A stretch of DNA of 64,000 nucleotides from a virus (lineage: Duplodnaviria > Caudoviricetes). Under the pieces are notes generated by a model that saw only the letters and a list, made by a program, of their open reading frames with translations, searched no databases and had not been told where the DNA came from. Position 1 is the first letter of the stretch, and every line of letters begins with the position of its first letter. The stretch covers positions 1 to 64,000 of the IMG/VR virus record IMGVR_UViG_3300034059_000003; one strand, written 5' to 3'. This document shows positions 1-64,000 of the stretch, in pieces. Both the position numbers and the translations under genes were made by a program.

Positions 1-33
1 TCGTCGGCAGCGTCAGATGTGTATAAGAGACAG
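1..33 (+). other. Nextera/Tn5 read-1 adapter (library artefact)
   Basis: Exact TCGTCGGCAGCGTCAGATGTGTATAAGAGACAG at the window start, including the 19-bp mosaic end at 15-33. Confidence 0.98.
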
Positions 34-75
34 GATTAATTAAGTCTTGAGTGGCTTGTATAACTCAAAAAGATT

Positions 76-268
76 ATGAATGATTTTAAAACACGGTTAG
101 AAACCGAAAGAAAAGAACTTGAAAGGAAATTAAATAAGCTAAATAATTTTAATCAAAGTAGAAAGGCCGATACTACCAACTCCATTCAGAAGTCACTTCT
201 TGTTATTCAGGCAGGTGCAATGTACACCTATCTTTGAATACCTGAAGGAAAGACTTGCAAGACTTTAA
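76..268 (+). pseudogene. Frameshifted small coiled-coil phage protein (crAss001_48-like family)
   Basis: ATG76 reads MNDFKTRLETERKELERKLNKL...QAGAMYTYL, then TGA235-237. Removing one T from TATCTTTGAA restores EYLKERLARL-TAA268, the ending I recall for this family. This may be a read error at the contig end. Confidence 0.55.
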
Positions 269-320
269 TTTCTCAGGGGTAGGATAAACACAATAATATC
301 CACGACTAACCAAAGATATA

Positions 321-734
321 ATGAAAAAAGATAAAACTATCAGATTTAAAGCCTTCAAACTTTTACCAACATTTCAAATGCTTGATATTTGGATTTGCAA
401 TAATTCTGTTGATCTTGCCGAATCTTTTGTAAAAAGATATGGAGCGTCACTGGAGTATTATAAAAGGGAACTTTGTAAAAGCAGAATGTATTCTGGTTCC
501 GTAAGACGAATAACCGGAACTCGCAAATCTGAGGTAAAAGGTAGCGAGCATATTGTTTGTATAATCAATGTTTTCAGAAAAGGTATAATTGCACATGAAA
601 TTATCCATATTCTTTTTTACCTTAATGAAATAACTGGAGTCCAAATAAATACAACATCTGATGAGTGGTCAGCATATATGGTGGAGTATTTATTGAATGA
701 AATTATGGATTTAAAAACATATTCCAATCATTAA
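321..734 (+). CDS. Small zincin-like (HExxH) metallopeptidase-domain protein
   Basis: 137-aa ORF with IIAHEIIHIL and a downstream Glu (SDEWSAY) typical of zincins. Confidence 0.55.
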   Translation: MKKDKTIRFKAFKLLPTFQMLDIWICNNSVDLAESFVKRYGASLEYYKRELCKSRMYSGSVRRITGTRKSEVKGSEHIVCIINVFRKGIIAHEIIHILFYLNEITGVQINTTSDEWSAYMVEYLLNEIMDLKTYSNH

Positions 735-774
735 CAATATTTAAAGTAAATTTTAATATTAAAAATATATCTCA

Positions 775-782
775 TAACTTTG
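775..782 (+). promoter_or_regulatory. Putative Bacteroidota sigma70 -7 element (TAnnTTTG)
   Basis: TAACTTTG in an AT-rich intergenic gap, about 50 nt upstream of ATG834. The -33 element is only approximate (TTTA). Confidence 0.5.
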
Positions 783-833
783 AGATCATTCAATCTTATT
801 TAATCTTAGTATTAACAATCAAAATCAAAAAAG

Positions 834-1226
834 ATGGAAAGAAATCCAAATTCGCAGTATCTATTGCTGCTATTCTTTGCGATAGCGTTGTTATTTACTG
901 GATCACCGATTAATGCCAACTCCCCTATGACTTATGTCATAGACCAGGAAATGAACATTAATTCACCTCCGGTAATTGAACAACCTATAATGATTAATAT
1001 AAACTTTGACATTCCTGCACCGGCCAATGTAATCACATGGATTTGCTCTTCAATGCCTGGAGACAGTAAATTTAATCCTGAAGCTAATTTAGTATGCTTA
1101 ACAGGTGCACAATGTGATGAATATAATATTGTAATTGGTAATTTTCTTGGCTATGTCAATAATGAAACGATTATCGGGAATAATAGTATTCTCCATTTCT
1201 TTCGCAAAGCCAGATCAACACTGTAG
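834..1226 (+). CDS. Hypothetical exported protein with N-terminal signal peptide
   Basis: 130 aa with a hydrophobic N-terminus LLLLFFAIALLFTGSPINA. Lies between a promoter box and a terminator. Confidence 0.6.
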   Translation: MERNPNSQYLLLLFFAIALLFTGSPINANSPMTYVIDQEMNINSPPVIEQPIMININFDIPAPANVITWICSSMPGDSKFNPEANLVCLTGAQCDEYNIVIGNFLGYVNNETIIGNNSILHFFRKARSTL

Positions 1227-1244
1227 TTAATTTCTGAAAATATG

Positions 1245-1280
1245 AAAGCCGAGCATAATTTTGCTCGGCTTTTTTTATTT
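1245..1280 (+). terminator. Rho-independent terminator
   Basis: Perfect 11-bp stem AAAGCCGAGCA / TGCTCGGCTTT with a 6-nt loop, followed by a T-run. Confidence 0.85.
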
Positions 1281-1308
1281 CTTTATTAATCACTTTATAC
1301 AGACAAAT

Positions 1309-1752
1309 TTGGGACAAATTTCAGACTTAATGCTTGACGGAACTCTTTGTCAAGGTTGTGGCGTATATATTGGAGAAGGTGATGGCTTTCCTCAATATTG
1401 TTCTGATTGCCAACCAAAGAAAATCAGAAAGAAGGAAAAGATATCAAATGGACCTTATTCTTTTGATCATTTATTGCCCATAAAAGAAGAACAAACATGT
1501 GTTCGCGTATGGGCCGATCCAATAGTACCAGAAAGTATAGGATATCGTTGTCTTGAAAAAGCAGAATTTATCCTGCATAATTATCACAACAATAAAACCG
1601 AACATCTCTGCAGAAAGCATTTTCTCAATTCGATAAAACGATTGAGAGCAAAAATGCATTACAATCCTAAGAGAACAGGATTCATATGGTATGATATCAA
1701 AGCTGGCACAGTTTATACAGAAAATAACAATATAGCATATGACAAAGAATAG
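1309..1752 (+). CDS. Hypothetical phage protein with N-terminal CxxC...CxxC zinc-binding motif
   Basis: The ORF-track start (1261) lies inside the terminator. TTG1309 gives (M)GQISDLMLDGTLCQGCGVYIGEGDGFPQYCSDC, a common phage N-terminus. Confidence 0.6.
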   Translation: MGQISDLMLDGTLCQGCGVYIGEGDGFPQYCSDCQPKKIRKKEKISNGPYSFDHLLPIKEEQTCVRVWADPIVPESIGYRCLEKAEFILHNYHNNKTEHLCRKHFLNSIKRLRAKMHYNPKRTGFIWYDIKAGTVYTENNNIAYDKE

Positions 1753-2011
1753 CAAAAAAATAGAGATCCTCAATTCTCTTTCTTCTTTAACATTAAATAC
1801 TACAAAGGAAAGAGCTTTCGAGGCATTAGCTGAATATCTTTTGAATTATATTAATACTGATGAACATGAATGGCTTATTAAAGCCAATTATTGTTTTATC
1901 ATACTCTTAATGAAAGAAGGACTCCTTGATCCAGAAAAAACCAAGGAAGAACTCAATATAATTGACAAACAAAAAGAATTAACAGATATCATTAATAAAT
2001 TCAAGTCATGA
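1739..2011 (+). CDS. Hypothetical protein
   Basis: 90-aa ORF overlapping both neighbours, in operon context. Confidence 0.6.
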   Translation: MTKNSKKIEILNSLSSLTLNTTKERAFEALAEYLLNYINTDEHEWLIKANYCFIILLMKEGLLDPEKTKEELNIIDKQKELTDIINKFKS

Positions 2012-2292
2012 TAATACAATTTAAAGGATACGTCTGTGATTTACTCTTCCAACGTTATTATAATGGAAGAATAGCAATACAATTAGTTGATCATTTTGAT
2101 CATGAGCCTATTGCTACAGCAACCTGCAATCTTCCTGATGTGGAACTTGATGATGATGAAATCATTATTAAGAACTATTCTGAGAATAAAACAATGGAAA
2201 AAGTTCTCTTTGAAGCCGGTGTTATAGGTCCAGTATTACGTACTGTTCCAACAGGATTTGTAGAAGTACCAATTTGTAAATTTTTAATATAA
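2008..2292 (+). CDS. DUF4313-like phage protein
   Basis: Y-NG-IAIQL...EPIATATCNLP...IIIKNYSEN pattern; ATGA overlap with the upstream gene. Confidence 0.55.
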   Translation: MIIQFKGYVCDLLFQRYYNGRIAIQLVDHFDHEPIATATCNLPDVELDDDEIIIKNYSENKTMEKVLFEAGVIGPVLRTVPTGFVEVPICKFLI

Positions 2293-2298
2293 GATATC

Positions 2299-2538
2299 AT
2301 GAGTAAATACGGAGCACGAATCGCGATACTAAATGCACATTATGGCTTTGGATTCATTAATTCAAATGCTACAAGAAGTGTTAGTGAATCTGAAAAAGAA
2401 GGAATCAAAAGGATGCGTAAAAAAGTAAAAAATACTGGCAGCCTTAACGAATCTCGGATTATTCGGATACATAGCTTAGACGAAAGCAAAGTTGTACGAA
2501 TAGTAAAACATCTTTTAAAAACCCACAATAGACAGTAA
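2299..2538 (+). CDS. Hypothetical basic protein
   Basis: 79-aa ORF with a TAATG overlap into the next gene. Confidence 0.5.
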   Translation: MSKYGARIAILNAHYGFGFINSNATRSVSESEKEGIKRMRKKVKNTGSLNESRIIRIHSLDESKVVRIVKHLLKTHNRQ

Positions 2539-3119
2539 TGGAAGAAGAATCTCCAATAATACCAACAGAAGAGATATCTGTTGATTATATCCAAAATATT
2601 GTTTCCAGAATAACCAAAATTCCTATTGAGGATATTAACTTACCAGATAGAATTAGAGGAACCAGAAAGCAAGAAAAGATTATTGCAAGACAATTGTCTA
2701 TGTATTTTATAAAAAAATATATAGGATTAAGCCTTGCAAAAATAGGATTTCTCCACGGTGGAAGAGATCATGTTACAGCTCTATATGCTATCAAAACAAT
2801 AAATAATGGATTGGGAACAAATGAAAAAAGGATTGTAATACCATTTACAAAAATTGATCTTGAAATTAAGAACTATGGTAAATATGTAACCAGAACATTT
2901 AAAGTTTTTATGTTTGCTGACAGTTTTGTAAATGAACATCTCTTATATCATGGGTTATATTTTACTAATTCACCAATGTTACATTCTAAAACACTTACAA
3001 TAGAAAATTATATTAGGAGTGTAAAATTGGATGCAGAAATAAATAATATTTCCCTTGTTGATTTCGAATATAATATTAAAAAATGTAATCTTGTAGAAAT
3101 AGAACTAAAAATAGTATAA
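2538..3119 (+). CDS. DnaA C-terminal (domain IV, DNA-binding HTH) domain protein
   Basis: ARQLSMYFIKKYIGLSLAKIGFLHGGRDHVTALYA matches the DnaA signature (RQIAMYL..SLxxIG..FGGRDHTTV). There is no AAA+ domain. Confidence 0.85.
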   Translation: MEEESPIIPTEEISVDYIQNIVSRITKIPIEDINLPDRIRGTRKQEKIIARQLSMYFIKKYIGLSLAKIGFLHGGRDHVTALYAIKTINNGLGTNEKRIVIPFTKIDLEIKNYGKYVTRTFKVFMFADSFVNEHLLYHGLYFTNSPMLHSKTLTIENYIRSVKLDAEINNISLVDFEYNIKKCNLVEIELKIV

Positions 3120-3120
3120 T

Positions 3121-4065
3121 ATGAAAGCAAAGGTTATCGAAAAAATACTCAGACATAAATTTGGTGCTTTTATCAAATCAATTGAAGACAAAGAAGTCCA
3201 GAGATTGGTAGCACAAAATAGTATCATTACCGGAGGATCAATAGTTTCCCTTGTTCTAAATGAAAAGGTAAATGATTATGATATTTATTTTACAACCAGG
3301 GAAACAGTTCTTGCTGTTTGTAAATATTATCAAGAACTTCTTGTGAAAGAAAATCTTATGTTCGAAAACGTAAAGATCGATCAGGAATTGGATGAAAACG
3401 GCCTCATTAAACCTGATGGAAGAATTAAATTCAGAATTCAGAGTAAAGGTATTGTTGATAAGATTGATGCAAAGGGAAAAAAATATTTTCCTATTATCAT
3501 AACCGATAACGCTATTTCATTGACAAATGAATTCCAACTTATCCTAAGATTTTATGGCCCAGCTGAAGAGATCCACAGGAATTATGATTTTATTCATGTA
3601 AAGTCATATTGGGAGTCAAGTAATGGTAAATTGCATTTTAATCCTGATTCCTTGGAATGTATCCTTACAAAAGAGTTAAGATATACTGGATCTCTTTATC
3701 CTCTTGCATCAATATTTCGCTTAAGAAAATTCCTTTCAAGAGGCTGGACAATATCTGCCGGTGATATCTTCAAGATGGCTTTCCAGGCATCACAACTGAA
3801 TTTCAAGGATCCAAAAGTTATGTATGATCAACTTATTGGTGTAGATATCCATTATTTTCAGCAAATGATTTTCCAAATTGAAGAAGATCTTACTACACAC
3901 AAAATAACAGAAGTTGATCAAAATTATCTTTCAGATCTCATCGAAAAGATTTTCCATAATTCTGAAGACTTCACATATGAAGATTATGTGAAAAATGAAA
4001 GATCTGAGGAAAAGAATAAAGAGGAGTTTGAAGATAACCCTTTTAATGAAGAAGATGATGAGTAG
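3121..4065 (+). CDS. Pol-beta-superfamily nucleotidyltransferase-like phage protein
   Basis: ITGGSIVSL...VNDYDIYF (GG + DxD) motif, later YDFIHVK, and an acidic C-terminal tail. Confidence 0.6.
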   Translation: MKAKVIEKILRHKFGAFIKSIEDKEVQRLVAQNSIITGGSIVSLVLNEKVNDYDIYFTTRETVLAVCKYYQELLVKENLMFENVKIDQELDENGLIKPDGRIKFRIQSKGIVDKIDAKGKKYFPIIITDNAISLTNEFQLILRFYGPAEEIHRNYDFIHVKSYWESSNGKLHFNPDSLECILTKELRYTGSLYPLASIFRLRKFLSRGWTISAGDIFKMAFQASQLNFKDPKVMYDQLIGVDIHYFQQMIFQIEEDLTTHKITEVDQNYLSDLIEKIFHNSEDFTYEDYVKNERSEEKNKEEFEDNPFNEEDDE

Positions 4066-4246
4066 AAAAGAATTCACTTGTATTCATTGTGGGGAAAAAT
4101 TTAATCTTAACCCTGCTGATCAAGAAGATTATAATGAAGGATTCTTTGATCATACTCCAAATACTTGTGATGATTGTATGGAAATGATGAATTTCCCTGG
4201 TCATGATATCTCAGATTTACATAGCGACGCAGATCCAGGACTATAA
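4055..4246 (+). CDS. Small zinc-ribbon protein
   Basis: MMSRKEFTCIHCGEKF...TPNTCDDC (two CxxC), ending DADPGL. Start moved from 3995 to ATG4055. Confidence 0.65.
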   Translation: MMSRKEFTCIHCGEKFNLNPADQEDYNEGFFDHTPNTCDDCMEMMNFPGHDISDLHSDADPGL

Positions 4247-4256
4247 GGATCTCCCT

Positions 4257-4530
4257 TTGACAATCGAATTAGTTCCAAGAACAACTTGGTATAGCAATGT
4301 TAGATCCCGGGTTCCGAAAGAAACCTGGGATCTTATTAGAAGAAAATGCTATTACAAAAAGCAAATTAAACCTTGTTGTTTTACAATTGATGAAAATCAA
4401 TAAAATGACTATGGATGAAACCAATAAATATCTTGAGATTTCGTTCTTATTATGGGAACAAAGGAATAAAAATAATTGGACAGTTGACATATCATTTATT
4501 GATCAGTATCTTGACCATCCAAAACAATAA
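4257..4530 (+). pseudogene. HNH endonuclease remnant with internal deletion and frameshift
   Basis: The N-terminus LTIELVPRTTWYSNVRS..WDLIRRKCY and the C-terminus LMKINKM..YLEISFLLWEQRNKNNWTVDIS of a phage HNH family sit in different frames. The intervening CxxC/HE/LCxxCH core is absent. Confidence 0.65.
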
Positions 4531-4545
4531 TTAATATTCTAAAAT

Positions 4546-6384
4546 ATGTCAGAAAGAAAAGACAAACAGAAGAAAAAACCCTCATATTTGATTATTCCAG
4601 AAGTAGGCAAAATACCACCACAGGCTATTGAAATTGAGGAAGCAATAATAGGAGAATGTATGTCTGATCCTGGTGCCTTTCTTCGTGTATCTCATTATTT
4701 TAAAGATGAAAGTATCTTTTATACATCAGCCCATCAAAAAATAATGAATGCAATAAAAGAGTTGCATGAAAAGAAAATCGGCATAGATATACTGACCGTA
4801 ATGAACCAGCTAAAAATTAATAATGAATTAGAAGATGTTGGTGGTCCTACATATTTAACTGAATTATCTTCTAAAGTTGTTTCTTCAGCTAATCTCGAAT
4901 TCCATTGTATGGTAATTACTGATAAATATCTCTTAAGAGAATTAATCAGAATTGGTACAATAATTCAAAGTAAAGCCTATGAAGAAGAATCACCAGCTGA
5001 AATAGCACAATGGGCTGAAGAAGAACTTGTCAGTAAATTCGATATCGATTTTGAAGGCAAATCAACTTTTAAAGAAGCTCTCCATGCAACTCTTCTTGAT
5101 ATAGCAAATAAGGCAAAAGGTCTTGTAAGTACTTTCATTAAGACAGGAGATTCAGAAGTAGATAGGAAACTATCATTGAGAGAAAGAAGCATCTGCCTTG
5201 TTGCTGGTATTGAGGGATGTGGTAAGACAAAGTACGTAACAGAAAAAACCAAGGGAATTCTTGATAATAATAGTAATGTCAGAGTCCTATGGTTTTCCAT
5301 GGAAGATTCAAAAGAACAAATTGTAAGAAGCTTTATTTCTATGGATGCATTGCTTACAACAAAAGAGATGCAGAGCATAAATTATGTTCTCTCAGATGAT
5401 GATGTAACAAAGATTCATAAAGCTGTAGAAAATTTCGGCAATTACAATATTGAGTTTGTAGATCATGTTTGTTCTATGGCAACTATCATGAGAAAAGGAA
5501 GGAATATAAGAGAAAAATATAAAGAAGACCTTCTCATAATTGTCATTGATAATCTTGGTTTGATCGAAGTCGATTCTTTTTATCGTGGTATTGAAAGGGA
5601 TGACTATATCGCAGGAAAGATAAAAGAAATGTGTGATTTAACCGATTCATTTATTTTTGTTCTTCACCATTTAACAAAAGAGACCAAAACAAAGTTAAAT
5701 ATCAATGAAGGATATAGACCAAGAGCGGAATATATTAAAGGCTCTACTCGTATTCTTGATTATGTTCAATTATGTTTACTCATAAATCTACCAAGGAAAT
5801 ATAAAGATCTTGTATCTGAAGAAAAACAAAAAGGAGAATTATTCAATATTAAAGAAGCAACTGGAAAATTTGATAAAACCCGATTCAAAACAGAATTTTG
5901 GAGTGTGAATCCTCATGGTGATAAAAATACCAAAACAATAACGGATTTATATACAAATACCTGGGATGAATTGAAATTTGTTTGCCAGGGAGAAACCCTT
6001 GAAGATGGTATGCCAATAACTGTTGGTTTTTTACTGAGGAAATATATCGAGTACTCTATATCTATTGACGAAATAAACCGCCATAGAGAGGACAGATTCA
6101 AATCCGAAAAAATGAGTATTTACACTTTTCTTCAGAATAAGAAATGGACAGAAGATTATCGGCCAAAACAGAATTCAAGAACATTTTATTTGTATGGTAA
6201 TGATATCTCCAGATCTGTTCATATTCAGAATCTCCTTATCGTAGAAAGTGCAAAAAACAGAGATGGTAGTGATGTAGATGACGAAAATATCATTCGTTAT
6301 TATGCAGATCTTGACCATAATATTTTTAAACCATTAACCAACGAAGGATGGGACGAATTGAAAAGTTCAAAAAAAACGGAGTAA
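4546..6384 (+). CDS. dnaB: DnaB-like replicative helicase with large C-terminal insertion
   Basis: DnaB N-domain (PPQAIEIEEAIIG), Walker A AGIEGCGKT, FSMED, IVIDNLGLI, VLHHLTK, RP..EYIKGS, and AKNRDG. Confidence 0.88.
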   Translation: MSERKDKQKKKPSYLIIPEVGKIPPQAIEIEEAIIGECMSDPGAFLRVSHYFKDESIFYTSAHQKIMNAIKELHEKKIGIDILTVMNQLKINNELEDVGGPTYLTELSSKVVSSANLEFHCMVITDKYLLRELIRIGTIIQSKAYEEESPAEIAQWAEEELVSKFDIDFEGKSTFKEALHATLLDIANKAKGLVSTFIKTGDSEVDRKLSLRERSICLVAGIEGCGKTKYVTEKTKGILDNNSNVRVLWFSMEDSKEQIVRSFISMDALLTTKEMQSINYVLSDDDVTKIHKAVENFGNYNIEFVDHVCSMATIMRKGRNIREKYKEDLLIIVIDNLGLIEVDSFYRGIERDDYIAGKIKEMCDLTDSFIFVLHHLTKETKTKLNINEGYRPRAEYIKGSTRILDYVQLCLLINLPRKYKDLVSEEKQKGELFNIKEATGKFDKTRFKTEFWSVNPHGDKNTKTITDLYTNTWDELKFVCQGETLEDGMPITVGFLLRKYIEYSISIDEINRHREDRFKSEKMSIYTFLQNKKWTEDYRPKQNSRTFYLYGNDISRSVHIQNLLIVESAKNRDGSDVDDENIIRYYADLDHNIFKPLTNEGWDELKSSKKTE

Positions 6385-6590
6385 TAAATTATCTACGTGA
6401 ATTAAATGATGATCCGGAAGTAAGATTAAGGACTCTACAGGAACATCAATTACGCAAACAATTAACTGAATTAAAAAATAAACATCAAAATCCGACAGCA
6501 TGGAAAAGGATAAATCAACAACTAAGGCATTGGAGATACCAGTTATCTTCCATAATTACAAACTTCTTAAAGACAAAGAATTTGTCTTAA
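6348..6590 (+). CDS. Possible small hypothetical protein
   Basis: 80 aa; fills the 115-nt gap between dnaB and the ATPase but overlaps both genes. Confidence 0.35.
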   Translation: MGRIEKFKKNGVINYLRELNDDPEVRLRTLQEHQLRKQLTELKNKHQNPTAWKRINQQLRHWRYQLSSIITNFLKTKNLS

Positions 6591-7990
6591 GTGGATCAAG
6601 AATATATTTTATACAAGGTCCTAATCGTGTAGGAAAAACCTCATTTCTTAAGGCTCTTACAAGCCTTCAGATCGCTCAGGATGATACTCAGGATAAAGTG
6701 ACAACTGGTGAATCAGAGGGTTTCTATGAAGCCACAATACCTGCATCCGATGGATCTATTGTCACAATAAGACATGAGTTTACTGATAACAATAAAGGCA
6801 AATTCATTGCTATTCGTGAGGATGGAACAAAAATCTCAAGTGTGACAGAGATAAGGAATTTATTTAATTATACTCCTATCAATGTTAATGAGTTCTTTGC
6901 AATGAGTAATACTGCAGAGGGCCGGAGAAAACAAAGAGATATCATTCTCAAACTTATGAGTGATGAAGAACGTGCCCATTTCAATGATCTTGATCTTCAG
7001 GAAAGTCATTATTATACTACCAGAACAGAAGAAAACAAGAAAGTTGAACAATGTGACAGTAGTATAAAAACCATTGTTATTTCTGATGAAGACCGGGCTC
7101 TTGTTCCAAGAAAAGATGAAGCTGAAAAACTTCTGAAATCTTATGAAAATGTTAAAAAAACAAGAGAGGAATTTCCAAAACTTGAAACTGTTGTTACTGA
7201 TCTTGAGACAAGAAAAACAAGATTAGAAAGAGAGATTGAAGAAAAAAAAGAAGAAATCCGCTCTCTTGAAACAAAAATAAAAGATGGTAAGGAGCTTTGT
7301 GAAGAAGGTAAAGGGATACTTGATCCTACTAAAGATATTTCTGATGAAGAAATTGAAGAAAAGATCACAAAAGGAAATAACATCATAACCCGTATAAATT
7401 CTCTTAAAACAAAAGAAGAACTTATTAAGGACTATACGATAAACCGTGATGAACATCAGAAAGAAAGCGATTCTCTAACTAAGAGAATAGAGAAGTGCAG
7501 GGCAGAAAAAGCAAAGATTGTTTCAGATTCTGAATTGCCTGTAGAAAACATATCATTTGAAGATGGTTATCTTACTATCGACGGTTATGTTTTCAAAGAA
7601 AATCAGGTATGTGAAAGTGACGCTGTAATTATTCTTGCCAACATTCTTGCAAAGATCAATCCTGGTCCTATCCAGATAATCGGAGATGCAAGTGTTCTTG
7701 ACCTACAGAAACTTGATATTCTCAACTCAATAGCTGAGAAATACAACAAGATTATGTTCGTTGATGAAGTTGTACGTGACGCAAATAATATGGTTGTTGT
7801 TGGTTATGAAGAACTGTCAAAGAAAGAGTTTCTTTCATCAATAGATACAATAGCCGGCACTGAAAAGCCAAAACAGACAAAAAAGCAAAAGACTGAAAAT
7901 TCTGTAATGCCAAATGAGGCAAAAAAGGAGAAAGATGAAAAAATGGATTCAAATCAGGATCCTAATAGTGAAAAACCGTTATTGTTTTAA
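6500..7990 (+). CDS. Rad50/SbcC-like (AAA_23-type) coiled-coil ATPase
   Basis: Walker A QGPNRVGKTSFL, long central coiled coil, degenerate C-terminal ABC lobe (IIGDASVLD). Confidence 0.75.
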   Translation: MEKDKSTTKALEIPVIFHNYKLLKDKEFVLSGSRIYFIQGPNRVGKTSFLKALTSLQIAQDDTQDKVTTGESEGFYEATIPASDGSIVTIRHEFTDNNKGKFIAIREDGTKISSVTEIRNLFNYTPINVNEFFAMSNTAEGRRKQRDIILKLMSDEERAHFNDLDLQESHYYTTRTEENKKVEQCDSSIKTIVISDEDRALVPRKDEAEKLLKSYENVKKTREEFPKLETVVTDLETRKTRLEREIEEKKEEIRSLETKIKDGKELCEEGKGILDPTKDISDEEIEEKITKGNNIITRINSLKTKEELIKDYTINRDEHQKESDSLTKRIEKCRAEKAKIVSDSELPVENISFEDGYLTIDGYVFKENQVCESDAVIILANILAKINPGPIQIIGDASVLDLQKLDILNSIAEKYNKIMFVDEVVRDANNMVVVGYEELSKKEFLSSIDTIAGTEKPKQTKKQKTENSVMPNEAKKEKDEKMDSNQDPNSEKPLLF

Positions 7991-8004
7991 ATCATTAAAA
8001 TATC

Positions 8005-8637
8005 ATGGGAAAAATTACAAGTAGAAGTAAACCGTTTCGTATTGAGCCAAAAAGATCATATAATGGACGAAACGGAATGATCTATGTCTTCGACATTGAG
8101 TTCGATGATGGGGTTCAAGGAGAATTTTCAACTACAAAAGAACACCAGACAAAATTTACTATTGGTGTTGAATGCACTTATACTGCAGAAGATAAGATTG
8201 ATGGAAGAGGAAATGATTTTGTCAAAATTGATCTTATCAAAGATGCCGATGCAGGAGGAGAATATGCAAAAGGAAAAAGCCAACCTGGTCGTTATACAAA
8301 GAGTCCTGAAGTTGAAGCAAGTATCACTGCAAGTGTATGCCTTGATTGTGCAGCTCTATGTATCCTTAAAACCGGAAAAATGACTTTAGTTGATGTGGAT
8401 CTTGTTTCTTTACATAATGTGGCCAATAAATTCTTTGATCATATTATTGAGAAAAGCAAAGGGGATACGCAACTATCTATCAATTATCAATCAAGATTGA
8501 AGGAGGTTGTTATGATCCTTATGGATTACAAAGATGAAAAAGGAATTAATACTCTTGGAATAAAGAGTTCTGATGATGTCCTCGCATTCGTTGATAAAGA
8601 AGTCGCCTATTTACAAATGAAGATGAAGAAAGCATGA
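8005..8637 (+). CDS. Hypothetical protein, possible OB-fold ssDNA-binding protein
   Basis: Beta-rich N-terminus (NGMIYVFDIEFDDGVQGEFSTTK..QTKF.IG.E..Y); lies between the ATPase and the exonuclease. Confidence 0.4.
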   Translation: MGKITSRSKPFRIEPKRSYNGRNGMIYVFDIEFDDGVQGEFSTTKEHQTKFTIGVECTYTAEDKIDGRGNDFVKIDLIKDADAGGEYAKGKSQPGRYTKSPEVEASITASVCLDCAALCILKTGKMTLVDVDLVSLHNVANKFFDHIIEKSKGDTQLSINYQSRLKEVVMILMDYKDEKGINTLGIKSSDDVLAFVDKEVAYLQMKMKKA

Positions 8638-9569
8638 ATTTCAAAAAATTTCCAATAAGTCAATCCATTATTAAGTTGTTCTTACATAATGGAGAAGAAA
8701 AACAATATTGTTTTAGAAGGATATTCCTTACAAAAATTGTCCGTTCACTTCCAGAACAAAGGACAGAACCAATGATGAAAGGAAAATATTTTGAAACATA
8801 TTGTCTTGGTAAAAGCTCTGGCGGGGAAATCTACGATCTCCCTCGCAAGGGCCTTACAAAAAAAGAACTTGCTGAGAATGCGGTGAGAAAAGTTGAAAAG
8901 AAACCACTTCTTCTTGGGCAAAAGACTCTTGATCATATTCGTATAGATGATCAAATAACAAGATTTAAGGCTCTTGCTAATAAGAATAAAGTAGTAATCG
9001 CTGATTACAATGTTCAGGTTCCAATCATAACAAGATGGGATCAGGACCCAGATATATTTCTTAGCGCAGAACTTGATATCTTTCCAACAACAATTCTCCT
9101 TCCGGATGAAGAAGACGATAATATCCCAAAATTATTTGCAGCTATTATTGATCTTAAACTTACATCTGATATTCATAACACTTTTGGAGAATATTGTTAT
9201 GGTAGTCCAGAATATCTTGATCTCATACAAGCAAAGATGTACCATTATTGTGTCCGTAAAATTGATAAGGATCTTAATCCTGGATTAACTGAATTGATAA
9301 CGGAATCGGTTCAGAAATTGATAGACCAAAATAGGATATTGTTCCTTTTATGGATATTCAATTATAAAGGAAAGGTTCTTGAGGATAAATTTATCAAGGT
9401 TTCCTGGGATTGTAACAAACTTGCTGAGCTTAATGAAAGCATCCGGAAAACAATAGGATGCCTTGAAATGGGTGAAAAACTTGACTGGCCTACAAATCCA
9501 GAATTTCATATGTGTAAATCATGTCCGTGGACAGATTGTCCGGATAAAATAAAAATCCAAACAGTTTAA
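8634..9569 (+). CDS. PD-(D/E)xK exonuclease, Cas4/AddB-like with putative 4-Cys Fe-S cluster
   Basis: SQS..K, N-terminal Cys (YCFRR), GKYFE, SAELD, IIDLK, QAKMY, and C-terminal CKSCPWTDC. Confidence 0.75.
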   Translation: MNFKKFPISQSIIKLFLHNGEEKQYCFRRIFLTKIVRSLPEQRTEPMMKGKYFETYCLGKSSGGEIYDLPRKGLTKKELAENAVRKVEKKPLLLGQKTLDHIRIDDQITRFKALANKNKVVIADYNVQVPIITRWDQDPDIFLSAELDIFPTTILLPDEEDDNIPKLFAAIIDLKLTSDIHNTFGEYCYGSPEYLDLIQAKMYHYCVRKIDKDLNPGLTELITESVQKLIDQNRILFLLWIFNYKGKVLEDKFIKVSWDCNKLAELNESIRKTIGCLEMGEKLDWPTNPEFHMCKSCPWTDCPDKIKIQTV

Positions 9570-9573
9570 AATC

Positions 9574-10458
9574 ATGAAAGAAGAAAACAGAATCTTAAAT
9601 TTCAAAGACAACAAAATACAAGAACTGTCATTTGATGAATTGAAAACAACCGTTAAAGAAGAAGATTATAACGGGAAGCCTATTATGGGTATGTATCATT
9701 TTGAGTATATTAATGCTGCTCTTCTAACTGTCGCTGCAGCAGGTTTGAAGTATACTCTTGATCCAATATGGGCAGCACAGAACATGGACAAATCACGACC
9801 AGGTGTAAGTGTAATCGAAAAATACAGGGAACAATACGGTGAAGGTGACTATAGAACTTTCCTTCTGAGAAGGATATTCTCTCGTATCATAATCTCTGAT
9901 GATGAGGATGAAACAACAAACACCGCAATAGCCCTTTGTTATAATCAGATGGGCTTTCAGATGGCTTATGGTCCAAATGTTAAAATCTGCCAGAATCAAT
10001 GTATCCTTGGTGCCGATAAATTTATGTCGAGTTATGCTTCGGATAATAAAATGCCGACACCACAAAGAATGATTGAAGTTCTTGGTGACTGGTTAAAAGA
10101 TTTCACAAAACAAAGAACTCAGGATAAAGAAACAATTCTGATGCTTCAGGAAACAAATGTTTCTGAACCTGATGTTCTTGAAATCATTGGTGATCTTACT
10201 TCAAAGAGGATTCGTAAGGAGAATGCCAAACAATTTCCTCGTGAACCAATACCTCCACTTAACCAGTCTCAGATAGGTAAGTTTGCTGAGAGATGGCTCA
10301 TACAGAAAGCAGAAAAGAACAAATCTGATTTCTCATTATGGGATATCTATAACTTCGCTACTGAGCTTTATAAGCCTGGGGAGACAGATTATCCTATAAT
10401 AATCTCAAGCAACTATGCTATGAGCCAATATCTCATTAATAGGTATAAAGAGAATTAG
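9574..10458 (+). CDS. Bacteroidota mobile-element protein (DUF932/DUF3871-like)
   Basis: LRRIFSRIII...NQMGFQMAYGPNVKICQNQCI...SLWDIYNFATELYKP pattern; lies in the recombination cluster. Confidence 0.45.
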   Translation: MKEENRILNFKDNKIQELSFDELKTTVKEEDYNGKPIMGMYHFEYINAALLTVAAAGLKYTLDPIWAAQNMDKSRPGVSVIEKYREQYGEGDYRTFLLRRIFSRIIISDDEDETTNTAIALCYNQMGFQMAYGPNVKICQNQCILGADKFMSSYASDNKMPTPQRMIEVLGDWLKDFTKQRTQDKETILMLQETNVSEPDVLEIIGDLTSKRIRKENAKQFPREPIPPLNQSQIGKFAERWLIQKAEKNKSDFSLWDIYNFATELYKPGETDYPIIISSNYAMSQYLINRYKEN

Positions 10459-10490
10459 TCCTGGACAAATTCAAAATCATTAAAAATTTT

Positions 10491-10527
10491 AAAGGGGAGT
10501 ACTACCAGGGCGCTCCCCTTTATCTTT
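10491..10527 (+). terminator. Rho-independent terminator
   Basis: Stem AAAGGGGAG / CTCCCCTTT (9 bp, with G-U extension) followed by T-rich sequence. Confidence 0.75.
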
Positions 10528-10560
10528 ATAAATAACTAACAAAAAACACGAGTGATTGAA

Positions 10561-10959
10561 ATGAAAAAAGTGAAGTTACCATTATCTAAAATAGCAGAGA
10601 TTGTTTCTGAATCAGATACAATAAGCGATTGTCTTACTCGTTTATATTTAGAAGTTATCCCTGATAAATTTGAGGATATAATTAAGTTTAATAGTTTTCC
10701 TCAAGTAAATGAAAAAACTGCCATAACAATTATGCAAGAAATGCATAAAAAATGGGATCGTGCATCTGTAAATATGTTGTGGATGAATAAAGGGTTTTCA
10801 AGCTCTCATGAAGATCTAAAAGATTTTCAAGTGAGACTCCCGGGTAATCTTTACACACTATATACTGAACTCGATGATATCACTGCAGGATTTGCAAAGA
10901 TAGAAGTAGAAGAATTCGGACAAGATCCAAATGAATACGAATATGTTAACCGGACATAA
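10561..10959 (+). CDS. Hypothetical protein
   Basis: ATG10561 preferred over GTG10552; open to TAA10959. Confidence 0.6.
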   Translation: MKKVKLPLSKIAEIVSESDTISDCLTRLYLEVIPDKFEDIIKFNSFPQVNEKTAITIMQEMHKKWDRASVNMLWMNKGFSSSHEDLKDFQVRLPGNLYTLYTELDDITAGFAKIEVEEFGQDPNEYEYVNRT

Positions 10960-11428
10960 ACCATGTACAATAGATGGATGCAATCAATCCATGTATGCAA
11001 GGGGTTATTGCCTCAGTCATTATAAAAAATACTATCTCTTGCCAAAAGCAATAGAGAAACAAAAAAATAATCCTAAGAAAAAATATAATATCCCTAAAAG
11101 AACAAAAAAAAGGGAAAAAGAAGAAACTATATACCACGACGAAAGAAAAGAATTCATCGAAGAAGAAAGACAGAAAGATAAATTAAAAAGGATCTTCTGT
11201 ATCTTCTGCGGTGAAGAGATAAAAGGAGAACCTGATCTACATCATGGTGACGGAAGAGATAATGATAAACTTCTCAGAAAAGAAGATTGGTTTCTTTCAC
11301 ATCATGAATGTCATATGGATTACCACGATAAATCATGGAAGAAATTAAAATGGTGGTCTGGATATATCGAAAGGATTTCTATCAACTTCCTTATTCATAA
11401 AAAAGAACTTAAAAAAATGGAGAAATAA
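10931..11428 (+). CDS. HNH/beta-beta-alpha-Me nuclease-like protein with N-terminal C-x4-C...C-x2-H finger
   Basis: CTIDGCNQSMYARGYCLSHY at the N-terminus; CIFCG...DLHH...SHHECHMDYH at the C-terminus. Confidence 0.65.
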   Translation: MNTNMLTGHKPCTIDGCNQSMYARGYCLSHYKKYYLLPKAIEKQKNNPKKKYNIPKRTKKREKEETIYHDERKEFIEEERQKDKLKRIFCIFCGEEIKGEPDLHHGDGRDNDKLLRKEDWFLSHHECHMDYHDKSWKKLKWWSGYIERISINFLIHKKELKKMEK

Positions 11429-11614
11429 ATGGATAAACAAGGAATGATAACCGAAATATTACAGGTTAATACTGTAAGTATAATAACAAACTCTGAAATG
11501 AGAAAAGAAAATAAAAAAAGAATGTGTTCAAATGAGGAACTATTCCTTAATCTGGTTCTCTTAACAGAAGAAGAATTAACAAAGATTTGCAATGAACTAT
11601 ATATTAAGATATGA
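11429..11614 (+). CDS. Hypothetical protein
   Basis: 61 aa; abuts the upstream stop and overlaps the next gene by ATGA. Confidence 0.5.
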   Translation: MDKQGMITEILQVNTVSIITNSEMRKENKKRMCSNEELFLNLVLLTEEELTKICNELYIKI

Positions 11615-12312
11615 AGAACTTCAACACAAATACATCAAATAATGATGAATGGTTAACACCACCTGAAATCATCTCATCTCTTGGTTCATTCGATCTTGAT
11701 CCATGTAGTCCAATAAACCGACCTTGGGATACAGCAAAGAATCATTATTCATTACTTGATAATGGTCTTTTATTACCGTGGTTTGGAAGAGTTTGGTTAA
11801 ATCCACCATATGGAGGAGAACTTGAGGCTTGGTTAAACAGAATGGCAATGCACCGAAATGGTATATCACTAATATTTGCCAGAACAGAAACAAAAGCAGT
11901 TCATTTATTCGGTTTTCCAGTAGCAAATTCGTTATTCTTTTTCAATGGCCGAATTAAGTTCTATGATGTAAACGGAAATAGACATCTTAATGCTAATGCT
12001 CCATCAATGTTACTTGCTTATACTGAATATGATTCGGAAATGATATCGATATCCAAACTTAAGGGTTTTCATATATCTCTACTTCCAGAATTATTTCTTA
12101 TTGATATTTTTCATGATGAAAGAACCTGGAAAGTAATAATCGGAGAAGCAATGAACACTTTAGATTGTAGTGCATCATTAAATGAAATCTATAAATTGGT
12201 AATTAAGATGGCACCAAAAAAGGTACAGAATAATAAACATTACAAAGAGAAAATAAGACAAACTCTTCAATATCATTTTATAAATATAGAAAAGGGAATA
12301 TGGACAAATTAG
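11611..12312 (+). CDS. Phage DNA N6-adenine methyltransferase (Dam-type) with C-terminal winged-helix-like extension
   Basis: DEWLTP, FDLDPC, catalytic WLNPPYG, ARTET; extra C-terminal ~60 aa. Confidence 0.88.
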   Translation: MKNFNTNTSNNDEWLTPPEIISSLGSFDLDPCSPINRPWDTAKNHYSLLDNGLLLPWFGRVWLNPPYGGELEAWLNRMAMHRNGISLIFARTETKAVHLFGFPVANSLFFFNGRIKFYDVNGNRHLNANAPSMLLAYTEYDSEMISISKLKGFHISLLPELFLIDIFHDERTWKVIIGEAMNTLDCSASLNEIYKLVIKMAPKKVQNNKHYKEKIRQTLQYHFINIEKGIWTN

Positions 12313-12521
12313 GAGAACGTAATTGCTATATGATTAGCAGGGCTTTTAAAAGATATGGGAATGATCCAGAAGATGTTATATCTTATATTTTTGCTGATAT
12401 GTATGCTGACGAAGCAAAAGAACTTTGTGCATTCATCAGATGGGTTTGTAAGACATGAATTGAAATATCAGAAGATACTCTTGAAGAAATTTACAAAGAA
12501 TTTAATAATAATCTTAAATAG
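12300..12521 (+). pseudogene. Unlisted ORF interrupted by one in-frame TGA
   Basis: ATG12300 reads MDKLGERNCY...RWVCKT, then TGA12456-58, then IEISEDTLEEIYKEFNNNLK-TAG12521. It exactly fills the gap between the methylase and ATG12529. Confidence 0.5.
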
Positions 12522-12528
12522 ATATACT

Positions 12529-12921
12529 ATGCTACTTGAAGAATTAAGAGAGTACGTAAAAGCAACAACTCAGGTAATAGAGGCATTAAATGAGTTAATC
12601 AAAAAAAGTCCTATTCCAGAGAGTCAGATAAATTCCTTGATAAATCCTAAGTTTCTGGAACAATTGAATGAGATGAATGTTAAATTCAATCACTGGAAAC
12701 CAAATATCTACATTTATGTAGAAGGAGGAATAGTCCAGGAAGTTATTTCAGACTGTAATATTTATCTCAGCATCTTCGATGACGATATTGAATCAAGATC
12801 TGATGAAGATGATGATGATCAAACAAAGAATAAAGAATCATACCAGGACCGGAAAGAGACATTCAAATGGATGATAGAGTCTGGTCTTCGTGATGGAACA
12901 TTAAAAAGAGCAATAGAATGA
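12529..12921 (+). CDS. Hypothetical protein
   Basis: Likely start MLLEELREY at ATG12529; the track's N-terminal extension is a shadow of the 12300 ORF. Contains IYVEGGIVQEV. Confidence 0.6.
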   Translation: MLLEELREYVKATTQVIEALNELIKKSPIPESQINSLINPKFLEQLNEMNVKFNHWKPNIYIYVEGGIVQEVISDCNIYLSIFDDDIESRSDEDDDDQTKNKESYQDRKETFKWMIESGLRDGTLKRAIE

Positions 12922-13109
12922 TTGAACTTGATATTAAAATGAGAGCAGAAGATGAAAAAACTGTTGAGTTTTTTTCTCAGATAATCTATAAGGCTTTTGC
13001 AACTGCAAACTCATTAGAAGAAATCGATGTAACTCTATCAGTAGAAAAAGATGGAGGTATTGTTACAGTAACAAGACGTGAAATTATAAACACATCAAAA
13101 AATGGATGA
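12918..13109 (+). CDS. Hypothetical protein
   Basis: 63 aa with ATGA overlap. Confidence 0.5.
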   Translation: MIELDIKMRAEDEKTVEFFSQIIYKAFATANSLEEIDVTLSVEKDGGIVTVTRREIINTSKNG

Positions 13110-13136
13110 ATATAAATACTACTAATTTTTACTAAA

Positions 13137-13601
13137 ATGAAAGGAACAAGCGCTTTTAAACAGACTATAGAAGCAAAGTTAAAAGAGGTGGCTAAGGCAG
13201 ATCCTCTTTTTGCTGAGAAACTTAAAAATGAGAAAAAAAACATTGATGACTGTATAACCTACATTCTGAATACTGTAAAAGCAAGTGATTGCAATGGTTT
13301 TGCCGATGATGAAATTTATGGTATGGCAATACACTACTATGAAGAAGAAAACATTGACATTGGAAAACCAATGGAGTATCATGTGGCAGTCAATCATAAG
13401 GTTAAACTCACGGAAGAAGAAATACAGGAAGCAAAAGAGAAAGCTGTCCGGGAAATAATAGCTGAACAAAAGAAGAAAATGGCATCAAAGCCAGATAAGA
13501 CTACACAAAAGAACGAAAAGAAAGATGATCCAGTTCTCAAAAACATTATCTCTGGAAATATTGATAGCAAACCAAAAGTAATAGAACAAACACTATTCTA
13601 A
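13137..13601 (+). CDS. pcfK: PcfK-like protein (family that includes anti-CRISPR AcrIIA9)
   Basis: FKQTIEAKL...DPLFA...KNIDDCITYILNTVKAS.CNGFADDEIYGMAIHYYEE is the PcfK pattern; pcfJ lies two genes downstream. Confidence 0.8.
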   Translation: MKGTSAFKQTIEAKLKEVAKADPLFAEKLKNEKKNIDDCITYILNTVKASDCNGFADDEIYGMAIHYYEEENIDIGKPMEYHVAVNHKVKLTEEEIQEAKEKAVREIIAEQKKKMASKPDKTTQKNEKKDDPVLKNIISGNIDSKPKVIEQTLF

Positions 13602-13603
13602 CT

Positions 13604-13897
13604 ATGGAATACTTTACAAAAATTACATCCGCAGATTACAGATCTAAAAATAAACTTGAAGAAGCTGCAAAAGCTATGGCTTTAAACAAGGATAGAGAAC
13701 TTATTGATGAATCAAAACTCGAAGAGTGGTCCTCAGATATCAAGAGAAGACTTAAAGCTCTATGTGATTATTTTCATAGATGTAAACCTCTCAATTATAA
13801 TTTTGAAATAGCGTACAATAAGAAAGATTACGAATTTCATTGCAGCGAAGTCTTTACTATAACTCTTTATCTTATTAAAAAGAAAAATACTGAATGA
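13604..13897 (+). CDS. Hypothetical protein inserted between pcfK and pcfJ
   Basis: 97-aa ORF with ATGA overlap into pcfJ. Confidence 0.6.
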   Translation: MEYFTKITSADYRSKNKLEEAAKAMALNKDRELIDESKLEEWSSDIKRRLKALCDYFHRCKPLNYNFEIAYNKKDYEFHCSEVFTITLYLIKKKNTE

Positions 13898-15243
13898 AGC
13901 CAAAAACAGAACTCCAAAAGAAAGTTGCCAGGTTAAGCGAGAATCTTTCTCAGATTAATCAAAAATCAATAGAATGGGCATATCAAAATTGTTTAGACAA
14001 TATGGCAGTACAATCACGTAATCGGTTGTACTGCCTTGAATGCGGTCATAAATGGAATCCAAAAATTAAACTTGAGGCCAAATTACTTAGTCCTATTTGT
14101 CCAAATTGTGGGAAACATCTTAAGTTAAAAGAAAATTGTCAGACTATATTCAAAGATTCGGCTTATGTATCTATAATAACAACAGAAAAAGGAATGCAAG
14201 TTGATAGATTAATTTTAGTCAACAAATATGGACGAAAACTTACAAAACCTGAATACAGTTGGCATGAGGTAATGCAAAGGTGGATTGATGAAAAGGGAAA
14301 TATTACAGTAATGTCCCTTAATGTAAATGGATTAGCTTTTATTGCTGATGCATGGAATTATAGTTCAGAACTGGAAATAAGACTCGCATACTCTCAAAAA
14401 GGATCATTCAGACATGATATTAAAGCCTATAAAATATGTCCCGGATCACAAGTTTTACCAATAATAAAGAGGAATGGATTTAATGGATTTTATCATAAAA
14501 TTGCTCCTCATATTTTATTCAGTATGATACTGAAAAATAAAAAGGTAGAACTATTATTAAAATCAAAGATGTTCCATTTACTGAAAACGGCTTGTGATGG
14601 TAAGTATACGAGAGAAAAGATTGAAAAATATTGGCCAAGTATTAAAATCTGTATCAGAAATAAATATTATATCAAATCTGTTGATACATGGTTTGACTAT
14701 ATAGAACTACTTGATTATTTCGGCAAAGACCTTAGAAATCCTCATTATGTATGTCCTGCTAATCTCATAAAAGTTCATGATAAATTGGTAGAAAAGAAAA
14801 TGATAATCATACATCGTCAGGAACTCGAAGAGATGAAAGAGAAACTTGAATCAGACCAAAAGGAATATTTAAAAAGTAAAAGGAAATACTTCAACCTCTG
14901 TTTTAAAAACAACGATATAATAATAAAACCTCTTATATCTGTTGAAGAATTTATGGAAGAAGGAGATATGTTACATCATTGTATTTTCACAAATGAATAT
15001 TATAAGAAACCTGATTCTCTTGTTCTTTCTGCAAGAAAAGATAATAAACCACTTGAAACAATAGAAGTATCTCTTTCTAAATTAAAGGTTGTTCAATGCC
15101 ATGGTGCCTGTAATGAACCAACAAAATATCATAGTACTATAATGGAACTTATAAATAAAAACCTGGACAAGATTGATAAATTAAAAAGATCCTCCAGAAA
15201 AAATGTTGAACAAAGAAAATATAAAGAAAAAATAGCCGTTTAA
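13894..15243 (+). CDS. pcfJ: PcfJ-like protein
   Basis: MKPKTELQK, two CxxC, W.DY..LL.YFGKDLRNPHYVCP.NL..HD, EG..LHHCIF...Y, ETIEVSL...VVQCHG.CN. Confidence 0.85.
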   Translation: MKPKTELQKKVARLSENLSQINQKSIEWAYQNCLDNMAVQSRNRLYCLECGHKWNPKIKLEAKLLSPICPNCGKHLKLKENCQTIFKDSAYVSIITTEKGMQVDRLILVNKYGRKLTKPEYSWHEVMQRWIDEKGNITVMSLNVNGLAFIADAWNYSSELEIRLAYSQKGSFRHDIKAYKICPGSQVLPIIKRNGFNGFYHKIAPHILFSMILKNKKVELLLKSKMFHLLKTACDGKYTREKIEKYWPSIKICIRNKYYIKSVDTWFDYIELLDYFGKDLRNPHYVCPANLIKVHDKLVEKKMIIIHRQELEEMKEKLESDQKEYLKSKRKYFNLCFKNNDIIIKPLISVEEFMEEGDMLHHCIFTNEYYKKPDSLVLSARKDNKPLETIEVSLSKLKVVQCHGACNEPTKYHSTIMELINKNLDKIDKLKRSSRKNVEQRKYKEKIAV

Positions 15244-15257
15244 TAATAAAAAAGAAA

Positions 15258-15542
15258 ATGTCATTTGACTGTAGAACTATAAACAATGGTGAAAGATGCA
15301 AACATCTGAGACCCCTCCATGAAGAGAGATTAATATCAGATGTTAAATTTTGTATCTGTCGTGAAACCAGGAATATTATCTGGCCTGAGACAGAGAGGTC
15401 CGGAACAATAAGAGAAAAGGTTATCTCAATAACACCTTTCTTCTTCTGTTCTATGATGGAAAAACAACGAAAACTTGGATTATGCCAAGAGGCAGAATTC
15501 ACAATTAATTCTGACGGAACATCATTACACTGGAATAAATGA
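15258..15542 (+). CDS. Hypothetical Cys-rich protein
   Basis: 94 aa with several Cys; ATGA overlap with the next gene. Confidence 0.55.
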   Translation: MSFDCRTINNGERCKHLRPLHEERLISDVKFCICRETRNIIWPETERSGTIREKVISITPFFFCSMMEKQRKLGLCQEAEFTINSDGTSLHWNK

Positions 15543-16012
15543 GAACAATATTACGTGAAGAAATAATAACCGGGGCACTGCAGAGAATAAAAAAGCAGTG
15601 CCTCACTGGTTATTTTGATGGTAATACATTGACAGATTATTTTGAGAACTGCCGATGGTATCTTATGCAATATGATTGCATGTTAATCTTTACCAGGGAT
15701 ATAGGTCATCATACCTCTGGTTGGTTTAAGAATCCTGACTATGAAAGATGTTATCATCTTTCTCTCTCTTTCCGCGGTAGATCAACAAATAAAAAAACTG
15801 TGGAAAAGATCCTTGACAATTTATATGGTGAAGACAAAAGAAAAGTATGGGTTGAACCACCATTCAGTGAAGTTGGTAAAAGTCATGGAGTATATCATTA
15901 TAGACTTTTCTGTAACGAATTTTGGATACCCATAATCCCCAGGGGAGAGGTATATAGTAAAGAGTTTACAGAAAAAGGATGGAAGTCTTATTCAGAATTA
16001 CACGCAAAATGA
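15539..16012 (+). CDS. Conserved hypothetical phage protein
   Basis: 157 aa with FTRDIGHHTSGWFKNPDYERCYHLSLSF; coupled to both neighbours. Confidence 0.65.
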   Translation: MRTILREEIITGALQRIKKQCLTGYFDGNTLTDYFENCRWYLMQYDCMLIFTRDIGHHTSGWFKNPDYERCYHLSLSFRGRSTNKKTVEKILDNLYGEDKRKVWVEPPFSEVGKSHGVYHYRLFCNEFWIPIIPRGEVYSKEFTEKGWKSYSELHAK

Positions 16013-16434
16013 TAACAACATTCGAAATTTATACTCATGAATTGACAAAGACAGAGATTGAAATCATAATGTCAATACTGTTCAAAATACTTATCACTGC
16101 TATTGGTAAGGAAAAAGCCATAACAAACAAACAAATCACTCGTGATATAAACGAAAGATTAACTTTTGTTGGTTTTAACGTAAAAACATCTGAATCACGG
16201 ATAAGGTACATGATACATATCTTAAGAACACAGGATATAATTCCATGTCTTATTGCTACTCAAACCGGATACTTTATCTCTAATAACCAGAAAGAATTAG
16301 ATAATTATATTATAAGTCTGGAAGAAAGATCAAGAGCAATCCTTAGTATAAGAAACGCATTGAAAAGACAAATTATTTGTAATAAGAAACTCGATGCGAC
16401 TCAAGAAACAATAATATTCAAACAAAAGGAATAA
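16009..16434 (+). CDS. Winged-helix DNA-binding protein
   Basis: ATG16009 overlaps the upstream stop. AIT.KQI...SESRIRYMIHILR...IA...GYF is a wHTH-like pattern. Confidence 0.6.
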   Translation: MITTFEIYTHELTKTEIEIIMSILFKILITAIGKEKAITNKQITRDINERLTFVGFNVKTSESRIRYMIHILRTQDIIPCLIATQTGYFISNNQKELDNYIISLEERSRAILSIRNALKRQIICNKKLDATQETIIFKQKE

Positions 16435-16438
16435 CATA

Positions 16439-16990
16439 ATGGAGAAAATTAAATTAACTCCAGAACAATTTGCTGTCTTCGAAAGAGGAAACAATATTGA
16501 AGTGGAAGATGGAACAATATATTTCCATTTTCCATACTGGATAAAAAAAATTAGCACAAATGGAACTTATGAGTTATATACTCGTAGTGAAATACCAGGA
16601 CTAAAACTATCATATAAAAATGGTGGTCTTGAAGAACATAAATATGAGATAAGTAAAACTGATGGTTCGCCTATGGATCCGGAAGCCTGGTATTTCGTAT
16701 TACGTGTTGACAAAGATAAACATGCCAGGGTAGCAGCTCTTGCTTATGCAAAATCGGTTGCAAAGGATAATATAAAACTTTGTCTTGATTTACTTGAAAC
16801 AGTAATAGGTTATGATCCTCTACAGACAAAGACATCTGAAGAATGGCAGAAAATCTTTCCATATAAGATTCTTGATCCTGATGGATGGGATCGAACAAAT
16901 TACGACTTCTCATGGAAACAAGAACTTATTACATGGGAAGAATTTAAGAAAAGAGCATTTCAATCAACATGCATATTCGATCCAGAATGA
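16439..16990 (+). CDS. Hypothetical (composite) phage protein
   Basis: 183 aa with DPEAWYFVLRVDKDKHARVAALAYA and ILDPDGWDR segments. Confidence 0.6.
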   Translation: MEKIKLTPEQFAVFERGNNIEVEDGTIYFHFPYWIKKISTNGTYELYTRSEIPGLKLSYKNGGLEEHKYEISKTDGSPMDPEAWYFVLRVDKDKHARVAALAYAKSVAKDNIKLCLDLLETVIGYDPLQTKTSEEWQKIFPYKILDPDGWDRTNYDFSWKQELITWEEFKKRAFQSTCIFDPE

Positions 16991-17373
16991 GATTCATTGA
17001 ATTGAAAGTAGATCCAAATGCCAAACCGCGAATGACAAAGCGGGATAGATGGGCAAAACGCCCGGTTGTTAATCAATATTTTGCCTTTAAAGATCTTGTA
17101 TGTATTGAGGCAAAAAAACTTGGTCTTGAAACATTACCTGATGATATTGCCTCATTAACATTCGTTGTTAAGATGCCTGATTCCTGGTCCACAAAAAAAA
17201 AATACCAAATGATTGGTACCGGGAAACAATCAAGGCCTGATCTTGATAATTATCTTAAGGGTTTACAAGATGCTTTATGTAAAGAAGACAAAGGCATATG
17301 GCATATTGGAGACTTAAAAAAGGTATGGGGTAATACAGGTAAGATCATAATTGGAATAGAAGATTCTGTTTAG
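16987..17373 (+). CDS. rusA: RusA-like Holliday junction resolvase
   Basis: P.AKPRMT...RPDLDNYLKGLQDAL..ED..I catalytic pattern; ATG16987 overlaps the upstream stop. Confidence 0.85.
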   Translation: MRFIELKVDPNAKPRMTKRDRWAKRPVVNQYFAFKDLVCIEAKKLGLETLPDDIASLTFVVKMPDSWSTKKKYQMIGTGKQSRPDLDNYLKGLQDALCKEDKGIWHIGDLKKVWGNTGKIIIGIEDSV

Positions 17374-17395
17374 TTTAAGTTTTGTTAGTAGTTGG

Positions 17396-17432
17396 AATGA
17401 GCCGACCCCGTGAGTGCTAAGGCTCATTTTTC
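17396..17432 (+). terminator. Possible terminator/hairpin
   Basis: 8-bp stem AATGAGCC / GGCTCATT with a 17-nt loop, followed by TTTC. Confidence 0.45.
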
Positions 17433-17449
17433 ACCTTAAAAAAGAAAAT

Positions 17450-18004
17450 ATGAAAAAGATAAGCACTATCATTATTTTACTTCTAATAATGTCATTTATC
17501 GATATACAGAGTGGATCATCTGCAAGTACATTGAGGTGTTTTTATATAGAGGAAGCACCATCAGTGATAAAAGATAAATTCTCTGATTATTACGATCTGA
17601 TGTCATTAGTAGAAAGCACAGATAATCCTGATGCAATAAATTTCATAGATGCAATGGGGTTGTTTGGATTTATGCCAAATACTCTTTCTTCTCTTGGTTA
17701 TAATATTGATCCAAATTTGTTCAAAATTAACCCTGAGACCTTTCCAGAGAAAGTGCAGAGAGAAGTAATGACCAAATACACTATTCAACATTATAAAGAG
17801 CTTAAATCGCTTATAAATGAGTTTTCCGGAAAGATGATTAATGATACGATAAAAGTAACACCAGCCGGAATGCTTGCTGTTTCTCATCTTAGTGGAATAG
17901 GTGGTCTTAAAAAGCTTCTTCTTGATAATGTTGTGAGGAAAGATACAATAGGTACTACAACCCTTTATTATATGTGGAGATTTCAAAATATAAAAATTAG
18001 ATAG
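17450..18004 (+). CDS. Signal-peptide-bearing lysozyme-like/lytic transglycosylase
   Basis: MKKISTIIILLLIMSF signal/anchor; catalytic-type VESTDNPDAIN..AMGLFGF...TL..LG and TPAGMLAVSHLSG. Confidence 0.7.
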   Translation: MKKISTIIILLLIMSFIDIQSGSSASTLRCFYIEEAPSVIKDKFSDYYDLMSLVESTDNPDAINFIDAMGLFGFMPNTLSSLGYNIDPNLFKINPETFPEKVQREVMTKYTIQHYKELKSLINEFSGKMINDTIKVTPAGMLAVSHLSGIGGLKKLLLDNVVRKDTIGTTTLYYMWRFQNIKIR

Positions 18005-18006
18005 TT

Positions 18007-18330
18007 ATGCAAAAAAGTAGAAAATCCCTTGATAAACAACAGATATCGATGATGTCTGAAGAAGAATTAAAAGAAAGAATCCGTGAAAAAGTAATAAATT
18101 GTATTTTAAATACAGGTGGTTCTGTTAGTGAAAACCTAAAAGATGAAGATCTACAGGATTCAAACAAACTCATGTATGATATAGGACTCGATAGTCTGGA
18201 TTGTGTTGAATTAGTCTGCATTTCTGAGAATGAATTCGAAATAAGTATCTCAGATGATGAATACGAACCAATGAAAGAATGGACTTTGGGACAATATATA
18301 GATTTCATTTACGTTAAGATAAGACAATAA
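18007..18330 (+). CDS. acpP: Acyl carrier protein
   Basis: Acidic ~100 aa with phosphopantetheine site DIGLDSLDCVELV (Ser at 18193-95) and EFEISISDD..E...TLGQ.IDFI. Confidence 0.85.
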   Translation: MQKSRKSLDKQQISMMSEEELKERIREKVINCILNTGGSVSENLKDEDLQDSNKLMYDIGLDSLDCVELVCISENEFEISISDDEYEPMKEWTLGQYIDFIYVKIRQ

Positions 18331-18334
18331 TTAA

Positions 18335-18997
18335 ATGGAAAAGAAAGTAACACCAATATTATTCAGTCCTATGATGGTAAAATCATATCATCGTGGAATA
18401 AAATCAATGACACGTAGTGCCGTAAAAGGAATCGCTCTTGATTACTTGGATGCAGGTTTTATTACGGAGTTTGTTGCTTCAAGAAAAAATCATCTATGTC
18501 CTTATGGTTATCCTGGTGATATTCTTTGGATAAAAGAGTTTTATTTTGCTTATGGAAGTTGGATAGAAGATGGTAAAACAAAAACTGGAAAACCAAAATG
18601 GAATTTCCTTGATATAACTCCTGATGGTGGGTATAAATATGCTGAAATTGTTCCTGAAGATTTAATAGAAGGAAATGAAAAAGGAAAGATCGGATGGTTC
18701 AAAAGGAACTCATTGTTCATGCCACAAAAAGCCAGTAGAACAAATCTCTTAGTAATCGATACCAAAATAGAACGCATTCAAGATATAACAACAAAGGATG
18801 CAATTGCTGAAGGTGTTGAATCTCTTAACGGAAAATATCGTGATTACTTATCAAAAGAAGATAACGTAATATATAAATACCCTTTCATTAATCCTATCAA
18901 CTCTTTCAAATCGTTATTCATTTTTATTAATGGAGAAAAAGCCTGGGAAAAGAATGAATGGGTTTGGGCAATATCATTTACAAATTATAAAGAATGA
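18335..18997 (+). CDS. ASCH/PUA-like phage protein
   Basis: PILFS..MV...G.KSMTR, CPYG.PGDILWIKE, S.FMP..ASR..L....ERIQDIT..DA.AEGV, N.WVW.I.F. Confidence 0.65.
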   Translation: MEKKVTPILFSPMMVKSYHRGIKSMTRSAVKGIALDYLDAGFITEFVASRKNHLCPYGYPGDILWIKEFYFAYGSWIEDGKTKTGKPKWNFLDITPDGGYKYAEIVPEDLIEGNEKGKIGWFKRNSLFMPQKASRTNLLVIDTKIERIQDITTKDAIAEGVESLNGKYRDYLSKEDNVIYKYPFINPINSFKSLFIFINGEKAWEKNEWVWAISFTNYKE

Positions 18998-19383
18998 CAG
19001 AGTTATCAAAAGATATGAAGTTGCTCGGATTGGTAATGCCAGAAGGAGATTTTTTCTGTAGTTATTTCGAAACACTTCCGGAATACTTTACTCAATGCCT
19101 TGACATGAGAGATTTCTATCGCCTCAAAAAAGGTAAAAGAGTAGAGAATCCTGACAATCTTGAATTCAACATCGGGTTCGAATATCTTATAAGGGATCCA
19201 TATGCAAAGAAATATTTCTATCGTATAATGCATGAAGAAACAAATATCAAACAGATCCATGTATATTTTAAAGACAAGAATATTTTTGTGTTGAAAGATA
19301 AATATAGGGCTAACACACCTGCCAGCCCTACCAAGGAAACGAATACTGATGAAGAAGATGATAAAACGGAGTTAATATTTTAA
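18994..19383 (+). CDS. Hypothetical protein, last gene of the + strand arm
   Basis: 129 aa; converges on the giant ORF with an 11-nt gap. Confidence 0.6.
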   Translation: MTELSKDMKLLGLVMPEGDFFCSYFETLPEYFTQCLDMRDFYRLKKGKRVENPDNLEFNIGFEYLIRDPYAKKYFYRIMHEETNIKQIHVYFKDKNIFVLKDKYRANTPASPTKETNTDEEDDKTELIF

Positions 19384-19394
19384 CTCCGTTTTTT

Positions 19395-22300
19395 TTACTT
19401 CCACTGGTTTTCCCACTTATCAACCCACCATTGTTCTGTAATGGCTCCTCCTTTCATTTTACTTGCAAAATCATGAAATGATGATAGATAAGGTATTGAC
19501 CTCATTACTTCATTCCATCCTTTCAATTCACCGTCTTGTGTGAAAGAGTTTTCCGGATCACTACCAATAAGAAGATTCCCTGTAGCAACCATCATATTTG
19601 TTAAACCCTGAGTTGATTTATACATTCTTGCCAAAGCAACTGGTTGTGTTGATGTCTGAGCAATCTGTAACATATCAAGAGGGTTATATTGTTGTGACAA
19701 GTTCATTACAAGATAATTGAACCACCACTTTTTAAATGTATCATCATCATCTTCGTCTCCGAACATCGCAAGATATAACCCATAGAATAATCCAAATGAG
19801 TTAATGGTTATCATTGCATCGATAAGATTCTGTTTTTGTTCGGTTGTCAATGCACTCCATTTATATTCTTTTCCAGACATATTAATAAAACTCAAGACAA
19901 AGTTTATTAATGTTCTCCACCGGCCTTCATTGGATCTTCTTAACCATTCATATACTTCTATCTTTTCACCAGTATTAGGGTCTATTCTTGTTTCATCCAT
20001 CTTTTTATAGGTACCAAGATCTACCTCTTCTCTTTTGCTTCCAAGAGCATTCATTAAAAGGCGGAGGAAATACTTCTTAAACTGGATCATTGCCTTACCC
20101 ATGACAAATATTTCAAGATTGGCTGCCTCTTCCTTCCGGTATCCACCCTGCATTCTCTCATGCACCTTCTTGAGTTTAGCAATCTCATGTGTTGTTAGTT
20201 CAGTTATATTTGAATAAACAGCAACATTTCCCTTTCCGGTCTTTTCCTGACCACGAATTCCACCAACCCATTTAACATCATATATACCTGTTGATTCATC
20301 CTTTACAACATCATATGAATCCCATAATGACTTACCAGTCTTTGGATTCTTTAAATGATGTAACTGAGCAACCATAGTTGTAAGAGAAACATATTCTTCT
20401 GCCTTACTGTGGAAGAAATACATTGATGATTTACTTACTGAAAGATTTCGTGTTGACAATAAAAATCTTCTATTTGTTGCATAATCATAATTATCAGGTA
20501 GATAATTAAGTTTCTTTGAAAGCAACCACATCTTATTTTTATTGAGATCTCCAAACATTGCATCCTTTGTAAAATCACCAAAGTAAATTTTATCAGCAAA
20601 TGTATTATCAGATAATGTAAAGTCTATCGCATCTCCATCAATGTGAGCAAATTTACTTGCAATAGTTCCTTTCAAGGCATCACGATACGTTAATAATTTA
20701 GCTTGGAGTCCATTACCACCACCCTGAAACGGTTTCAACCACATAACTGTAGCACTTGTCCAATTTATAAGTTGTTCTACTATCTTATCAAGATCAACAT
20801 TAAATGTCTTCTTCTCTCCGGTAAATGGATCAGCAATACGACCAATAGTTATTGGTAATCTTGTATATTTCTTTCTGACAACATGGTTTTGTATGTCTCC
20901 TATCAATTTCTTCTCAAGGAAACCTACAGTATTCTCAAACATCGGTTGACCATTACCATGTTTTTTCATCTGTAGAAATATCTTAAGAGCTTGACCAATA
21001 TGAAATACCGGTTCCATATATTGTTTATGTAATGAACTTTTATTAAAAGCATCAAACATAAAAGCAAGATTATGAGTATAATTCTTACTGTTATTGATAA
21101 CAAAATTATCAAGGTATTTTATCGGAATACTCATTCGAACATCATTATAAGCCTCAAATGTATCTTCAACATACCATGTCAAACCTCTCATAGCACGTTC
21201 TTTTATATTCTTTATGGAGAAACGGCCTACAATATTGGCACCAAAAATGTCACCTCTACCTACCTGTTTATTCAATATGCGGGCCCCTTCTTCATAGTTC
21301 ACTTCCTCAAGCGTCTTCATAACCTTTGGAAACCAACCATCATAGTACACCATCTTATCATTGGCTGTCCTGTCAAGATTGAATAAATCTAACCAGGTTA
21401 ATTCTTTACCTTCAATCTTTGTTGCAATCTGATTGAAGAAAGCATTTGGACCAATAAACCATGATGCAAATTTCTGATTTAACCATGTAAGAAGTTTCTT
21501 TTGTTCTTCTGTCAAAGTATTCCATTGTGGATCTGTTGGAATAACAAGTCTCTCTCTGATATATCCAGTCTTTTCTTCTTCTATGAAAGCAAAATGATAT
21601 AGTTCGGCATAATTTATATTTGCTACTCTATCAACACCTCCTCTACGAATCCTGATTTTGCCCTTCATATATTTATCGAGGATAGGTTCGATGTATTTAT
21701 TCACCAATGAAAGATCATCTTCATGTTTCATGGTGTATTTATTCCATTCACCATTTCTAACCTTAACCCAGGTTTGGAATACACCCATATTTACATCACT
21801 GTAGTTGCCCAACCATTCTGTTACAATACCTATATCTTCATTGGGAGATACATCAAGTTGCATACTTGGATCTGCCCTCATAATAGCAATTTCTTCATAT
21901 AATTGAGCAAGACGTTTTCTTGTGTCTTCCGGAAGTTCTTCTATCCTTATCTGTCTTCTTTCTTTCAGCCGGCCAAGGATCAATCTTATTTCATCAACAC
22001 GTTTACGATATTCTTCTTCAGGACTGAATTTAGAATTAACAAGCGATTCAAATAAACTATCATTGGCTTTATCAGTATATTCTGAGATAGAAAATATCTT
22101 CGGACTTTTCTCAACAATTTTTTGATAAACATTCTCATCAATACCGGCATTCTTAAGTGCTTCTCTATCATTTAAGAATGCTTTTATCATATTAAGATAA
22201 GATGAAACCTCAACAAACCGGTCCATATCTTCTTTCTCTCCAAGGAACTGATTCGGAATCCAGACTGTCATCAAGTCACGAAACTTAATATCGGGATACT

Positions 22301-25300
22301 GAAGTTTAAGAAGAAATGCATATATCATTACCTGAAGTTTTGCTCTCTCTCTTTGGTTGTCTGAGATGTATGTATCTTGTAATCCATACATCATTGGTTC
22401 CATTGTTGTTTTTATTCCAAATGCATTACCAGATTTCCAATCCTTTATACTCCATCTACCATCGGCATGACCAATCAAAGCATCCATTGTACCACCGAAA
22501 CCAAGTAAGTCACTCCAAATTGTTACTTCAGGAAGATAAATAATATCCCTCAAGGCTTCTGGGATGTCTTTACTCAATACATTAACACCGGCATGTTTAA
22601 ATACTTTCCTTAATACTTCCGGATCTTCTATCCAAGAGTAATGTTCTATAGGTGTTTTCCCTTCCCCGCGGGATGCAACATTATTTATTTCTTTAAGGAT
22701 GTCTTCGTCTTTTTCTCCAAGATGAAATAATCTATTTGCTGTGCGTTTAAGGAAAAGGTGAAGAATGTTTCCTTTTATCTGGCCGAGTTTAGAATTAAGT
22801 TCCATACGATCTTTATATTGATCGTAATCTTCCATATTCCCTTGTTCAGTGAGTAATTTATGATCATGTGTCCTGTCACCCCATTTAACATCAGCCAGGT
22901 GTTGTCCAAAAGTAATATTAGGATCTATCTTTTTGTTCGTAAACATAGATATGAATCCACCGGCATAATTTGTTATCCTACGGATCTTCTTTGCCATTCC
23001 CTCAACAATATAGAATTGTCCCTCAGTTCCGTCAGGAAGTTTCTCTACTTTAATCTTCTTAGCATTCTCTTTTATATTATCCGCAAGGTCAAGAATGTTT
23101 TTTCTGGTAGTATCTGAATCATTCCTTATCCCGACTTCTACTTCAACTTCATATCCTAACTTGGTGTCCTTATAATAATTACCTGATTGACTTCTATATA
23201 AAATACCTTCTTTTGTAAATGAAGGAGTATGAGGACTATTCAGAATTATCTGTAGGAGATCATTTGAGAACTCTTTTGCAAGAGAAATGAACTCCATAAT
23301 CTTATCAAGGATTCGTTTTAACAATGATCTTTCTTCCTGGGATCTCTTTAATGAATCAATCATTTTTGCAAACTCATCATTCGATAATATCTCAGCAATA
23401 AACTCAAACTGATTTTTCATACCAAGTAGATTCATCGAAGATATTGAATTGATATCTTGGGGATATCCATTTTCAGAAAGGAATTTATCTACTGTTTTCT
23501 TTGCAAAAGGTTTAACAATAAGTTGCCCGGTTGTCTGATCAACATCAAAATATTCATTAATTAACTTCAATATATCCTTACTAAATGATTCATTTTCTAA
23601 CATTCCTGTTACAGTAATACCATGGATCATCTCATGAAAAAGAATCTTATCAACCTGGTCAATATCAATAGGCCCATTATGAATATAAAGATTAACAAGG
23701 TCAAGAACTATTGATCCATCAACAGAATATTCACCATATCTACCAATACCACTAAGTTCTCCAAATTTTATTGTCATTCCCTGTTTTACAATTCTGTCCT
23801 TTAGTGTTGTTAAAAGATTGATTCTCCGTTTACTTTTACTACGAAGTATCATATTATCAATTAAAGTACTGATGGATTCTTCTTCTGAATATAATTTCTG
23901 TACACTTTCAATCTCTTCCGTTATATTATCTTCCTTTATATTCTTGAGGAATTGTTTTGACCCATATATTACTTCTTGATCAGTATCAGAAATATTGTTG
24001 GTTTCAAAATATGACTTGATATTACTTTCATTGGCTTTCAAGAAGAAACTATGTAATGCATTCACATCAACATATATCTGAATACCGTCATACCAAAGTC
24101 TTTCTCTTAAGACCTGAATACCACCAAATTCTTCATTATTTATTTTGCTCTTAAACTCCCGGGCCTCATTTGTGCTATGCTTTCCATAAAGAATACGACC
24201 ACGACCTTTATTGTCATTTCTGAATGGTGTACCATGTTTCAACATCCTTGTCTTGAGATCTATGATAACATGTTCAGTTGCCATAGTAAATTTATCATAG
24301 GAATGTTTTGTAATCGCTTCTTTTACTGGTCTGATAATATAACTGTTATCAAGTTTCTTTATGATCTTACAATATTGTTTATTGACGCGCGTTACATCGT
24401 GGAACTGAGTAAGGCTGACAATATCTCCTTCTTTTAATCCACTGCCATAATATTCAAATTCTTTGGTATTAAAATCAGCAACACGGACGTTATAGATACC
24501 ATTGTTCTTAAAACTTTCATTGATATCAAATCCGTTTTCAAGAACCTCATCAGATGTATTATAGAATTTTATTGTAGAACTACGATCAACAACCTGGTAG
24601 TAAACGATAGGATCTATTGCATTATTAAGACGGAGATAAATTCTTTTCACTCCGGCATAACTACTAACAATAAATCGTGGCATTTCTTTTTGGTCCGGAT
24701 TTGAATAACTTCTATCATAGAAATACTCATTTGTCTTGCCACCATAGAAAGGAAGTGTTTGGCCGTATTCATTTACAAAAGATCCCTTTTTGATTGGTTT
24801 TCCCAACGTTCTGAATATATCAGGAATCATCTCTGAGTTATTTAATACCAATTGGACCATGAAGTCGTCCTGGATCTTACTCCAATTCTCTTCATACTTA
24901 TCCCCGGTGAATTTATCCATCAGTTTATTCAGGAGATTATCAACACTATAGTATAGGTTCTCTGGTAGGATAGTACTATAATTCATTATCCCAAACTTAA
25001 GGCCCCAATTCATTATACCATAACTGACAAACTCACGTTGTAAGTCAGAATAATCAGAGTTACTCTTTGGTTCAGTATTCTTTTTGACAGTATATTTCCC
25101 TGTCTTTTTATTCCAGGATACTTCATACTTATTTAGTTCAAAGAATCCGTTTCGTGCATCAAGGATATCCATCTGATCCATGTTGGATCCACCCTCAAAT
25201 GTTAATTCATATGTCTTGGTGACAGAATTATAAGATTGACCTAATCTCTCAATAAAAGTATTTGAAATAGGATCTCCATCTTCTGTTCTTTCCTTGTTTA

Positions 25301-28300
25301 TATAATTCTTCAGTGCTGTTATCTTACCAATGAAAATCTGATTAACAGCCTTTGGCCCGGTTAAAATTCGTTTCTCATCACCAACAGTATATTCAAATGA
25401 AACATCTTTTTCAATTTTGTATTCCCCTGAGAATATTTCATTTGACATAAGATAGTTGATCAACTCATCTCTTATGACAGATTTTCCTTCTACCTCGTTC
25501 AGCCCAAACTTACCGAGTTGTCTATAAGCCTGGTTGACTATATCTTCAAACTCAGGATAATATTTCTTTATTGAAGAAGTAAGAAGTTCATCAAATTGTC
25601 TTACTCCTTTATAAATTTGAAGTATATGTTTCGACTTTAAAAAGAATTCACTAATATCAAATGGAAATGATGAAACACCAAATGCAGGCAATGTACCATC
25701 TTCTTCTATAACTCCGAAAAGTTCAGTTGCTACATTCTTTATTTTATCGATATCATTTTTTGTTACAGGTAATGTTCGTGCAATCTTTAACCACTGAGCT
25801 AATTTGCCAATTGAATTACCAACATTAGTCATATTCTGGAATGTCTCAATGATATGCATCTGAAACATTAAAGCTTTGGCTGCCTTGTTATTTTTCTTTC
25901 CATCTTCAGAGATGGCATTATCATAGTCATCAATACTATTACCACTACGGATCCCGGTAGATATATTTTGAGGATTTATCTCTGACTCCACTGCTTCATA
26001 TCCGGAAAGTTTTTCTACGATCTGTTTCTTAATCATGTCAAAACTTCTTCCGTTTGCATAATCAAGTATCGCCGGCTGTTGTAAAATATCAACGGTATCA
26101 GTAAGATTTATTCCCAGTGTTCTCAAAGATATAAATGCATGAATTGTCCTCATGTTTATATTGAGAGTAGGTAATGCCAACATTTTTATATTGTCTATCG
26201 CGGCATTAATGAAACCGTCAATAGAAACAAACAAACTCTGGCCGGTATTATCGAACAATGTAAGTTCATCGTATATCCTTAATTCTCCTTTTGAATCCCT
26301 TATTCTGACAATATTATTCTCATCTCTAAGTTTTGGATTTGATTGATTCTCTCCGGTACGCATCATATAAGCAAGGGTCTTTGCGGCATTACCAAAAACG
26401 CCGGTCGCTACAGCTGCGCCAAAGATTGTACTATGAGTATCTATCTGATCATTATAATTTGAGAGATCAAGTTTATTTTCTCTTGGTCTGTAATTCGGAT
26501 TTAATACACGAGTCTTCTGATCCATTATCTCCTTAAGAGGTATTGGAGAAAGCATACTTTCTATATTCTCCTGGTTACTGACAAGATCAAGTAACTCATG
26601 AATAACGGCATTCTTTCTGAAACCAATTTCTTCATAGATATCTTCAAAGTCTTTCGTGTTACGAATGAAAGTCATCCGGCCTTTCTTCTCTTTATATCCA
26701 ATGTATTCACCTCGTTTGTTCTTTGCTCTCTTGATAATGAATAAAGAGTCAACGTCAAAGTCAGATCCATGAAGTCCAACCAGTAAGTCCGGTGCAATAA
26801 TCACATTGATGTTTGGTGTCTTATAGAATCCAACAACTTTTATTGCTACTGCACTATGTATATCAGATGAAGGAATACGGAATCCCAGGAGATCTGGAAG
26901 ATCAAAATAATCCTCTGCATTTTTGCCTTCGGCCAATGCCTGTTTTATAGAGTCTTCATATTCCTTTGGGAGAAGTCCTTCCGGGATTATACACTCTGCA
27001 ACCATCCTACCGGTATCTGTCCTGATATATTTCAGTTTATTCTTTGGTCCGTCACTTACCGGTAATCCATATTTCCTTACTCCAAACTCACTTTGGAGAA
27101 CAAGTTTGGATCCAGGGAAATCAAACTCTACAATACTATCCTTTAAATGACTTGATAAAGCAATGATTACTTTGTCAACGATAGACGGAAAGTTTATACT
27201 TATCTCTGATGACAAGATATCATGTGTATTCTCATTACCTTTTCCTCTCAATAACGATGTGATATTTGTCTTTATCGACCTTTCATCATTGAATTTGGAG
27301 AAGAACAACTCATTACCAAGTCTTGATAATTCACTCAAATGATAATAGATCCTATCAGCTCTCTTTGTATTCTGTGATAAAACACTTGCAAGATATATTA
27401 ACTGTGATGGTTGACTTGTCTTGCCTGATATCTTTGACTTTGGATCCATCTGGATTCTGTACTGATCATTATTGATATCAAATAACATTGAAGGATCAGC
27501 GGCATAATTCTCTGATAATACACTTTCGAATGGAGCTGCAGACTCAGGAATACCAATTTTTATTGCTGATCTGAATACGGCTTCATCGGCATTATTTCTA
27601 CGCATATTTGCCAGAAGTATACCAAGAGAAGGAAACTCCTCAATAAGTTCATCAGATAAAACAATAGATGAATATTTTATTCCTCTCGCTACCCCTTCTT
27701 CTGATACAGAATAAACTACGGGCTTTAATATCTTATGTAAAGAAAATTCTGTAGCAAAACCTCCGTTACGAAGTTCTTCAAATCTTTCAGGAGTCATAAA
27801 TCCCTGTCCATCCCAAATGTTTATATTCTCCTTGAATTTCTCCATTAGGATAGGTAATTTGGCCTTTTCTTCATCTGTTTTGAGTACAGCATCAAGTCTG
27901 GCTTCGATATCCTTAAATCCTTTTATTTGGTCTTCTATGACAAGGAACCTCGCTTTTTCTTTCATACCAAAGGTTTTGTTTACTAAACCCTTTGACCCGG
28001 GGGCAGTGGCTAAAGAGAAACGACGCATGACATCTTCCTCATTAACGAACTGATTGTTTTCGCCAAGTATAATCTGATTTAAGAAAAATGAATTGACATA
28101 GTTATTTGCAATAAAAGAGTGTGTCAATGGTAATATCTGTTCCATGGTCCAGTTATATGAACCATCAGGTTTCATCGACCTGGACTCACTTCTTCCATAA
28201 TGTTTAGAATTTCTGAATGAATCAAGATCAACTTTGTCAGGAGAGACAATCTTTTCGAGATTCTTATTTGAGAAAATCTCTTTGTCAAGAGGAACCCTGT

Positions 28301-31300
28301 TCCGGATAACACGTTCTGCAAGTTTCTTTGCCTCTTCAGATAATAATGATTCTACAACTTGAGAATATTTGTCAATCTCCGTTTCACTTAAAGGTTTCGC
28401 TACAATATCACGACCTTTAAGAGCTTTCTCAAGTAATCTGAAATTGATAAATCTCCCGGTATTATTCTGTTTTATACCCGATAAGACAGGTTCGGAATTA
28501 AATTGTCTTATTGCCTCTGATATTGCTACTCTTATTTCAGCATGAGTAAGAACGTTTACCTCAGCACCAAAGACATTTTCTCTCTCATTTGGATATACAA
28601 ACTGGAAGTATCTTTCATGACCTGACTTTGAATAACGAATGCGGTCAAGGAATCCGGCAACAAATCCTCTCAAGATAAAGTCACCTTCATTTTCTTTAGA
28701 TTGTTTTATTCCTGTTATCTTCCCGGTATAATCCTTAAATTTTATACCATCAGAATCAACAATATCATGTATTTTATTCTTCCCGGAAAGGAAAATGTTT
28801 TTCTTAAAGTATTCTGTTGTCAAATATTGTGGAAGACTCAGGGTTAAATTACCGGTCTTAAGAATCTTATTGTTCGCAATATTGAATAGAATATTATTTG
28901 CCCATGATGTAGGACTCCAAATATATTTTCTTTTGCCCTTAACATCTCTCACGCTGGTTGCTCTTACATATGCACTACTGACACTCATTAATTTTGATAA
29001 ATTACCTGACATCTTTCCTTCTTCATCAAGTAATAAACCAATAGTCATTGGGACTTTCATCACTTCTCCAGTATCTTCATCCGTAATTTCCTCAACCTCT
29101 CCTATCCTATATATTGCACCACTACCCGGCCTTGTAAAGAATCCTTCTACGTCATAATATATTTGCTGGACATTTGTATTTGGAATACTATTGGCAATAG
29201 ATCCCATACCCATCTCCTTAAGGAATACCTTTATGAACTCATAAGGATTAGATTTATACTTCTCGATATTTGGCCTTAACCAATCTTTCACAAACTTCTC
29301 AAGAGACCTCTTATCAGGAAAATAATTTCTGATGTTCTCATTCAATAATGATCCGATACTTTTATGTGGTCCAATATATGATCCGGGTATATATCCAACA
29401 GCATATGTACCACCAGAGGTATGCGTTTTTTCAATGATATAGAGATTTTTCTGTTTCTGATTATTGAATAGATTGACAAGACTCTTGTAACTATCTATTG
29501 CCTGGAATTTTTTAAAATGTCCAATAATCTCTTCTTCAGAAACATTATTTGTTTTTGCAATCCTTATTATAAACTCACGGGTTGATTCATTGGATCTCCT
29601 TTTATCAACAGTGGCACCATTTTGCATGGCCCCGGCCTCACCATAAACATTGACAAGTTCTTCATCCGATATTACAAACATATCTTCAGTAACAAACTTC
29701 ATATTATTCCCTAATGTCTCACCTCTTTCTCCGTAAATATTACCAGAGGCGATAGTATGTAGTTCAATGATCTTGTTTAATAAGAATTCTGTTCTGTGAT
29801 GTTTACCAAGGTTCTCCCATGCTTTTCTTAACTGATCTATAAACCTATCGTTTTCCGGCTGAAGTCCTTCGAATAGTTGAAGAGTCCGGACATAAGCCTC
29901 TCTCCAATTCATAAATCTGTTATTGTCAATAGGAATATTACTGAGAAAGTCCTTAACAGCCATACTCTGTTTCTTTACTTCCCAATTGACTTCATCACTT
30001 TCAATAGTATGTTGACTTATTCCACCATCAGTTTCGTCGTCCTCTTCATACTGAACAAGGATTTCTTCTGTTGAAATATCCATATTAACAACAATCTCAT
30101 CTGCCTCATCAAGACTCCAATTTGGATATAAATCTTCTATAATCCTGTCGTAATTTTCAATCGCCTTACCATAATATCTGAGTTCCCTGGCTATATTTAA
30201 AATCTCTCCTTCAGCAAGATCCTGTTGTACAATCATATTATCAAAATTGTCTTTGATAATCAAATGATCGTTTTTTAAATTCCCAATGGTAATATCTTTA
30301 ACTTCTCTTCTTGTTATAGGATAACCGGCAAATCCTTTTTCATATACATCATAAAATTCCTGTTGTATTATTGCCCGGGCATTTCGATATGTCTCAAGAG
30401 CCCCTTGAAAATCGTCGTTGTCATTTCCATATAGATTTATGATATTCTTCATGGACCTTGTTATCCCTGCAGAATTTTCTTTTGTCGTAATAAAATATCC
30501 ACTTTCGATAGTCTCAAAGAAACGATCAAAGTTCTTAAGATTGAGATTTATGAATCCAAAGGTTGATGCAAGCCAGTTGAAGAATCTTTTAAGCACCTCG
30601 TTTATTCTTGATAGTTTTTTGGATTGATAATCCTGAAACTTAATAGCAAGTTGTTCTTCAATTTCAATAATGCCTTTGTCTTTATATTCCGGGAATTGTT
30701 TTTTAAATGATTTAACAATAAGATCTTGTTCGTTTTTCGTTATATACTCATTGAATATCTTATGGAAAGCTTCATGTCTAATTATCTTCTCGAATGTACT
30801 ACCATTCTTTTCCATTGCCCAGATTACTTCATCATGGAATACTCCATAAGCATTATCACCGGCAATTTCATCAATAACTATTTTTTCAGCAAAATGAATA
30901 ACATCTTTTCCTTGAGTAGTTATAGATGGGATAAACTTAGCAAGTAATGATCTGGCTTCAGAAAGAGTTAATTCTTTACCAAGATCCATTCCGGGAGTTG
31001 CACGCATCAAACGTTTCTTCCTGTTCTTAATCTTTTCCTGGATCTTATCATAGGTATTTTCAAAACCTTTCTTTATTGAATCTTTCTTCGCATCTTCCTT
31101 TGAAATTGGTTCATCAAGTTTGATCTGGATCCTGGTTCGGATTATATCTTCAAGTTTTGTTCCAAGGATATCTTCAAGTTGTTCAAGATTGGAATTAATA
31201 TTTTTCCCGAGTTCATTTACACCATAGATACCACTCATTTTAAGAGGTAGAGTAAGAGTCTTGTGTACTCCGGCGTTATCAAAAGACAACAGATTGTTAA

Positions 31301-34300
31301 GATCAGATATCTTCAAAGGTTCTTTTACATATTTCTCCTTTGTTATATTCAACTCTTCTCTTGATAATCCTTGTATATCACTACCTGCATTACCCCAATC
31401 AATAAGAACCTGTTCAATCTTTGCTATATTCTCCTGATCATCAAGTCTCTTTGATTCCTTATCAATAAATGAACTATAAGAAGGAAGTTCGACACCAATA
31501 GCTTTTGCTTCTTCTTGCATGTCTTTCCATACAGTCTTAATGTAATTGATATATTCAGATGTTGAGGTTTCTTCTGCAAAAAGACTTTTACTTTCTGATG
31601 ATATAACCACACGTTTCTTTCCATTACGAAAGAGATTTGTTTTATGTGATATAGAGAATGGTAATTTATTATTTGCTCTTGCAAGAACATTCATTCTTTT
31701 CTGCACTATTCCTTCTCCGGCGATCAAACCAGTATCATAAACATATTCCTTTTCATCTTCATTCTTGCGGTTTGTCATTAAGATATAACCACCATTACTT
31801 TTTGGATGCTCTTTAAACTCATAACTCGTATTCGGATCAGTCTTCTTATTCTCACCGAGATACTCCCACATTGCGTCTTCATCAATAACTTCTTTCTTTG
31901 TCCTGCCCGGACCATAGAAAGCAGGTATCAATGTATTGGATAAGTCATATAATAAATCAAATTGCTCTTTCGTTAATATAGGAAAACCTCTTTCATCTCT
32001 TTCTTCGAGATAAGTATTGTATGAATACCTATTTACTTTTGCCGGAACAATTTCATCATCGATAACATCAAAGTTTCTCTTGAACCTTTTTATCAATTCG
32101 TTGGTTTTTGGATCTCCCCAGGTACCAATACCTTCAGATTCGAGTTTCTTTACCGTATCTCTGAATTCAATTATTGGTTGTAAGATACTGTCAGTATTTC
32201 TTATCTTCCTTGCATTAAGACGGATAAATTGACTCTCAGCTCCTTCTTCTTTGCCGGCTCTCATAGTCTTACGTTCAATATCAAGATAAGGGACACCGGG
32301 AGTATGGTTACCAAGACGGTCATCATTACGAGCATATATCTTAACTGAGAACTCAAGATTTTCATTGGCAAATGTCTGTTTGACTTTTGATATTAATGAA
32401 GAAAGAAATCCAGGTCCGGAAGAAGTGATATCATCTGAATATTTATATGAAAGAGGTTGTGCTTTTTGTATTACTCCTTCAGCAAGAATAGTCGGTCCAT
32501 CTTTTATCTGAAGAATACCGGTATTACCTTGAGATAATCTGTTTGAAAGTTCCTTACCATCTTGAGTTTTTGCTGCACTCATCTTATATAATAAGGTTTT
32601 ACCAAAGTCAGTTGATAAAAGCTCTTTCTCTGAGAGAACACCTATCACACTCCATAAATCATTCTCAAGAGGTGTATCATCAATATTAAGATGTTGTCCA
32701 ATTATATGAACTTCATATTTCTTAACATTGGCATTCCAAACTTTGATGTATTTTACTTTTGATCCTGTTCTTACTGGAGCCATTTTAATTTCTTCCCATG
32801 ATTGGGAAATAGGTTTTATTGGATAGTAAGATGGATATTCTACATCATGATATTCAGTATTACCAGATCCTACCTCAACAAAAGTTGCATTATCTGTTGG
32901 AGTATTCTTATCACTCAATGGTTCTTCTTCTCTTGCATCAGTCTCACTTTGTTGTGAAGCGATATCTGAAGGATCTCCTTTTTCAATATTGACGATCTGT
33001 GGTGTAGATATCTTAACACCTTTCATGTCATCTCCCAAAATATTCAACTCAAAGGCAAGACGGTTGGTATATTCCTGAGCAATTTCTTTATTACGAGATT
33101 CATTATTCTCTTTCTTTATTTCGTCAATAGTATATTTCCATGCATCAGGATCCATGTATGACTTGATGAAGATATATGATCTGGCCCGGGACAACGCAGT
33201 GTACATTCCCTCGTTGTATTTCCGATTAAATTCAAAGTCAACTGGATTTATATCGATATAAACTTCATCATAAGAAAGACTTGCAACTTCATGATAAAAC
33301 ATTACAGGTACACCTGTCTTTTCATACTGTCTTTTAAGAACAGGATTACTTACAACAACCACCCGGCTGCGATTATTATTTTTCTTATGAACCTCAAGTT
33401 GGTCAAATAGTCTCTGTTGTATATTGGATACATGAACACCATCAGCCGGCGCACCAATATCTGCAGAAGCTGTACCAAGAAATGACTTTATTTTACCTGG
33501 ATAATCAAGGAATGAATTTTGTGCATGCAATACGGATGAGTTACCGCTACGGAACACAGAAGTCAAAGGATTAAACTCACGAATATTTGACATCTCATGC
33601 CTGAAAGAATTTATTGCGGGAAATGCATCATCAAGACTTGCTACTTGTGAAGGATCTCCGAGAACATATATTCGTATTGGAATTGCCCTTGTTTCATTTG
33701 CTGAAACAATTCTTTCGGCAAGAGTATGAAGTTCTTCAGCATTTAATCTGGCAACCTCATCTATTATAACAAGTTTATTGTTTTCATCTTTCAACATCTC
33801 ATCAGTAAGATTACTAACAAGCATTGAGTTCTTCACTCCAGGAAGACTTTTCTTTAAAACTTCAAGAGCATTTTCATGTGTTGATAAGGCAATAAGAGAT
33901 TCATGAGATATCCCAAGTAAATCAGGAAGATAGTTTGCCATTAGATCCGTTTTGCCAGTATTATGAACAATAAAATCATTAGCAACATAGTTATGATAAG
34001 GAAATTGCATTATTATATCATATGTATCTTCATATTTATACTTTTCTATTGATATTATTTTTTCTTCGATAATTTTTGAAAATCTCATATTTGTTATATT
34101 ATTATAACCATGTAATTTATCGTGTTCTTGTTTTGTTATAATAACAAGATTATCTAAATCATCATTTATGGGATTTTCATCTTTATGATGAACAATTAAT
34201 TTTGGATCAAGAAATTTATAAATAGATGAACTATTAGAATTAGTTTTTAATTCATTAATAAATTGATTTACACCAATATTATTCATTTTTGCTTCAACAA

Positions 34301-37300
34301 CTAATCTACAATATGGGAGTCTACCATAATCTTTATTATTAACTATTTTAGTATATTTATTTGGATGATAAATAATCCCATAAATTATTTTTCTTCTTAA
34401 TCTTTTTGAAAGGTCTCGACCAGTTCCTTTTTTAAGGTCACGAAGAAATACAATATCACCAATTTTTAATTCTGATAACTTTTTAAAACCATCAACACTT
34501 TGTCCAATGGTTCCTTTAGGAACTTTAAATGGATGTTCTATTGTAACACATATATTTCTACCAGAATCTACTGTAACTTTATATGTTTGTTTTTTACCAC
34601 TATAAATAATATCTATAATTTTATTATATCCAATATAGCCATCTAATAAACTTAATGTTTCAATTGGAATAATTTTATCCCAAGGTCTCCCACTTATTCC
34701 TTTTACTTTTATATTATTAAATTTATAATAAGCATATTTAACCGAATTGATTCTACCACTTACTCTATTTTTTGTTTTAAATGGTAATAATACATCCCCA
34801 GACAAACAACCGGCCAATCCTTTTATATAATACCATCCCCGAAACTTTTCTTCTTTCTTTTCTATAGGAGAATTCATTTCTACAACGGCCTCTCTTAATG
34901 TGATATGTTGTTGATTGTTTGGAGATAACTTTTTCTCTTTTATAACTGCAGATTCAAGACCTATCATTTCCTGAATAGTAATCTTAGACGTAAGCCTGTC
35001 TTTTAACCTTGATAGACCCATAATCTCGATATGCGCTTTTATAAGATCAGAGAAATCATCTTTATTTATATTTGGGTATACAAGATCAACATTATTTTGA
35101 ACAGCATCGAGCAACTGGAACACATCTTTATTACGGAAGAATCTATCAATAGGACTTATCTTTTCTGTCTGAACACGGAATCTATCTATCTGTATTTCTA
35201 TTAATCTATCAAAAGCACGAAAAGGACTTTTCTTATATGCCTTAAGGTCATCACTGACACCAGATGTTATTCCTTTCTCTTCAAGTTTTGTCCACTTAAC
35301 GTAAACATCAATAAAATTATTAATTTTATCAAACTCTATTTTTTTAAGGAGATCAGATAGTCTCTTAACTCCATTATTTGCATCTTTAACTCTTGATATT
35401 ATCTTCTCAATAAATATTCCATCAAAAGAATAGTCTGTTTCATTAAAGAATGCCGACTTAGCAGTCTCAAGAATATTGTCGAGTTCCGTCTTTCCTATAA
35501 TTTCTGAGACAGCATTAAATAAATCCTGATTGTATACAGAATAAGATTTTTTTTCACGATTAATTGATATACCAATAGCATTGAAAAGAGATCCGGAATA
35601 CGATAACCTTGTTCTTTTATCAAGTGATTTTCTTGATTCTCCATTTTCAAAGGCCTTATTTCTTATTGCCTTTAGTTTTGGGAGTACTTCATCAATTGAT
35701 TCAATATATCCTTTAAATTCACTTGTTGTTAATAGTTTCTTTCTTCCTGGTAATGAATAAACTTTTTTCCTGTCTTCGAGTTTTCTCAAAATATCATCAA
35801 CATCATCAACCTGATCAAATACATCTTTATTACCATTATATGAAAGAAGAAGATCTTTTGCTTTATCTACAGGAGTATCTGCAAATTCACGTTGAAATTT
35901 GCGATATGCTTTTCTACGTGATGACATCTGTTTTTTATCTGTCTTAAATTGTTGGCCAGATTGTTCTGACATATTTTTTATTTCAGATAAAGAATTCTCA
36001 GCATCAGTTTGATCCTGACTCTTCTGTATATAATTATCTAACCAAACCTGGTCCGATTCTCTTTGTTTTGGATTAAAGTTAGAATTTGGAATTTTATTCC
36101 CGGTAGGAAATCCATCTACTGTTTCCCATACTTCTTCTGTATTGGTATTAAGTCTTTTCTGTCTTTCCGGAACTTGTTTTGATGCACGATCAACAGATTC
36201 GCGTCTCTTTGAAATAAGATTACCAACTTTATCAATTTCTTCTGCAGAATAAACTATTCCATCAGAAAGATGTGATCTTATAGTCCCAATAATATCTGAA
36301 AGATTCCTCTTGCCTTTTGCAGCATCTTCCATTGTATTATTAAGTTCTGCTTTCTTATACGCTGCCTTACCTCTATCAAAATAATAGTTATACCTGGCAC
36401 CAAAAACATTCGCAGTCTTTGTCCCATTGGTTACAGACTGAGAATATATTGGAGAGAATGGATCTTCGGGACCTTCAATATAAAGAAACTCATCCCTATC
36501 ATATTGTGCTTTTAATTTATCATTTGATGTTGCTTTTGAATCCTTATTTACTTCTTCAAAGTTCTTAAGAACATTATTATATTGATCTCTCTCAAGTTTA
36601 AATTCATCATAAAGTTTCTCTCTTGTCTTTTTGTTGAGTAAGTTATCAGATAACTTCTTACTATCAGCAATTAATCTCTTTACATCTTCTTTCTGTTTAT
36701 CTGATAGCTTTTCATTAGAGAGATATTCTTCATACATATTTCTTTTTACTTCTTCAGCAAAAAGAGTTTTCATTGCTACCTGTTTGAATTGTGTTTTAGT
36801 TCTATCACCGGAAAAATCTTCAGCATCAGAAACCTGAGTCCTTGCATTTTCAAAAGCCTTCCTTATTGGTGTAAGATCGGATTTTGTAAATTTCTTATCG
36901 TAACCAAGTTTTGCAAGTTCTTCAGGTATTTGTAAATCTCTTTGTAATAAAAGATCATCAACCTCATCAAGTGAACTCATTAAATCATCGGTTGCATACC
37001 AATAATATAATCTTGTAAGAGCATCATTATTAATTGTATTTAGATGAAGATCATCGGCATTTATCGTTGCAACCATTGCCTCATCATACAGAAATTTATC
37101 ATTGACTGTATGCATAAACATACGATTGACGGCATCAAGATCCACTTCAGTCTTACCATTTTTATTGTAATACGATTCAACATCTTTTTCAACTATAGAT
37201 CCATCTGGTTGTGTCTCTTCTACTTTATTGACAAATTTCTTATATGGTTTGGTTACATGATCAACATACCATTTATCATAACCACTCATATTCCTTTTAA

Positions 37301-38552
37301 GATGATCATAAAGTTCTTCTTCTTTTTCTATCTCAGCTTTTTCTCCTAATCCTTCTCTATATCCTCCAATGCTACCAAATAAACCTCCAACTAAAGAACC
37401 AAGAACAATATTCTTTTGTCCTTCTGTTGTGAATAGATTATCAACCCATTCTGAAGCAAGACCAAGAGTATAGTCATCAAGATCCTGACCATATGATTCT
37501 TTTTTCTTGTTATATGTTTGTAGTGCATACTGCATTCCTTCTTCCCAAGGACCTTCAGTACTCATCGCAAGACCAGCATCAGTTAATGATTTTTTGAATA
37601 GGTTTATATCTTCAGATGCAATTCTCCCGGACCTTACGCCGGCTCTTAAATCTTCCGCAGTCTTTCCAACCCGACCAAACATAAATCTACTCTGTATATA
37701 GTTTGGAACAAGAAGAACACCAAGATTACCATTGAATACATTCGCAGCGCCTTCAGAAACTTTTGATTTTACCTTATCCTGTGATGCCGGATCAAGATCA
37801 GTATATTGCATTCCATATTCATTAAATGCAAGATTATTCCGTTCTGTATCTTGGAAATCTTTTGCCTCAAAACCAGCCTCTCCAATAGAGTTTAATACTG
37901 TAGATCCATACACCTTTGCTTTTTGTACCATCTGTGCAGTTAAACCAAAAGCCTTTGAAGATGCCGACGCAAGGGCACCAACGCCAGCGCCAGTTATATA
38001 TGCTGATCCAAGAAAAGCAAGAGCATCAAAACCATCATCAAACCAGAATCCAGGATCTTTCATCTGTTGAAGAAGATTGCCATTACGACCTTGCCATGTT
38101 CTATATATTGGAAATTTCTCTCTTAATCCTTCATCGGCTTTACTCATTGCATTAACAAAACCATTATCCCAAATGACAGATGGATCGGCTGTTTCTGGAT
38201 CAGAGAGATAGTCAACACCAAATGATATAGCACCGCCAATATGACCAATATTCTGACCAACCTTGGGAACTAAACTTGCCCCACGAGAAACAAGACCACT
38301 TGTGAATTTACCAAAGAAAGGTTGTGCTGCAGCGGACATACTCTGTTCATCCCATACTGGTTGACCTTGACCGACAAGTTTTTTATATGGAGTTCTCCAT
38401 GGTTCAAAACGAAAATAACCGTCACCGGTTGTATCTTTCATAATATCTGAATCTATTTTCGGTTGTTCCTTTACTGGAAGATTTGATGAATCAAGTTCTG
38501 GTGTAGTAAATGAATCTTCATCAAATCCAACCCAAGTTCTTTTATTTGCCAT
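19395..38552 (-). CDS. Giant virion (ejected) polyprotein: SF1 helicase (intein-split) + zincin + two-barrel virion RNA polymerase + zincin + PD-(D/E)xK nuclease
   Basis: One uninterrupted ORF (~6,385 aa from ATG38552, MANKRTW). RNAP motifs WDGQGF, GFRIP and GSDFDVDSL; helicase motifs I-VI; HEAFH and HEMIH; GGTMDAL..IKDWKSG. Confidence 0.88.
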   Translation of the reverse strand: MANKRTWVGFDEDSFTTPELDSSNLPVKEQPKIDSDIMKDTTGDGYFRFEPWRTPYKKLVGQGQPVWDEQSMSAAAQPFFGKFTSGLVSRGASLVPKVGQNIGHIGGAISFGVDYLSDPETADPSVIWDNGFVNAMSKADEGLREKFPIYRTWQGRNGNLLQQMKDPGFWFDDGFDALAFLGSAYITGAGVGALASASSKAFGLTAQMVQKAKVYGSTVLNSIGEAGFEAKDFQDTERNNLAFNEYGMQYTDLDPASQDKVKSKVSEGAANVFNGNLGVLLVPNYIQSRFMFGRVGKTAEDLRAGVRSGRIASEDINLFKKSLTDAGLAMSTEGPWEEGMQYALQTYNKKKESYGQDLDDYTLGLASEWVDNLFTTEGQKNIVLGSLVGGLFGSIGGYREGLGEKAEIEKEEELYDHLKRNMSGYDKWYVDHVTKPYKKFVNKVEETQPDGSIVEKDVESYYNKNGKTEVDLDAVNRMFMHTVNDKFLYDEAMVATINADDLHLNTINNDALTRLYYWYATDDLMSSLDEVDDLLLQRDLQIPEELAKLGYDKKFTKSDLTPIRKAFENARTQVSDAEDFSGDRTKTQFKQVAMKTLFAEEVKRNMYEEYLSNEKLSDKQKEDVKRLIADSKKLSDNLLNKKTREKLYDEFKLERDQYNNVLKNFEEVNKDSKATSNDKLKAQYDRDEFLYIEGPEDPFSPIYSQSVTNGTKTANVFGARYNYYFDRGKAAYKKAELNNTMEDAAKGKRNLSDIIGTIRSHLSDGIVYSAEEIDKVGNLISKRRESVDRASKQVPERQKRLNTNTEEVWETVDGFPTGNKIPNSNFNPKQRESDQVWLDNYIQKSQDQTDAENSLSEIKNMSEQSGQQFKTDKKQMSSRRKAYRKFQREFADTPVDKAKDLLLSYNGNKDVFDQVDDVDDILRKLEDRKKVYSLPGRKKLLTTSEFKGYIESIDEVLPKLKAIRNKAFENGESRKSLDKRTRLSYSGSLFNAIGISINREKKSYSVYNQDLFNAVSEIIGKTELDNILETAKSAFFNETDYSFDGIFIEKIISRVKDANNGVKRLSDLLKKIEFDKINNFIDVYVKWTKLEEKGITSGVSDDLKAYKKSPFRAFDRLIEIQIDRFRVQTEKISPIDRFFRNKDVFQLLDAVQNNVDLVYPNINKDDFSDLIKAHIEIMGLSRLKDRLTSKITIQEMIGLESAVIKEKKLSPNNQQHITLREAVVEMNSPIEKKEEKFRGWYYIKGLAGCLSGDVLLPFKTKNRVSGRINSVKYAYYKFNNIKVKGISGRPWDKIIPIETLSLLDGYIGYNKIIDIIYSGKKQTYKVTVDSGRNICVTIEHPFKVPKGTIGQSVDGFKKLSELKIGDIVFLRDLKKGTGRDLSKRLRRKIIYGIIYHPNKYTKIVNNKDYGRLPYCRLVVEAKMNNIGVNQFINELKTNSNSSSIYKFLDPKLIVHHKDENPINDDLDNLVIITKQEHDKLHGYNNITNMRFSKIIEEKIISIEKYKYEDTYDIIMQFPYHNYVANDFIVHNTGKTDLMANYLPDLLGISHESLIALSTHENALEVLKKSLPGVKNSMLVSNLTDEMLKDENNKLVIIDEVARLNAEELHTLAERIVSANETRAIPIRIYVLGDPSQVASLDDAFPAINSFRHEMSNIREFNPLTSVFRSGNSSVLHAQNSFLDYPGKIKSFLGTASADIGAPADGVHVSNIQQRLFDQLEVHKKNNNRSRVVVVSNPVLKRQYEKTGVPVMFYHEVASLSYDEVYIDINPVDFEFNRKYNEGMYTALSRARSYIFIKSYMDPDAWKYTIDEIKKENNESRNKEIAQEYTNRLAFELNILGDDMKGVKISTPQIVNIEKGDPSDIASQQSETDAREEEPLSDKNTPTDNATFVEVGSGNTEYHDVEYPSYYPIKPISQSWEEIKMAPVRTGSKVKYIKVWNANVKKYEVHIIGQHLNIDDTPLENDLWSVIGVLSEKELLSTDFGKTLLYKMSAAKTQDGKELSNRLSQGNTGILQIKDGPTILAEGVIQKAQPLSYKYSDDITSSGPGFLSSLISKVKQTFANENLEFSVKIYARNDDRLGNHTPGVPYLDIERKTMRAGKEEGAESQFIRLNARKIRNTDSILQPIIEFRDTVKKLESEGIGTWGDPKTNELIKRFKRNFDVIDDEIVPAKVNRYSYNTYLEERDERGFPILTKEQFDLLYDLSNTLIPAFYGPGRTKKEVIDEDAMWEYLGENKKTDPNTSYEFKEHPKSNGGYILMTNRKNEDEKEYVYDTGLIAGEGIVQKRMNVLARANNKLPFSISHKTNLFRNGKKRVVISSESKSLFAEETSTSEYINYIKTVWKDMQEEAKAIGVELPSYSSFIDKESKRLDDQENIAKIEQVLIDWGNAGSDIQGLSREELNITKEKYVKEPLKISDLNNLLSFDNAGVHKTLTLPLKMSGIYGVNELGKNINSNLEQLEDILGTKLEDIIRTRIQIKLDEPISKEDAKKDSIKKGFENTYDKIQEKIKNRKKRLMRATPGMDLGKELTLSEARSLLAKFIPSITTQGKDVIHFAEKIVIDEIAGDNAYGVFHDEVIWAMEKNGSTFEKIIRHEAFHKIFNEYITKNEQDLIVKSFKKQFPEYKDKGIIEIEEQLAIKFQDYQSKKLSRINEVLKRFFNWLASTFGFINLNLKNFDRFFETIESGYFITTKENSAGITRSMKNIINLYGNDNDDFQGALETYRNARAIIQQEFYDVYEKGFAGYPITRREVKDITIGNLKNDHLIIKDNFDNMIVQQDLAEGEILNIARELRYYGKAIENYDRIIEDLYPNWSLDEADEIVVNMDISTEEILVQYEEDDETDGGISQHTIESDEVNWEVKKQSMAVKDFLSNIPIDNNRFMNWREAYVRTLQLFEGLQPENDRFIDQLRKAWENLGKHHRTEFLLNKIIELHTIASGNIYGERGETLGNNMKFVTEDMFVISDEELVNVYGEAGAMQNGATVDKRRSNESTREFIIRIAKTNNVSEEEIIGHFKKFQAIDSYKSLVNLFNNQKQKNLYIIEKTHTSGGTYAVGYIPGSYIGPHKSIGSLLNENIRNYFPDKRSLEKFVKDWLRPNIEKYKSNPYEFIKVFLKEMGMGSIANSIPNTNVQQIYYDVEGFFTRPGSGAIYRIGEVEEITDEDTGEVMKVPMTIGLLLDEEGKMSGNLSKLMSVSSAYVRATSVRDVKGKRKYIWSPTSWANNILFNIANNKILKTGNLTLSLPQYLTTEYFKKNIFLSGKNKIHDIVDSDGIKFKDYTGKITGIKQSKENEGDFILRGFVAGFLDRIRYSKSGHERYFQFVYPNERENVFGAEVNVLTHAEIRVAISEAIRQFNSEPVLSGIKQNNTGRFINFRLLEKALKGRDIVAKPLSETEIDKYSQVVESLLSEEAKKLAERVIRNRVPLDKEIFSNKNLEKIVSPDKVDLDSFRNSKHYGRSESRSMKPDGSYNWTMEQILPLTHSFIANNYVNSFFLNQIILGENNQFVNEEDVMRRFSLATAPGSKGLVNKTFGMKEKARFLVIEDQIKGFKDIEARLDAVLKTDEEKAKLPILMEKFKENINIWDGQGFMTPERFEELRNGGFATEFSLHKILKPVVYSVSEEGVARGIKYSSIVLSDELIEEFPSLGILLANMRRNNADEAVFRSAIKIGIPESAAPFESVLSENYAADPSMLFDINNDQYRIQMDPKSKISGKTSQPSQLIYLASVLSQNTKRADRIYYHLSELSRLGNELFFSKFNDERSIKTNITSLLRGKGNENTHDILSSEISINFPSIVDKVIIALSSHLKDSIVEFDFPGSKLVLQSEFGVRKYGLPVSDGPKNKLKYIRTDTGRMVAECIIPEGLLPKEYEDSIKQALAEGKNAEDYFDLPDLLGFRIPSSDIHSAVAIKVVGFYKTPNINVIIAPDLLVGLHGSDFDVDSLFIIKRAKNKRGEYIGYKEKKGRMTFIRNTKDFEDIYEEIGFRKNAVIHELLDLVSNQENIESMLSPIPLKEIMDQKTRVLNPNYRPRENKLDLSNYNDQIDTHSTIFGAAVATGVFGNAAKTLAYMMRTGENQSNPKLRDENNIVRIRDSKGELRIYDELTLFDNTGQSLFVSIDGFINAAIDNIKMLALPTLNINMRTIHAFISLRTLGINLTDTVDILQQPAILDYANGRSFDMIKKQIVEKLSGYEAVESEINPQNISTGIRSGNSIDDYDNAISEDGKKNNKAAKALMFQMHIIETFQNMTNVGNSIGKLAQWLKIARTLPVTKNDIDKIKNVATELFGVIEEDGTLPAFGVSSFPFDISEFFLKSKHILQIYKGVRQFDELLTSSIKKYYPEFEDIVNQAYRQLGKFGLNEVEGKSVIRDELINYLMSNEIFSGEYKIEKDVSFEYTVGDEKRILTGPKAVNQIFIGKITALKNYINKERTEDGDPISNTFIERLGQSYNSVTKTYELTFEGGSNMDQMDILDARNGFFELNKYEVSWNKKTGKYTVKKNTEPKSNSDYSDLQREFVSYGIMNWGLKFGIMNYSTILPENLYYSVDNLLNKLMDKFTGDKYEENWSKIQDDFMVQLVLNNSEMIPDIFRTLGKPIKKGSFVNEYGQTLPFYGGKTNEYFYDRSYSNPDQKEMPRFIVSSYAGVKRIYLRLNNAIDPIVYYQVVDRSSTIKFYNTSDEVLENGFDINESFKNNGIYNVRVADFNTKEFEYYGSGLKEGDIVSLTQFHDVTRVNKQYCKIIKKLDNSYIIRPVKEAITKHSYDKFTMATEHVIIDLKTRMLKHGTPFRNDNKGRGRILYGKHSTNEAREFKSKINNEEFGGIQVLRERLWYDGIQIYVDVNALHSFFLKANESNIKSYFETNNISDTDQEVIYGSKQFLKNIKEDNITEEIESVQKLYSEEESISTLIDNMILRSKSKRRINLLTTLKDRIVKQGMTIKFGELSGIGRYGEYSVDGSIVLDLVNLYIHNGPIDIDQVDKILFHEMIHGITVTGMLENESFSKDILKLINEYFDVDQTTGQLIVKPFAKKTVDKFLSENGYPQDINSISSMNLLGMKNQFEFIAEILSNDEFAKMIDSLKRSQEERSLLKRILDKIMEFISLAKEFSNDLLQIILNSPHTPSFTKEGILYRSQSGNYYKDTKLGYEVEVEVGIRNDSDTTRKNILDLADNIKENAKKIKVEKLPDGTEGQFYIVEGMAKKIRRITNYAGGFISMFTNKKIDPNITFGQHLADVKWGDRTHDHKLLTEQGNMEDYDQYKDRMELNSKLGQIKGNILHLFLKRTANRLFHLGEKDEDILKEINNVASRGEGKTPIEHYSWIEDPEVLRKVFKHAGVNVLSKDIPEALRDIIYLPEVTIWSDLLGFGGTMDALIGHADGRWSIKDWKSGNAFGIKTTMEPMMYGLQDTYISDNQRERAKLQVMIYAFLLKLQYPDIKFRDLMTVWIPNQFLGEKEDMDRFVEVSSYLNMIKAFLNDREALKNAGIDENVYQKIVEKSPKIFSISEYTDKANDSLFESLVNSKFSPEEEYRKRVDEIRLILGRLKERRQIRIEELPEDTRKRLAQLYEEIAIMRADPSMQLDVSPNEDIGIVTEWLGNYSDVNMGVFQTWVKVRNGEWNKYTMKHEDDLSLVNKYIEPILDKYMKGKIRIRRGGVDRVANINYAELYHFAFIEEEKTGYIRERLVIPTDPQWNTLTEEQKKLLTWLNQKFASWFIGPNAFFNQIATKIEGKELTWLDLFNLDRTANDKMVYYDGWFPKVMKTLEEVNYEEGARILNKQVGRGDIFGANIVGRFSIKNIKERAMRGLTWYVEDTFEAYNDVRMSIPIKYLDNFVINNSKNYTHNLAFMFDAFNKSSLHKQYMEPVFHIGQALKIFLQMKKHGNGQPMFENTVGFLEKKLIGDIQNHVVRKKYTRLPITIGRIADPFTGEKKTFNVDLDKIVEQLINWTSATVMWLKPFQGGGNGLQAKLLTYRDALKGTIASKFAHIDGDAIDFTLSDNTFADKIYFGDFTKDAMFGDLNKNKMWLLSKKLNYLPDNYDYATNRRFLLSTRNLSVSKSSMYFFHSKAEEYVSLTTMVAQLHHLKNPKTGKSLWDSYDVVKDESTGIYDVKWVGGIRGQEKTGKGNVAVYSNITELTTHEIAKLKKVHERMQGGYRKEEAANLEIFVMGKAMIQFKKYFLRLLMNALGSKREEVDLGTYKKMDETRIDPNTGEKIEVYEWLRRSNEGRWRTLINFVLSFINMSGKEYKWSALTTEQKQNLIDAMITINSFGLFYGLYLAMFGDEDDDDTFKKWWFNYLVMNLSQQYNPLDMLQIAQTSTQPVALARMYKSTQGLTNMMVATGNLLIGSDPENSFTQDGELKGWNEVMRSIPYLSSFHDFASKMKGGAITEQWWVDKWENQWK
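22420..22780 (-). other. PD-(D/E)xK nuclease domain within the giant protein (approximate bounds)
   Basis: KGNILH (motif I), PEVTIW (E), GGTMDAL (D), IKDWKSG (DxK), QVMIYAFLL. Confidence 0.7.
23622..23636 (-). other. Zincin motif HEMIH (second metallopeptidase-like domain)
   Basis: KILFHEMIHGIT followed by NQFEFIAEILSN (third-ligand Glu region). Confidence 0.7.
26748..26762 (-). other. RNA polymerase catalytic motif DFDVD
   Basis: GLHGSDFDVDSLF is a variant of the DxDxD loop of two-barrel RNAPs (DFDID in crAss-like virion RNAP), preceded by GFRIP. Confidence 0.85.
30762..30776 (-). other. Zincin motif HEAFH (first metallopeptidase-like domain)
   Basis: KIIRHEAFHKIF followed by EIEEQLAIKF. 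Confidence 0.7.
33180..34830 (-). other. SF1 (RecD/Dda-like) helicase domain within the giant protein, interrupted by an intein
   Basis: KGLAG|TGKT (I), LVIIDEV (II), VLGDPSQ (III), SVFRS (IV), degenerate motif V (YHEVASLSYDEV), MYTALSRA (VI). Confidence 0.8.
33960..34808 (-). mobile_element. 283-aa intein with HNH homing endonuclease
   Basis: Block A CLSGD (Cys1 at 34806-08), block B VTIEHPF, block F TYDI, block G IVHN|T. Internal IVHHKDENPINDDLDNL..ITKQEHDKLH. Visibly more AT-rich than its flanks. Confidence 0.92.
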
Positions 38553-40863
38553 TTGCAGCAGTATTATAATCTTCATTTAATAATTTAAGATCCTGCGTTA
38601 TATCCTGTCCTTTCTTTTTCTTCATTTCAAGAAATGCTCTTGCTGCCATATACCGCATATGTAGATCATCAATATCACTTGAATAAGAACCAAGTGGAGC
38701 TGTCATATATCCTTGTGGATTATTCTTTGAATCAAATGGTTTTTTGATAGGACTCTCACCTTCCATTTCCCTTGGATTACCTTGGAAAACATTTAATTCA
38801 AGTTGTTCTGTCCTTGGATTCCTTCTTACACTCATCCATGTATCATTACGGTTAGGACCCATTTTACCTTCAATATTATTCCAACGATCAACTACTTGAA
38901 GTTGTTGACCAGGACCAATATTTCTTACTGCGAAAAGATCACCCTGACCTGCTCTATTTGGAAGATTATAAGAAAATGCATTATTACTAAACCTTTGTGG
39001 TTCTACAAGTTCATTTGGACCTTCAATATAGTATTGTTTATCTCCTATTGTTACAGATAACATTCCCGGACCATATTGACTTGTTCTTGGATCTACCATT
39101 CCATAAACAAAGAATGCTTCATCCTTCTTAGCAATTGATTTCTTTTCATCTTTATCAAATTCATGATTTGGATTTTCTGGATCAACCCATCTGCCACCAA
39201 TTAATGCAGAACTAAGGCCACCTTCTCCTGTAAATCTTCCTTGTGTATCCATTGTAAGACCACCAAGTTTTTCAGATACATAAGCCTGGTCTTCAGGATC
39301 GAAAGCAATAACCTGGCCAAAACCAACAGTTTTACTTTGTTCTTTTTCGAATTTTTTTAGATTCGATTTTAACCACATGTTTTCTTTTGGTGTAAAATCC
39401 TTAGATCCTTTAATTAATAATTCTGTTTCACTTTTAAATGGATTATCCGGATCATTGAAACCATAAGCAAGGGCTGCATTTATTGTTTTTGACTCTGAAA
39501 AATCATTATCAAAAGCATTCTCATTAATATTTAACTTATCTAATGTCTTATCAATTGTCTTTAATACATCTTCTTTTTCTTCTTCAAGTGCTTTCTTTTC
39601 CCATTTACCAGTTACTTCTACTTCTTTCTTCGCAAAGTATTCTTCAAACATTTTCTTTGTACCATAAGCATCTTCGACTAATCTGGTTGTTAATAATGCA
39701 TTACGCATCATTTTTGAGTCACTACCAATTCCAAGAGGCGTCTTAGCATCAATCTTTCTCTCTTTCCCATCTTCACCAATTACATTTACAGAATGAAGTC
39801 CAAGGAGTGCTTCGGGATCATCTTTTACTTTTGCATAATATTCAAGATTATCCCCATAATTTAACAACTTGGTATCTTTAAATACTTTCAATGTTGACAT
39901 TTTAGAAAGATCTCCTTCATTTGTTCCATCATCAAAAAAGTAACCAGGATTCATTGGTTCAAGAGGAAGATCAAATGTCATATCTATTTGTTGAATTTGA
40001 CTTTTCTTTTTTCCTGAAGTTTTGGTTTGTCCAGGAAGATATTCATAATTGTCTTTGAAACTTCTTGTTTTATATTTCTCTTCTTCACGAGAAATAATTT
40101 GATTAATATAATCTTCATTCCACTTATCAGGAGAAGTTGTTGCTTTTAGATAACGCGATCCAGGAGTTTCAGTATTGAGTATCTGTTGTACAAGTTGTTT
40201 TCTGTTTGCTGCAAGTTTCTCAGGACTTCTCTGTTCATAGGTGGTCGTTTTCATTGCAGCAACATCAACACCATTTGGACCAGGCACCCAAATTGTTGAT
40301 GGTTCTCCACTACTTGTTTCTGTTTCTACCTGTCTATATGATTCATTTACTTCATCAAGTATATTAGCATATTGTGTTGGTCTTTGATATTGGCTAAATC
40401 CTTGTCCAGAAATTAACTGTCTTACATCGCCGGTTTCAGGATTGATATTTGGATCAGCTTCTCTACGATATAGTGGATCTGAAATCCATCTATCATATAA
40501 TGATGCTGCCTCACGATCTTGTTGAATAGTTTTTACATCTGGATCTGACCGGAACTCAGCATTTATTTTTGATAACTCTCTTAATGCAGGTATTGAATAT
40601 GATGTTTCACCATAATCTTGCATCCATTTATTTACCTTTTGTTTATACTTATCTGTAACAAGTGGAGTCATTCCTTTTGTCTGATATCCTGGAATAAGAC
40701 TACCGGTGAGTGCATTTGTTTCTTCTGCAAGTGCAATTGCCTTTTCGCCTCTCTGTAATTTTTCCTGTTCAAAGTTTATCATTTCACTATATGGACTTTT
40801 ATCTTCCACAAATTGTGAAGTATAAACAGGAAGTGCTGGTGTATAAAATCTATTGATACCCAT
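38542..40863 (-). CDS. Internal virion/ejection (cargo) protein
   Basis: 773 aa directly upstream of the RNAP polyprotein (11-nt overlap). MGINRFY N-terminus and helical charged sequence; positional homology with crAss-like cargo genes. Confidence 0.6.
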   Translation of the reverse strand: MGINRFYTPALPVYTSQFVEDKSPYSEMINFEQEKLQRGEKAIALAEETNALTGSLIPGYQTKGMTPLVTDKYKQKVNKWMQDYGETSYSIPALRELSKINAEFRSDPDVKTIQQDREAASLYDRWISDPLYRREADPNINPETGDVRQLISGQGFSQYQRPTQYANILDEVNESYRQVETETSSGEPSTIWVPGPNGVDVAAMKTTTYEQRSPEKLAANRKQLVQQILNTETPGSRYLKATTSPDKWNEDYINQIISREEEKYKTRSFKDNYEYLPGQTKTSGKKKSQIQQIDMTFDLPLEPMNPGYFFDDGTNEGDLSKMSTLKVFKDTKLLNYGDNLEYYAKVKDDPEALLGLHSVNVIGEDGKERKIDAKTPLGIGSDSKMMRNALLTTRLVEDAYGTKKMFEEYFAKKEVEVTGKWEKKALEEEKEDVLKTIDKTLDKLNINENAFDNDFSESKTINAALAYGFNDPDNPFKSETELLIKGSKDFTPKENMWLKSNLKKFEKEQSKTVGFGQVIAFDPEDQAYVSEKLGGLTMDTQGRFTGEGGLSSALIGGRWVDPENPNHEFDKDEKKSIAKKDEAFFVYGMVDPRTSQYGPGMLSVTIGDKQYYIEGPNELVEPQRFSNNAFSYNLPNRAGQGDLFAVRNIGPGQQLQVVDRWNNIEGKMGPNRNDTWMSVRRNPRTEQLELNVFQGNPREMEGESPIKKPFDSKNNPQGYMTAPLGSYSSDIDDLHMRYMAARAFLEMKKKKGQDITQDLKLLNEDYNTAANGK

Positions 40864-40873
40864 TATAGTAAAA

Positions 40874-42442
40874 TTAACAAGACTTATATCTACGTTTTAA
40901 TAATTTATTTACTTTAGATGTAATCCTTCCACCAAGCTCAAATTCCTCTTCTTCATCTGATTCAGGAGAAAAGAATTGTACAGCTGAAGGAAGTGTTGAG
41001 TTACCAGTTACTGATCCAAATTCTTCTGTCGGAAGTTGAAAAGCAGGTACTTCTTCCACAGTGTTTTTTCTGTCCTTCCATATATCCTGATATCCCTGAA
41101 GAATGTTCATGTATTGTTTACTTGCTCTATCACTTGCTGCCATACGTTTTTCGTCTGCAGATTGTATTCCGAGTTGAGTGGCAAGATTTGCTGAATATGA
41201 TGAAACGGCATTTGATCTTGCTGCTCTATTTGCTGCAAGAGCATTTTCTTGTTCAATCCCTATCTGTGTGTTTATTTTATTAACAGCATTCTGACTCTGT
41301 GCATCAATAATATTTGCTCGATTTTCTATTTCGGCATTTTGTGATTGTACATTGGAAACGAAATCTCCGATTGTCTCTGCTTCAAGAGCTCCGATATTAC
41401 CAAGATTATTCATATACATACGTGGATTTAATCTTCTTAATCGTTCTCTGGTATTACCAAATGTACGATTAATTTTACGAATGCCTCCCTCAGTACTTAT
41501 TGGTGTTCTTTTCGTTGCTACAAACTGTGTTCGTGGATAATTTACTTCTTCAGGTTTTGATACAAGATTCTGAACAAGACCGAGACCACTTGATAAAATT
41601 GAAAGATTTCCTTTATCTCCTAACCAAGTATTAACAGCTCCACCACCAGCCATGATGTTTTCATTATTATATTCCTTACTAAGATCATCACTCATTTCTT
41701 CAAAAGGTACCTGTGATATTTTTCTTGCAGTATCATTCCATTTGTCACCAGATCTTCTTTCGAATTTTCTATCTCTTGTTTTTAATACTGAAGAAACACT
41801 TCTTCCAATATCTGATTTCTTCAGTGGAACATTTCCTCCAAATCGCATCATGATTTCAGGTGTTATTTTTATTTTTTCTGAATGTACGATATCTCCGGTC
41901 CTTGACTCTCCATTTTCAACTTCAGCAATGCCGATATTTATTCCACCCTGGCTATGTGGAAATCCTTTATAATCGGTACGTCTTGATAAACGTTTTAAAT
42001 TACCTCCTCCTTCAGCAATAACAGTATCATATACCTGTCTTTCTTTTCCTATTGCCGGTTTATATGAATTAGCTATCTCCGCTTTTTTCTTTGCTTTTTC
42101 TTCAGCACTTCCACCTATTGCACCAAGACCAAAACCAGCAACGGCACCTATAAGTGTTCCCCATCCAGGAGAAATACTTGTTCCTGTCATTGCACCAGAT
42201 ACAGCACCAGAAGCAGCATTATCAAGCCAACCACCATTTGAATACAACTCAAGAATATCAGAATCTGATAATTCGCCACCAACCTCTAACTTTTTAAATT
42301 TTCTTTTTGCCATTCGTGCAAAATTAGCCATTGCACGAACATTAACATTCTTTGAATGTAATGCCTCAGTAGTAGTTTTACCTGTACGTTTTTTATATGC
42401 GGTAAACTTTCCTTTGTTTTCTGGTTTTATCTTTATACTCAT
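40874..42442 (-). CDS. crAss-like internal virion/cargo protein with glycine-zipper membrane segment
   Basis: IKIKPENKGKFTA..K.TG N-terminal motif, G.PHSQGG...AEVENGE, glycine zipper, repeated x-x-x-GG motifs. Confidence 0.7.
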   Translation of the reverse strand: MSIKIKPENKGKFTAYKKRTGKTTTEALHSKNVNVRAMANFARMAKRKFKKLEVGGELSDSDILELYSNGGWLDNAASGAVSGAMTGTSISPGWGTLIGAVAGFGLGAIGGSAEEKAKKKAEIANSYKPAIGKERQVYDTVIAEGGGNLKRLSRRTDYKGFPHSQGGINIGIAEVENGESRTGDIVHSEKIKITPEIMMRFGGNVPLKKSDIGRSVSSVLKTRDRKFERRSGDKWNDTARKISQVPFEEMSDDLSKEYNNENIMAGGGAVNTWLGDKGNLSILSSGLGLVQNLVSKPEEVNYPRTQFVATKRTPISTEGGIRKINRTFGNTRERLRRLNPRMYMNNLGNIGALEAETIGDFVSNVQSQNAEIENRANIIDAQSQNAVNKINTQIGIEQENALAANRAARSNAVSSYSANLATQLGIQSADEKRMAASDRASKQYMNILQGYQDIWKDRKNTVEEVPAFQLPTEEFGSVTGNSTLPSAVQFFSPESDEEEEFELGGRITSKVNKLLKRRYKSC

Positions 42443-42450
42443 GACTGTAA

Positions 42451-42738
42451 TTATTGATCAATTTTATTCATTACAGACTCTGCAGGAGTCATATACAAAG
42501 TTACAAGATCATGAAGAACTATCATATGGTGATTTTCATCATGAACAAACCTTAATTCAATTTTTATATAGGTATCTCTTATCCTGGCTTTATCGAGAAG
42601 ATTTCTTCCTATGGTAAATCTCCATGTACGAAATAGTCTTCTACAGTTCGTAACAGTTAGAACAACAGATCCTGTGTCTTGATAATCATTTGTTACCCTT
42701 ACACTGGTTATAGTTTTTGTATGTACTTGTGTTTCCAT
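42451..42738 (-). CDS. Detached C-terminal segment of the muzzle/stabilisation protein
   Basis: VRVTNDYQDTG...RRLFRTWRFTIGR...RIRDTYIKIEL...VLHDLVTLY resembles the conserved C-terminus of crAss-like stabilisation proteins as I recall it. Starts 1 nt after the stop of the 1699-aa gene. Confidence 0.6.
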   Translation of the reverse strand: METQVHTKTITSVRVTNDYQDTGSVVLTVTNCRRLFRTWRFTIGRNLLDKARIRDTYIKIELRFVHDENHHMIVLHDLVTLYMTPAESVMNKIDQ

Positions 42739-42739
42739 A

Positions 42740-45700
42740 TTAAATATCTCTTACACATTTTACTGACATACCATTTCTTTTATCATAATTATTTACACCA
42801 AGACTTGCAATAGTATTATACATCACTCTCATAACTGCCTGTGATGTATCATATTGTGTTGCTGTCCAAAATGCTGCAATAGTCTTACTTAAGAAATTAA
42901 AATTACCTACATAATCACGAACACCGGCAGGAATAGCAGTGAATCCAGTTTCATTTGTGGCTCCTATATTTGGAGATGCCCAATGTTCAGTTCCATTTTC
43001 TTTTAACTTTCCTCCAGTAACTGAATTACCTCCAAGGTATGTTGCTAAATTTTCCCAATCTGTTTTTGTAGCAACTCTCCATCCTGTTTCATGAACACCA
43101 TTACGTTTAAAATATACAAGACCTCTTGCATTATTAACTGCATACCAATTGTAGATTGCACCATAAAGTTCTCTATTATCAATATCATTGTTAGGCCAAC
43201 AATATGCACCTGATCTATCTGCAGAAAATTCAGTTCCCATTTCTATATATGGTATCGATACTCCATCTGCATATTTTGTTGTTTTTAGATTTGATACTAT
43301 CCACTCCTGGTTATTTATTATAACGGTGTAATATACATTATTATCAAGATCAGAAAGATCTATTAAAACTGAAAGTTCATTGGTTGTGAAGACAACTTCA
43401 TTACCATAAGTTGTACCACCGGATGTTGTTGCATATGCACGAACATAATAAATAGTACCAGGAACAAGATTAATAAGATTTGCAGAGAATGTTCCAAGAC
43501 CGGATCCATTAACTGTATGAGAATTTGATATAGTTGGATTTGAAGATGTATTCCAGCAAATACCTCTGGCAGTAACAATACCACCTCCACCGGAAACAAT
43601 ATTGCCACCAGAAACCGCAGTTGTTGTTGTTATACTTGATATCTCTGTTGTTAATACATCTGCAGCAACAACATTATTTGTTGAGAAAGCAATCTCATTA
43701 CCATATGCTGTTCCTGTTGAATTGGTACAATAAGCACGAATATGATAATTTGTATCTTCAATCAGACCATCAAGAACTTTTGTATATGATTTAAGAAGAC
43801 CACTTGTTCGACTATATAAAAGAGTTACAGGATAAAGTTTATTTGCTATTGTGGGTGTCGCACCTGTATTACAACATATACCAAATGCTGAAGGAGTTTC
43901 ACCACCAAAATTTGAAACCTCAATACCGCTGATAGCACTGACATCAGTTATTGATGAAACAATAGTAGTTATCAATGTTGCAAGCGAAACAATTGTAAAA
44001 GTGCGTTCATTACCATATGCTGTTCCTGCACTGTTTGTTGCATATGCTCTTACATAATAAGTTTGGCCTGCTTGTAATCCTGAAATATTGCTTATAAATG
44101 TCGTAATTTCAGACCCAGCAGAAAGTTTACTACTATTTTCTATAGTTGGGTTTGTACTTAATCCATAACAAACACCCTTATCAATTATTGAATCCCCACC
44201 GTCAAAAGTGATAGTCCCTCCACTTCTTGCTGAAGTTCCTGTTATATTATCAATTACTCTTGTAGTTAATACTGGAATTGTTACACTATACTGAGTTGTC
44301 TCAAGATCTGTTTTATAAACTTCAGATGTTATTTCAAGATTTGTAAATAGTGAAGTTAAATTTGGTTTTGGATTAACAACAACTGTAACATATGAATCAT
44401 AATATTTACCAAAGAAGTGCCCAGGATATCCTTTATCTTCTCTGTAAACAAATTTATTGTATGCAGAAAAGACTTTATTATCAACTTTAAGATAAAAATA
44501 TGCCTGTGTATCTACAAAACAAATAAATGAGTCTTCAACCTCATATAATAATAAAGCAATACCATATTCAGAATTTTCCTTTATAATAAACCATGGTTCT
44601 TTATACATTGGATTGTGAAACATAAAGAATCCCTTCCCATTCTTAGATGGACTTATTACATTATCATAATCTGCAAAGTCATTATCAATAGATTGTAAAT
44701 AAGAATTAACACCACGGATTGTTGATACATCCTCTATACTATTTAAGAATCGATTTATCGTCTTGCGTTTATGATCATACCAATAAATCCCACTGAAACT
44801 TTCGGTAATAGAGAAACGAGTACTTAATCCAAGATTTGTTGAAATGATATCAAATCTTGAAAGTATATCTCCTTCTCCGAGTTTTGTACTTCTTCCTTGT
44901 TGATCAGTTACAACAGATCTATCAAGAACGGACAAAGCACCAATAGCATCAGTTTGCCAATATAAAAGAAAGTTCTTCCAGGAAAATAATTTATTGATTG
45001 GACCAAAACTATTATCAACTTGTATATTTTCGTTTGATGCCCATTGTGTCCATGGATCTATTGTTTCTTTGCCAACTTTTGCATTAGATGCCATTACAAG
45101 AGTATCATTTACTTCATCCGGATCATAATCTAATGGAGCAGGATAAAACTTTCTTGCATCAGCAAGTTTTATATATGCAGTATTCTCAAGATACAAATCA
45201 GTCCATCCCGGGGAATAAGTATTTCCTGCAGCGGTGAATTCTGAATTGTTCTTTTCTCTTAAATAATAAGCTGTGTCTAACTGATTATATATTCTATGCC
45301 AACAATCATCAAGAGTATAAGCAAGATTAACACTTGTCTCTACAGGAAACATTTCAACAGCACCAAACCAATGTTGATTCTCTTCATAGTATTTATTGTA
45401 ATAAGAAACAAGATGATCAGCATAACCAATATATGTATCTCCATAATTGGCATAAGCGGTGGCGGATCCAGAAGAAACAGAAACCATTTTACCTGCAGAA
45501 ATATATTCATTTCTGGTTCTATCTTCATATGTGTGTCCACCATATTGTGTACCCCATAAATTAGTTCGATAATTCAAAAGGAAATACTCTGTAGATGGTA
45601 AATTATTTGTATCAAAAAAAGCACTCATTTGTACAAGTAGACATGTACCAAGGTTTCCGACATATGTATTAACACCAGAATATTTCACCATGTTGGCTAA

Positions 45701-47839
45701 GAAATTATATCTACCATATGCGGTAAGTGTACCAAAATTTTTTTCTGTTGTTATATTATCTGGCGTATTGGTTGTTTCCTCTAATCTTGCAGAAATAACA
45801 CTTACATCACGTGGGTTAATAGTAGTAAGATCATAACATTTTAATGTTTCAAAATTAGAACTTGCGTCTATAACTCCTTTATATGTTCCAATAATTTCAA
45901 CATAATCTCCGGATGTCTGAACAAACTTTTTATAATATGAAATGTCAGGAGAAAAAATAGCAATATGTCTTGCTGCATATTCAGGTCCTTCTTTTGATGA
46001 TGAATTATAGTCTCCAACTGTAGATTTTGCAGGATTTATAAAAGCTGTTTCAGCATATTTAGTTGTAAGCAAATTTGCCTTTCCCTGAAGTTTTACGGTT
46101 TTATCTTCGTCTGTTCTTTTAACATAAACAATTTGAACATACTTTACATCTGAAGGAAGATTACTTAATGTGAAATTTATTTGTAGTGGTCTTGATCTTA
46201 CATATCCAAGATTCACCGTCTGACAGAATGGAGAATTTCCATATGGTGATTCAAATTCAAACTCATTATTTGGCATTCTAATATCACCTATCCATTTTAC
46301 TGGACTTATACGTCCTTTATCATCATAACCAATGATTCCAAATCTATAAATCTCATCACGACAAAATCCCCTTAATTGTTGATTGTATAATGGACTTTCA
46401 GAACCTCCATAATAACCAGGATCAGGATATGTTTGTCTTGATATAAAAAAAGTATTATCAGGACTGTCATAATCTATAGCTCTATTCACATCACCAACTG
46501 CAGTAGGGGTTATAGTATATTTAACATTTGGACCTTCTCCACCTATTGTTACACAATCTGTCTGATATAAATATGAACTGGAAAAAAGTTGTTTCTTATC
46601 ATATTGAATATTATTCCGACAAATAGCATCAATATCAAGTGGAAGGTTTGCCATTCCAATTACGGTACCAATTGAAATACCTGATGAATTATAATGAATC
46701 CATAAATTAGGATTATCTCTATGATTATACCAATATTCTCCATTTGACTCATCAAGTCTGCAGTCTTCCCATGTATGATATCTCCACCTGTATGCTCTTG
46801 AATCATAAGAAAAATCAAACTCAGACTGTCTTGTATTTGCAGCAAAAAGAATATTGTTTTTAGTTGCAATTGTTTTACATCTTAACGGATTATTTATAAG
46901 TAGATATTCTGCAAGAGTATATGTCCCAAGATCATAATCACCGTCATCAGTAACATAGATTGTTGAACTAACAGGTTTAACATCAACAATACTTACGGTT
47001 GGTTCTCCATTTAATGTACTATAATGAATAGCAACAACTTCAATTCTGTCATAGTTTGTGTCTACACCTGTTATTTTAATTTGAATTCCTTTACCTGATG
47101 ATAATCCTTCACCAGAAGAATCGAGTGCGTCAGAACCCTTAAAAGTGGTTGTATTTGCTAAAGATTGTGATGATTGACTTAAAGGAAACATTTGACTTGC
47201 TGGAGAGAAATTACTCGCAGCTCCATATAATTTATATAATCGATATGAATATTGAACCATTCCTACTGGAATGTTACCATTGACAACCTTAGAAAATTCT
47301 GGTATTACCATTGTAACTTTCTGAACAATATCAAACTCATCCGGAGTTCTTGTTGATAGTAATGGATCCACGAGATTACAAAAGCGCAAATTATTATAAT
47401 CATCAGTCCAATAAACTTTATGGATAGAATCACTTTCATAAAACTCAACTATGTCTTCAATAGGATGTTGCATTGATAGATTGAGCAATCCATTATAAAG
47501 AAGTGTGAAATTTGACATTATCACAGTATCGTCATGAAGTGGGACACTCCATAGTCTGCCATATGATGCAGTAGGGTTTGCTGAGTCATCATCAGTAGTA
47601 ATTATCAATGTCCTATCACGAAGTTTTTTTGCACCAATTATTCTGTCATTTGGATATCCAAGTGTTTCAAAACTTCCGGCTAACGGTATATTACCAAGAA
47701 CATCTGTAAGTGCATCATTACGAGAAGGGTTATTACTTGTTCTTCTCATATTACGGCAATCAAACATTGCATCACTTCCTATTTTATTAAGAGAAGTGTC
47801 ACGATCAAGTTTCTTATATGTATTACGAAATGCTTGCAT
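42740..47839 (-). CDS. crAss-like tail muzzle/stabilisation protein fused to 3 FN3-like repeats and a FISUMP (Fib_succ_major) domain
   Basis: Muzzle motifs DEIYRFGIIGYD..GR.SPVKWIGDIRMP and G.INKL..W..FLLYWQ. From ~44285, three YYVRAYATN..GT.YGNE repeats, then D.D.NVY.TV.I..QEW...YG..YNWYA...GMSVKCVRD. Confidence 0.82.
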   Translation of the reverse strand: MQAFRNTYKKLDRDTSLNKIGSDAMFDCRNMRRTSNNPSRNDALTDVLGNIPLAGSFETLGYPNDRIIGAKKLRDRTLIITTDDDSANPTASYGRLWSVPLHDDTVIMSNFTLLYNGLLNLSMQHPIEDIVEFYESDSIHKVYWTDDYNNLRFCNLVDPLLSTRTPDEFDIVQKVTMVIPEFSKVVNGNIPVGMVQYSYRLYKLYGAASNFSPASQMFPLSQSSQSLANTTTFKGSDALDSSGEGLSSGKGIQIKITGVDTNYDRIEVVAIHYSTLNGEPTVSIVDVKPVSSTIYVTDDGDYDLGTYTLAEYLLINNPLRCKTIATKNNILFAANTRQSEFDFSYDSRAYRWRYHTWEDCRLDESNGEYWYNHRDNPNLWIHYNSSGISIGTVIGMANLPLDIDAICRNNIQYDKKQLFSSSYLYQTDCVTIGGEGPNVKYTITPTAVGDVNRAIDYDSPDNTFFISRQTYPDPGYYGGSESPLYNQQLRGFCRDEIYRFGIIGYDDKGRISPVKWIGDIRMPNNEFEFESPYGNSPFCQTVNLGYVRSRPLQINFTLSNLPSDVKYVQIVYVKRTDEDKTVKLQGKANLLTTKYAETAFINPAKSTVGDYNSSSKEGPEYAARHIAIFSPDISYYKKFVQTSGDYVEIIGTYKGVIDASSNFETLKCYDLTTINPRDVSVISARLEETTNTPDNITTEKNFGTLTAYGRYNFLANMVKYSGVNTYVGNLGTCLLVQMSAFFDTNNLPSTEYFLLNYRTNLWGTQYGGHTYEDRTRNEYISAGKMVSVSSGSATAYANYGDTYIGYADHLVSYYNKYYEENQHWFGAVEMFPVETSVNLAYTLDDCWHRIYNQLDTAYYLREKNNSEFTAAGNTYSPGWTDLYLENTAYIKLADARKFYPAPLDYDPDEVNDTLVMASNAKVGKETIDPWTQWASNENIQVDNSFGPINKLFSWKNFLLYWQTDAIGALSVLDRSVVTDQQGRSTKLGEGDILSRFDIISTNLGLSTRFSITESFSGIYWYDHKRKTINRFLNSIEDVSTIRGVNSYLQSIDNDFADYDNVISPSKNGKGFFMFHNPMYKEPWFIIKENSEYGIALLLYEVEDSFICFVDTQAYFYLKVDNKVFSAYNKFVYREDKGYPGHFFGKYYDSYVTVVVNPKPNLTSLFTNLEITSEVYKTDLETTQYSVTIPVLTTRVIDNITGTSARSGGTITFDGGDSIIDKGVCYGLSTNPTIENSSKLSAGSEITTFISNISGLQAGQTYYVRAYATNSAGTAYGNERTFTIVSLATLITTIVSSITDVSAISGIEVSNFGGETPSAFGICCNTGATPTIANKLYPVTLLYSRTSGLLKSYTKVLDGLIEDTNYHIRAYCTNSTGTAYGNEIAFSTNNVVAADVLTTEISSITTTTAVSGGNIVSGGGGIVTARGICWNTSSNPTISNSHTVNGSGLGTFSANLINLVPGTIYYVRAYATTSGGTTYGNEVVFTTNELSVLIDLSDLDNNVYYTVIINNQEWIVSNLKTTKYADGVSIPYIEMGTEFSADRSGAYCWPNNDIDNRELYGAIYNWYAVNNARGLVYFKRNGVHETGWRVATKTDWENLATYLGGNSVTGGKLKENGTEHWASPNIGATNETGFTAIPAGVRDYVGNFNFLSKTIAAFWTATQYDTSQAVMRVMYNTIASLGVNNYDKRNGMSVKCVRDI
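43378..44283 (-). repeat. Three tandem ~100-aa FN3-like repeats
   Basis: Units begin PVLTT / ATLITT / ADVLTT and end YGNERTFT / YGNEIAFST / YGNEVVFTT. Confidence 0.8.
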
Positions 47840-48588
47840 TATAATAAATCATTATTAAAACCAAGATTAAGATCTTCTCTGTTTCCAAGAAAAGCATATG
47901 AATAATCGTGAGAAGAGATAACAGGTAATAATCTTGTCCAATGTCTTGTCCAGATTTCTCTTCTTTCCGGAGATAATATTCTCATTGCATTTTGGGCACT
48001 TGGTAAGTAAAATAACCATTCTCTTTCACTATCATTATAAACCTCTCTACTGATCTTTCCAAGTCTCCAAAGTTTATGATCCTGTTTGAATGTTATAAAT
48101 GTTCTGACTGCCTCCTTTACTCTTTCAATATCAGGAATCATTGGGAAACCTTCTTCATCGACAAGAAATGCTCTGTATGCAAGTTCAAGAGTTGCAGTTT
48201 TTTCTGATGTCTCTATGTAATTGTTCTTGAGAATATATGTCAATCGACCAGTATCATTCTCAAGATCTTCATTATTAACTACTACTTGATTATGAAAAGA
48301 ATCACTGCTGTTCTCATAAACTTCTTTTGAATCGAAATCTCTTACACCAGCAGGTAATAATTCAATAAAATCAATTGGTAATGTTCCACGGTGATCTGTA
48401 ACAACTACATTAGGAGTTAATAATGAATTGCCGGTAACTTTTTCAATGAAGATACCTGGGGCATTAATCTTTGCAAGAGCTTTCCCGGCCCACGAAATTG
48501 CATCATTCCAATCAAGTTCATGAGCATATCCTTCATCTTGATAGACTTCCTCAAGAATGGATAATACTGATATGTATTTCTCGGCCAT
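47839..48588 (-). CDS. crAss-like tail ring/tubular protein
   Basis: Likely start ATG48588 (MAEKYISV.SILE.VY.D). Contains W.G.AL..I, LP.DF and GFPMIPD; directly upstream of the muzzle gene. Confidence 0.7.
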   Translation of the reverse strand: MAEKYISVLSILEEVYQDEGYAHELDWNDAISWAGKALAKINAPGIFIEKVTGNSLLTPNVVVTDHRGTLPIDFIELLPAGVRDFDSKEVYENSSDSFHNQVVVNNEDLENDTGRLTYILKNNYIETSEKTATLELAYRAFLVDEEGFPMIPDIERVKEAVRTFITFKQDHKLWRLGKISREVYNDSEREWLFYLPSAQNAMRILSPERREIWTRHWTRLLPVISSHDYSYAFLGNREDLNLGFNNDLL

Positions 48589-48598
48589 ACATTTAGAA

Positions 48599-48931
48599 TT
48601 ATTCAACCAAAAGCATACCACTTGAATTCATGACATCTTTAAAAGTATCAAGAATAGCATTGTCTTCTTTTGGTTTTTTGTCCATTTCCTTTTCAAGTTT
48701 ATCCATTGGATTTTCCTTAGATACATACTTCTTATTTTCATATTTATAATCAGTATTACCATTAGGCATCTTCTCTTTCCATTCTTTTGAAATGGTAATA
48801 ATCCAACCGTTTTCAACCTGTTCTCCACGGACGGTTTTTGAGACACCATCGACATCTTTAGTAAAAGAAAATTCTTTTTTTTCTTTTTCTTTACCTTCAT
48901 CGACAACTATTTTACCTTTTAAATCATTCAT
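48599..48931 (-). CDS. Hypothetical Lys/Glu-rich protein
   Basis: Likely start ATG48931 (MNDLKGK), overlapping the upstream stop; the track's extension lies within the IHF-like gene. Confidence 0.55.
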   Translation of the reverse strand: MNDLKGKIVVDEGKEKEKKEFSFTKDVDGVSKTVRGEQVENGWIITISKEWKEKMPNGNTDYKYENKKYVSKENPMDKLEKEMDKKPKEDNAILDTFKDVMNSSGMLLVE

Positions 48932-49454
48932 AGTATTCAATTTTTTTGTTTCCCTTAAGAATATTCGCAAGATATCTATTGTTTGAGAAAGTAAAAACCA
49001 TCGAATAGAGACTTCTATTAATAGCATTACTTCCTTTTTTATTCCAATATAATAAGAATCCGAAACCATCTGTATGTTCATTAAGATAATAAACCAGTGG
49101 TTTTCCATGGATCTCTTTCAACTGTAAAGATGTCAGTCCAGGATACTCTCTATTCCAAAGTAATTTTGTCTCTTTCCAATTAACACTTTGATTTGATTTG
49201 TCAATTGTACCATCAGGATTTAACCGGATTTTCTTTTTATATTTCTTAATTCTTACATATCCAAGACGAAGAGGTATTTTAAATTCAACTGCTTCCTCAA
49301 TCAATAGTTTTGTTAATTCCTGATTAAAATCTTTTATTATAAGACTGAATCTTCTATATTCAAGGAACGCTGGATTATCTCGTTCTTTCTTCGTGAATTT
49401 CTGTCTGAAAAACTGATAGATCTCAGGTAATCCATTTTTTTCGTTATTCTTCAT
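48924..49454 (-). CDS. crAss-type IHF/HU-like DNA-binding protein
   Basis: F..IIKDFNQ.L...LIE...EFKIP.RLG.VRIKK, VNWKET.LLW, YLNEHTDG, YWNK. Confidence 0.7.
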   Translation of the reverse strand: MKNNEKNGLPEIYQFFRQKFTKKERDNPAFLEYRRFSLIIKDFNQELTKLLIEEAVEFKIPLRLGYVRIKKYKKKIRLNPDGTIDKSNQSVNWKETKLLWNREYPGLTSLQLKEIHGKPLVYYLNEHTDGFGFLLYWNKKGSNAINRSLYSMVFTFSNNRYLANILKGNKKIEYYE

Positions 49455-50154
49455 TACTTGCCACATTTAAAGTTTCGTTTGAATCATTTACTTTATCAGT
49501 AGGAGCACTCGTTAAAAATTTAAAGTTATCTTCAGTTATCTGGTTGCGGATATAATTCCACATCCATCTATTCATCGGATATTCATCATCGTCACTATAA
49601 CATGCTGTACCATCAATATGCGTGAAGTTTGAAACATCTTCAGGGTTCTCAAATATTCCACGGACGCCTAAGTATCTCATGTATACAAGAAAACTATCAC
49701 CACTCATATTCTTTGATATTACGAGTAGTTTAAGCCCATAACGGAAAGTAAATATCATATTTGAATTCCATCTTCCATTGCCACTAAATCTTGCTCGTTC
49801 AATTGGTACATATGAAAAAGGTCGACTCATTTTATCTATTGGTCCAACGCTGATTATTCCATCACTTTTATTTAACTCGATCGTTTTTGGAATATCAAGT
49901 TTGGTCTGTAAAACTGTATAACCGGTAAGATGTTCTGGACATGAACTCCTGTCTGCAAATTCAAGTTCCATACACAAAGTCTGTATTAACTGTTCATCAA
50001 CTGAATGAGATTTATTCAAATCATTTCGTAACCAGAGGGCTCTTTGATTATGAATCCAGTTCTTTATCATACGATCATCAAGTTTGTCGTCATCATAAAG
50101 ATTAAATTGACGAACTCTCTCTCTGATCTCATATATCATTTCATTTGATGTCAT
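49444..50154 (-). CDS. crAss-like tail ring/tubular protein
   Basis: T.NEMIYEI......DD..LD.R.I..WI..QRA.WL, QTLC.ELE..D...C, T..DIPKTI, VRGIFENP, EYPM. Confidence 0.75.
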   Translation of the reverse strand: MTSNEMIYEIRERVRQFNLYDDDKLDDRMIKNWIHNQRALWLRNDLNKSHSVDEQLIQTLCMELEFADRSSCPEHLTGYTVLQTKLDIPKTIELNKSDGIISVGPIDKMSRPFSYVPIERARFSGNGRWNSNMIFTFRYGLKLLVISKNMSGDSFLVYMRYLGVRGIFENPEDVSNFTHIDGTACYSDDDEYPMNRWMWNYIRNQITEDNFKFLTSAPTDKVNDSNETLNVASNEE

Positions 50155-50900
50155 TACTTGATTTTTTTATATAATAATTGGAATCCTTCAAATACAAAAA
50201 TTCCCGTAAGAGAATGGAACCACCATTGTTGATATACTTTTGGCGGATCATTTACTATCGTAATTTCTGCATTATTGATAGTTAGATATCTATTAGTAGT
50301 AGTAAAAACACCAACGGGCTTTCTTTTAAAAAGCCCATCATTCACATATCCAAGATACATTTGTCCTTTGATCGGAATCTCAAGATTAAAATATATCTGT
50401 CTATTTGCCCGCATACCTGCAATTAAATTAATATCTCTTGTATGCAAATCTATCAGAGTAAAAGGAACACGTAAGTAATCCTTTATCATAGATGAATCTT
50501 TAACTGTAATAAATTCCGATCCTGGTTGAATTGCCAAAGAATCCCTGAGAATCTTTATTGTGCCTTCAAGTTTTGCATTTGCTACAAGACTTTTTAAATG
50601 AAGTGCTTTCAATGTAGAATTCTCAAGGATTCCGGCATCAATGGCATCTTGCTGGGATAAAATCAAAGCATCTTTTTCAAAGACTAACATCTTCAGTCCT
50701 TTGATCTCTATCTCGTATGACCTGATTGAATCACGTTGAGCAATGATATTATATTTTAAGGTATTTCGGATCCTTAAAGTACTATATCTTCCTCCTATGA
50801 AGGAACCAACCATTATCAAAAGAAAGATTATTGTATAGAGAATCTTATTGTTAGATTTCTCCATCTTCTCTTTTATCCAAGCAAGAAACCACTTTTTCAT
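50154..50900 (-). CDS. Membrane-anchored coiled-coil protein (spanin-like candidate)
   Basis: N-terminal TM (ILYTIIFLLIMVGSFIGG), coiled coil, C-terminal hydrophobic WWF..LTG segment; follows the holin and lysin. Start is 50900 or 50864. Confidence 0.5.
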   Translation of the reverse strand: MKKWFLAWIKEKMEKSNNKILYTIIFLLIMVGSFIGGRYSTLRIRNTLKYNIIAQRDSIRSYEIEIKGLKMLVFEKDALILSQQDAIDAGILENSTLKALHLKSLVANAKLEGTIKILRDSLAIQPGSEFITVKDSSMIKDYLRVPFTLIDLHTRDINLIAGMRANRQIYFNLEIPIKGQMYLGYVNDGLFKRKPVGVFTTTNRYLTINNAEITIVNDPPKVYQQWWFHSLTGIFVFEGFQLLYKKIK

Positions 50901-50904
50901 CGTC

Positions 50905-51312
50905 TTATTCTTTTGGTTTGAACCATCCATCTACTTTATCAAGTATGGCTTTAACAAAAGGAATATCGAACATTCCATTTGCTACGAGTCCGGCAGCAAA
51001 ACCATAATAGATAGCTTTAAAGATTGGAAAGTCAGCTGCAAAACCATAATTTAATAAATCTGCTGCAACTATGATAATAATAGAAACTCCCCAGGCTACA
51101 AGTTGTTTTACGAACTTTTTTGTCACCTTAAGAACACCATTTAACATAGCTGCAAAGAAAGCTGATATTACAGCAAGACCTGCCAAAGAACCAAGATACA
51201 CATCCAATTTTGTAATTACATCAAGGATGTTTGTTGGATCAGGAATTTCCTGAGCATTGAGAACTCCAATTGTTACAAATAGTAACCCAAAAATGAAAAT
51301 GATTTTTTTCAT
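50905..51312 (-). CDS. Holin-like multi-TM membrane protein with N-terminal signal peptide
   Basis: MKKIIFIFGLLFVTIGVLNA|Q followed by three hydrophobic helices; adjacent to the lysin. Confidence 0.6.
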   Translation of the reverse strand: MKKIIFIFGLLFVTIGVLNAQEIPDPTNILDVITKLDVYLGSLAGLAVISAFFAAMLNGVLKVTKKFVKQLVAWGVSIIIIVAADLLNYGFAADFPIFKAIYYGFAAGLVANGMFDIPFVKAILDKVDGWFKPKE

Positions 51313-51350
51313 GATGTTTGAAATTTAGTTAATACTGCATTTGAATCTCA

Positions 51351-51818
51351 TTATTGTTTAATAGTAATGAATACTCTATAATTTAGTTTTGCTTTACGAA
51401 CCATCTCTGTTATTATCGTAGAATAAAGTCTTCCATCTACAAGTTGACCTTTTATTTTATTTAATCCTACTCCTATACAACCAAGCGTATCTTCTTTGTC
51501 AACAACAGAATGTATCAAAATACCAGAGAATCCTTTTACCCCTTTTAATCTTGGATATTCTTTTCCATATTTCTTCCAAAACCATAACTCGACTTCATAT
51601 CTTCCACAAGGGATTGCAGTGTCACCATATACTTTCCCTTCTCCCGGATCATTAAAATCTCCATCATTGTTTTTATCAACCAATTCACGAATAGGATCCT
51701 CAAGTGTATCACAAAGAATATTATTTGTCTTTTCATCAGAATAACGATATAAGAATTTACCTATTGTATAGTCTGGTAATAACCATTTTCTGTAAACCTC
51801 AAGTTCTAATGTTTTCAT
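51351..51818 (-). CDS. DUF5675-family putative endolysin
   Basis: YTIGK...CDTLEDP.R...KVYGDTAIP.GRY...V.GFSGILIH...DT.GCI.VG. Confidence 0.8.
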   Translation of the reverse strand: MKTLELEVYRKWLLPDYTIGKFLYRYSDEKTNNILCDTLEDPIRELVDKNNDGDFNDPGEGKVYGDTAIPCGRYEVELWFWKKYGKEYPRLKGVKGFSGILIHSVVDKEDTLGCIGVGLNKIKGQLVDGRLYSTIITEMVRKAKLNYRVFITIKQ

Positions 51819-51821
51819 AAA

Positions 51822-52220
51822 TTATTCTTTTAATGCTTCACCAAGATTTTTTATTCCAATAGTATTCCCATTGTCATTATATGAAAGACCACGTTTTTTT
51901 GCCAGTGATGAAATTACCTTTCTTTGAAAACTAAAGTACTCATTCTGGATCTGTCTAACTTTATCCTGATCATTTTCTTTTATACCGATCAGTTCCTTTG
52001 TCATCAACTGATTACTCTCAAGTATCGCGTCTATAACAAAAAGTGGTGTGTAATCGTCATTTATTTTCTGGACTCTTTCTTCAAGATTGTTCTGAGCAAC
52101 AGTCAGTTTAATTGACAATGTTATCTGTGTAATGCCAACTCCTATAAATACAGACAGAAGAGCAATTATGATCTTCTGCATCGAGTCACCTTTTTCTTTA
52201 GTATGTTCTTTTTTTTCCAT
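51822..52220 (-). CDS. Single-TM coiled-coil protein (lysis-module associated)
   Basis: TM IIIALLSVFIGVGITQITL followed by coiled coil. Confidence 0.55.
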   Translation of the reverse strand: MEKKEHTKEKGDSMQKIIIALLSVFIGVGITQITLSIKLTVAQNNLEERVQKINDDYTPLFVIDAILESNQLMTKELIGIKENDQDKVRQIQNEYFSFQRKVISSLAKKRGLSYNDNGNTIGIKNLGEALKE

Positions 52221-52248
52221 TATAGTAAATTATCAGCGTTAATAATAT

Positions 52249-54240
52249 TTAGTTCTTTATAAAAGTGTCGTCAAATATTACAAAATCGTTTCCATATTTT
52301 ACGTAATTATTTACCAATGGTGGACTTGATGTAGTAAATTCTACATCACTACCATAACCAGTCCCAGCACTATTTGTTGCATATGCACGAATATGATATA
52401 TAGTTGATGCGGTAAGTCCCGATAAAGAACTTGTAAACGATCCTTCTCCTGTACCATCGGAAGTATGTGTATCTGTCGTAGTAGGATTAATAGATGTACT
52501 CCAACATATTCCTTTAACAGTTACAGTACCATTACCATCAGATGTTACATTACCTCCGGAAGAGGCTGTAGTGGTAGTTATATTTGAAGTGGATGTTGTA
52601 GTAACAGTTGGAACAACAACTGTTATTGTACCATATTGAAAAGCACCTATACTTGGATTTGTACCATCAAATGATTCTCCGTTGAAGTCAAGAAGAATAT
52701 CAAGATCCTGGCCTGCTGTTTTTATTGTTGACGAAGATGTTAAAGTATAATCTCCACCAGATAGATCAGTAAATAATGGATTAACAAAGTAACCATGCAA
52801 TTCCCAACTTAATACACTCTGCAATGATGATAGAGTATTCATATAATACATTGCTGAACTTTCGTTTTCAACAACACGAAGAGAATTACTAACGCGATAG
52901 TAAGCATTATAATCTGCAGTCTGATAAGTTAAATCACGGCCATAGGCACGTACAAAGAGTTCACAACCATTATTGTCGTCAGTACTGGTTGTGTAAAAGA
53001 CATTATTCTTTATTCTAATAGTATCGTTGTTTGCATCAATCCAAACATGTGCCCAAGAAGTTGACTTATGATTTACAAAAGTATTATTATAGATATAAAC
53101 ACTTTGAGCTCCCTCCATATTTATTGAGGCAGATACAGGGGAAATAAAAACATTAGAATAGATATAGAGATTACAAATAGTTGATGAGAGATCAGAATAG
53201 TCATAGTTCTGAACAAAGATCTGATGCACGTCGTTCGTTGCATTATTATTTGTGTCATCAAAACTATTTCTCCGTATAATTGTATTATGAATCTTCATAC
53301 CTGTACCATTGCCTACTGAAATATCAACACCGGTTGTATGATAACAGTTATAAAACTCATTATCTTCTATAATAATGTTTGAAACAAGATATCCACCATA
53401 TAAATGAAAGGAAAGAGCTCTTCTTCCAATATCATGCATCTTACAATTTTTTACAAGCATTTCATTATATATTGCTTGTGTACCATAAGCATCTTCAGAG
53501 TTTTTAATACCTATATATCCTAACTCAAGATTCTGAATTTTTAAACCTGTCTTTTCTTGCCAACCACCATCTGCAGCATCAAACTGAATCCCGGCATAAC
53601 CACAATAAAAAATATTAACGCCATTTATATCGATGTAATTTTGGTAGTTAAGATCTATAATAAACGATTGTTGTGGTATTTCTATAGAAGTATATCTGGT
53701 ATCTGGATCTGTCACAGCATATACATAAACTTTTCCACCTGTGTAATACCAATTATATTCTGCAGTTAAATATGCAATTCCTGTTTTATGTATTCCCCAT
53801 GTTACTGCTCCTGAAGTGCTTTCAAAGAAGACCTCACAACCGCCAGGCCCTGATCGTCCATACATATCAGTTGCATCAGGATCTGTAACAGTCGCATCAC
53901 AAACCCATACATTAGTACTATATGATGACCATGTTGACTTTACAGAACCAAGGATCCTTGGATTATCACCGGTACCATATTTTCCTATGATAATATAATT
54001 TGCTGTAGTTCCACTTCCGGTAAGTGACAACATACCACGAAAAGTGTCACCACACTTGAAAAGGACCTGATCTCCGGCCACAAGAGTTGTAGCATTGACT
54101 TTTGTTATACTTGCCCATGCGAGTACCTCTGTCTGGCCTGAATCGTTGTCATTACCATCAGAAGAACTTACATAATATATTGTCGCATACAATGGAGATG
54201 CGATAAGAACCATCAATAATATAAGAATCTTTTTCATCAT
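52249..54240 (-). CDS. Signal-peptide-bearing right-handed beta-helix (pectin-lyase-like) protein with C-terminal FN3
   Basis: MMKKILILLMVLIASPLYA|TIYYVSSSDGND.NSG-type N-terminus, GD.VLFK.GD.F.G, repeated I.NN.F strands, and an FN3 unit ending RAYATNSAGTGYGSDVEFTT. Confidence 0.78.
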   Translation of the reverse strand: MMKKILILLMVLIASPLYATIYYVSSSDGNDNDSGQTEVLAWASITKVNATTLVAGDQVLFKCGDTFRGMLSLTGSGTTANYIIIGKYGTGDNPRILGSVKSTWSSYSTNVWVCDATVTDPDATDMYGRSGPGGCEVFFESTSGAVTWGIHKTGIAYLTAEYNWYYTGGKVYVYAVTDPDTRYTSIEIPQQSFIIDLNYQNYIDINGVNIFYCGYAGIQFDAADGGWQEKTGLKIQNLELGYIGIKNSEDAYGTQAIYNEMLVKNCKMHDIGRRALSFHLYGGYLVSNIIIEDNEFYNCYHTTGVDISVGNGTGMKIHNTIIRRNSFDDTNNNATNDVHQIFVQNYDYSDLSSTICNLYIYSNVFISPVSASINMEGAQSVYIYNNTFVNHKSTSWAHVWIDANNDTIRIKNNVFYTTSTDDNNGCELFVRAYGRDLTYQTADYNAYYRVSNSLRVVENESSAMYYMNTLSSLQSVLSWELHGYFVNPLFTDLSGGDYTLTSSSTIKTAGQDLDILLDFNGESFDGTNPSIGAFQYGTITVVVPTVTTTSTSNITTTTASSGGNVTSDGNGTVTVKGICWSTSINPTTTDTHTSDGTGEGSFTSSLSGLTASTIYHIRAYATNSAGTGYGSDVEFTTSSPPLVNNYVKYGNDFVIFDDTFIKN

Positions 54241-55724
54241 TCTATTCCTTTAGAGTTTGAATCCATGTATGTTTCTATAGCTGCATTGACATCATCTACT
54301 AAACCTGCCAATGAACCACCAAGATGAACAACAGATATCTGTGCATCACAAAAACGTTTTGGTACTGGTCCAGTTGGCGCATTAATGCAAAGAATATACG
54401 GTTTTGCATAACTATTAACAGCGGTTGAAGTATATGATGCTGTTTCAAGTAAAGTCCCGTTTCTATATAACACTAAATCAGATGAATTTGGCTTATCAAC
54501 TGTCCAATAACCTCTTGATTCACCACTCCATTCATTTGCATAATCTTCTCCACCAGTACTATTAAGACAGTATATAACACCATATGAACCAAATGAAGAA
54601 GAAAATTGATTGTATGCATTACCATCATTAGTACATCCGAACATCCATTTACCTTCTGTTGCTGTGTACCCAACACGAACATAAAGTCCATAAGATGCAT
54701 TGTTTAGTGTATATTTAGTCAAATTACTAAGATACATTCCACCAGCTTCAAGATAACCATTACTCGTATCATCTCCACCTTCAGTTGCAGTACCTTTAAA
54801 TCCTTCATATGCTGTAAATACCGGGGTATTATGAATGATAGAATTATAAGTACCAGGATTCTTCCAATTGATTAAAGCCTCTGAACCACTATTTGAATGA
54901 GTGGCAAATACATAGAATATATCAAATGTTGTCCAGGCACCACACGCTTTCAATGTTTTAACCAGTGTATTCTGATTGGATCCAACCGCTACAGACGGTT
55001 TATTGGTCATTGCATTATAAACAGCATAATATTCATCAGTATATATATCACCAGCTTCAAATAAATCACCGAGAGTTACTCCATTATTATAACCAGTTAT
55101 ACCTGCCTTTCCAGAAGTATATTCTGTTACTGTAGCTGAACCACTTGTGCCAACACCAGTATCAACTGATCCATTTAGATATGCAGTTATGGTAGTACCA
55201 TTAATTTCTAATCTTACAGTAGCACCTGCACTTATTGATGCAGTACCTGCTGATCCAAGATTTGTCTTTACACCATTATCTATTCTAAATAAACGCTGTG
55301 TACCATTCATTACATAGTAACCATATCCACAAGTTGTAGCCCCAGTACCAGATAATCTAACACCAACTCCCATTGCATCACTTACATCACCAACATTTGA
55401 TATTGTTATTTGTGCATATTGATTTGTACCGAAAGTGGCATCATATTGAGCAACTGTAACTGAAGTAGAAGTATAAGACTGAACTAATCTCGCACCATTT
55501 CCACCATCATATACAGTAATGGAATTTAATAAAACATCCCAATTACCTTGTCCATTTAGAGATGCTACAGAATAGGTGTTGAAGTTATCCGTATATGCCG
55601 GACCATAATGTAATGTTTCTCCTGAAGGAACACGATATGAAGAGGCAACTACGCCAGGTATTACCTGTGATGTTACAGATAGCGATACTATAAGTAACGA
55701 TAGAAGAAATGTTAACTTTTTCAT
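54237..55724 (-). CDS. Signal-peptide-bearing lectin/LamG-like (beta-sandwich) fibre-associated protein
   Basis: MKKLTFLLSLLIVSLSVTS|QVIPGVVASS; G/T/S-rich beta domains (VRLEINGTTITAYLNG, LVLYRNG). Confidence 0.6.
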   Translation of the reverse strand: MKKLTFLLSLLIVSLSVTSQVIPGVVASSYRVPSGETLHYGPAYTDNFNTYSVASLNGQGNWDVLLNSITVYDGGNGARLVQSYTSTSVTVAQYDATFGTNQYAQITISNVGDVSDAMGVGVRLSGTGATTCGYGYYVMNGTQRLFRIDNGVKTNLGSAGTASISAGATVRLEINGTTITAYLNGSVDTGVGTSGSATVTEYTSGKAGITGYNNGVTLGDLFEAGDIYTDEYYAVYNAMTNKPSVAVGSNQNTLVKTLKACGAWTTFDIFYVFATHSNSGSEALINWKNPGTYNSIIHNTPVFTAYEGFKGTATEGGDDTSNGYLEAGGMYLSNLTKYTLNNASYGLYVRVGYTATEGKWMFGCTNDGNAYNQFSSSFGSYGVIYCLNSTGGEDYANEWSGESRGYWTVDKPNSSDLVLYRNGTLLETASYTSTAVNSYAKPYILCINAPTGPVPKRFCDAQISVVHLGGSLAGLVDDVNAAIETYMDSNSKGIE

Positions 55725-57553
55725 GCTTCAATGTCTCCAATTAAAATCCATGTATCTGTGTCTGTCTTAATTATAGTGCAACTGGACCATTGTACTCTAA
55801 GATCCTTATAACTTCCAGCACTATTAAGCGTACCTCCTGAAGTAATTGCTATTGTCGTTTCTCCTGCACCACCCTGTATAATTGTAATCTGTGTTCCTGT
55901 TGGAAAAGCAACTGAAGAATTAAGAGGAATAGTAAATGTATTGGCAGATGCATTAGTCATCGTAACAATCTTATAAGCATCACCAATTACTGCTGTATAC
56001 GTTGTTCCTGTCTGTGCATTAAGAGTAACACTCTTTGGTGCTTTTGCATCAAGTTGTGTTTGTACAGCACTTGTTACACCATCCATATATGCAAGTTCAG
56101 TAGCATCTACAGAACTTACTGATGTTCCCCATGCAGATCCTGTTGAAATAGGAATTCCGGCTCCAGGATATACCATACTACCACTACCATTTGCAACCCA
56201 AGATCTCGTTCCTCCAGTTGTTGAAGATAGAACATATCCAGTCGTTCCTGGATTACCAAGAGAACTTTCTTTTGCTGCAAGACCTGTTGTTAAATCATAA
56301 TTTGATGCATAATGTCCCGAGCCAGGTACTGAGTCTGCAATCATCACTGCTAAACTTGATAAAGAAATTGCACCACCAAGTCTTGCAGAAATACTATCAT
56401 TAATCAATGTTGGGATAGTAGACATCGCATATGCTGTAGTTGCTATCTGTGTAGTATTTGTCTTTGCAGTAGCAGTTGGAGCAATTGGAACCCCTGTTAA
56501 TGTTGAACTTGTAAGTATTGTCTCTTTTGATTCATTAGTAACGTTACCAAGACCAACATCAGATGAAACAAGAGAAAGGGCAGTTTTAAAATTTGCAACG
56601 GATAAGGTTGAAATAGTATTATCAGCATTAAACCTTGGAAATGTTATTGCTCCTGGATTTGTAAGAGTAAATATATTACTACCTATTGTTGTCGCTCCTA
56701 ATGACGTTCTTCCTGTAGCAGCTGTCAATCCTGTTGCACCACCGTCCCACTTAAGACGGTCTGTATAAGCAGTAACTGCATTAGTGCCGTTAGTATTTAC
56801 CCAAGTATATGCAGTATTCCAATTCGTTGAGTTATCTGTTATTGACGTACCCCAAGCAGAAGAACCTCCATAAACAACAATTCCGGCTGTTGCCGGCCAT
56901 GTCATTGATCCTCCACTACCATTTGCAACCCAAGATCGTACTCCGGCTGCCGAAGAAGATAATACATAACCATCAGTTCCTGGATTACCTAATGCTGCTT
57001 CTGCAGATATAGCAGTTCTGAAGTTTGCTGCACTTAATGTCGAAACAGTATTATTAGCATTTATTTGAGGAAATGTAATGGCACCAGGATCTGATAGTGT
57101 AAAAAAATTGCTACCAACTGTTGTTGCACCAAGAGATGTTCTACCAGTTGCAGCAGTAAGTCCAGTAGAACCTCCATCCCATTTTAATCTATCTGTATAA
57201 GCTGTTACGGCATTAGCCCCATTTGAATTAACCCAAGTATAAGCGGTATTCCAGTTTGTAGAGTTGTTTGTTATACTCGTTCCCCAAGATGTACCTGCAG
57301 AAACAGCAATGCCGGCAGTAGGATATACCATTGTTCCACCACCGGAGTTATAAACATAGTCACGTACATCTTGTAATGATGCTACAGTGTCAGTTGTTCC
57401 AATAAGGAGTGTTGCTTTATTAAAGGCGACAGAATCCTTAAAGAATGATTTGTATCTTATAGGAACCCATCCATTTGATAATCTGAATCTCGTTTGACCG
57501 CATGAGATCAATGTAAAACAGATTAGAACCGAAATGATTAGACTTTTTTTCAT
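55721..57553 (-). CDS. Signal-peptide-bearing tail-fibre-like protein with internal duplication
   Basis: MKKSLIISVLICFTLISCG|Q; T/A/G-rich repeats; C-terminal fibre domain TLNAQTGTTYT...FTIP.N.SVAFP.GTQI.I.Q.GAG...K.DTDTW.LIGD. Confidence 0.7.
   Translation of the reverse strand: MKKSLIISVLICFTLISCGQTRFRLSNGWVPIRYKSFFKDSVAFNKATLLIGTTDTVASLQDVRDYVYNSGGGTMVYPTAGIAVSAGTSWGTSITNNSTNWNTAYTWVNSNGANAVTAYTDRLKWDGGSTGLTAATGRTSLGATTVGSNFFTLSDPGAITFPQINANNTVSTLSAANFRTAISAEAALGNPGTDGYVLSSSAAGVRSWVANGSGGSMTWPATAGIVVYGGSSAWGTSITDNSTNWNTAYTWVNTNGTNAVTAYTDRLKWDGGATGLTAATGRTSLGATTIGSNIFTLTNPGAITFPRFNADNTISTLSVANFKTALSLVSSDVGLGNVTNESKETILTSSTLTGVPIAPTATAKTNTTQIATTAYAMSTIPTLINDSISARLGGAISLSSLAVMIADSVPGSGHYASNYDLTTGLAAKESSLGNPGTTGYVLSSTTGGTRSWVANGSGSMVYPGAGIPISTGSAWGTSVSSVDATELAYMDGVTSAVQTQLDAKAPKSVTLNAQTGTTYTAVIGDAYKIVTMTNASANTFTIPLNSSVAFPTGTQITIIQGGAGETTIAITSGGTLNSAGSYKDLRVQWSSCTIIKTDTDTWILIGDIEA
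56573..57286 (-). repeat. Two ~94-aa direct repeats (57005-57286 and 56573-56854; period 432 nt)
   Basis: WGTSIT.NSTNWNTAYTWVN.NG.NAVTAYTDRLKWDGG.TGLTAATGRTSLGATT.GSN.FTL..PGAITFP occurs twice. Confidence 0.9.
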
Positions 57554-58125
57554 TAGTATATTATTTTAATTCGTACATCATCAATTGCATCAGAAGAATA
57601 CACGGTAATTACATAAATACCACCGACAAGACTTATTATTGGATCACCAAGATTCTTAGTAATCACAATACCATCAGAATCAATGAACTCAATATTATAT
57701 GGTTCATATGTCAATGTTGTAGTAATTATGTTATTACCAACAACAAGATCTTGTGTTATTGTATATTTTGCCATGTCGGAAACAGTGTTAGTTGTTGGAG
57801 TAGTAACAATAGGAGTTGTATTTGAACTCCTTTCATAGTTATATCTGTCCAGTTCGCGGTAAGCATCGTCAATTATACTTTGGATATCATTAACAGTAAG
57901 TACATTATAGTATTCTGTTACAGCAACATCACCTATTACCTGATAACGATAAAGTATCTCAATATACTTTGAAATTAAGATGTTTCTTTTATTAAGGTTG
58001 GCAAGAAATAACTGACCTCCTGTATGATAAGCAAAAGACTTTGACAGGTCTTCAGCAAGACGACTATGCAATAATTGAATTGTTGCTATATCACTATTCA
58101 ATATATTCTGATCCAGAACTTGCAT
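57553..58125 (-). CDS. Hypothetical (probably structural) protein
   Basis: 190 aa, coupled to both neighbours; helical N-half, beta-rich C-half after a T/P linker. Confidence 0.55.
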   Translation of the reverse strand: MQVLDQNILNSDIATIQLLHSRLAEDLSKSFAYHTGGQLFLANLNKRNILISKYIEILYRYQVIGDVAVTEYYNVLTVNDIQSIIDDAYRELDRYNYERSSNTTPIVTTPTTNTVSDMAKYTITQDLVVGNNIITTTLTYEPYNIEFIDSDGIVITKNLGDPIISLVGGIYVITVYSSDAIDDVRIKIIY

Positions 58126-60475
58126 TTGCTTTTAAATTATCAAATGTTAAACTATCAACAATATAGTTAATTCTATTATCTTGGGACATCCATTTAGAAA
58201 TTAAATCCCTTTCTGCTATAGTGTTATGATGAGAGGAAGGTTTTATTTTTTCTTCAAGAAAATAATGACTTTTTTCACTTTGAAAAAATGTGAATCCAGA
58301 AATAATTATATTCTTAAATCCAAGAGCTCGGGCTATTCCAATAGCCATTATGCCTACAGTTGGAAATGCATTTATCTCTTCCGTAACTTCTCTGAATAAC
58401 ATAGCAAAAGCATCATTATTTCCATAAGTATAAACTACATTGCCATTCTTTATTAATTTCTCAGCATTATTCAACCAATGTAGATGCATCATTTTTGCAG
58501 AAGTATATTTTTGGTACAAATTATCTGATATCGGAAGAACACCAAGTATTGGATAATCAACCTTTCCAGAAGGGATAATCTCATGATAAAGACTCGAAAT
58601 ATTAAGATCTATTTTTGATCCGATTTCTTTATATTGTTCTCCTATCTTGAAATTATTACATCTCATAACAAAAGAATGATCAATTTTATCTGAGAGATCT
58701 GTTCTGAATGGACCATTCCCTATTACTGAACAGGTATCGAAATCTTTACACAGTTTCTCTATTTCAGTAAATAGAAAATTATATTTGTCTGATTTATAAT
58801 CAGGAACCTCTTTCTTTAAAGAAACTTTATCCTTGAACCGTCTTGATGCTTGATGATGTGAAACTACTGGATTATCACACTGTAAAAATTGATTATCCCA
58901 AATATAAATATACTCTTTTGGTAAATCAGCAACAATTATATCAGTATATCCACTAATCACCAATTGGAAATTAGGTGCATCGGGATTATTGTTGGTTGAA
59001 TTTAACTGAATCCACTTATTTAATATTTCTCTTGTTACAGTATTGTTTTTAAAATACATTGTCCCGGTCATCTTTTCATTCCACTCTTTTATATAATGGA
59101 ATGAAATATCACAATTAAGAGAATAAAAGAATTCAGGATCTCTTAAAACTTCAGCATCAGCATCAATCCATACAACATCTTTGTTGTATTTATCCATTAC
59201 ACTCTTTATAACTTGTGGTTTCATTTGAGTGTTTAATTCCCAGGATCCCTGATTCCTTAATCCAACAATTTCATAAGGCAAATTAAACTTATCAAGAGAC
59301 TTCTTTAGTGTTTCAACTTCTTTTTCATATGGTGTGTCTGAAGTAAACATGCTGACATATATTATATCGTTCTTTCCAGACATAGAAAAATTCAACTTAT
59401 CTTCAATGAATTTAAGATTTTGTTCATTCTGATTACGTATGTCTTCTGGAATTCCATCACAGAACTTTACCATTAATGCATGTTCTTTTGCCTGTATAAA
59501 ATTACCAATCCAATAATAACAGATAGCAAGTTCGAAATCAGCCTGGAATCTTTTATTTGTTAAATGAATAAACAGTTTATCCGTCTTTGGATATGACATT
59601 CTTAATACTTCTTCCTGTATAATTCGTGCAAGATGATATTTCTTTTTCTCGCGATAAATCAATCCAAGCATAAACAAGGCCTCAAATCTTGTTGGCCGAT
59701 ATGAATAGGCTTCTGCTAATTGTATTGTTGCACTATCATAATTCTTAAGATGATACTGAAGAACTCCTATCTGGAATAATGAATAGTAAACCTCTTCTTC
59801 CCAACCCATTCTACGAACTCTTTCTTCATAATATTTTATAGCTTTTTCATATTCTTGCATATTGGCATATGTCTGAGCCAGATAGAAATAGTTCCGTGTT
59901 TCATTTGGATTATCGACAATTGCTTTCTCAAGTAGATCTCTATCACGAACAAGTTTTTCCTTTCTTGATCCACCATCGGCATGATGAATAATAGATAACT
60001 CATGTAATTCAGGACTTTCTCCACAATTAGTTGAATTGATATATTCATGTGTTACTCCAGTATAGAACCAATGCTTATTGCCATTTACAAGGAGTATCTG
60101 AGCGAAATCAAGATCACCAAGATATCTTAAATGATACCAATCATACTTCAATGTGTTTTTGTCAAATGAATCTAAGATGACATATTCAAAATCAGCATCA
60201 GCCAATAATAAATAACTCGACTTGTCATAAGCGAGTTCCATCAATTCATTCCTATTATGTCCAAAATTAACCCAAGATCTTTCGTGTATTTCTCCTGGAA
60301 TATCTCCCATTGTTTCTTTTATCACTGCGATTGTGTTATCAGTAGATCCAGTGTCAACAATGCAGTAATAATCAATAATTGACTTACAACTATTGATTAA
60401 TCTTGCAATTGTTTTTTCTTCTTGTTTAACAATTGCACATAAACAGATAGTTTTGTTTGTTACTGTTGATTCCAT
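58094..60475 (-). CDS. Multi-domain glycosyltransferase: GT2 + TPR + second GT-A domain + GT29 (sialyltransferase)-like domain
   Basis: LCAIVKQEE..I.RL..S......IVDTGSTD and DAD (GT2); TPR helices; W..NT.MKP..I....VVWIDADA and HHQASR; CSVIGNG...VMRCNN, PTVG..AI...IIISGF and HH...ER (sialylmotif L/S/VS-like). Confidence 0.82.
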   Translation of the reverse strand: MESTVTNKTICLCAIVKQEEKTIARLINSCKSIIDYYCIVDTGSTDNTIAVIKETMGDIPGEIHERSWVNFGHNRNELMELAYDKSSYLLLADADFEYVILDSFDKNTLKYDWYHLRYLGDLDFAQILLVNGNKHWFYTGVTHEYINSTNCGESPELHELSIIHHADGGSRKEKLVRDRDLLEKAIVDNPNETRNYFYLAQTYANMQEYEKAIKYYEERVRRMGWEEEVYYSLFQIGVLQYHLKNYDSATIQLAEAYSYRPTRFEALFMLGLIYREKKKYHLARIIQEEVLRMSYPKTDKLFIHLTNKRFQADFELAICYYWIGNFIQAKEHALMVKFCDGIPEDIRNQNEQNLKFIEDKLNFSMSGKNDIIYVSMFTSDTPYEKEVETLKKSLDKFNLPYEIVGLRNQGSWELNTQMKPQVIKSVMDKYNKDVVWIDADAEVLRDPEFFYSLNCDISFHYIKEWNEKMTGTMYFKNNTVTREILNKWIQLNSTNNNPDAPNFQLVISGYTDIIVADLPKEYIYIWDNQFLQCDNPVVSHHQASRRFKDKVSLKKEVPDYKSDKYNFLFTEIEKLCKDFDTCSVIGNGPFRTDLSDKIDHSFVMRCNNFKIGEQYKEIGSKIDLNISSLYHEIIPSGKVDYPILGVLPISDNLYQKYTSAKMMHLHWLNNAEKLIKNGNVVYTYGNNDAFAMLFREVTEEINAFPTVGIMAIGIARALGFKNIIISGFTFFQSEKSHYFLEEKIKPSSHHNTIAERDLISKWMSQDNRINYIVDSLTFDNLKANASSGSEYIE

Positions 60476-60512
60476 TTTTCCTGTCTTAAATTTATACTTT
60501 GAATCTTCATAT

Positions 60513-60520
60513 CAAAGTTA
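60513..60520 (-). promoter_or_regulatory. Putative Bacteroidota sigma70 -7 element upstream of the glycosyltransferase
   Basis: TAACTTTG on the - strand in the 52-nt gap, about 38 nt upstream of ATG60475; same 8-mer as 775-782. No clear -33 box. Confidence 0.45.
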
Positions 60521-60527
60521 TATCATT

Positions 60528-61880
60528 TTATGTATGAAACACATTTGTCCAATCATTATCGTATGCACAAATAGCCTGAGTCGATAATCCTAACCAAGCA
60601 GTTCCATCTATTACTTCAGGAATTAAAACACCACTTCTTAAATGTTTGCATGCATAATTCTGAACCATCCATACTTGACCACCTATTAGAACCGTGTCAT
60701 AAATATTACCATCATAATCAGAAACCTTTTCTCCTTCAGTATATCCAGTTAAATTGTCTCTTATTAACCTTATCGCACACCCTTGTTTTTTAATAATAGA
60801 TCTTGCTAATATTGCTTCTCCGGTAGCAACAAATTTATTCGCATATGCATTTACTCCATATGATAAACTATCTTCTGTATTTGTCCACAGTTCTCCAACA
60901 TTCTTTAATTGTTGAAAATTAGCAACTAATAAACCGTTTCTTATACCATTTCCTACTGCTGTAAATCCTGAACTATTTGTTGCACCCTCATCGTCACTAA
61001 TCCAATGTATTATTCCAGTTTCTCTGCAGGCTTTATTTACTTCTATCAAAGTACTCCAATTATTAAATAATGTTTGGTATTCGGATGTAGAAGGAATATG
61101 CCATCCTATTGGTGGTGTTAATGCATTATTCGCAGCGTACCAATTATATAAAAGACCATAATTTATTACATTACTATAACCAGGTAAAAATACATAATCC
61201 CAATTATTGTCATAAGCACAACATCCTGGTGTAATTAATTCAAACCATGAATTAGCATTTTGTACTTCTGGAATTGGAACTCCATTTGAAAAATGTGTTA
61301 CAGCAAGATTTTGTTGAAGCCAAACCTGCGTACCAATCTTTACAGTAGTATAAATATTTCCATCATAATCTCTAACTACCATTCCGGGATACCATTGAGA
61401 CGTATCTATTAATAGACATCTTATCGACATACCCCATTTTTTGTCATCGTTTGCAGGTGATCCTCCAACTACTGTATACGCATATTCATGTATAGAATCA
61501 TATCTTATTTGTTGAACATAAGTTAGGTTATTATGAAAATATCCAGAATTTTTTAATCCATCAAAATATGGAGATACATTATAAATACTATATCTCCAAC
61601 CACCGCCAAATATTGTAAGTTTTGAACTGTTTGTTGCGCCAGTATTAGGATAATTCCAATGGATATATCCAACTTCTTTACATTTACCTCCTGCAATTGA
61701 TATTCCACCAAGATAATTCCATAATGTAGTCCAATCGGCTAAAAGTGGAACTTTCCATCCTATAGGAGCAATTCCATTTGAACTATTGGCTGCATACCAA
61801 TTATAAAGTAAACCATATGAAATATTAGATACTGGTCTTATAGAATTAAGTAATGATCTGAAGATAGAAGAACTTCTCAT
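60528..61880 (-). CDS. Tandem, circularly permuted FISUMP (Fib_succ_major) domain protein
   Basis: Two ~219-aa units, each YGLLYNWYA...GW..P...ATNSS...G..IR(C)L followed by DYDGNIY.TV.IG.QVW..QN...CAYDN.W. Confidence 0.8.
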   Translation of the reverse strand: MRSSSIFRSLLNSIRPVSNISYGLLYNWYAANSSNGIAPIGWKVPLLADWTTLWNYLGGISIAGGKCKEVGYIHWNYPNTGATNSSKLTIFGGGWRYSIYNVSPYFDGLKNSGYFHNNLTYVQQIRYDSIHEYAYTVVGGSPANDDKKWGMSIRCLLIDTSQWYPGMVVRDYDGNIYTTVKIGTQVWLQQNLAVTHFSNGVPIPEVQNANSWFELITPGCCAYDNNWDYVFLPGYSNVINYGLLYNWYAANNALTPPIGWHIPSTSEYQTLFNNWSTLIEVNKACRETGIIHWISDDEGATNSSGFTAVGNGIRNGLLVANFQQLKNVGELWTNTEDSLSYGVNAYANKFVATGEAILARSIIKKQGCAIRLIRDNLTGYTEGEKVSDYDGNIYDTVLIGGQVWMVQNYACKHLRSGVLIPEVIDGTAWLGLSTQAICAYDNDWTNVFHT

Positions 61881-61883
61881 TTC

Positions 61884-63728
61884 TTATTGTGTATATGGTC
61901 CTCCAATATTCCAATAGAATCCGGTATTATCATAGATAAACGATACTATCGTTCTCTCGTTTGGTCCTGTGAATATGTTTTTTTCAGTACCATCTTTGAA
62001 ATAATTTGTTCCTGTAAAAGACAAAGAATGTCCGCCAGAGGCATCTTGAAAAACAAGTAAATTTCCACATTCCCCGCTTAGAACATTTGATAATATAATA
62101 GTCGTATTCTGTGTTAAGAATAATTTTGCATTATATCCTTGTGAAAGATTCCAATGAACACCTGCAGTTGAATTATCAAGTCTCAGAAATGCCTTTTGTG
62201 CTTCAGCTGGTCCTGTAGGACCTATTAATCCTTGTGAACCGGAAGGACCAGTTGGTCCCATAGAACCTTGCATTGCTTCAACAAACAATCTTGCCTTCAT
62301 TACCTGAAGATATCCACTACCTGTTGATCTCCTATATCTTCCTTTAATAGTATGTGACCCTATAGATAAAGCATCAAACCTTACTATTACAGGAATCATT
62401 TGTGGATTTAATGAATCAAGATATATTTGATGTTCTCCAGAGTCTACACCATCAACTTGAACAGCAAGTGCAAGAGTAGATGCACCACCAGCACCTCTTG
62501 TTGTATCAAGTCTTACTTCACAATTTAACGTAATGAGTAACTCAACAGATTCATTCAAAATAATTGTTGTAATGACACCAGAAATATCTTCTAAAGTCGA
62601 TGATACTGTTCCTGAAGAAGTAAGTTTCTCAATATATGAACTTGGTATTTTACCTGCAATAGCATCAATACCTGCAGGACCAGTAGACCCTTGTACTCCT
62701 GTTAGCCCAATTGGACCAGTTGGTCCGGTTATTCCTTGTGCTCCTATTGAACCAGTCGATCCTTTTGAACCTGTAGGACCTACAGATCCTGTATTGCCTT
62801 TTGCACCTGTAGGACCTGTTACAGATAATCCAGATGCGCCTGTCGGCCCTATTGGACCTGTTGGACCCAAAGGTCCTGTTGGACCGGTTACAGACGGTCC
62901 AGTACTACCTTGTGGACCGGTAGGACCCGGTGCATATGCGCCACCATAAAGATTTATTTTCCAATCAGAGTAAGTTCCTGATCCAGTATGATTTATCGAT
63001 TGTACTGATAATTCTCCTGAAGCACCGGTATAATTAACAACTGATGCTCTGAATAAGTTATTAACATCATAAGCAATAACAACATCTTGTCCTGTTGTAT
63101 ATGCTCTTCCTGTAGAACAAGTTATATCTATTCCTATAGGATGTGACGATGGGATTACTATTGTATCGGAAGATAAAGATGCATATCTCTCTCCTATTCC
63201 GGTTGCACCTGTTGGACCTTGTATCCCTTGTGGACCGGTTGGTCCTGCAGCGGTTGATGCGGCTCCGGTTATACCGGCAGGTCCTACTGCACCGGCTGGA
63301 CCTGTTGGACCGGTATTTCCTTGTGGACCTGTAGGTCCTTGGACACCTGTTGGACCGGTAGATCCCGGTATTATAGATGCTGGACCAGTTGGTCCTGTAC
63401 TTCCTTTTGATCCTGCCGGTCCTGATGGTCCGGCAATTCCTTGTATTCCGGTTGCACCTTTTATCCCAATTGGACCTGTCACACCTTTAGGTCCTACTGT
63501 TCCTGTAACACCACGCGGTCCAGTTGGTCCTACACCTTGAGGTCCTGTTGGTCCTACTGCACCGGTAGGTCCTCTTTGTCCTGCCGGTCCAGGAATACTT
63601 GTACCTGGTAAGACTGTTAATCCTGAGAGAATAATGTTTTTATTATCATTCCTTGCAGGTTCAACTGCATAACCAGAACTCCCAGTAATAGAGGGAGATG
63701 GTCCTAAGAATTGTGCCCCAGTACTCAT
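61884..63728 (-). CDS. Collagen-like (Gly-Pro-Thr-rich) tail fibre protein
   Basis: Three G-X-Y blocks separated by globular domains; C-terminal W.LS.GYNA.L.LT.N......N...G....L...QD..GG domain. Confidence 0.85.
62670..63590 (-). repeat. Collagen G-X-Y repeat blocks (63192-63590 and 62670-62927; short third block ~62200-62275)
   Basis: GPT/GPQ/GAT/GST triplets; Thr is frequent at the Y position. Confidence 0.9.
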
Positions 63729-64000
63729 TATAGATTTGGATCTACATCATTAAAATCAAGAATTTGATTAAGTTCAGCTTGTATTGTTGTTAAGGTCACA
63801 ATATTTGCTGATGAAATAGCACTTTTTAATCCTTGTAGTAATGCCCAAACAGTATTTGCATCATTCTGATATTTCTTTCTTGTCTCCCCTGGAACAAGTC
63901 TTGAGAGATTGGCATACATTTTTTCAACTCCGGCTTCTGCCTCACAATAAACATAAGGATAAAATGTACTCTTATATTCTTTTGTTGCTGTACATGAACC
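63728..64000 (-). CDS. 3' part of a hypothetical gene truncated by the window edge
   Basis: The frame is open from 64000 ([31 protein letters not shown]...) to the stop at 63728, so ATG63919 is internal. Confidence 0.7.

Follow-up and report, generated by a model that had tools for sequence, protein, structure and literature searches.

The stretch of DNA analysed here (the window, 64,000 nucleotides) comes from a crassvirus, identified by its muzzle gene and by capsid, portal and terminase PHROGs; its major capsid protein is 37% identical to those of phi14:2 and DAC15. A single giant gene at the end of the virion module, downstream of the muzzle gene, occupies 22% of the 85.9-kb genome of this crAss-like phage (Table 1). 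Translation of the window gives a minus-strand open reading frame at 19395..38576 that encodes 6,393 amino acids from its first ATG. The interval 19395-38552, described in a sequence-only reading as one 19-kb reading frame, is indeed a stop-free frame of 6,385 codons plus a stop, beginning at Met-9 of the longer form. It is the better gene model because Met-9 fits both the N-terminus MAKxxRTW common to the relatives and a 6,385-aa database entry (P0002). Residue numbers throughout are counted from the upstream in-frame ATG at 38576 (the 6,393-aa form). With a stop probability per codon of p = 0.082, from the gene's own base composition, ln P for 6,393 stop-free codons is -550; the remaining two frames of the minus strand contain 422 and 868 stops. 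A megablast search with the gene matched no phage in GenBank.

Table 1. The giant gene, its modules and its upstream neighbours (positions in the window).
Feature	Position	Strand	Basis or remarks
Whole gene	19395..38552	-	ORF translation, stop statistics, relatives' N-termini, P0002
773-aa gene	38542-40863	-	directly upstream of the giant gene
522-aa gene	40874-42442	-	between the muzzle gene and the 773-aa gene
Crassvirus muzzle gene	42740-47839	-	Pfam crAss_MUZ PF25731 E 1e-145; tblastn to phi14:2 g071
N-terminal all-helical domain, aa 70-480	37137..38369	-	common to phi14:2 gp67 and crAss001 gp47
Hydrophobic Gly/Ala-rich segment, aa 185-203	37968-38024	-	inside the N-terminal helical domain
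Helicase N-extein end, first half of Walker A (KGLAG)	34809..34859	-	motif and relatives' alignment
Intein, 283 aa, aa 1257-1539	33960-34808	-	Pfam, PHROG and PDB matches, splice motifs
SF1 helicase C-extein, aa 1540-1830	33087..33959	-	TGKT, Walker B DE, GDPxQ, YTAxSRA-type motif VI
First zincin-like module, aa 2540-2725	30402..30959	-	HExxH at 2601, E2640; homologous to gp47 C-terminal HEAFH region
RNA polymerase core, aa 3466-4384	25425..28181	-	tblastn, hhalign, Foldseek, VIA-align
Catalytic DFDVD, aa 3939-3943	26748-26762	-	three Asp invariant in 10 relatives
Second zincin-like module, aa 4923-5250	22827..23810	-	HExxH at 4981, E5058; homologous to gp65 aa 190-465, HEIMH at 245
RecB-like PD-(D/E)xK nuclease, aa 5255-5480	22137..22814	-	D5365, D5379-x-K5381, Q5415xxxY5419
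C-terminal conserved block, aa 5865-6365	19482..20984	-	common to gp65 aa 975-1402, gp49 aa 875-1236

The upstream context on the same strand (38542..47839) occupies the positions of the cargo genes of crAss001 and phi14:2. BLAST finds nothing similar to its 522-aa and 773-aa members in phi14:2 g068-g070 or among the genes that lie upstream of the L001 and L002 giants (genomic loci of relatives: two, from IMG/VR). The 522-aa protein ends in a cysteine that has no visible partner.

Five blocks of the giant protein align by hhalign, collinearly and within one continuous reading frame, with phi14:2 gp67-gp66-gp65 and crAss001 gp47/gp50/gp49. Residues 70-479 correspond to gp67 59-456 (E 6e-25), 2543-2650 to gp47 2061-2160, 3466-4174 to gp66 839-1658, 4923-5246 to gp65 190-465, and 5865-6365 to gp65 975-1402 as well as gp49 875-1236. 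In the case of crAss001 gp49, a whole-family comparison returned a meaningless two-column match and a windowed comparison gave the true C-terminal one. No counterpart was found in the six reference proteins for the helicase, the nuclease or residues 480-1240, 1830-2540, 2650-3480, 4380-4930 and 5480-5900, and Pfam searches with eight slices of the chain gave nothing above noise. The chain reads, from N- to C-terminus, as a gp67/gp47-like part (N-terminal helical domain plus SF1 helicase), a zincin-like module, a gp66/gp50-type two-barrel RNA polymerase and a gp65/gp49-like part, the last probably made up of a second zincin-like domain, a RecB-like nuclease and the conserved C-terminal block.

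The polymerase is assigned by several methods. By tblastn it matches a crAss001 'putative RNA polymerase', the core being only ~22% identical. Profile comparison reaches 99.2% probability against gp50 and 98.9% against gp66 aa 1011-1658; at 97-99% probability the match covers gp66 aa 839-1658 and gp50 aa 968-2309 and spans both barrels, the connector, the bridge helix and the trigger loop (gp66 aa ~840-1660). A structural model with a mean pLDDT of only 65 finds 6vr4_A in Foldseek (E 4.5e-12) as the sole match below 1e-3, and VIA-align places 6vr4_B at Z 19.4 (rmsd 3.9 A over 491 residues), the next row standing at Z 5.8. By motif, homology and predicted fold, this is a crAss-type virion RNA polymerase of the phi14:2 gp66 / QDE-1-like two-barrel kind.

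The ends of the chain are also shared with the reference phages. The N-terminal domain, homologous to gp67 as given above, matches gp47 at 1.5e-10; its AF2 model (pLDDT 84) has a phi14:2 structural protein as its top BFVD match (E 6e-9), and against the PDB its best Z is 6.2, not above the expectation for helical bundles. Towards the other end, a four-sequence profile of the second zincin-like module, the nuclease and the C-terminal part found nothing in the PDB.

Both HExxH motifs and their downstream glutamates (HExxH 2601 with E2640, HExxH 4981 with E5058) are invariant in 10 relatives. The first region has a weak Atlas match to polyvalent-protein domains (0.92), and gp65, the homolog of the second, has been annotated as zincin-like (10.1101/2020.03.07.982082). 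The sequence-only reading had called these regions peptidases. The HExxH-plus-Glu motifs and the homology to the zincin-like region of gp65 uphold that assignment in part; however, neither region matches a Pfam peptidase family, as whole chain or as slices, so protease activity is assigned at the level of motifs. The putative nuclease that follows is recognised by PHROG (exonuclease, 5.9e-6) and Atlas (0.94, with 29/30 matches in PF12705 clusters), and by Pfam PDDEXK_1 below the cut-off (E 0.0015, 18.9 bits, cut-off 22). Its D-x-K motif reads D5379-W-K5381, of which the lysine is absent from two distant relatives. Such an enzyme may process DNA ends or attack host DNA.

The SF1 helicase (aa ~1240-1830) exceeds the Pfam cut-off for Viral_helicase1 (23.1 bits against 21) and is also matched by AAA_30. 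Walker A, Walker B (DE), motif III (GDxxQ) and an arginine-containing motif VI are all present and invariant in relatives. Against the PDB, a helicase profile gives only weak RecD, Pif1 and AAA matches (E 0.03-0.06). The domain was recovered in 103 cluster representatives, almost all of them giant proteins that have it at aa ~1150-1700. Neither helicase nor RecB-like nuclease has a detectable counterpart in phi14:2 or crAss001 proteins, and for this reason their roles cannot be borrowed from those phages.

In the present protein the helicase is interrupted by an intein that splits Walker A exactly (GLAG, intein, TGKT). It begins with C1257 at position 1 and ends with H1538-N1539, followed by Thr1540 at +1; its block B TxxH is TIEH, and an HNH homing endonuclease lies at aa ~1459-1490. 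Its GC content is 23.1%, as against 33.9% for the gene. Pfam Intein_splicing falls just under its cut-off (2e-8, 34.7 bits, cut-off 35.8), as does HNH_3 (22.9 bits, cut-off 24.8), and PHROG recognises the HNH at 4e-6. In the PDB, the gp41-1 intein (8e-4) and the DnaB intein are matched; single-sequence PDB searches otherwise returned inteins and noise only. Nine aligned relatives have an uninterrupted KG(L/N)(A/S)G[TS]GKT, and none of 113 other related proteins carries an intein at this helicase site. Judged by these sequence features, the intein is a selfish, lineage-specific insertion and no part of the machine. The helicase could work only after self-excision of the intein had rejoined GLAG to TGKT as the Walker A loop. 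The same genome has a second intein, of LAGLIDADG type, in TerL, and inteins are also on record for the Delta and Zeta groups of crAss-like phages (PMC7886860).

The sequence-only reading had listed a Gly/Ala-rich hydrophobic N-terminal region, an SF1 helicase, an HExxH, an RNA polymerase with DFDVD, another HExxH and a PD-(D/E)xK nuclease. All are found, and in that order: the hydrophobic segment lies where Table 1 places it, the helicase is confirmed by its Pfam score and invariant motifs, the polymerase by the invariant DFDVD and the 6VR4 fold, the two HExxH motifs flank the polymerase, and the nuclease has its motifs together with the PHROG and Atlas matches, Pfam staying below the cut-off. 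The C-terminus, which the same reading had called helical, carries the block homologous to the C-termini of gp65 and gp49. That list missed the 283-aa HNH intein in the helicase.

The giant is one member of a family. With the body of the protein as query, a database protein search recovered 16 giants of 4,990-6,835 aa, 9 of which align end to end at 28-53% identity; in all, ~19 other database proteins, each standing for one sequence cluster, keep the full end-to-end architecture. A block scan of 115 proteins distinguishes ~19 full fusions, ~33 gp67+gp66 fusions and ~15-20 split gp67-like proteins with the helicase. These split helicase-bearing forms were found by exhaustive search; a word-based search for shorter helicase proteins came back blank owing to its low sensitivity. 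The relatives' split points map to aa ~2545-2560, ~2723-2741 and ~4783-4840, the ends having been placed by BLAST extrapolation since mafft --add put terminal residues wrongly.

Taken together, these results make it very likely that the gene encodes a fused form of the crassvirus virion 'transcription block', collinear with gp67-gp66-gp65. Homology, module order, intact catalytic motifs, the polymerase fold and a fusion kept in many relatives are what the analysis shows. The supposition in the sequence-only reading that several cargo genes are fused here is supported by the collinear alignment to gp67-gp66-gp65 and gp47-gp50-gp49 and by the position of the gene downstream of the muzzle; in the comparison with split orthologues that it had proposed, three separate proteins align collinearly and their split points can be mapped. 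The further proposal of that reading, an injected complex coupling genome translocation, unwinding, early transcription and DNA cleavage, is hypothetical. By analogy with cultured relatives, the protein would be made late and packed in the capsid, then driven through the tail, either before the DNA or together with it, after which its polymerase would transcribe the early genes. For the present phage, we infer packaging, ejection and cleavage.

The fusion as such is already published. Genes for crAss RNA polymerases of 'up to ~6000 aa' and the fusion of three proteins into 'a single huge polyprotein' in some phages have been described. It has also been reported that gp65-67 and gp47/49/50 are located in the virion, that gp66 acts on early genes and that it prefers single-stranded DNA (10.1101/2020.03.07.982082; PMC10172136; PMC10136315). 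Passages of the preprint by Drobysheva et al. mention the polyprotein form in some crAss-like phages, citing Yutin et al. 2018 (10.1101/2020.03.07.982082). Virion presence and early rifampicin-resistant transcription are known for phi14:2 and crAss001 only (10.1101/2020.03.07.982082; PMC10172136). New here are the HNH intein in Walker A, the helicase and RecB-like nuclease without a detectable counterpart in phi14:2 or crAss001, and a chain that is nearly free of cysteine.

The cysteines bear on how the modules travel. The 6,110 extein residues contain 2 cysteines against 69 expected. By contrast, a cysteine is the last residue in 36 of 40 relatives that are split or half-fused. In phi14:2 the sole cysteine of gp67 is its last residue, gp66 has cysteines only at 3 and 2179 of its 2,180 residues and gp65 only at 3; the pattern in crAss001 is the same. 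Unfused relatives thus have single cysteines at mutually facing protein ends, whereas fused relatives have none there, and the three modules therefore probably travel as one thread, with a peptide bond as the joint in this phage and disulfides in that role where the genes are split. The basis for the disulfide tether is the positions of the cysteines; the partnerless terminal cysteine of the 522-aa neighbour speaks against it, and the literature search found no report of disulfides in connection with gp66. The three polymerase-block proteins seem to need end-to-end linkage, whether by fusion or by terminal cysteines; if they do, this bears on how protein amounting to ~700 kDa is threaded through a podovirus tail. 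Separation of the modules may come only once they have entered the cell, and in the present phage the zincin-like domains might bring it about.

Those same domains could act earlier. There is a real chance that the giant is a classical polyprotein whose zincin-like domains cut it while the head is being assembled or shortly afterwards, so that the virion holds three or four separate proteins as in phi14:2 and no single chain travels. Two observations favour such self-cutting: both HExxH motifs and their downstream glutamates are invariant, and each zincin-like domain follows a natural split point at a distance of ~45-200 aa. Iyer et al. (2017) regard zincin-like peptidases as likely processors of injected multidomain 'polyvalent' proteins and propose autoproteolysis (PMC5512222). 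Against early cutting, the sequence offers no recognisable cleavage site, a peptidase family match is lacking, and the matching cysteines at the ends of unfused proteins point to linkage, rather than separation, as the state preserved in the virion. Alternatively, the zincins could target the host or the cell wall, as has been proposed for gp65 too (10.1101/2020.03.07.982082).

The part played by the helicase and nuclease can likewise be read in two ways. They may form an injected counter-defence or host-takeover unit of RecBCD/AddAB type that breaks down the DNA of the host or of competitors, or else processes the end of the incoming genome, a passenger with no role in transcription; this reading is plausible, if somewhat doubtful. 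An SF1 helicase paired with a RecB-family nuclease follows the logic of end-processing enzymes, and phi14:2 and crAss001 transcribe without either enzyme. Polyvalent proteins often bundle anti-restriction functions with 'jump-start' enzymes (PMC5512222), and according to Yutin et al. some large transcription-block proteins contain PDDEXK domains (PMC7886860). However, ~3,500 residues separate helicase from nuclease here, with the polymerase between them, and because the helicase keeps a fixed place in >90 gp67-like or fused proteins, it looks like an old integral module rather than a swappable passenger.

Assignment to transcription would instead let the helicase supply the polymerase with a single-stranded template, the kind gp66 prefers in vitro. 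In its fullest form, which we consider improbable as a whole, this scheme would have an uncut thread packaged and ejected N-terminus first; the spliced helicase, acting in cis, would open the duplex genome and pass single strands to the polymerase, and the zincins would cut after entry, in place of the reduction of junction disulfides in split phages. If true, a helicase in cis would explain how transcription of a duplex genome is begun by a polymerase that in vitro is restricted to single-stranded DNA. The helicase is thus a candidate answer to the question raised by phi14:2, namely how duplex DNA is transcribed by a polymerase that prefers single strands.

An assembly chimera, or adjacent genes merged through sequencing errors, is conceivable for a metagenomic contig but vanishingly improbable here, since the stop-free end-to-end architecture recurs in the ~19 independent cluster representatives, from JGI, ENA and Logan assemblies and in some cases on 86-101-kb contigs, L001 read directly as DNA has a 6,045-codon ORF, conservation in the alignment continues across every module junction, and a chance origin is excluded by the ln P given above. 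Merged stops or a missing polymerase fold, either of which the sequence-only reading had held to be fatal to its claim, are contradicted by the frame kept in many relatives and by the 6VR4 match. The map now gives a module-by-module reading of a gene that makes up over a fifth of its genome and has almost no matches in standard libraries, and it yields the exact intein boundaries and natural split points needed by anyone expressing parts of such giants.

Among known systems, Cellulophaga phage phi14:2 and the published 'single huge polyprotein' form are close in layout. The module order of the giant is the phi14:2 gene order g067-g066-g065; the N-terminal domain, the DFDxD core, the zincin-like region of gp65 and the C-terminal block are homologous, the polymerase fold matches 6VR4 (crystal structure of gp66, the virion RNA polymerase), and the gene follows the muzzle and small virion genes. 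Where phi14:2 has three proteins (1,797 + 2,180 + 1,421), splicing would leave the giant as a single chain of ~6,100 residues. Its SF1 helicase, first HExxH module and RecB-like nuclease are undetectable in gp67 and gp65, an intein is present and the junction cysteines are absent. In Bacteroides phage crAss001, the N-terminal domain and first HExxH module are matched by gp47, the polymerase by gp50 and the C-terminal block by gp49, all three being RNA-polymerase-associated cargo proteins detected in virions (PMC10172136); together they total ~6,100 residues, the size of the spliced giant. In contrast to the single gene here, crAss001 has three, with gp47 on the opposite strand, and no helicase or nuclease is detectable in them.

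The intein resembles the P-loop inteins of DnaB, TerL and gp41-1 in its Cys1, TxxH, terminal His-Asn and +1 nucleophile, and also in sitting in the most conserved motif of an ATPase, carrying a homing endonuclease and being AT-richer than its host gene. It differs from them in its host, the helicase of a virion polymerase polyprotein. More broadly, the giant resembles the polyvalent proteins of phages and conjugative elements, among them the virion RNA polymerase of N4, to which a zincin-like peptidase is fused (PMC5512222): these are huge, multidomain and codelivered with DNA (as the giant presumably is), and they combine a 'jump-start' polymerase and nucleic-acid enzymes with interspersed HExxH-plus-Glu modules, which have been proposed as chain processors. 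The polymerases themselves differ in kind, that of N4 being T7-like and that of the giant two-barrel and QDE-1-like.

The giant, a fused crAss-like virion RNA polymerase polyprotein, is encoded on the minus strand in an open frame that runs from 38576 to 19395 and holds 6,393 codons counted from the first ATG. The ninth codon is the Met at 38552, which the sequence-only reading took as the start. Because the relatives begin at this Met in the family alignment (consensus MAKxxRTW), as does the database copy of the giant (P0002, 6,385 aa), 19395-38552 is accepted as the predicted gene. The single 19-kb ORF of that reading is borne out. With a stop probability per random codon of 0.082, from the giant's own base composition, a frame this long has ln P = -550, and the remaining two frames of the minus strand carry 422 and 868 stops across the giant, which makes up 22% of a source contig of 85,939 bp without terminal repeat. 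Pfam, PHROG and a motif scan of the giant also recovered every motif that had been listed, in the same order.

A windowed profile comparison of the giant family alignment with six proteins of Cellulophaga phage phi14:2 and Bacteroides phage crAss001 yielded five collinear matches. These run through gp67-gp66-gp65 of the former and gp47/gp50/gp49 of the latter, as proposed when the giant was read as a fusion of separate cargo genes. The polymerase region (aa 3440-4460) was modelled by AlphaFold with a mean pLDDT of 65, and the sole significant Foldseek match of this model is 6VR4, the crystal structure of the phi14:2 virion RNA polymerase gp66 (E 4.5e-12). VIA-align superposes 491 residues on 6VR4 (Z 19.4, rmsd 3.9 A), while the next chain scores 5.8; plant RDR2 is among the matches with Z 5.0. 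The model recovers the 6VR4 fold, barrels included, in support of the RNA polymerase first recognized from its DFDVD motif.

Features of the giant and matching regions in phi14:2 (gp65-gp67) and crAss001 (gp47, gp49, gp50); residues count from the 6,393-aa form
Feature	Giant residues (aa)	Matching region
Homologous block	70-479	gp67 59-456 (E 6e-25); gp47 45-468
Gly/Ala-rich hydrophobic stretch	185-203	
SF1 helicase motifs	between hydrophobic stretch and first HExxH	
Homologous block, incl. first HExxH	2543-2650	gp47 2061-2160, incl. its HEAFH
First HExxH	2601	
Homologous block	3466-4384	gp66 839-1658; gp50 968-2047
DFDVD	3939	
Homologous block, incl. second HExxH	4923-5246	gp65 190-465, incl. 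its HEIMH
Second HExxH	4981	
PD-(D/E)xK nuclease	~5255-5480	
Homologous block	5865-6365	gp65 975-1402; gp49 875-1236

Several results identify the phage, by sequence comparison, as a distant crassvirus. The upstream 1,699-aa gene (window 42740-47839, minus strand) encodes the crassvirus muzzle protein (crAss_MUZ, PF25731, E 1e-145), there are matches to crAss-type PHROGs for the capsid, portal and terminase genes, and the capsid protein shares 35-37% identity with the counterparts in phi14:2, DAC15 and several uncultured gut crAss-like phages. No close DNA relative was found among GenBank phages. The muzzle protein extends at its C-terminus into FN3-like repeats and, at aa 1506-1697, a Fibrobacter succinogenes major domain (PF09603, E 5e-31); these extra domains resemble a carbohydrate-binding or adhesin element of host type added at the tail tip. 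At window 58094-63728 (minus strand), within the tail module, a collagen-like tail-fibre gene neighbours that of a 793-aa protein whose N-terminal half is a glycosyltransferase (PHROG 13126, E 1e-28).

Giants recur in other phages. When the body of the giant was used as query, 16 such proteins of 4,990-6,835 aa came back from assemblies of JGI, ENA and Logan. Nine of the 16 align end to end at 28-53% identity, conserved through all junctions, and one relative read as DNA is a 6,045-codon ORF on an IMG/VR contig. Such relatives in independent assemblies, their conserved junctions and this ORF rule out an assembly artefact. An exhaustive search found 103 cluster representatives with a match to the helicase C-extein, nearly all very large and with the helicase at residues ~1150-1700. 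When HMMs of twelve blocks were scanned over 115 proteins, about 19 were full fusions (5,570-6,695 aa), about 33 joined a gp67-like part to the polymerase (about 4,000-5,400 aa) and about 15-20 were stand-alone gp67-like proteins with helicase (2,200-2,900 aa). On the giant's numbering, shorter relatives end at aa ~2545-2560, ~2723-2741 and ~4783-4840, which mark the natural module boundaries; both HExxH motifs lie ~45-200 residues downstream of a mapped split point. One relative, P0100 (3,658 aa), combines the helicase, first HExxH module, nuclease and C-terminal block. The twelve-block scan detected no polymerase core in it, and either its polymerase is encoded separately or its module order is different.

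The SF1 helicase noted earlier stands, but a 283-residue intein within its Walker A loop had been overlooked. Walker A, Walker B, GDPxQ and YTAxSRA are invariant across the relatives' helicases and Pfam assigns the domain to SF1; a PDB profile search gave only weak RecD/Pif1 matches. The intein follows GLAG, begins at Cys1257, and ends in His-Asn1539 before TGKT. All nine aligned relatives are uninterrupted here (KG(L/N)(A/S)G[TS]GKT), and at this site no insertion occurs in any of 113 further proteins of the family. The insert contains a block A Cys, a block B TxxH and an HNH endonuclease (Pfam and PHROG), and resembles the solved inteins gp41-1 and DnaB. Its Pfam scores are slightly below curated cut-offs; taken with its exact placement, these marks establish it as an intein. 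At 23.1% GC, versus 33.9% for the giant gene, it accounts for the GC dip at 34-36 kb. A second intein, this one of the LAGLIDADG endonuclease type (Pfam LAGLIDADG_3 5e-15; Intein_splicing 36.2 bits), occupies about aa 314-674 of the large terminase (TerL, 1,081 aa; contig 74764-78009, minus strand, past the window end). The genome therefore has at least two inteins, whose endonuclease types differ.

The motifs of the putative nuclease are D5365, D5379-x-K5381 and QxxxY. This domain matches a PHROG exonuclease, reaches Pfam PDDEXK_1 below threshold and has PF12705 clusters as its Atlas neighbourhood. Neither Pfam nor hhalign detected a helicase or nuclease counterpart in gp67, gp65, gp47 or gp49; PDDEXK domains have been noted in some large transcription-block proteins (Yutin et al., PMC7886860). 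Each HExxH and a downstream Glu are invariant in relatives, fitting a published zincin description (PMC5512222), but Pfam searches with the whole chain and slices matched no peptidase profile to either region. 'Peptidase' is a motif-level call, backed by homology to a gp65 region annotated in the literature.

Modelled with confidence (pLDDT 84), the N-terminal domain (aa 40-520) is predicted as a bundle of long helices, and its PDB matches do not rise above the background usual for helical proteins. Among the predicted viral structures of BFVD, a phi14:2 structural protein (E 6e-9) and further crAss-like proteins come up as matches. Weaker matches are N-termini of unrelated large virion proteins with lysozyme-like, RelA/SpoT or polyvalent-protein domains (E ~0.01-0.03, probability 0.9-0.98). 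As a lead, this domain may be a shared delivery or packaging module.

The spliced giant has 2 Cys in 6,110 residues versus 69 predicted from the rest of the phage proteome (P ~ 3e-27). In other phages the full fusions contain 0-6, and five of them contain none. Of 40 relatives that are split or half-fused, 36 carry a Cys, often their sole one, within the last eight residues. In phi14:2, Cys occurs only at the last residue of gp67, positions 3 and 2179 of 2,180 in gp66, and position 3 of gp65; the crAss001 set gp47, gp50 and gp49 is arranged likewise. Cysteines lie almost only at the termini where two block proteins meet and are lost where the genes are fused. No paper on cysteine placement in polymerase-block proteins was found in the literature collection searched. 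The pattern suggests that modules are kept linked in order, and such linkage would speak for the single ejected chain of the sequence-only reading rather than for early cleavage. A 522-aa protein encoded two genes before the giant (window 40874-42442, minus strand) has a glycine-zipper segment at aa 76-116, recognized by weak Pfam matches, and its sole cysteine is its very last residue; no partner was found in the next protein (773 aa) or the giant's N-terminus, both with 0 Cys.

What is established for the giant is its identity, the order of its modules, the fold of its polymerase, the conservation of catalytic residues, the intein and the recurrence of the fusion. Its counterparts gp65-67 and gp47/49/50 occur in virions, early transcripts come from gp66, which favours single-stranded templates, and tail passage requires partial unfolding of cargo (10.1101/2020.03.07.982082; PMC10172136). 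The giant would be synthesized late, spliced of its intein and packaged, then ejected as a thread, and its polymerase module would transcribe early genes. The helicase might assist duplex opening, and the zincin-like modules might cut the chain after entry.

Fusion of polymerase-block proteins is already described in the literature. A review treats polymerase genes of up to ~6000 aa as a hallmark (PMC10136315), and injected polyvalent proteins with interspersed zincins provide the general frame (Iyer et al., PMC5512222). The present analysis adds the exact intein, a map of the modules and their natural split points, and an independent confirmation of the cysteine pattern. In phi14:2, g067 (1,797 aa), g066 (2,180 aa, polymerase) and g065 (1,421 aa) are consecutive genes that follow those for the muzzle and small virion proteins, and the crAss001 equivalents gp47, gp50 and gp49 sum to ~6,100 aa.

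What the first reader, a model, noticed from the sequence alone, without database searches (positions are those of the whole stretch)
52249..57553. Three consecutive tail-fibre/spike-like genes all carry Sec signal peptides: an exported fibre system?
Seen: MMKKILILLMVLIASPLYA|T (beta-helix+FN3), MKKLTFLLSLLIVSLSVTS|Q (lectin-like) and MKKSLIISVLICFTLISCG|Q (fibre repeats; the Cys could alternatively be a lipoprotein site). The genes are translationally coupled and sit between the fibre genes and the lysis genes. In the second, the signal precedes VIPGVVASS, a motif I recall at the extreme N-terminus of phage fibre-associated proteins. Established: tailed-phage fibres normally assemble in the cytoplasm. 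Inference: these proteins fold in the periplasm and join virions at lysis, or decorate the infected cell (receptor masking, adhesion, depolymerase) in a carrier state.
Basis: partly seen in the sequence, partly recalled or inferred. Interest (0 to 1): 0.8.

Follow-up and report, generated by a model that had tools for sequence, protein, structure and literature searches.

The report
Phage tail-fibre module with export signals
A crAss-like phage from wastewater puts its Bacteroidota host's secretion signal on three consecutive tail-fibre-type genes (a fibre, a lectin and a sugar-cutting enzyme), so this host-recognition gear probably matures in the periplasm, whereas textbook tailed-phage parts are all made in the cytoplasm.

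Summary
P1 (55721-57553), P2 (54237-55724) and P3 (52249-54240), all on the minus strand, are translationally coupled and lie between fibre genes and the lysis cassette. Each starts with a textbook Sec leader; P1 and P2 have Gln at +1 (the Bacteroidota Q-rule).

The leaders look functional. P3's closest relative, in a syntenic crAss phage, starts exactly at P3's predicted cleavage site. P2's mature end QVIPGV matches the extreme N-terminus of the partner of the knob-bearing minor tail protein in Gordonia phages. Leader presence is all-or-none within a module and flips between sister proteins.

The same cassette (leader-fibre with C-terminal knob, leader-PGVxAS partner, leader-beta-helix, then lysis genes) recurs on unrelated phage backbones. 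There is no T9SS C-terminal domain.

P2 models as two ConA/LamG-like lectin domains. P3 is a beta-helix CAZyme related to secreted bacterial enzymes.

Analogous, barely homologous leader-bearing proteins of two cultured Cellulophaga phages are annotated as found in virions by MS/MS. My best reading is Sec-exported fibre parts that reach the tail after holin action (about 0.5). The main rival is exported proteins that are not virion parts (about 0.3).

This scan has noted the same phenomenon on many other phage genomes. I found no paper describing it for fibres.

The parts
57553..58125 (-). 190-aa leaderless small protein directly upstream of P1 (TAATG overlap). It is a candidate adaptor or hub-side partner of the fibre.
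   Evidence: Its C-terminal 70 aa are 41% identical (E 2e-10) to the 111-aa gene that precedes the P1-type leader-fibre in the unrelated phage contig L012. No Pfam or PHROG family matched.
55721..57553 (-). P1, 610 aa: Sec leader, conserved mature N-terminal motif (Q..GW.P.R.K..F.DSV.F), fibre repeats, C-terminal knob.
   Evidence: Of 119 homologues, 47 (first heuristic; 46 by the stricter one) have a leader. Q at +1 is invariant in alignment A1. PHROG tail and virion families match the C-terminus.
57497..57553 (-). P1 signal peptide (aa 1-19), predicted SPase I cut ..SCG|Q. LISC also fits a lipobox.
   Evidence: Q at +1 in 38 of 46 leader-bearing homologues. The Cys position is not conserved as a lipobox in relatives.
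55724..56050 (-). P1 C-terminal knob domain (..TWILIGDIEA).
   Evidence: 38-59% identical to the knobs of leader-fibres in L011, L012, L089 and L038 and of Gordonia and Shewanella phage minor tail proteins; the L008 knob is far more divergent at 18%. 19,619 cluster representatives match at E<=1e-3.
54237..55724 (-). P2, 495 aa: Sec leader, docking-type N-terminal peptide, and two ConA/LamG-like jelly-roll (lectin) domains.
   Evidence: AF2 model with pLDDT 61. Foldseek hits include laminin LG4-5, CBM40 and the Pan3 tailspike. The C-domain falls in virus-only Atlas clusters. In other phages it is fused to Phage_tail_2 tail-tube proteins or sits at the tip of a P1-like fibre.
55638..55724 (-). 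P2 signal peptide (aa 1-19, cut ..VTS|Q) plus the mature N-terminal peptide QVIPGVVASS.
   Evidence: The same leader+Q+(V/I/F)..PGV.AS sits on the gene after the knob fibre in L011, L012, L089 and L008. Gordonia partner proteins begin M-IPGV or MVLPAP with no leader.
52249..54240 (-). P3, 663 aa: Sec leader (aa 1-19, 54184-54240, cut ..LYA|T), right-handed beta-helix CAZyme that starts at mature residue 1, FN3-like domain (about 52321-52533), short C-terminal tail.
   Evidence: AF2 pLDDT 85. Foldseek top hits are GH136, GH120 and BT_1002, then the K1 capsule lyase and Pel9A. Homologues either carry a leader (many also carry the T9SS CTD PF18962) or start MA[IT]YYV. No CTD is present here.
50154..52220 (-). 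Adjacent lysis cassette: 132-aa signal-anchor coiled-coil protein (51822-52220), DUF5675 endolysin without a leader (51351-51818), 135-aa leader+Q multi-TM holin-like protein (50905-51312), 258-aa TM coiled-coil protein (50154-50930).
   Evidence: The arrangement (fibres followed by lysis genes) matches crAss001 gp22-26 followed by gp27-30.

Best explanation
P1, P2 and P3 are a late-expressed tail-fibre module whose proteins are sent through the Sec translocon of a Bacteroidota host and cut by signal peptidase I. P1 and P2 obey the Q-rule, so their new N-terminal Gln is probably cyclised.

In the periplasm, P2 (a tandem lectin) most likely docks by its newly exposed N-terminal peptide (pyroGlu)-V-I-P-G-V onto the C-terminal knob of the P1 fibre. 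P3 is a beta-helix glycan-cutting enzyme that travels the same route.

The endolysin has no leader, so lysis needs a hole-forming holin. Once the inner membrane is opened, tails from the cytoplasm and fibres from the periplasm can meet. The module then ends up on, or with, released virions as host-recognition and glycan-cutting gear.

Shown by sequence comparison: leader features, the register of the cut site, module conservation, the folds, and the absence of a T9SS signal. Inferred: actual export, the P1-P2 docking, and attachment to virions.
For: Leaders and coupling:
-.
- Q at +1 is invariant in the P1 family alignment. It is found in 38 of 46 leader-bearing P1 homologues, against a 16% background for [AGSCT]Q. 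This is the Bacteroidota-specific rule (PMC5837995, PMC10653852).

Register of the cut site:
- P3's sister, in a syntenic crAss phage, starts MATYYV at P3's cut site.
- P2's mature end aligns with the initiator-proximal IPGV/VLPAP of Gordonia partner proteins, which follow a homologous knob fibre.

A module working in one compartment:
- The whole module has leaders here and in L011, L012, L008, L038, L106 and G005. It has none in L005 or crAss001.
- Leader status of neighbouring genes is coupled: 10 of 21 versus 1 of 50, Fisher p 7e-6.
- Leader state flips between well-supported sister pairs.

Position: the module sits at the canonical fibre locus, followed by lysis genes.

Virion link by analogy:
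- Cellulophaga phi18:3 gp085-087 all carry leader+Q and are annotated from experimental MS/MS as structural or tail proteins.
- In phi10:1, gp091-095 all carry leader+Q, and gp091-094 have that MS/MS annotation.

The P2 C-domain is fused to tail-tube proteins in other phages.
Against: - No signal-peptide predictor and no experiment were available; the leader calls are my own heuristic.
- No tailed phage is known to assemble parts from two compartments.
- The phage has other, leaderless fibre candidates: the 614-aa collagen-like protein, the FISUMP lectin, and lectin arms on the muzzle. The trio is therefore not obviously needed on the virion.
- P3 has no N-terminal particle-binding domain and resembles monomeric cellular enzymes.
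- Homology to the MS-supported Cellulophaga proteins is marginal: P1 versus phi10:1 gp094, E 1.6e-4 in a tiny database. MS of purified particles cannot exclude co-purifying free fibres.
- A bona fide capsid protein in contig G005 also has a hydrophobic N-terminus. Such ends therefore do not always mean export.
Confidence: 0.5

Rival explanations
1. The three proteins are exported but are not virion parts. They form a periplasmic, and after lysis free, fibre-lectin-glycanase complex. It strips or binds host surface glycans to aid release, to stop progeny sticking to debris, or to open neighbouring cells' capsules. Alternatively it remodels the envelope of the infected cell.
For: - The same leader evidence as for the best explanation.
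- P3's beta-helix starts at mature residue 1, with no anchor domain. Its nearest folds are monomeric CAZymes, and many relatives are T9SS-secreted bacterial enzymes.
- Leaderless fibre candidates exist elsewhere in the genome.
- The module abuts the lysis cassette here and in L011 and L012.
- Frequent gain and loss of the leader is easy to tolerate if the end location is simply 'outside after lysis'.
- Q-rule leader proteins of unknown function in P. gingivalis prophages were read as envelope modifiers (PMC10367356).
Against: - The P1 knob plus P2 peptide pair is homologous to the terminal minor-tail-protein pair of Gordonia siphophages.
- The P2 C-domain is a tail-tube decoration elsewhere.
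- Analogous Cellulophaga proteins were detected in virions.
- In the complete siphophage G005, the only large proteins after the putative Dit/Tal-position genes (269 and 728 aa, unannotated) all carry leaders.
- The genes are translationally coupled to the late structural operon.
Confidence: 0.3
2. The hydrophobic N-termini are not export signals in vivo. They could be uncleaved membrane tethers, propeptides removed by a phage protease, or sequences left over from gene capture. The proteins would then assemble in the cytoplasm like ordinary fibres.
For: - The G005 capsid protein, and P. gingivalis phage capsid proteins, carry signal-like N-termini although capsids assemble in the cytoplasm.
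- The closest relatives of all three genes work without leaders.
- No predictor or experiment was available.
Against: - The Bacteroidota-specific Gln at +1 is conserved across very divergent leaders.
- The positive-inside n-region predicts that the C-terminus goes out.
- Leaders end exactly where leaderless relatives begin.
- Leaders are co-ordinated across the genes of a module.
- This crAss-like phage's own capsid protein has no such end.
Confidence: 0.13
3. The trio is a passenger (moron) cassette of host-type secreted glycan-binding and glycan-degrading proteins with no role in infection.
For: P3 relatives are cellular secreted enzymes. The cassette moves between phage backbones.
Against: - The P1 and P2 families are overwhelmingly viral.
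- The cassette always sits at the fibre locus.
- It is coupled to structural genes.
Confidence: 0.05

Closest known systems
Leader-bearing 'structural / tail' proteins of cultured Cellulophaga phages: phi18:3 gp085-087 (NC_021794) and phi10:1 gp091-095 (NC_021802)
   Same: - Three to five consecutive genes at the end of the structural module, just before holin and endolysin genes.
- Each has MK(K) + hydrophobic core + small residue | Q.
- They include fibre-like and beta-helix 'pectate lyase' proteins.
- The host is Bacteroidota.
- All but phi10:1 gp095 are annotated as virion proteins from MS/MS.
   Different: - Only marginal sequence similarity to P1, and none to P2 or P3.
- The phage backbones differ (Pachyviridae podophage, Assiduviridae siphophage).
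- As far as I could find, the leaders were never discussed. The source paper (Holmfeldt et al. 2013, from my own knowledge) is not in the library.
Terminal minor-tail-protein pair of Gordonia siphophages (e.g. Wizard gp35/gp36, Kita gp30/gp31, Bizzy gp40/gp41)
   Same: - A homologous C-terminal knob, 44-49% identical.
- It is followed by a partner whose extreme N-terminus is (M)IPGV or MVLPAP.
- Lysis genes come next.
   Different: - No signal peptides (Actinobacteria host, cytoplasmic assembly).
- The partner is a 198-aa protein of another fold family.
- Virion presence rests on annotation only.
crAss001 tail-fibre genes gp22-gp26 (PMC10172136)
   Same: - Same position in a crAss-like genome: fibre, tailspike and lectin genes directly upstream of the lysis cassette.
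- Same mix of fibre, C-type lectin and beta-helix proteins.
   Different: - None has a leader.
- The first 26 residues of gp22 dock in the tail hub. No equivalent is shown for P1.
Bacteroidota Sec/SPase I substrates obeying the Q-rule (PMC5837995, PMC10653852), and Q-rule proteins of P. gingivalis prophages (PMC10367356)
   Same: The leader architecture, and Gln at +1 in P1, P2 and the 135-aa lysis-cassette protein. That phage genes can use the rule has already been noted.
   Different: The published phage cases are small proteins of unknown function in temperate phages. Here the substrates are the fibre, lectin and glycanase genes of a virulent-type crAss-like phage.
T9SS-secreted beta-helix proteins of Bacteroidota (Pfam PF13229 + PF18962)
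   Same: 40-49% identity to P3 over about 80% of its length, with the same leader|T.YYV start.
   Different: P3 has no C-terminal sorting domain. It has an FN3-like domain and a short tail instead, so it is not T9SS cargo.

Membership tests
Sec / signal peptidase I signal peptide (Bacteroidota Q-rule type) | Positively charged n-region, 10-15 residue uncharged hydrophobic h-region, small residues at -3 and -1, total length 18-22 | tested here: met
   All three proteins, by direct reading and by my own heuristic. SignalP was not available.
Sec / signal peptidase I signal peptide (Bacteroidota Q-rule type) | Gln at +1 of the cleavage site | tested here: met
   P1 and P2 yes; P3 has Thr, as its cellular relatives do. 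Q is invariant in alignment A1 and occurs in 38 of 46 leader-bearing homologues.
Sec / signal peptidase I signal peptide (Bacteroidota Q-rule type) | Actual translocation and cleavage | not testable with these tools
   Comparative support only: leaderless relatives begin at the predicted +1 position.
Bacterial lipoprotein (SPase II), for P1 | Lipobox [LVI][ASTVI][GAS]C, with the Cys conserved in relatives | tested here: inconclusive
   LISC fits a lipobox in P1. In relatives the Cys sits at -2 of an invariant Gln in non-lipobox contexts (..LQLCS|Q), or is absent. No acidic surface-export motif follows the Cys.
Type IX secretion cargo | C-terminal sorting domain (PF18962 / TIGR04183) | tested here: not met
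   No hit in Pfam or NCBIfam for P1, P2 or P3, although many P3 relatives have the domain.
Phage tail fibre with C-terminal knob (Gordonia 'minor tail protein' type) | Homologous C-terminal knob domain at the end of a repeat-rich fibre | tested here: met
Phage tail fibre with C-terminal knob (Gordonia 'minor tail protein' type) | Presence in the virion | not testable with these tools
   Only by analogy with the MS/MS annotations for Cellulophaga phages.
Trimeric phage tailspike / depolymerase, for P3 | Right-handed parallel beta-helix with a CAZyme-like fold | tested here: met
   AF2 pLDDT 85. Foldseek hits to GH136, GH120, PL9 and the K1 lyase. Catalytic residues were not identified.
Trimeric phage tailspike / depolymerase, for P3 | N-terminal particle-binding or anchor domain ahead of the helix | tested here: not met
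   The first beta-strand starts at residues 21-24, directly after the leader. The L008 homologue instead carries the 15-aa PGVAAS peptide.
Concanavalin A-like / LamG lectin, for P2 | Jelly-roll beta-sandwich fold | tested here: met
   Two such domains in a moderate-confidence model (pLDDT 61). Foldseek probability is 1.0 to laminin LG4-5 and CBM40. The split homologue in L005 hits Pfam Laminin_G_3. Sugar binding was not tested.

The most novel reading that the evidence does not exclude
In a large set of Bacteroidota phages, of podo-, sipho- and crAss-like types, the receptor-binding fibres are built in the periplasm and join cytoplasmic tails only after the holin opens the inner membrane. That would be a two-compartment virion assembly pathway. 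Host signal peptidase I would create the docking N-terminus (pyroGlu-VIPGV) that plugs a partner protein onto the fibre knob.
Probability: 0.4. Interest if true: 0.9.

Novelty: new variant of a known kind. Interest (0 to 1): 0.74.

Why it matters
Tailed-phage virions are taken to assemble entirely in the cytoplasm, and the absence of signal peptides is even used as an argument that a protein is a virion part (PMC6199706).

A conserved, mobile fibre module addressed to the Sec pathway would have several consequences:
- Host recognition proteins of many Bacteroidota phages, including crAss-like phages of gut and wastewater, would mature under periplasmic conditions: pyroGlu capping, disulfides and periplasmic chaperones.
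- Annotation pipelines would mis-sort them as bacterial surface proteins.
- Recombinant fibres or depolymerases should be expressed from the mature end.

The question is directly testable in the cultured Cellulophaga phages phi18:3 and phi10:1.

Tried and rejected
- Nucleotide search of the 5.3-kb region against cultured phages: no match.
- P3 pattern scan of IMG/VR: no relative.
- T9SS C-terminal domain: absent.
- Bacteroidota O-glycosylation sequon D[ST][AILVMT]: not enriched in P1-P3, and not different between leader-bearing and leaderless P1 homologues. The invariant DSV in the P1 N-terminal motif stays unexplained. This differs from earlier scan notes on other phages.
- The 190-aa upstream protein versus the 196-aa protein at the same place in L005: no similarity. 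Atlas look-up of the 190-aa protein: nothing usable.
- A profile of the P1 mature N-terminal motif was too weak to search with. The single exhaustive search went to the knob instead.
- Cultured Bacteroides phages B40-8 and crAss001: fibres have no leaders. tblastn with the G005 leader-fibre found no cultured Bacteroidota relative.
- Holmfeldt et al. 2013 is not held, so the MS/MS claim rests on GenBank notes.
- The tree is the quick IQ-TREE search, because the careful one did not finish. My strict heuristic mislabels a few leader-bearing rows as leaderless.
- No RNA holder was listed for the region.
- SignalP, DeepTMHMM and multimer folding were not available.
Full report
**Setting.** The window is the first 64 kb of an 85.9-kb IMG/VR virus record (CheckV 88% complete). 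Its genes mark it as crAss-like: CrAss ring proteins 1 and 2 and a muzzle gene downstream of the region, a crAss-type capsid further up, and a giant polymerase polyprotein. Near-identical DNA occurs in wastewater metagenomes from two studies.

**Observation.** Three ORFs lie on the minus strand:
- P1: 55721-57553, 610 aa.
- P2: 54237-55724, 495 aa.
- P3: 52249-54240, 663 aa.

They follow a 190-aa gene. The start/stop overlaps are TAATG, ATGA and ATGA. They are followed by four lysis-type genes: a signal-anchor coiled-coil protein, a leaderless DUF5675 endolysin, a 135-aa leader+Q multi-TM protein, and a TM coiled-coil protein.

Each N-terminus has two Lys, an uncharged hydrophobic core and small residues at -3/-1. 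The cuts read ..SCG|Q..VTS|Q and ..LYA|T. A home-made scan of all 74 ORFs in the genome flags only six: these three, the 135-aa protein, and two on the other strand. Three in a row has a chance of about 0.02 under random placement. No Met lies near the cut sites, so no leaderless isoform is encoded.

**What the proteins are.**
- P1 is a repeat-rich fibre with a C-terminal knob of about 110 aa. PHROG tail and virion families hit this knob. It is 44-49% identical to the C-termini of Gordonia phage minor tail proteins (38% to a Shewanella phage one). The knob family is very large: 19,619 cluster representatives at E<=1e-3, and some proteins carry many tandem copies.
- P2 models, at moderate confidence, as two ConA/LamG-like jelly rolls. 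Its C-domain belongs to virus-only clusters. In other phages that domain stands alone, is fused to Phage_tail_2 tail-tube proteins, or forms the tip of a P1-like fibre.
- P3 is a confidently modelled right-handed beta-helix (pLDDT 85) followed by an FN3-like domain. Its best structural matches are monomeric CAZymes (GH136, GH120, BT_1002), then capsule and pectate lyases. The helix starts at the first mature residue, so there is no tailspike-type anchor domain.
- None of the three has a T9SS sorting domain.

**Are the leaders real signals?** Four independent comparisons say yes.
1. Gln at +1 is the Bacteroidota-specific Q-rule (PMC5837995, PMC10653852). It is invariant in the P1 family alignment. 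It occurs in 38 of 46 leader-bearing P1 homologues. An [AGSCT]Q pair is present in 43 of 46, against 23 of 140 leaderless proteins. All four leader-bearing P2 homologues have Q at +1.
2. P3's nearest relative is 58% identical and lies in a syntenic crAss-like contig, L005. It starts MATYYV, exactly at P3's predicted +1. About ten more relatives start MA[IT]YYV. Most others have a leader|T.YYV start, and many of those also have a T9SS CTD, so they are cellular secreted enzymes.
3. P2's mature end QVIPGVVASS recurs as leader+Q+(V/I/F)..PGV.AS on the gene that follows a knob-bearing leader-fibre in four other phage contigs (L011, L012, L089, L008). In Gordonia siphophages, the gene after the homologous knob-bearing minor tail protein begins (M)IPGV.. 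(Bizzy gp41) or MVLPAP.. (Wizard gp36, Kita gp31). Cleavage at ..S|Q would therefore put the same peptide at the extreme N-terminus that these leaderless relatives have by translation.
4. Leaders are co-ordinated within modules. The whole module has them here and in L011, L012, L008, L038, L106, G004 and G005. None has them in L005 or in crAss001 gp22-26. In IMG/VR loci, 10 of 21 neighbours of leader-fibres carry leaders, against 1 of 50 neighbours of leaderless fibres (p = 7e-6). On the P3 tree, the leader state flips between four well-supported sister pairs, and at least eight changes are forced (quick search only).

Proteins that must meet each other therefore gain or lose the leader together.

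**A mobile cassette.** The same order recurs on unrelated backbones: a crAss-like podophage, an HK97-type contig (L008), a myophage-like contig (G001/L011), and a contig with a 3,607-aa ORF (G002/L012). The order is:
- a small leaderless protein;
- a leader-fibre with knob;
- a leader-PGVxAS partner;
- a leader-beta-helix;
- lysis genes.

In L008 the partner is itself the beta-helix. The C-terminus of the 190-aa upstream protein is 41% identical to that of the 111-aa protein upstream of the L012 fibre, which shares P1's mature N-terminal motif. A cytoplasmic protein thus co-varies with an exported fibre's N-terminus.

In the complete 47.7-kb siphophage G005, the tape measure, a 269-aa, a 728-aa and a 136-aa protein are followed by three large leader+Q proteins. 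No other fibre candidate is present.

**How common.** By my heuristic, leaders are present on:
- 47 of 119 P1 homologues (first heuristic; 46 by the stricter one);
- 17 of 58 complete fibre ORFs in IMG/VR loci, most of them (11) at 31-42% GC;
- 20 of 145 top knob representatives.

**Fate of the proteins.** The model crAss001 has leaderless fibres gp22-26 at the same locus, and the first 26 residues of gp22 dock in the tail hub. B40-8's fibre is also leaderless.

Following a lead from earlier notes of this scan, I checked two cultured Cellulophaga phages myself.
- phi18:3 gp085, gp086 and gp087 carry MK.. hydrophobic ..|Q leaders and sit just before the holin-like and endolysin genes.
- phi10:1 gp091-095 do the same, after the tape measure.
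- GenBank annotates phi18:3 gp085-087 and phi10:1 gp091-094 as structural, tail, tail fiber or pectate lyase proteins 'based on experimental MS/MS proteomics analysis'.

Homology to P1-P3 is marginal, so this is analogy, and co-purification cannot be excluded. It does show that leader-bearing fibre-type proteins can end up with particles.

The endolysin here has no leader, so lysis needs a hole-forming holin, which would let the two compartments mix.

**Verdict.** Export through Sec and cleavage by SPase I is the well-supported part, at about 0.8. For the fate of the proteins I weigh:
- attachment to virions after holin action: about 0.5;
- an exported but non-virion complex (release factor, receptor-destroying enzyme or free depolymerase-lectin): about 0.3;
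- no export at all: about 0.13, kept alive by the signal-like N-termini on capsid proteins in G005 and in P. gingivalis phages;
- a passenger cassette: about 0.05.

Receptor masking in a carrier state is unlikely given the coupling to late structural genes. For P1, SPase I cleavage before Gln is favoured over lipidation, because Gln, not Cys, is conserved.

**Novelty.** The literature I could search treats the absence of signal peptides as typical of phage virion proteins (PMC6199706). It mentions Q-rule leaders only on small unknown proteins of P. gingivalis prophages (PMC10367356). I found no description of leader-bearing tail-fibre modules. This scan has flagged the same phenomenon on many other genomes.

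New in this report:
- the cut-site register evidence: P3 versus MATYYV, and the VIPGV end shared with Gordonia partners;
- the knob-plus-peptide pairing;
- the all-or-none behaviour of the module.

Noticed in passing
L163:976-2388 (complete IMG/VR siphophage G005): A bona fide major head protein (phrog_10, E 3e-23) starts with MRTKK plus two hydrophobic stretches. This is a signal- or TM-like N-terminus on a capsid protein, echoing the 'signal peptides on capsid proteins' reported for P. gingivalis phages. It has no Gln at +1.
   Followed up: partly
window 50905-51312 (-): A 135-aa lysis-cassette protein with a cleavable-looking leader (..VLNA|QE) followed by two or three TM segments. It looks like a holin-like protein that itself obeys the Q-rule.
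   Followed up: no
window 17450-18004 (+): A 184-aa ORF in the plus-strand (replication / early) block also has a strong leader (MKK + 13 hydrophobic residues). No family was found.
   Followed up: no
window 52340-52400 versus 43395-43456 and 44007-44047: The FN3-like domain of P3 shares 76-83% nucleotide identity over 40-60 bases with the FN3 repeats inserted in the muzzle gene. This suggests domain exchange between the exported enzyme and a core tail protein.
   Followed up: no
P0247; P0006, P0008, P0010, P0011: The P2 C-terminal ConA-like domain is modular. It forms the tip of a leader-bearing P1-type fibre (P0247), and it is fused behind Phage_tail_2 major-tail-protein domains in leaderless proteins.
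   Followed up: partly
P0255 (3206 aa), P0256 (2401 aa): The P1 knob domain occurs as tandem arrays of up to 22 copies in giant proteins, so it is a general beta-sandwich module and not only a fibre tip.
   Followed up: no
L046, L050, L054, L061, L078 (IMG/VR contigs, 49-58% GC): Fibre-repeat proteins with leader-like N-termini (L054 and L061 end in classical AXA-type sites without Gln; L046 has ..VLA|Q) also occur in higher-GC viral contigs. The phenomenon may therefore not be confined to Bacteroidota phages.
   Followed up: no
C-termini of P3 (window 52249-52330), L011:8560-8621, L012:8790-8847, L038:5810-5873, L106:3545-3598: The beta-helix proteins of these modules end in a similar short hairpin-like tail (..Y/R-N/S-G-x-x-x-I/L-K-I..). 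It may be their attachment element.
   Followed up: no
window 58094-63728 (-): Upstream of the module lie leaderless fibre-type genes: a collagen-repeat protein (614 aa), a FISUMP lectin tandem (450 aa), and a GT2-TPR-GT29-like glycosyltransferase (793 aa). The phage therefore carries both a cytoplasmic and an exported set of fibre-like proteins.
   Followed up: partly

Follow-up and report, generated by a model that had tools for sequence, protein, structure and literature searches.

A 793-residue protein with several predicted glycosyltransferase domains (P0001), encoded near a threonine-rich collagen-like gene in a phage genome, raises the question of what it glycosylates: the fibre of the phage itself, another virion protein or the host cell. 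The DNA analysed (the window) comprises 64,000 nucleotides, positions 1 to 64,000 of the IMG/VR record IMGVR_UViG_3300034059_000003. Its source is an uncultured crAss-like phage of the Crassvirales, with a major capsid protein 37% identical to crAss-like phage major capsid proteins, and the DNA was found in wastewater metagenomes, not animal samples. The transferase and collagen genes are located in the structural arm of the genome, in a tight string of genes on the same strand (Table 1; intergenic gaps of 3, 52, -32 and -1 nt). The open reading frame of P0001 is real and uninterrupted, and the four domain ranges assigned in a preliminary description (corresponding to aa 6-190, 191-332, 369-549 and 581-782) agree with the Pfam and modelling results. 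The function proposed here, with a probability of about 0.6, is that P0001 O-glycosylates the collagen fibre of the phage itself, step by step, in the host cytoplasm; the domain identities, conservation and gene linkage on which the proposal is based are established.

Table 1. Genes and domains of the transferase-collagen locus, in window coordinates.
Feature	Coordinates	Strand	Basis or remark
P0002, collagen-like fibre protein, 614 aa, proposed acceptor	61884..63728	(-)	Pfam Collagen; tail-fibre PHROGs
P0003, FISUMP (Fib_succ_major) tandem protein, 450 aa	60528..61880	(-)	PF09603; TIGR02145
P0001, three-transferase protein, 793 aa	58094-60475	(-)	single uninterrupted ORF
P0001 aa 1-175, GT2 catalytic domain of SgtA/GmaR/SunS type	59951..60475	(-)	Pfam; profile versus PDB; BLASTP; hhalign
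P0001 aa 176-362, TPR/helical-repeat domain	59390..59950	(-)	TPR Pfam families; SgtA alignment
P0001 aa 363-562, compact GT-A domain, A64R-like	58790..59389	(-)	AF2; Foldseek; VIA
P0001 aa 563-793, GT29 domain	58097..58789	(-)	PF00777; AF2; structure matches; hhalign
P0004, 190 aa, possibly fibre-hub protein	57553..58125	(-)	start overlaps GT stop by 32 nt

[quoted passage not shown] BLASTP aligns aa 9-324 with aa 3-323 of the 358-aa SgtA protein of C. difficile (E 2e-14, 25% identity), the hhalign comparison of the P0001 family profile with SgtA gives a probability of 99.8% (E 1.9e-28, 315 columns), and the TPR parts of the two proteins can be aligned up to SgtA residue 323, so that residues 1-362 are classified by these alignments as an end-to-end homologue of SgtA. 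The SgtA open reading frame used here was retrieved via a published primer, agrees with the 358 aa, 10 Cys and 42.1 kDa of the published protein, and adjoins a bclA3-like collagen gene. SgtA transfers beta-O-GlcNAc onto threonines of the GPT repeats of BclA3, and the sgtA gene adjoins bclA3 (PMC7157674). Like the N-terminal part of P0001, SgtA has a GT-A (GT2) domain and then TPRs, some 360 residues in all, is soluble and cytoplasmic, and is encoded beside a Gly-Pro-Thr-rich collagen-like gene; however, it is a stand-alone bacterial enzyme with a spore-surface substrate, whereas the P0001 module comes from a crAss-like phage, where two further transferase domains are fused to it. The sugar and acceptor of P0001 are predicted from homology.

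The best matches of the GT2 profile in the PDB are GmaR (2.6e-22), SunS (8.6e-21) and 7msk (3.9e-16), the next GT2 catalytic domain being that of chondroitin synthase at only about 7e-5, which places the predicted priming domain in the protein- and peptide-glycosylating GT2 clade. GmaR, itself a GT2-TPR enzyme, is the flagellin O-GlcNAc transferase of Listeria (PMC9638930); together with SgtA it bears out the preliminary description, which had cited flagellins and BclA-type collagen-like spore proteins as substrates of such enzymes. GmaR has the same order of transferase and TPR domains as P0001, and it and SunS/ThuS (PDB 7msn, 7msk), all of which act on proteins or peptides, have the closest solved catalytic domains. 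P0001 differs from GmaR, which has an anti-repressor domain and flagellin as its substrate; from SunS, which makes S-linkages to cysteine rather than the O-linkage proposed here; and from all three in its fusion to further glycosyltransferases.

The middle domain (aa 363-562) has no Pfam match, but its AF2 model (pLDDT 83.6) has a GT-A fold, with an invariant D438-A-D440 motif. Its best Foldseek match is A64R of the chlorovirus PBCV-1 (2p6w, E 2.7e-9), on which 176 of 207 residues superimpose with a Z score of 18.3 and an rmsd of 2.7 A according to VIA (glycogenin, 16.2), whereas similarity to the chlorovirus enzymes is undetectable at the sequence level. In PBCV-1, A064R (domain 1 = PDB 2p6w/2p72/2p73) and A111/114R are multi-domain glycosyltransferases that make capsid-protein glycans, and multi-domain assembly lines for virion glycans are known in chloroviruses (PMC9614988, PMC7826918). 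A064R resembles P0001 as a single virus-encoded polypeptide with several transferase domains, and its methyltransferase domain is paralleled among the sister proteins of P0001, in which a methyltransferase, rhamnosyltransferase or RmlD domain has been added or swapped in, as expected if the modules build glycans. The chlorovirus enzymes also work in the cytoplasm and need no host machinery of the ER/Golgi type, as is proposed for P0001, but they belong to a virus of eukaryotes, make N-linked capsid glycans, and have neither a GT2-TPR primer nor a GT29 domain. That the nearest structure to the middle domain is a virus enzyme glycosylating a capsid protein supports modification of the phage's own fibre.

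The last domain matches Pfam Glyco_transf_29 (PF00777) at aa 575-763 (28.4 bits, cut-off 23, E 1.4e-6), and sialylmotifs L, S, III and VS each have a conserved counterpart in it. Its AF2 model (pLDDT 92.8) has the GT29/GT42 fold that the preliminary description had anticipated, and its best PDB matches are all sialyltransferases (Z 13.6 for ST3Gal-I and ST6GalNAc2, 12.9 for Cst-I). Of 43 distant relatives of the domain, 40 likewise fall within Pfam GT29, and a group of bacterial GT29-like proteins is matched by hhalign with E 3.8e-28. The domain lacks a membrane anchor and the motif-L/motif-S disulfide cysteines, and on this basis is classified as a bacterial-type GT29. This family, described earlier as uncommon in prokaryotes, is rare in bacteria yet known there: the bacterial GT29-like proteins of Petit et al. 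2018 (PMC5811610) likewise have four sialylmotifs, no transmembrane anchor and no conservation of the disulfide cysteines. Those matched by hhalign are stand-alone proteins of Planctomycetota and Proteobacteria, none with an assigned donor or acceptor, whereas the phage GT29 is a 230-residue terminal domain of a multi-domain protein; Petit et al. make no mention of viruses or phages. Across 30 homologues of P0001 (40-68% identity), the DxD motif is invariant in each of the two GT-A domains, as are GNG, PxxG, HY and HxxxxE in the GT29 domain. Neither a signal peptide nor a membrane segment was found in P0001, which is predicted to be soluble.

Of the 76 Gly-X-Y triplets in the collagen-like protein P0002 (Pfam Collagen, E 6e-26; also tail-fibre PHROGs), 37 have Pro at X and 31 have Thr at Y; the triplets are arranged in seven runs with globular parts between them. 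P0002 is the Thr-rich fibre previously reported beside the transferase. No signal peptide was found in it. Its N-terminal ~35 aa are conserved in 7 phages while the remainder varies, as expected for a virion-docked fibre. Richness in Gly-Pro-Thr is a general trait of many bacterial and phage collagen-like proteins, and so by itself is no mark of a substrate. The intervening gene product P0003 (PF09603, E 7e-47; TIGR02145) is possibly a distal binding module; relatives fill this slot with unrelated ORFs (170-320 aa), so that it is variable, and P0003 is outside the conserved part of the system. On the other side, the first ~96 aa of P0004 are kept as a 97-aa gene directly after the transferase gene in all six relatives with downstream DNA. 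P0004 has no family match in Pfam, PHROGs or NCBIfam and no BLASTP similarity to crAss001 gp39.

In 6/6 related crAss-like contigs with upstream DNA, the transferase gene has, 0-2 genes upstream, a collagen-like ORF in which Thr occupies 46-61% of the Y positions, but the seven loci are one lineage, the synteny of which counts as one observation, and within it this linkage is inseparable from the equally constant linkage of the transferase gene to the 97-aa downstream gene. Outside the lineage, a collagen-like ORF occurs within 10 kb in 13 of 43 dereplicated viral GT2-TPR loci (directly adjacent in 5 of the 13), in a raw count uncorrected for the background frequency of such genes; a test against random placement, applied to collagen ORFs lying 1.5 kb or less from the transferase, gives only P = 0.086.

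The equally constant linkage of the downstream gene, which overlaps the transferase gene, could indicate that P0001 acts on virion proteins other than the collagen fibre, such as the product of that gene, the capsid, or proteins of the hub or ring. The virion would be glycosylated in that case too, and P0004 of the source phage carries a Thr-rich linker, but that linker was not found in relatives, the first module of P0001 shares homology along its whole length with an enzyme that has a GPT collagen repeat as its proven substrate, and collagen genes recur beside GT2-TPR genes in unrelated viruses; such targets are considered unlikely. There is precedent in mycobacteriophages (Freeman et al. 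2023, as cited in PMC12619734), in which phage glycosyltransferases modify the phage's own structural proteins, at the C-termini of capsid and tail-tube proteins. The account cited there concerns Actinobacteria hosts and other glycosyltransferase families, with neither collagen nor GT29 in it; it is of experimentally shown glycosylation, whereas that by P0001 is predicted from sequence and models. Phage glycosyltransferases that change host serotype are also well known (reviewed in PMC12619734), and the bacterial GT29-like genes stand alone in their genomes and may plausibly serve in making surface glycans (PMC5811610). P0001 might accordingly act on a host surface protein, lipid-linked glycan precursor, LPS or capsule, and thereby mask receptors, sparing progeny loss on debris, or exclude other phages. 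Its donors must be host-derived under any reading. Serotype-converting glycosyltransferases are typically prophage-expressed and membrane-associated, whereas P0001 is predicted to be soluble and is encoded within a virion-structure gene string of a Crassvirales phage; the cultured members of this group are not known as classical lysogens. Since the priming GT2 also belongs to a protein- or peptide-glycosylating clade and has a TPR substrate-binding domain, and linkage to the fibre gene is conserved, a host target is quite improbable, and less likely than the fibre.

Sialylation, which had been raised as a possibility, is not sustained. The Pfam match, the four sialylmotifs and the structural matches to Neu5Ac transferases would fit a true sialyltransferase and a fibre ending in Neu5Ac, which in an animal host would bring mucus binding or immune mimicry. 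However, the structural matches are uninformative about the donor because every family member with a solved structure happens to be a Neu5Ac enzyme, the GT29 is of bacterial type, and the source DNA is from wastewater. No NeuB is encoded in the source genome and no CMP-sugar synthetase in it or in four related records. As far as is known, every Gram-negative host contains CMP-Kdo. GT29-like proteins of bacteria and plants are found in organisms that lack sialic acid; Kdo-type sugars have been discussed for these proteins (PMC5811610). A Neu5Ac cap is accordingly unlikely. As the source phage encodes no nucleotide-sugar or CMP-sugar enzymes, donor assignments for P0001 are guesses, and Kdo or a different ulosonic acid is just as possible.

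With an SgtA-related first module and a GT29-type last module beside a collagen gene, the phage probably sugar-coats its own fibre. P0001 would be a late-expressed protein of three activities that builds a short O-linked glycan on P0002 before or during tail assembly. By homology, its SgtA-like GT2 domain, guided by the TPRs, would place the first sugar on Thr (or Ser) at position Y of Gly-X-Thr triplets, perhaps, if the analogy with SgtA and GmaR holds, a HexNAc donated by a UDP-sugar. Judging from its fold, the A64R-like domain with its DxD motif may then add a second sugar from a nucleotide-diphospho-sugar, and the family of the GT29 domain suggests that it adds an acidic 2-keto-3-deoxy sugar from the host CMP-sugar pool as the cap, either Kdo or a nonulosonic acid (for example pseudaminic, legionaminic or neuraminic acid). 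The earlier scheme of priming, extending and capping a glycan on the phage's own fibre is the best supported of the readings, through the SgtA homology, the conserved gene pair, the predicted solubility, the late operon and the conserved active sites, whereas we infer the order of the steps. If the fibre is indeed modified in this way, the likely benefits to the phage would be a stabilised triple helix in a collagen that has no hydroxyproline and a charged, hydrated fibre surface, as well as protection from proteases and altered adhesion.

P0001, the three-transferase fusion protein (GT) encoded in the fibre module of this uncultured crAss-like phage, begins with a domain (aa 1-362) that passes the Pfam cut-off for GT2 (PF00535, 30.3 bits, cut-off 23.3), contains TPR repeats and is spanned from aa 9 to aa 362 by PHROG 13126; its D41-T-G-S-x-D46 and D93-A-D95 motifs are invariant in alignments of 30 and of 18 sequences. 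When a GT2 profile built from 18 viral homologues was run against all PDB sequences, it covered the whole catalytic domain of GmaR (E = 2.6e-22), SunS (8.6e-21) and the ThuS-like 7msk (3.9e-16), the next-best GT2 catalytic-domain match being chondroitin synthase at only ~7e-5; as judged from sequence, domain 1 is closer, among solved structures, to the GT2 enzymes that glycosylate proteins or peptides than to polysaccharide GT2s. GmaR of Listeria is a flagellin O-GlcNAc transferase in which a GT domain of ~180 aa is followed by TPRs (PMC9638930). The closest precedent in the literature is the SgtA-BclA3 system of C. difficile: SgtA (358 aa, GT-A plus TPR) puts beta-O-GlcNAc on the Thr of Gly-Pro-Thr triplets in the collagen-like BclA3, and sgtA adjoins bclA3 (PMC7157674). 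An sgtA gene was retrieved from a metagenome record via the published forward primer; its ORF (358 aa, 10 Cys, 42.1 kDa) matches the published protein (PMC7157674) and has a GPT/GAT collagen gene next to it. P0001 aa 9-324 align with aa 3-323 of this SgtA by BLASTP (E = 2e-14), and the domain 1 profile matches it by hhalign with 99.8% probability (E = 1.9e-28) over 315 columns. Since these matches extend over the catalytic and TPR parts, domain 1 is a homologue of SgtA, and the GT2 domain with TPRs that the preliminary description had read from the sequence is borne out.

The source record is a single contig of 85.9 kb, estimated to be 88% complete, and its first 64 kb make up the window. Genes for the terminase, portal and major capsid protein, recognised by PHROG matches, lie just outside the window on the minus strand, in the same long string as the GT genes. 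Because the major capsid protein shares ~37% identity with its counterparts in Bacteroides, Cellulophaga and Flavobacterium crAss-like phages, the phage is placed as a distant member of the Crassvirales; its DNA is present in wastewater metagenome runs of two studies. The genes around P0001 are tightly packed, with gaps of 3, 52, -32 and -1 nt.

Features of the GT gene string and of neighbouring regions (genome positions)
Feature	Position	Strand	Remarks
P0001 glycosyltransferase fusion	58094-60475	-	intact ORF, 793 residues
Collagen-like protein, 614 aa	61884-63728	-	upstream of GT
FISUMP-domain protein, 450 aa	60528-61880	-	upstream of GT; tandem FISUMP (Fib_succ_major)
P0004, 190 aa	57553-58125	-	downstream of GT; start overlaps GT stop by 32 nt
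Three consecutive fibre-module ORFs (610, 495, 663 aa)	52249-57553	-	signal-peptide-like N-termini; lipobox-like L-I-S-C in the first
Single uninterrupted ORF, 6393 aa	19395-38576	-	
ORF antisense to collagen gene, 138 aa	62533-62949	+	'conserved' at a second locus (L010) too
Terminase large-subunit ORF, 1078 aa	74764-78000		beyond the window; L001:11764-15000 in the locus of analysis

What lies between the collagen and GT genes differs among phages: the FISUMP gene here, unrelated ORFs of 170-320 aa in related phages. P0004 is conserved only over its first ~96 aa, and relatives have a separate gene of 97 aa directly after GT; in the source phage the protein continues with a linker rich in Thr and another ~75 aa that form its C-terminal half. 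When the N-termini of the fibre-module ORFs were compared, those of the three genes that follow P0004 resembled signal peptides, and no such N-terminus was found on the collagen, FISUMP, GT and P0004 proteins; the collagen would thus be the fibre-module protein that stays in the compartment of the enzyme. The antisense ORF within the collagen gene most probably arises as an artefact of the repetitive, GC-rich sequence that encodes the collagen and is no gene. Elsewhere in the genome, the 6393-aa ORF comes after ORFs of 773 and 522 aa downstream of a 1699-aa muzzle-like gene, and sits where crAss001 has its virion RNA-polymerase genes, which are apparently fused in the source phage. The terminase match is confined to aa 642-1052 of its ORF, the N-terminal half of which has weak primase/helicase PHROG matches; the ORF could have arisen by fusion or by insertion. 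Searched against phages, the muzzle-gene region had no blastn match, and neither P0004 nor the upstream 254-aa protein had a tblastn match; at the high divergence involved, the two proteins flanking the cassette showed no BLASTP similarity to gp38 and gp39 of crAss001, with which placement between the hub genes THA and THB was checked.

Approximately 45 full-length homologues of P0001, 40-68% identical to it, are encoded on contigs of up to 101 kb, and both DxD motifs as well as the GT29 motifs are invariant in 30 of them. The full fusion occurs at seven crAss-like IMG/VR loci (the lineage), the flanks of which are syntenic with the source phage. Co-occurrence of this GT with collagen genes, which the preliminary description had named as a check on virion glycosylation, is consistent within the lineage: a collagen-like ORF with 27-88 triplets in long runs and Thr at 46-61% of Y positions lies zero to two genes upstream of GT at all six loci that include upstream DNA. 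The conserved 97-aa gene follows GT at all six loci that include downstream DNA. An N-terminal segment of ~35 residues is conserved among the lineage collagens, which otherwise vary widely, from 436 to 1717 aa in overall size and also in what domains make up the C-terminus; this is how a fibre would look if it were anchored to the virion at a conserved site and its distal end were free to vary. On its own, the GT2-TPR module is widespread among viruses, with 463 confirmed stretches in IMG/VR, some of them in jumbo phages and giant-virus bins, and outside the lineage its co-occurrence with collagen genes holds at some loci only. A collagen-like ORF was found within 10 kb at 13 of 43 dereplicated viral GT2-TPR loci, a figure that comes without a background rate, and was adjacent at five; in these non-lineage loci, clustering of collagen ORFs within 1.5 kb of the GT2-TPR gene was not significant (random-placement P = 0.086). 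A rough post-hoc count, which is given no weight here, looks stronger: direct adjacency in 5 of the 13, where some 20 neighbouring genes would lead one to expect roughly 1 in 10.

Domain 2 (aa 363-562) has no Pfam match and no PDB match by phmmer or by profile search; one P0001 homologue has a precomputed match to PF03407. Its AlphaFold model is a compact GT-A domain (pLDDT 83.6), for which the top Foldseek match is PBCV-1 A64R (E = 2.7e-9), superimposed with a VIA Z of 18.3 and an rmsd of 2.7 A over 176 of 207 residues at 11-12% identity in the structural alignment. A64R scores two Z units above glycogenin; the LH3/GLT25D collagen glucosyltransferases and GT6 enzymes score lower. A64R glycosylates the capsid protein of a chlorovirus, and domain 2 is predicted by the model to have the same compact GT-A fold of ~200 residues with a DxD motif. 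In 30 homologues D438-A-D440 is invariant, and the second DxD GT-A domain that had been proposed is thereby upheld.

Domain 3 (aa 563-793) matches the GT29 family of Pfam (PF00777, Glyco_transf_29) with 28.4 bits (cut-off 23), aa 575-763 covering positions 50-268 of the 272 in the model; the match was confirmed at the DNA level, and GT29 was detected in none of 14 control genomes. According to a 42-sequence alignment, with motifs defined from PMC5811610 and general knowledge, the sialylmotifs vary little or not at all: GNG...ID...V-R-x-N-N-F (L), P-x-x-G...G-F-x-F-F (S), H-Y (III) and H-x4-E (VS). In domain 3 numbering, R43, N45, P143, G146, G165 and H188 are invariant and H175-Y176 and E193 nearly so. 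The structural model (pLDDT 92.8) has sialyltransferases as all of its top matches, and by this model domain 3 is a GT-A variant 2 (sialyltransferase) fold. ST3Gal-I, ST6GalNAc2, ST8SiaIII and ST6Gal1 give Z values of 12.5-13.6 (ST3Gal-I and ST6GalNAc2 13.6, with an rmsd of 3.1 A over 178-180 residues); since Cst-I of family GT42 (12.9; Cst-II 11.5) lies within one Z unit, the fold alone cannot separate GT29 from GT42. An MptE-type HPPK structure scores beneath the sialyltransferases (11.1), and lower scores drop off after it. P0001 does not match PF06002 (GT42, Cst-I/Cst-II) at E values up to 0.1; Cst-II is the best PDB match to domain 3 by sequence (E = 2.4e-4) because GT29 and GT42 share a superfamily. 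A Maf/MptE-like nonulosonic-acid transferase (PF01973) was considered and rejected, scoring 21.0 bits (cut-off 34.6) over aa 677-728 only.

The GT29-like domain with sialylmotifs is therefore retained from the preliminary description, and its animal-type character is not. Domain 3 has no hydrophobic segment or type II membrane anchor and no cysteine in motif S; bacterial GT29 enzymes likewise lack the anchor and the disulfide between motifs L and S (Petit et al., PMC5811610), so domain 3 is not an animal-type (Golgi) GT29 and is of the bacterial type instead. A search of 1.84 billion representative proteins yielded only 58 clusters at E values up to 1e-3, which fall into the phage lineage itself, a handful of close relatives that stand alone or are fused differently, and distant proteins that are mostly stand-alone and 190-300 aa long; among 43 of these distant proteins, Pfam GT29 recognises 40 (best E = 1.5e-35) and the GT42 family of CST-I (PF06002) recognises 4. 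One stand-alone group, found by means of a pattern at 11 loci among 185,579 species genomes, belongs to Planctomycetota (Pirellulales) and Proteobacteria and matches domain 3 by hhalign (E = 3.8e-28). Stand-alone GT29-like genes of ~240 aa were noted at loci L084-L091 in Pirellulales/Planctomycetota and a deltaproteobacterial MAG. Other viral proteomes contain GT29-fold proteins, in a choanoflagellate mimivirid and in an 'uncultured Caudovirales phage' entry named GT29, and phage GT29 is accordingly rare in databases rather than unprecedented.

The best-supported reading of P0001, with a probability of roughly 0.6, is that, as homology suggests, it would O-glycosylate the Gly-X-Thr collagen fibre of the phage itself, step by step and in the cytoplasm. 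The SgtA-like module would prime the presumed acceptor with a presumed first sugar, the A64R-like GT-A domain may extend the glycan with a second, and the GT29 domain may cap it with a putative acidic sugar, the order of the last two steps being presumed. The enzyme is predicted to be soluble and its gene lies within the late structural string. Triple-helix stabilisation together with a charged, protease-resistant surface is a plausible pay-off. The stabilisation idea is drawn from the glycosylated Thr of hydroxyproline-free collagens. Modules have been shuffled among relatives of the fusion (P0041, P0052, P0129, P0130 and P0133): a C-terminal methyltransferase is added (~1000 aa), a methyltransferase replaces the middle GT, a Rhamno_transf domain is added, or the arrangement becomes GT2+RmlD+GT2+GT29 (1525 aa) or GT2+GT2_4+GT9-like+GT29 (1414 aa). 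By analogy, such sister proteins, which add or swap methyltransferase, rhamnosyltransferase and RmlD domains, may behave like glycan assembly lines, and their module swaps recall the multi-domain GTs A064R and A111/114R of chloroviruses (PMC9614988, PMC7826918).

Another virion protein is an unlikely acceptor overall, the chief candidate being the small protein encoded downstream, the gene of which is as constantly linked to GT as the collagen gene is. A target on the host surface is quite unlikely for an enzyme predicted to be soluble and encoded in the structural string. DNA glycosylation was rejected as a function, considering the protein-/glycan-type GT-A domains, the TPR domain, the homology to SgtA and the location in a structural module. 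With respect to the donors used in glycosylation of the collagen fibre, a search of the source record found no second GT2, epimerase, nucleotidyltransferase, CMP-sugar synthetase or NeuB, and four related records, one of them 97% complete, likewise have no CMP-sugar synthetase; all donors must therefore be derived from the host. To our knowledge, CMP-Kdo is universal in Gram-negative hosts, and we infer that it is at least as likely a donor for the GT29 domain as a nonulosonic acid. The sialylation tentatively raised in the preliminary description is thus weakened: true sialylation with Neu5Ac would be surprising, as Neu5Ac specifically is unsupported and the phage encodes neither NeuB nor a CMP-sugar synthetase. 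The broader proposal is that the collagen fibres of a tailed phage carry O-glycans to which the phage itself, by means of a cytoplasmic, bacterial-type GT29 domain, adds an acidic cap resembling sialic acid, either Kdo or a nonulosonic acid; it is tentative, and the odds are somewhat against it.

The components and logic of such a system are already known from SgtA-BclA3, mycobacteriophage virion glycosylation and the multi-domain GTs of giant viruses; in the literature, no paper was found on a GT29 domain in a phage, and no description of a glycosylation system, or of a GT with collagen, in crAss-like phages. If the acidic capping is true, P0001 would be the first prokaryotic GT29-family enzyme with a defined function, its virion would be the first of a phage with an acidic-sugar cap, and a whole three-step pathway of protein O-glycosylation would reside on one polypeptide. 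Confirmation would supply the extension steps that SgtA-type collagen glycosylation still lacks and, the enzyme being soluble and its likely substrate encoded two genes away, a tractable model for bacterial-type GT29s; a single-chain, three-step O-glycosylation enzyme that acts on a simple Gly-Pro-Thr repeat may also find use in glyco-engineering. Virion glycosylation, shown to date for mycobacteriophages and giant viruses, would then reach the crAss-like phages, where glycan-coated fibres would bear on adsorption, stability and immune recognition.
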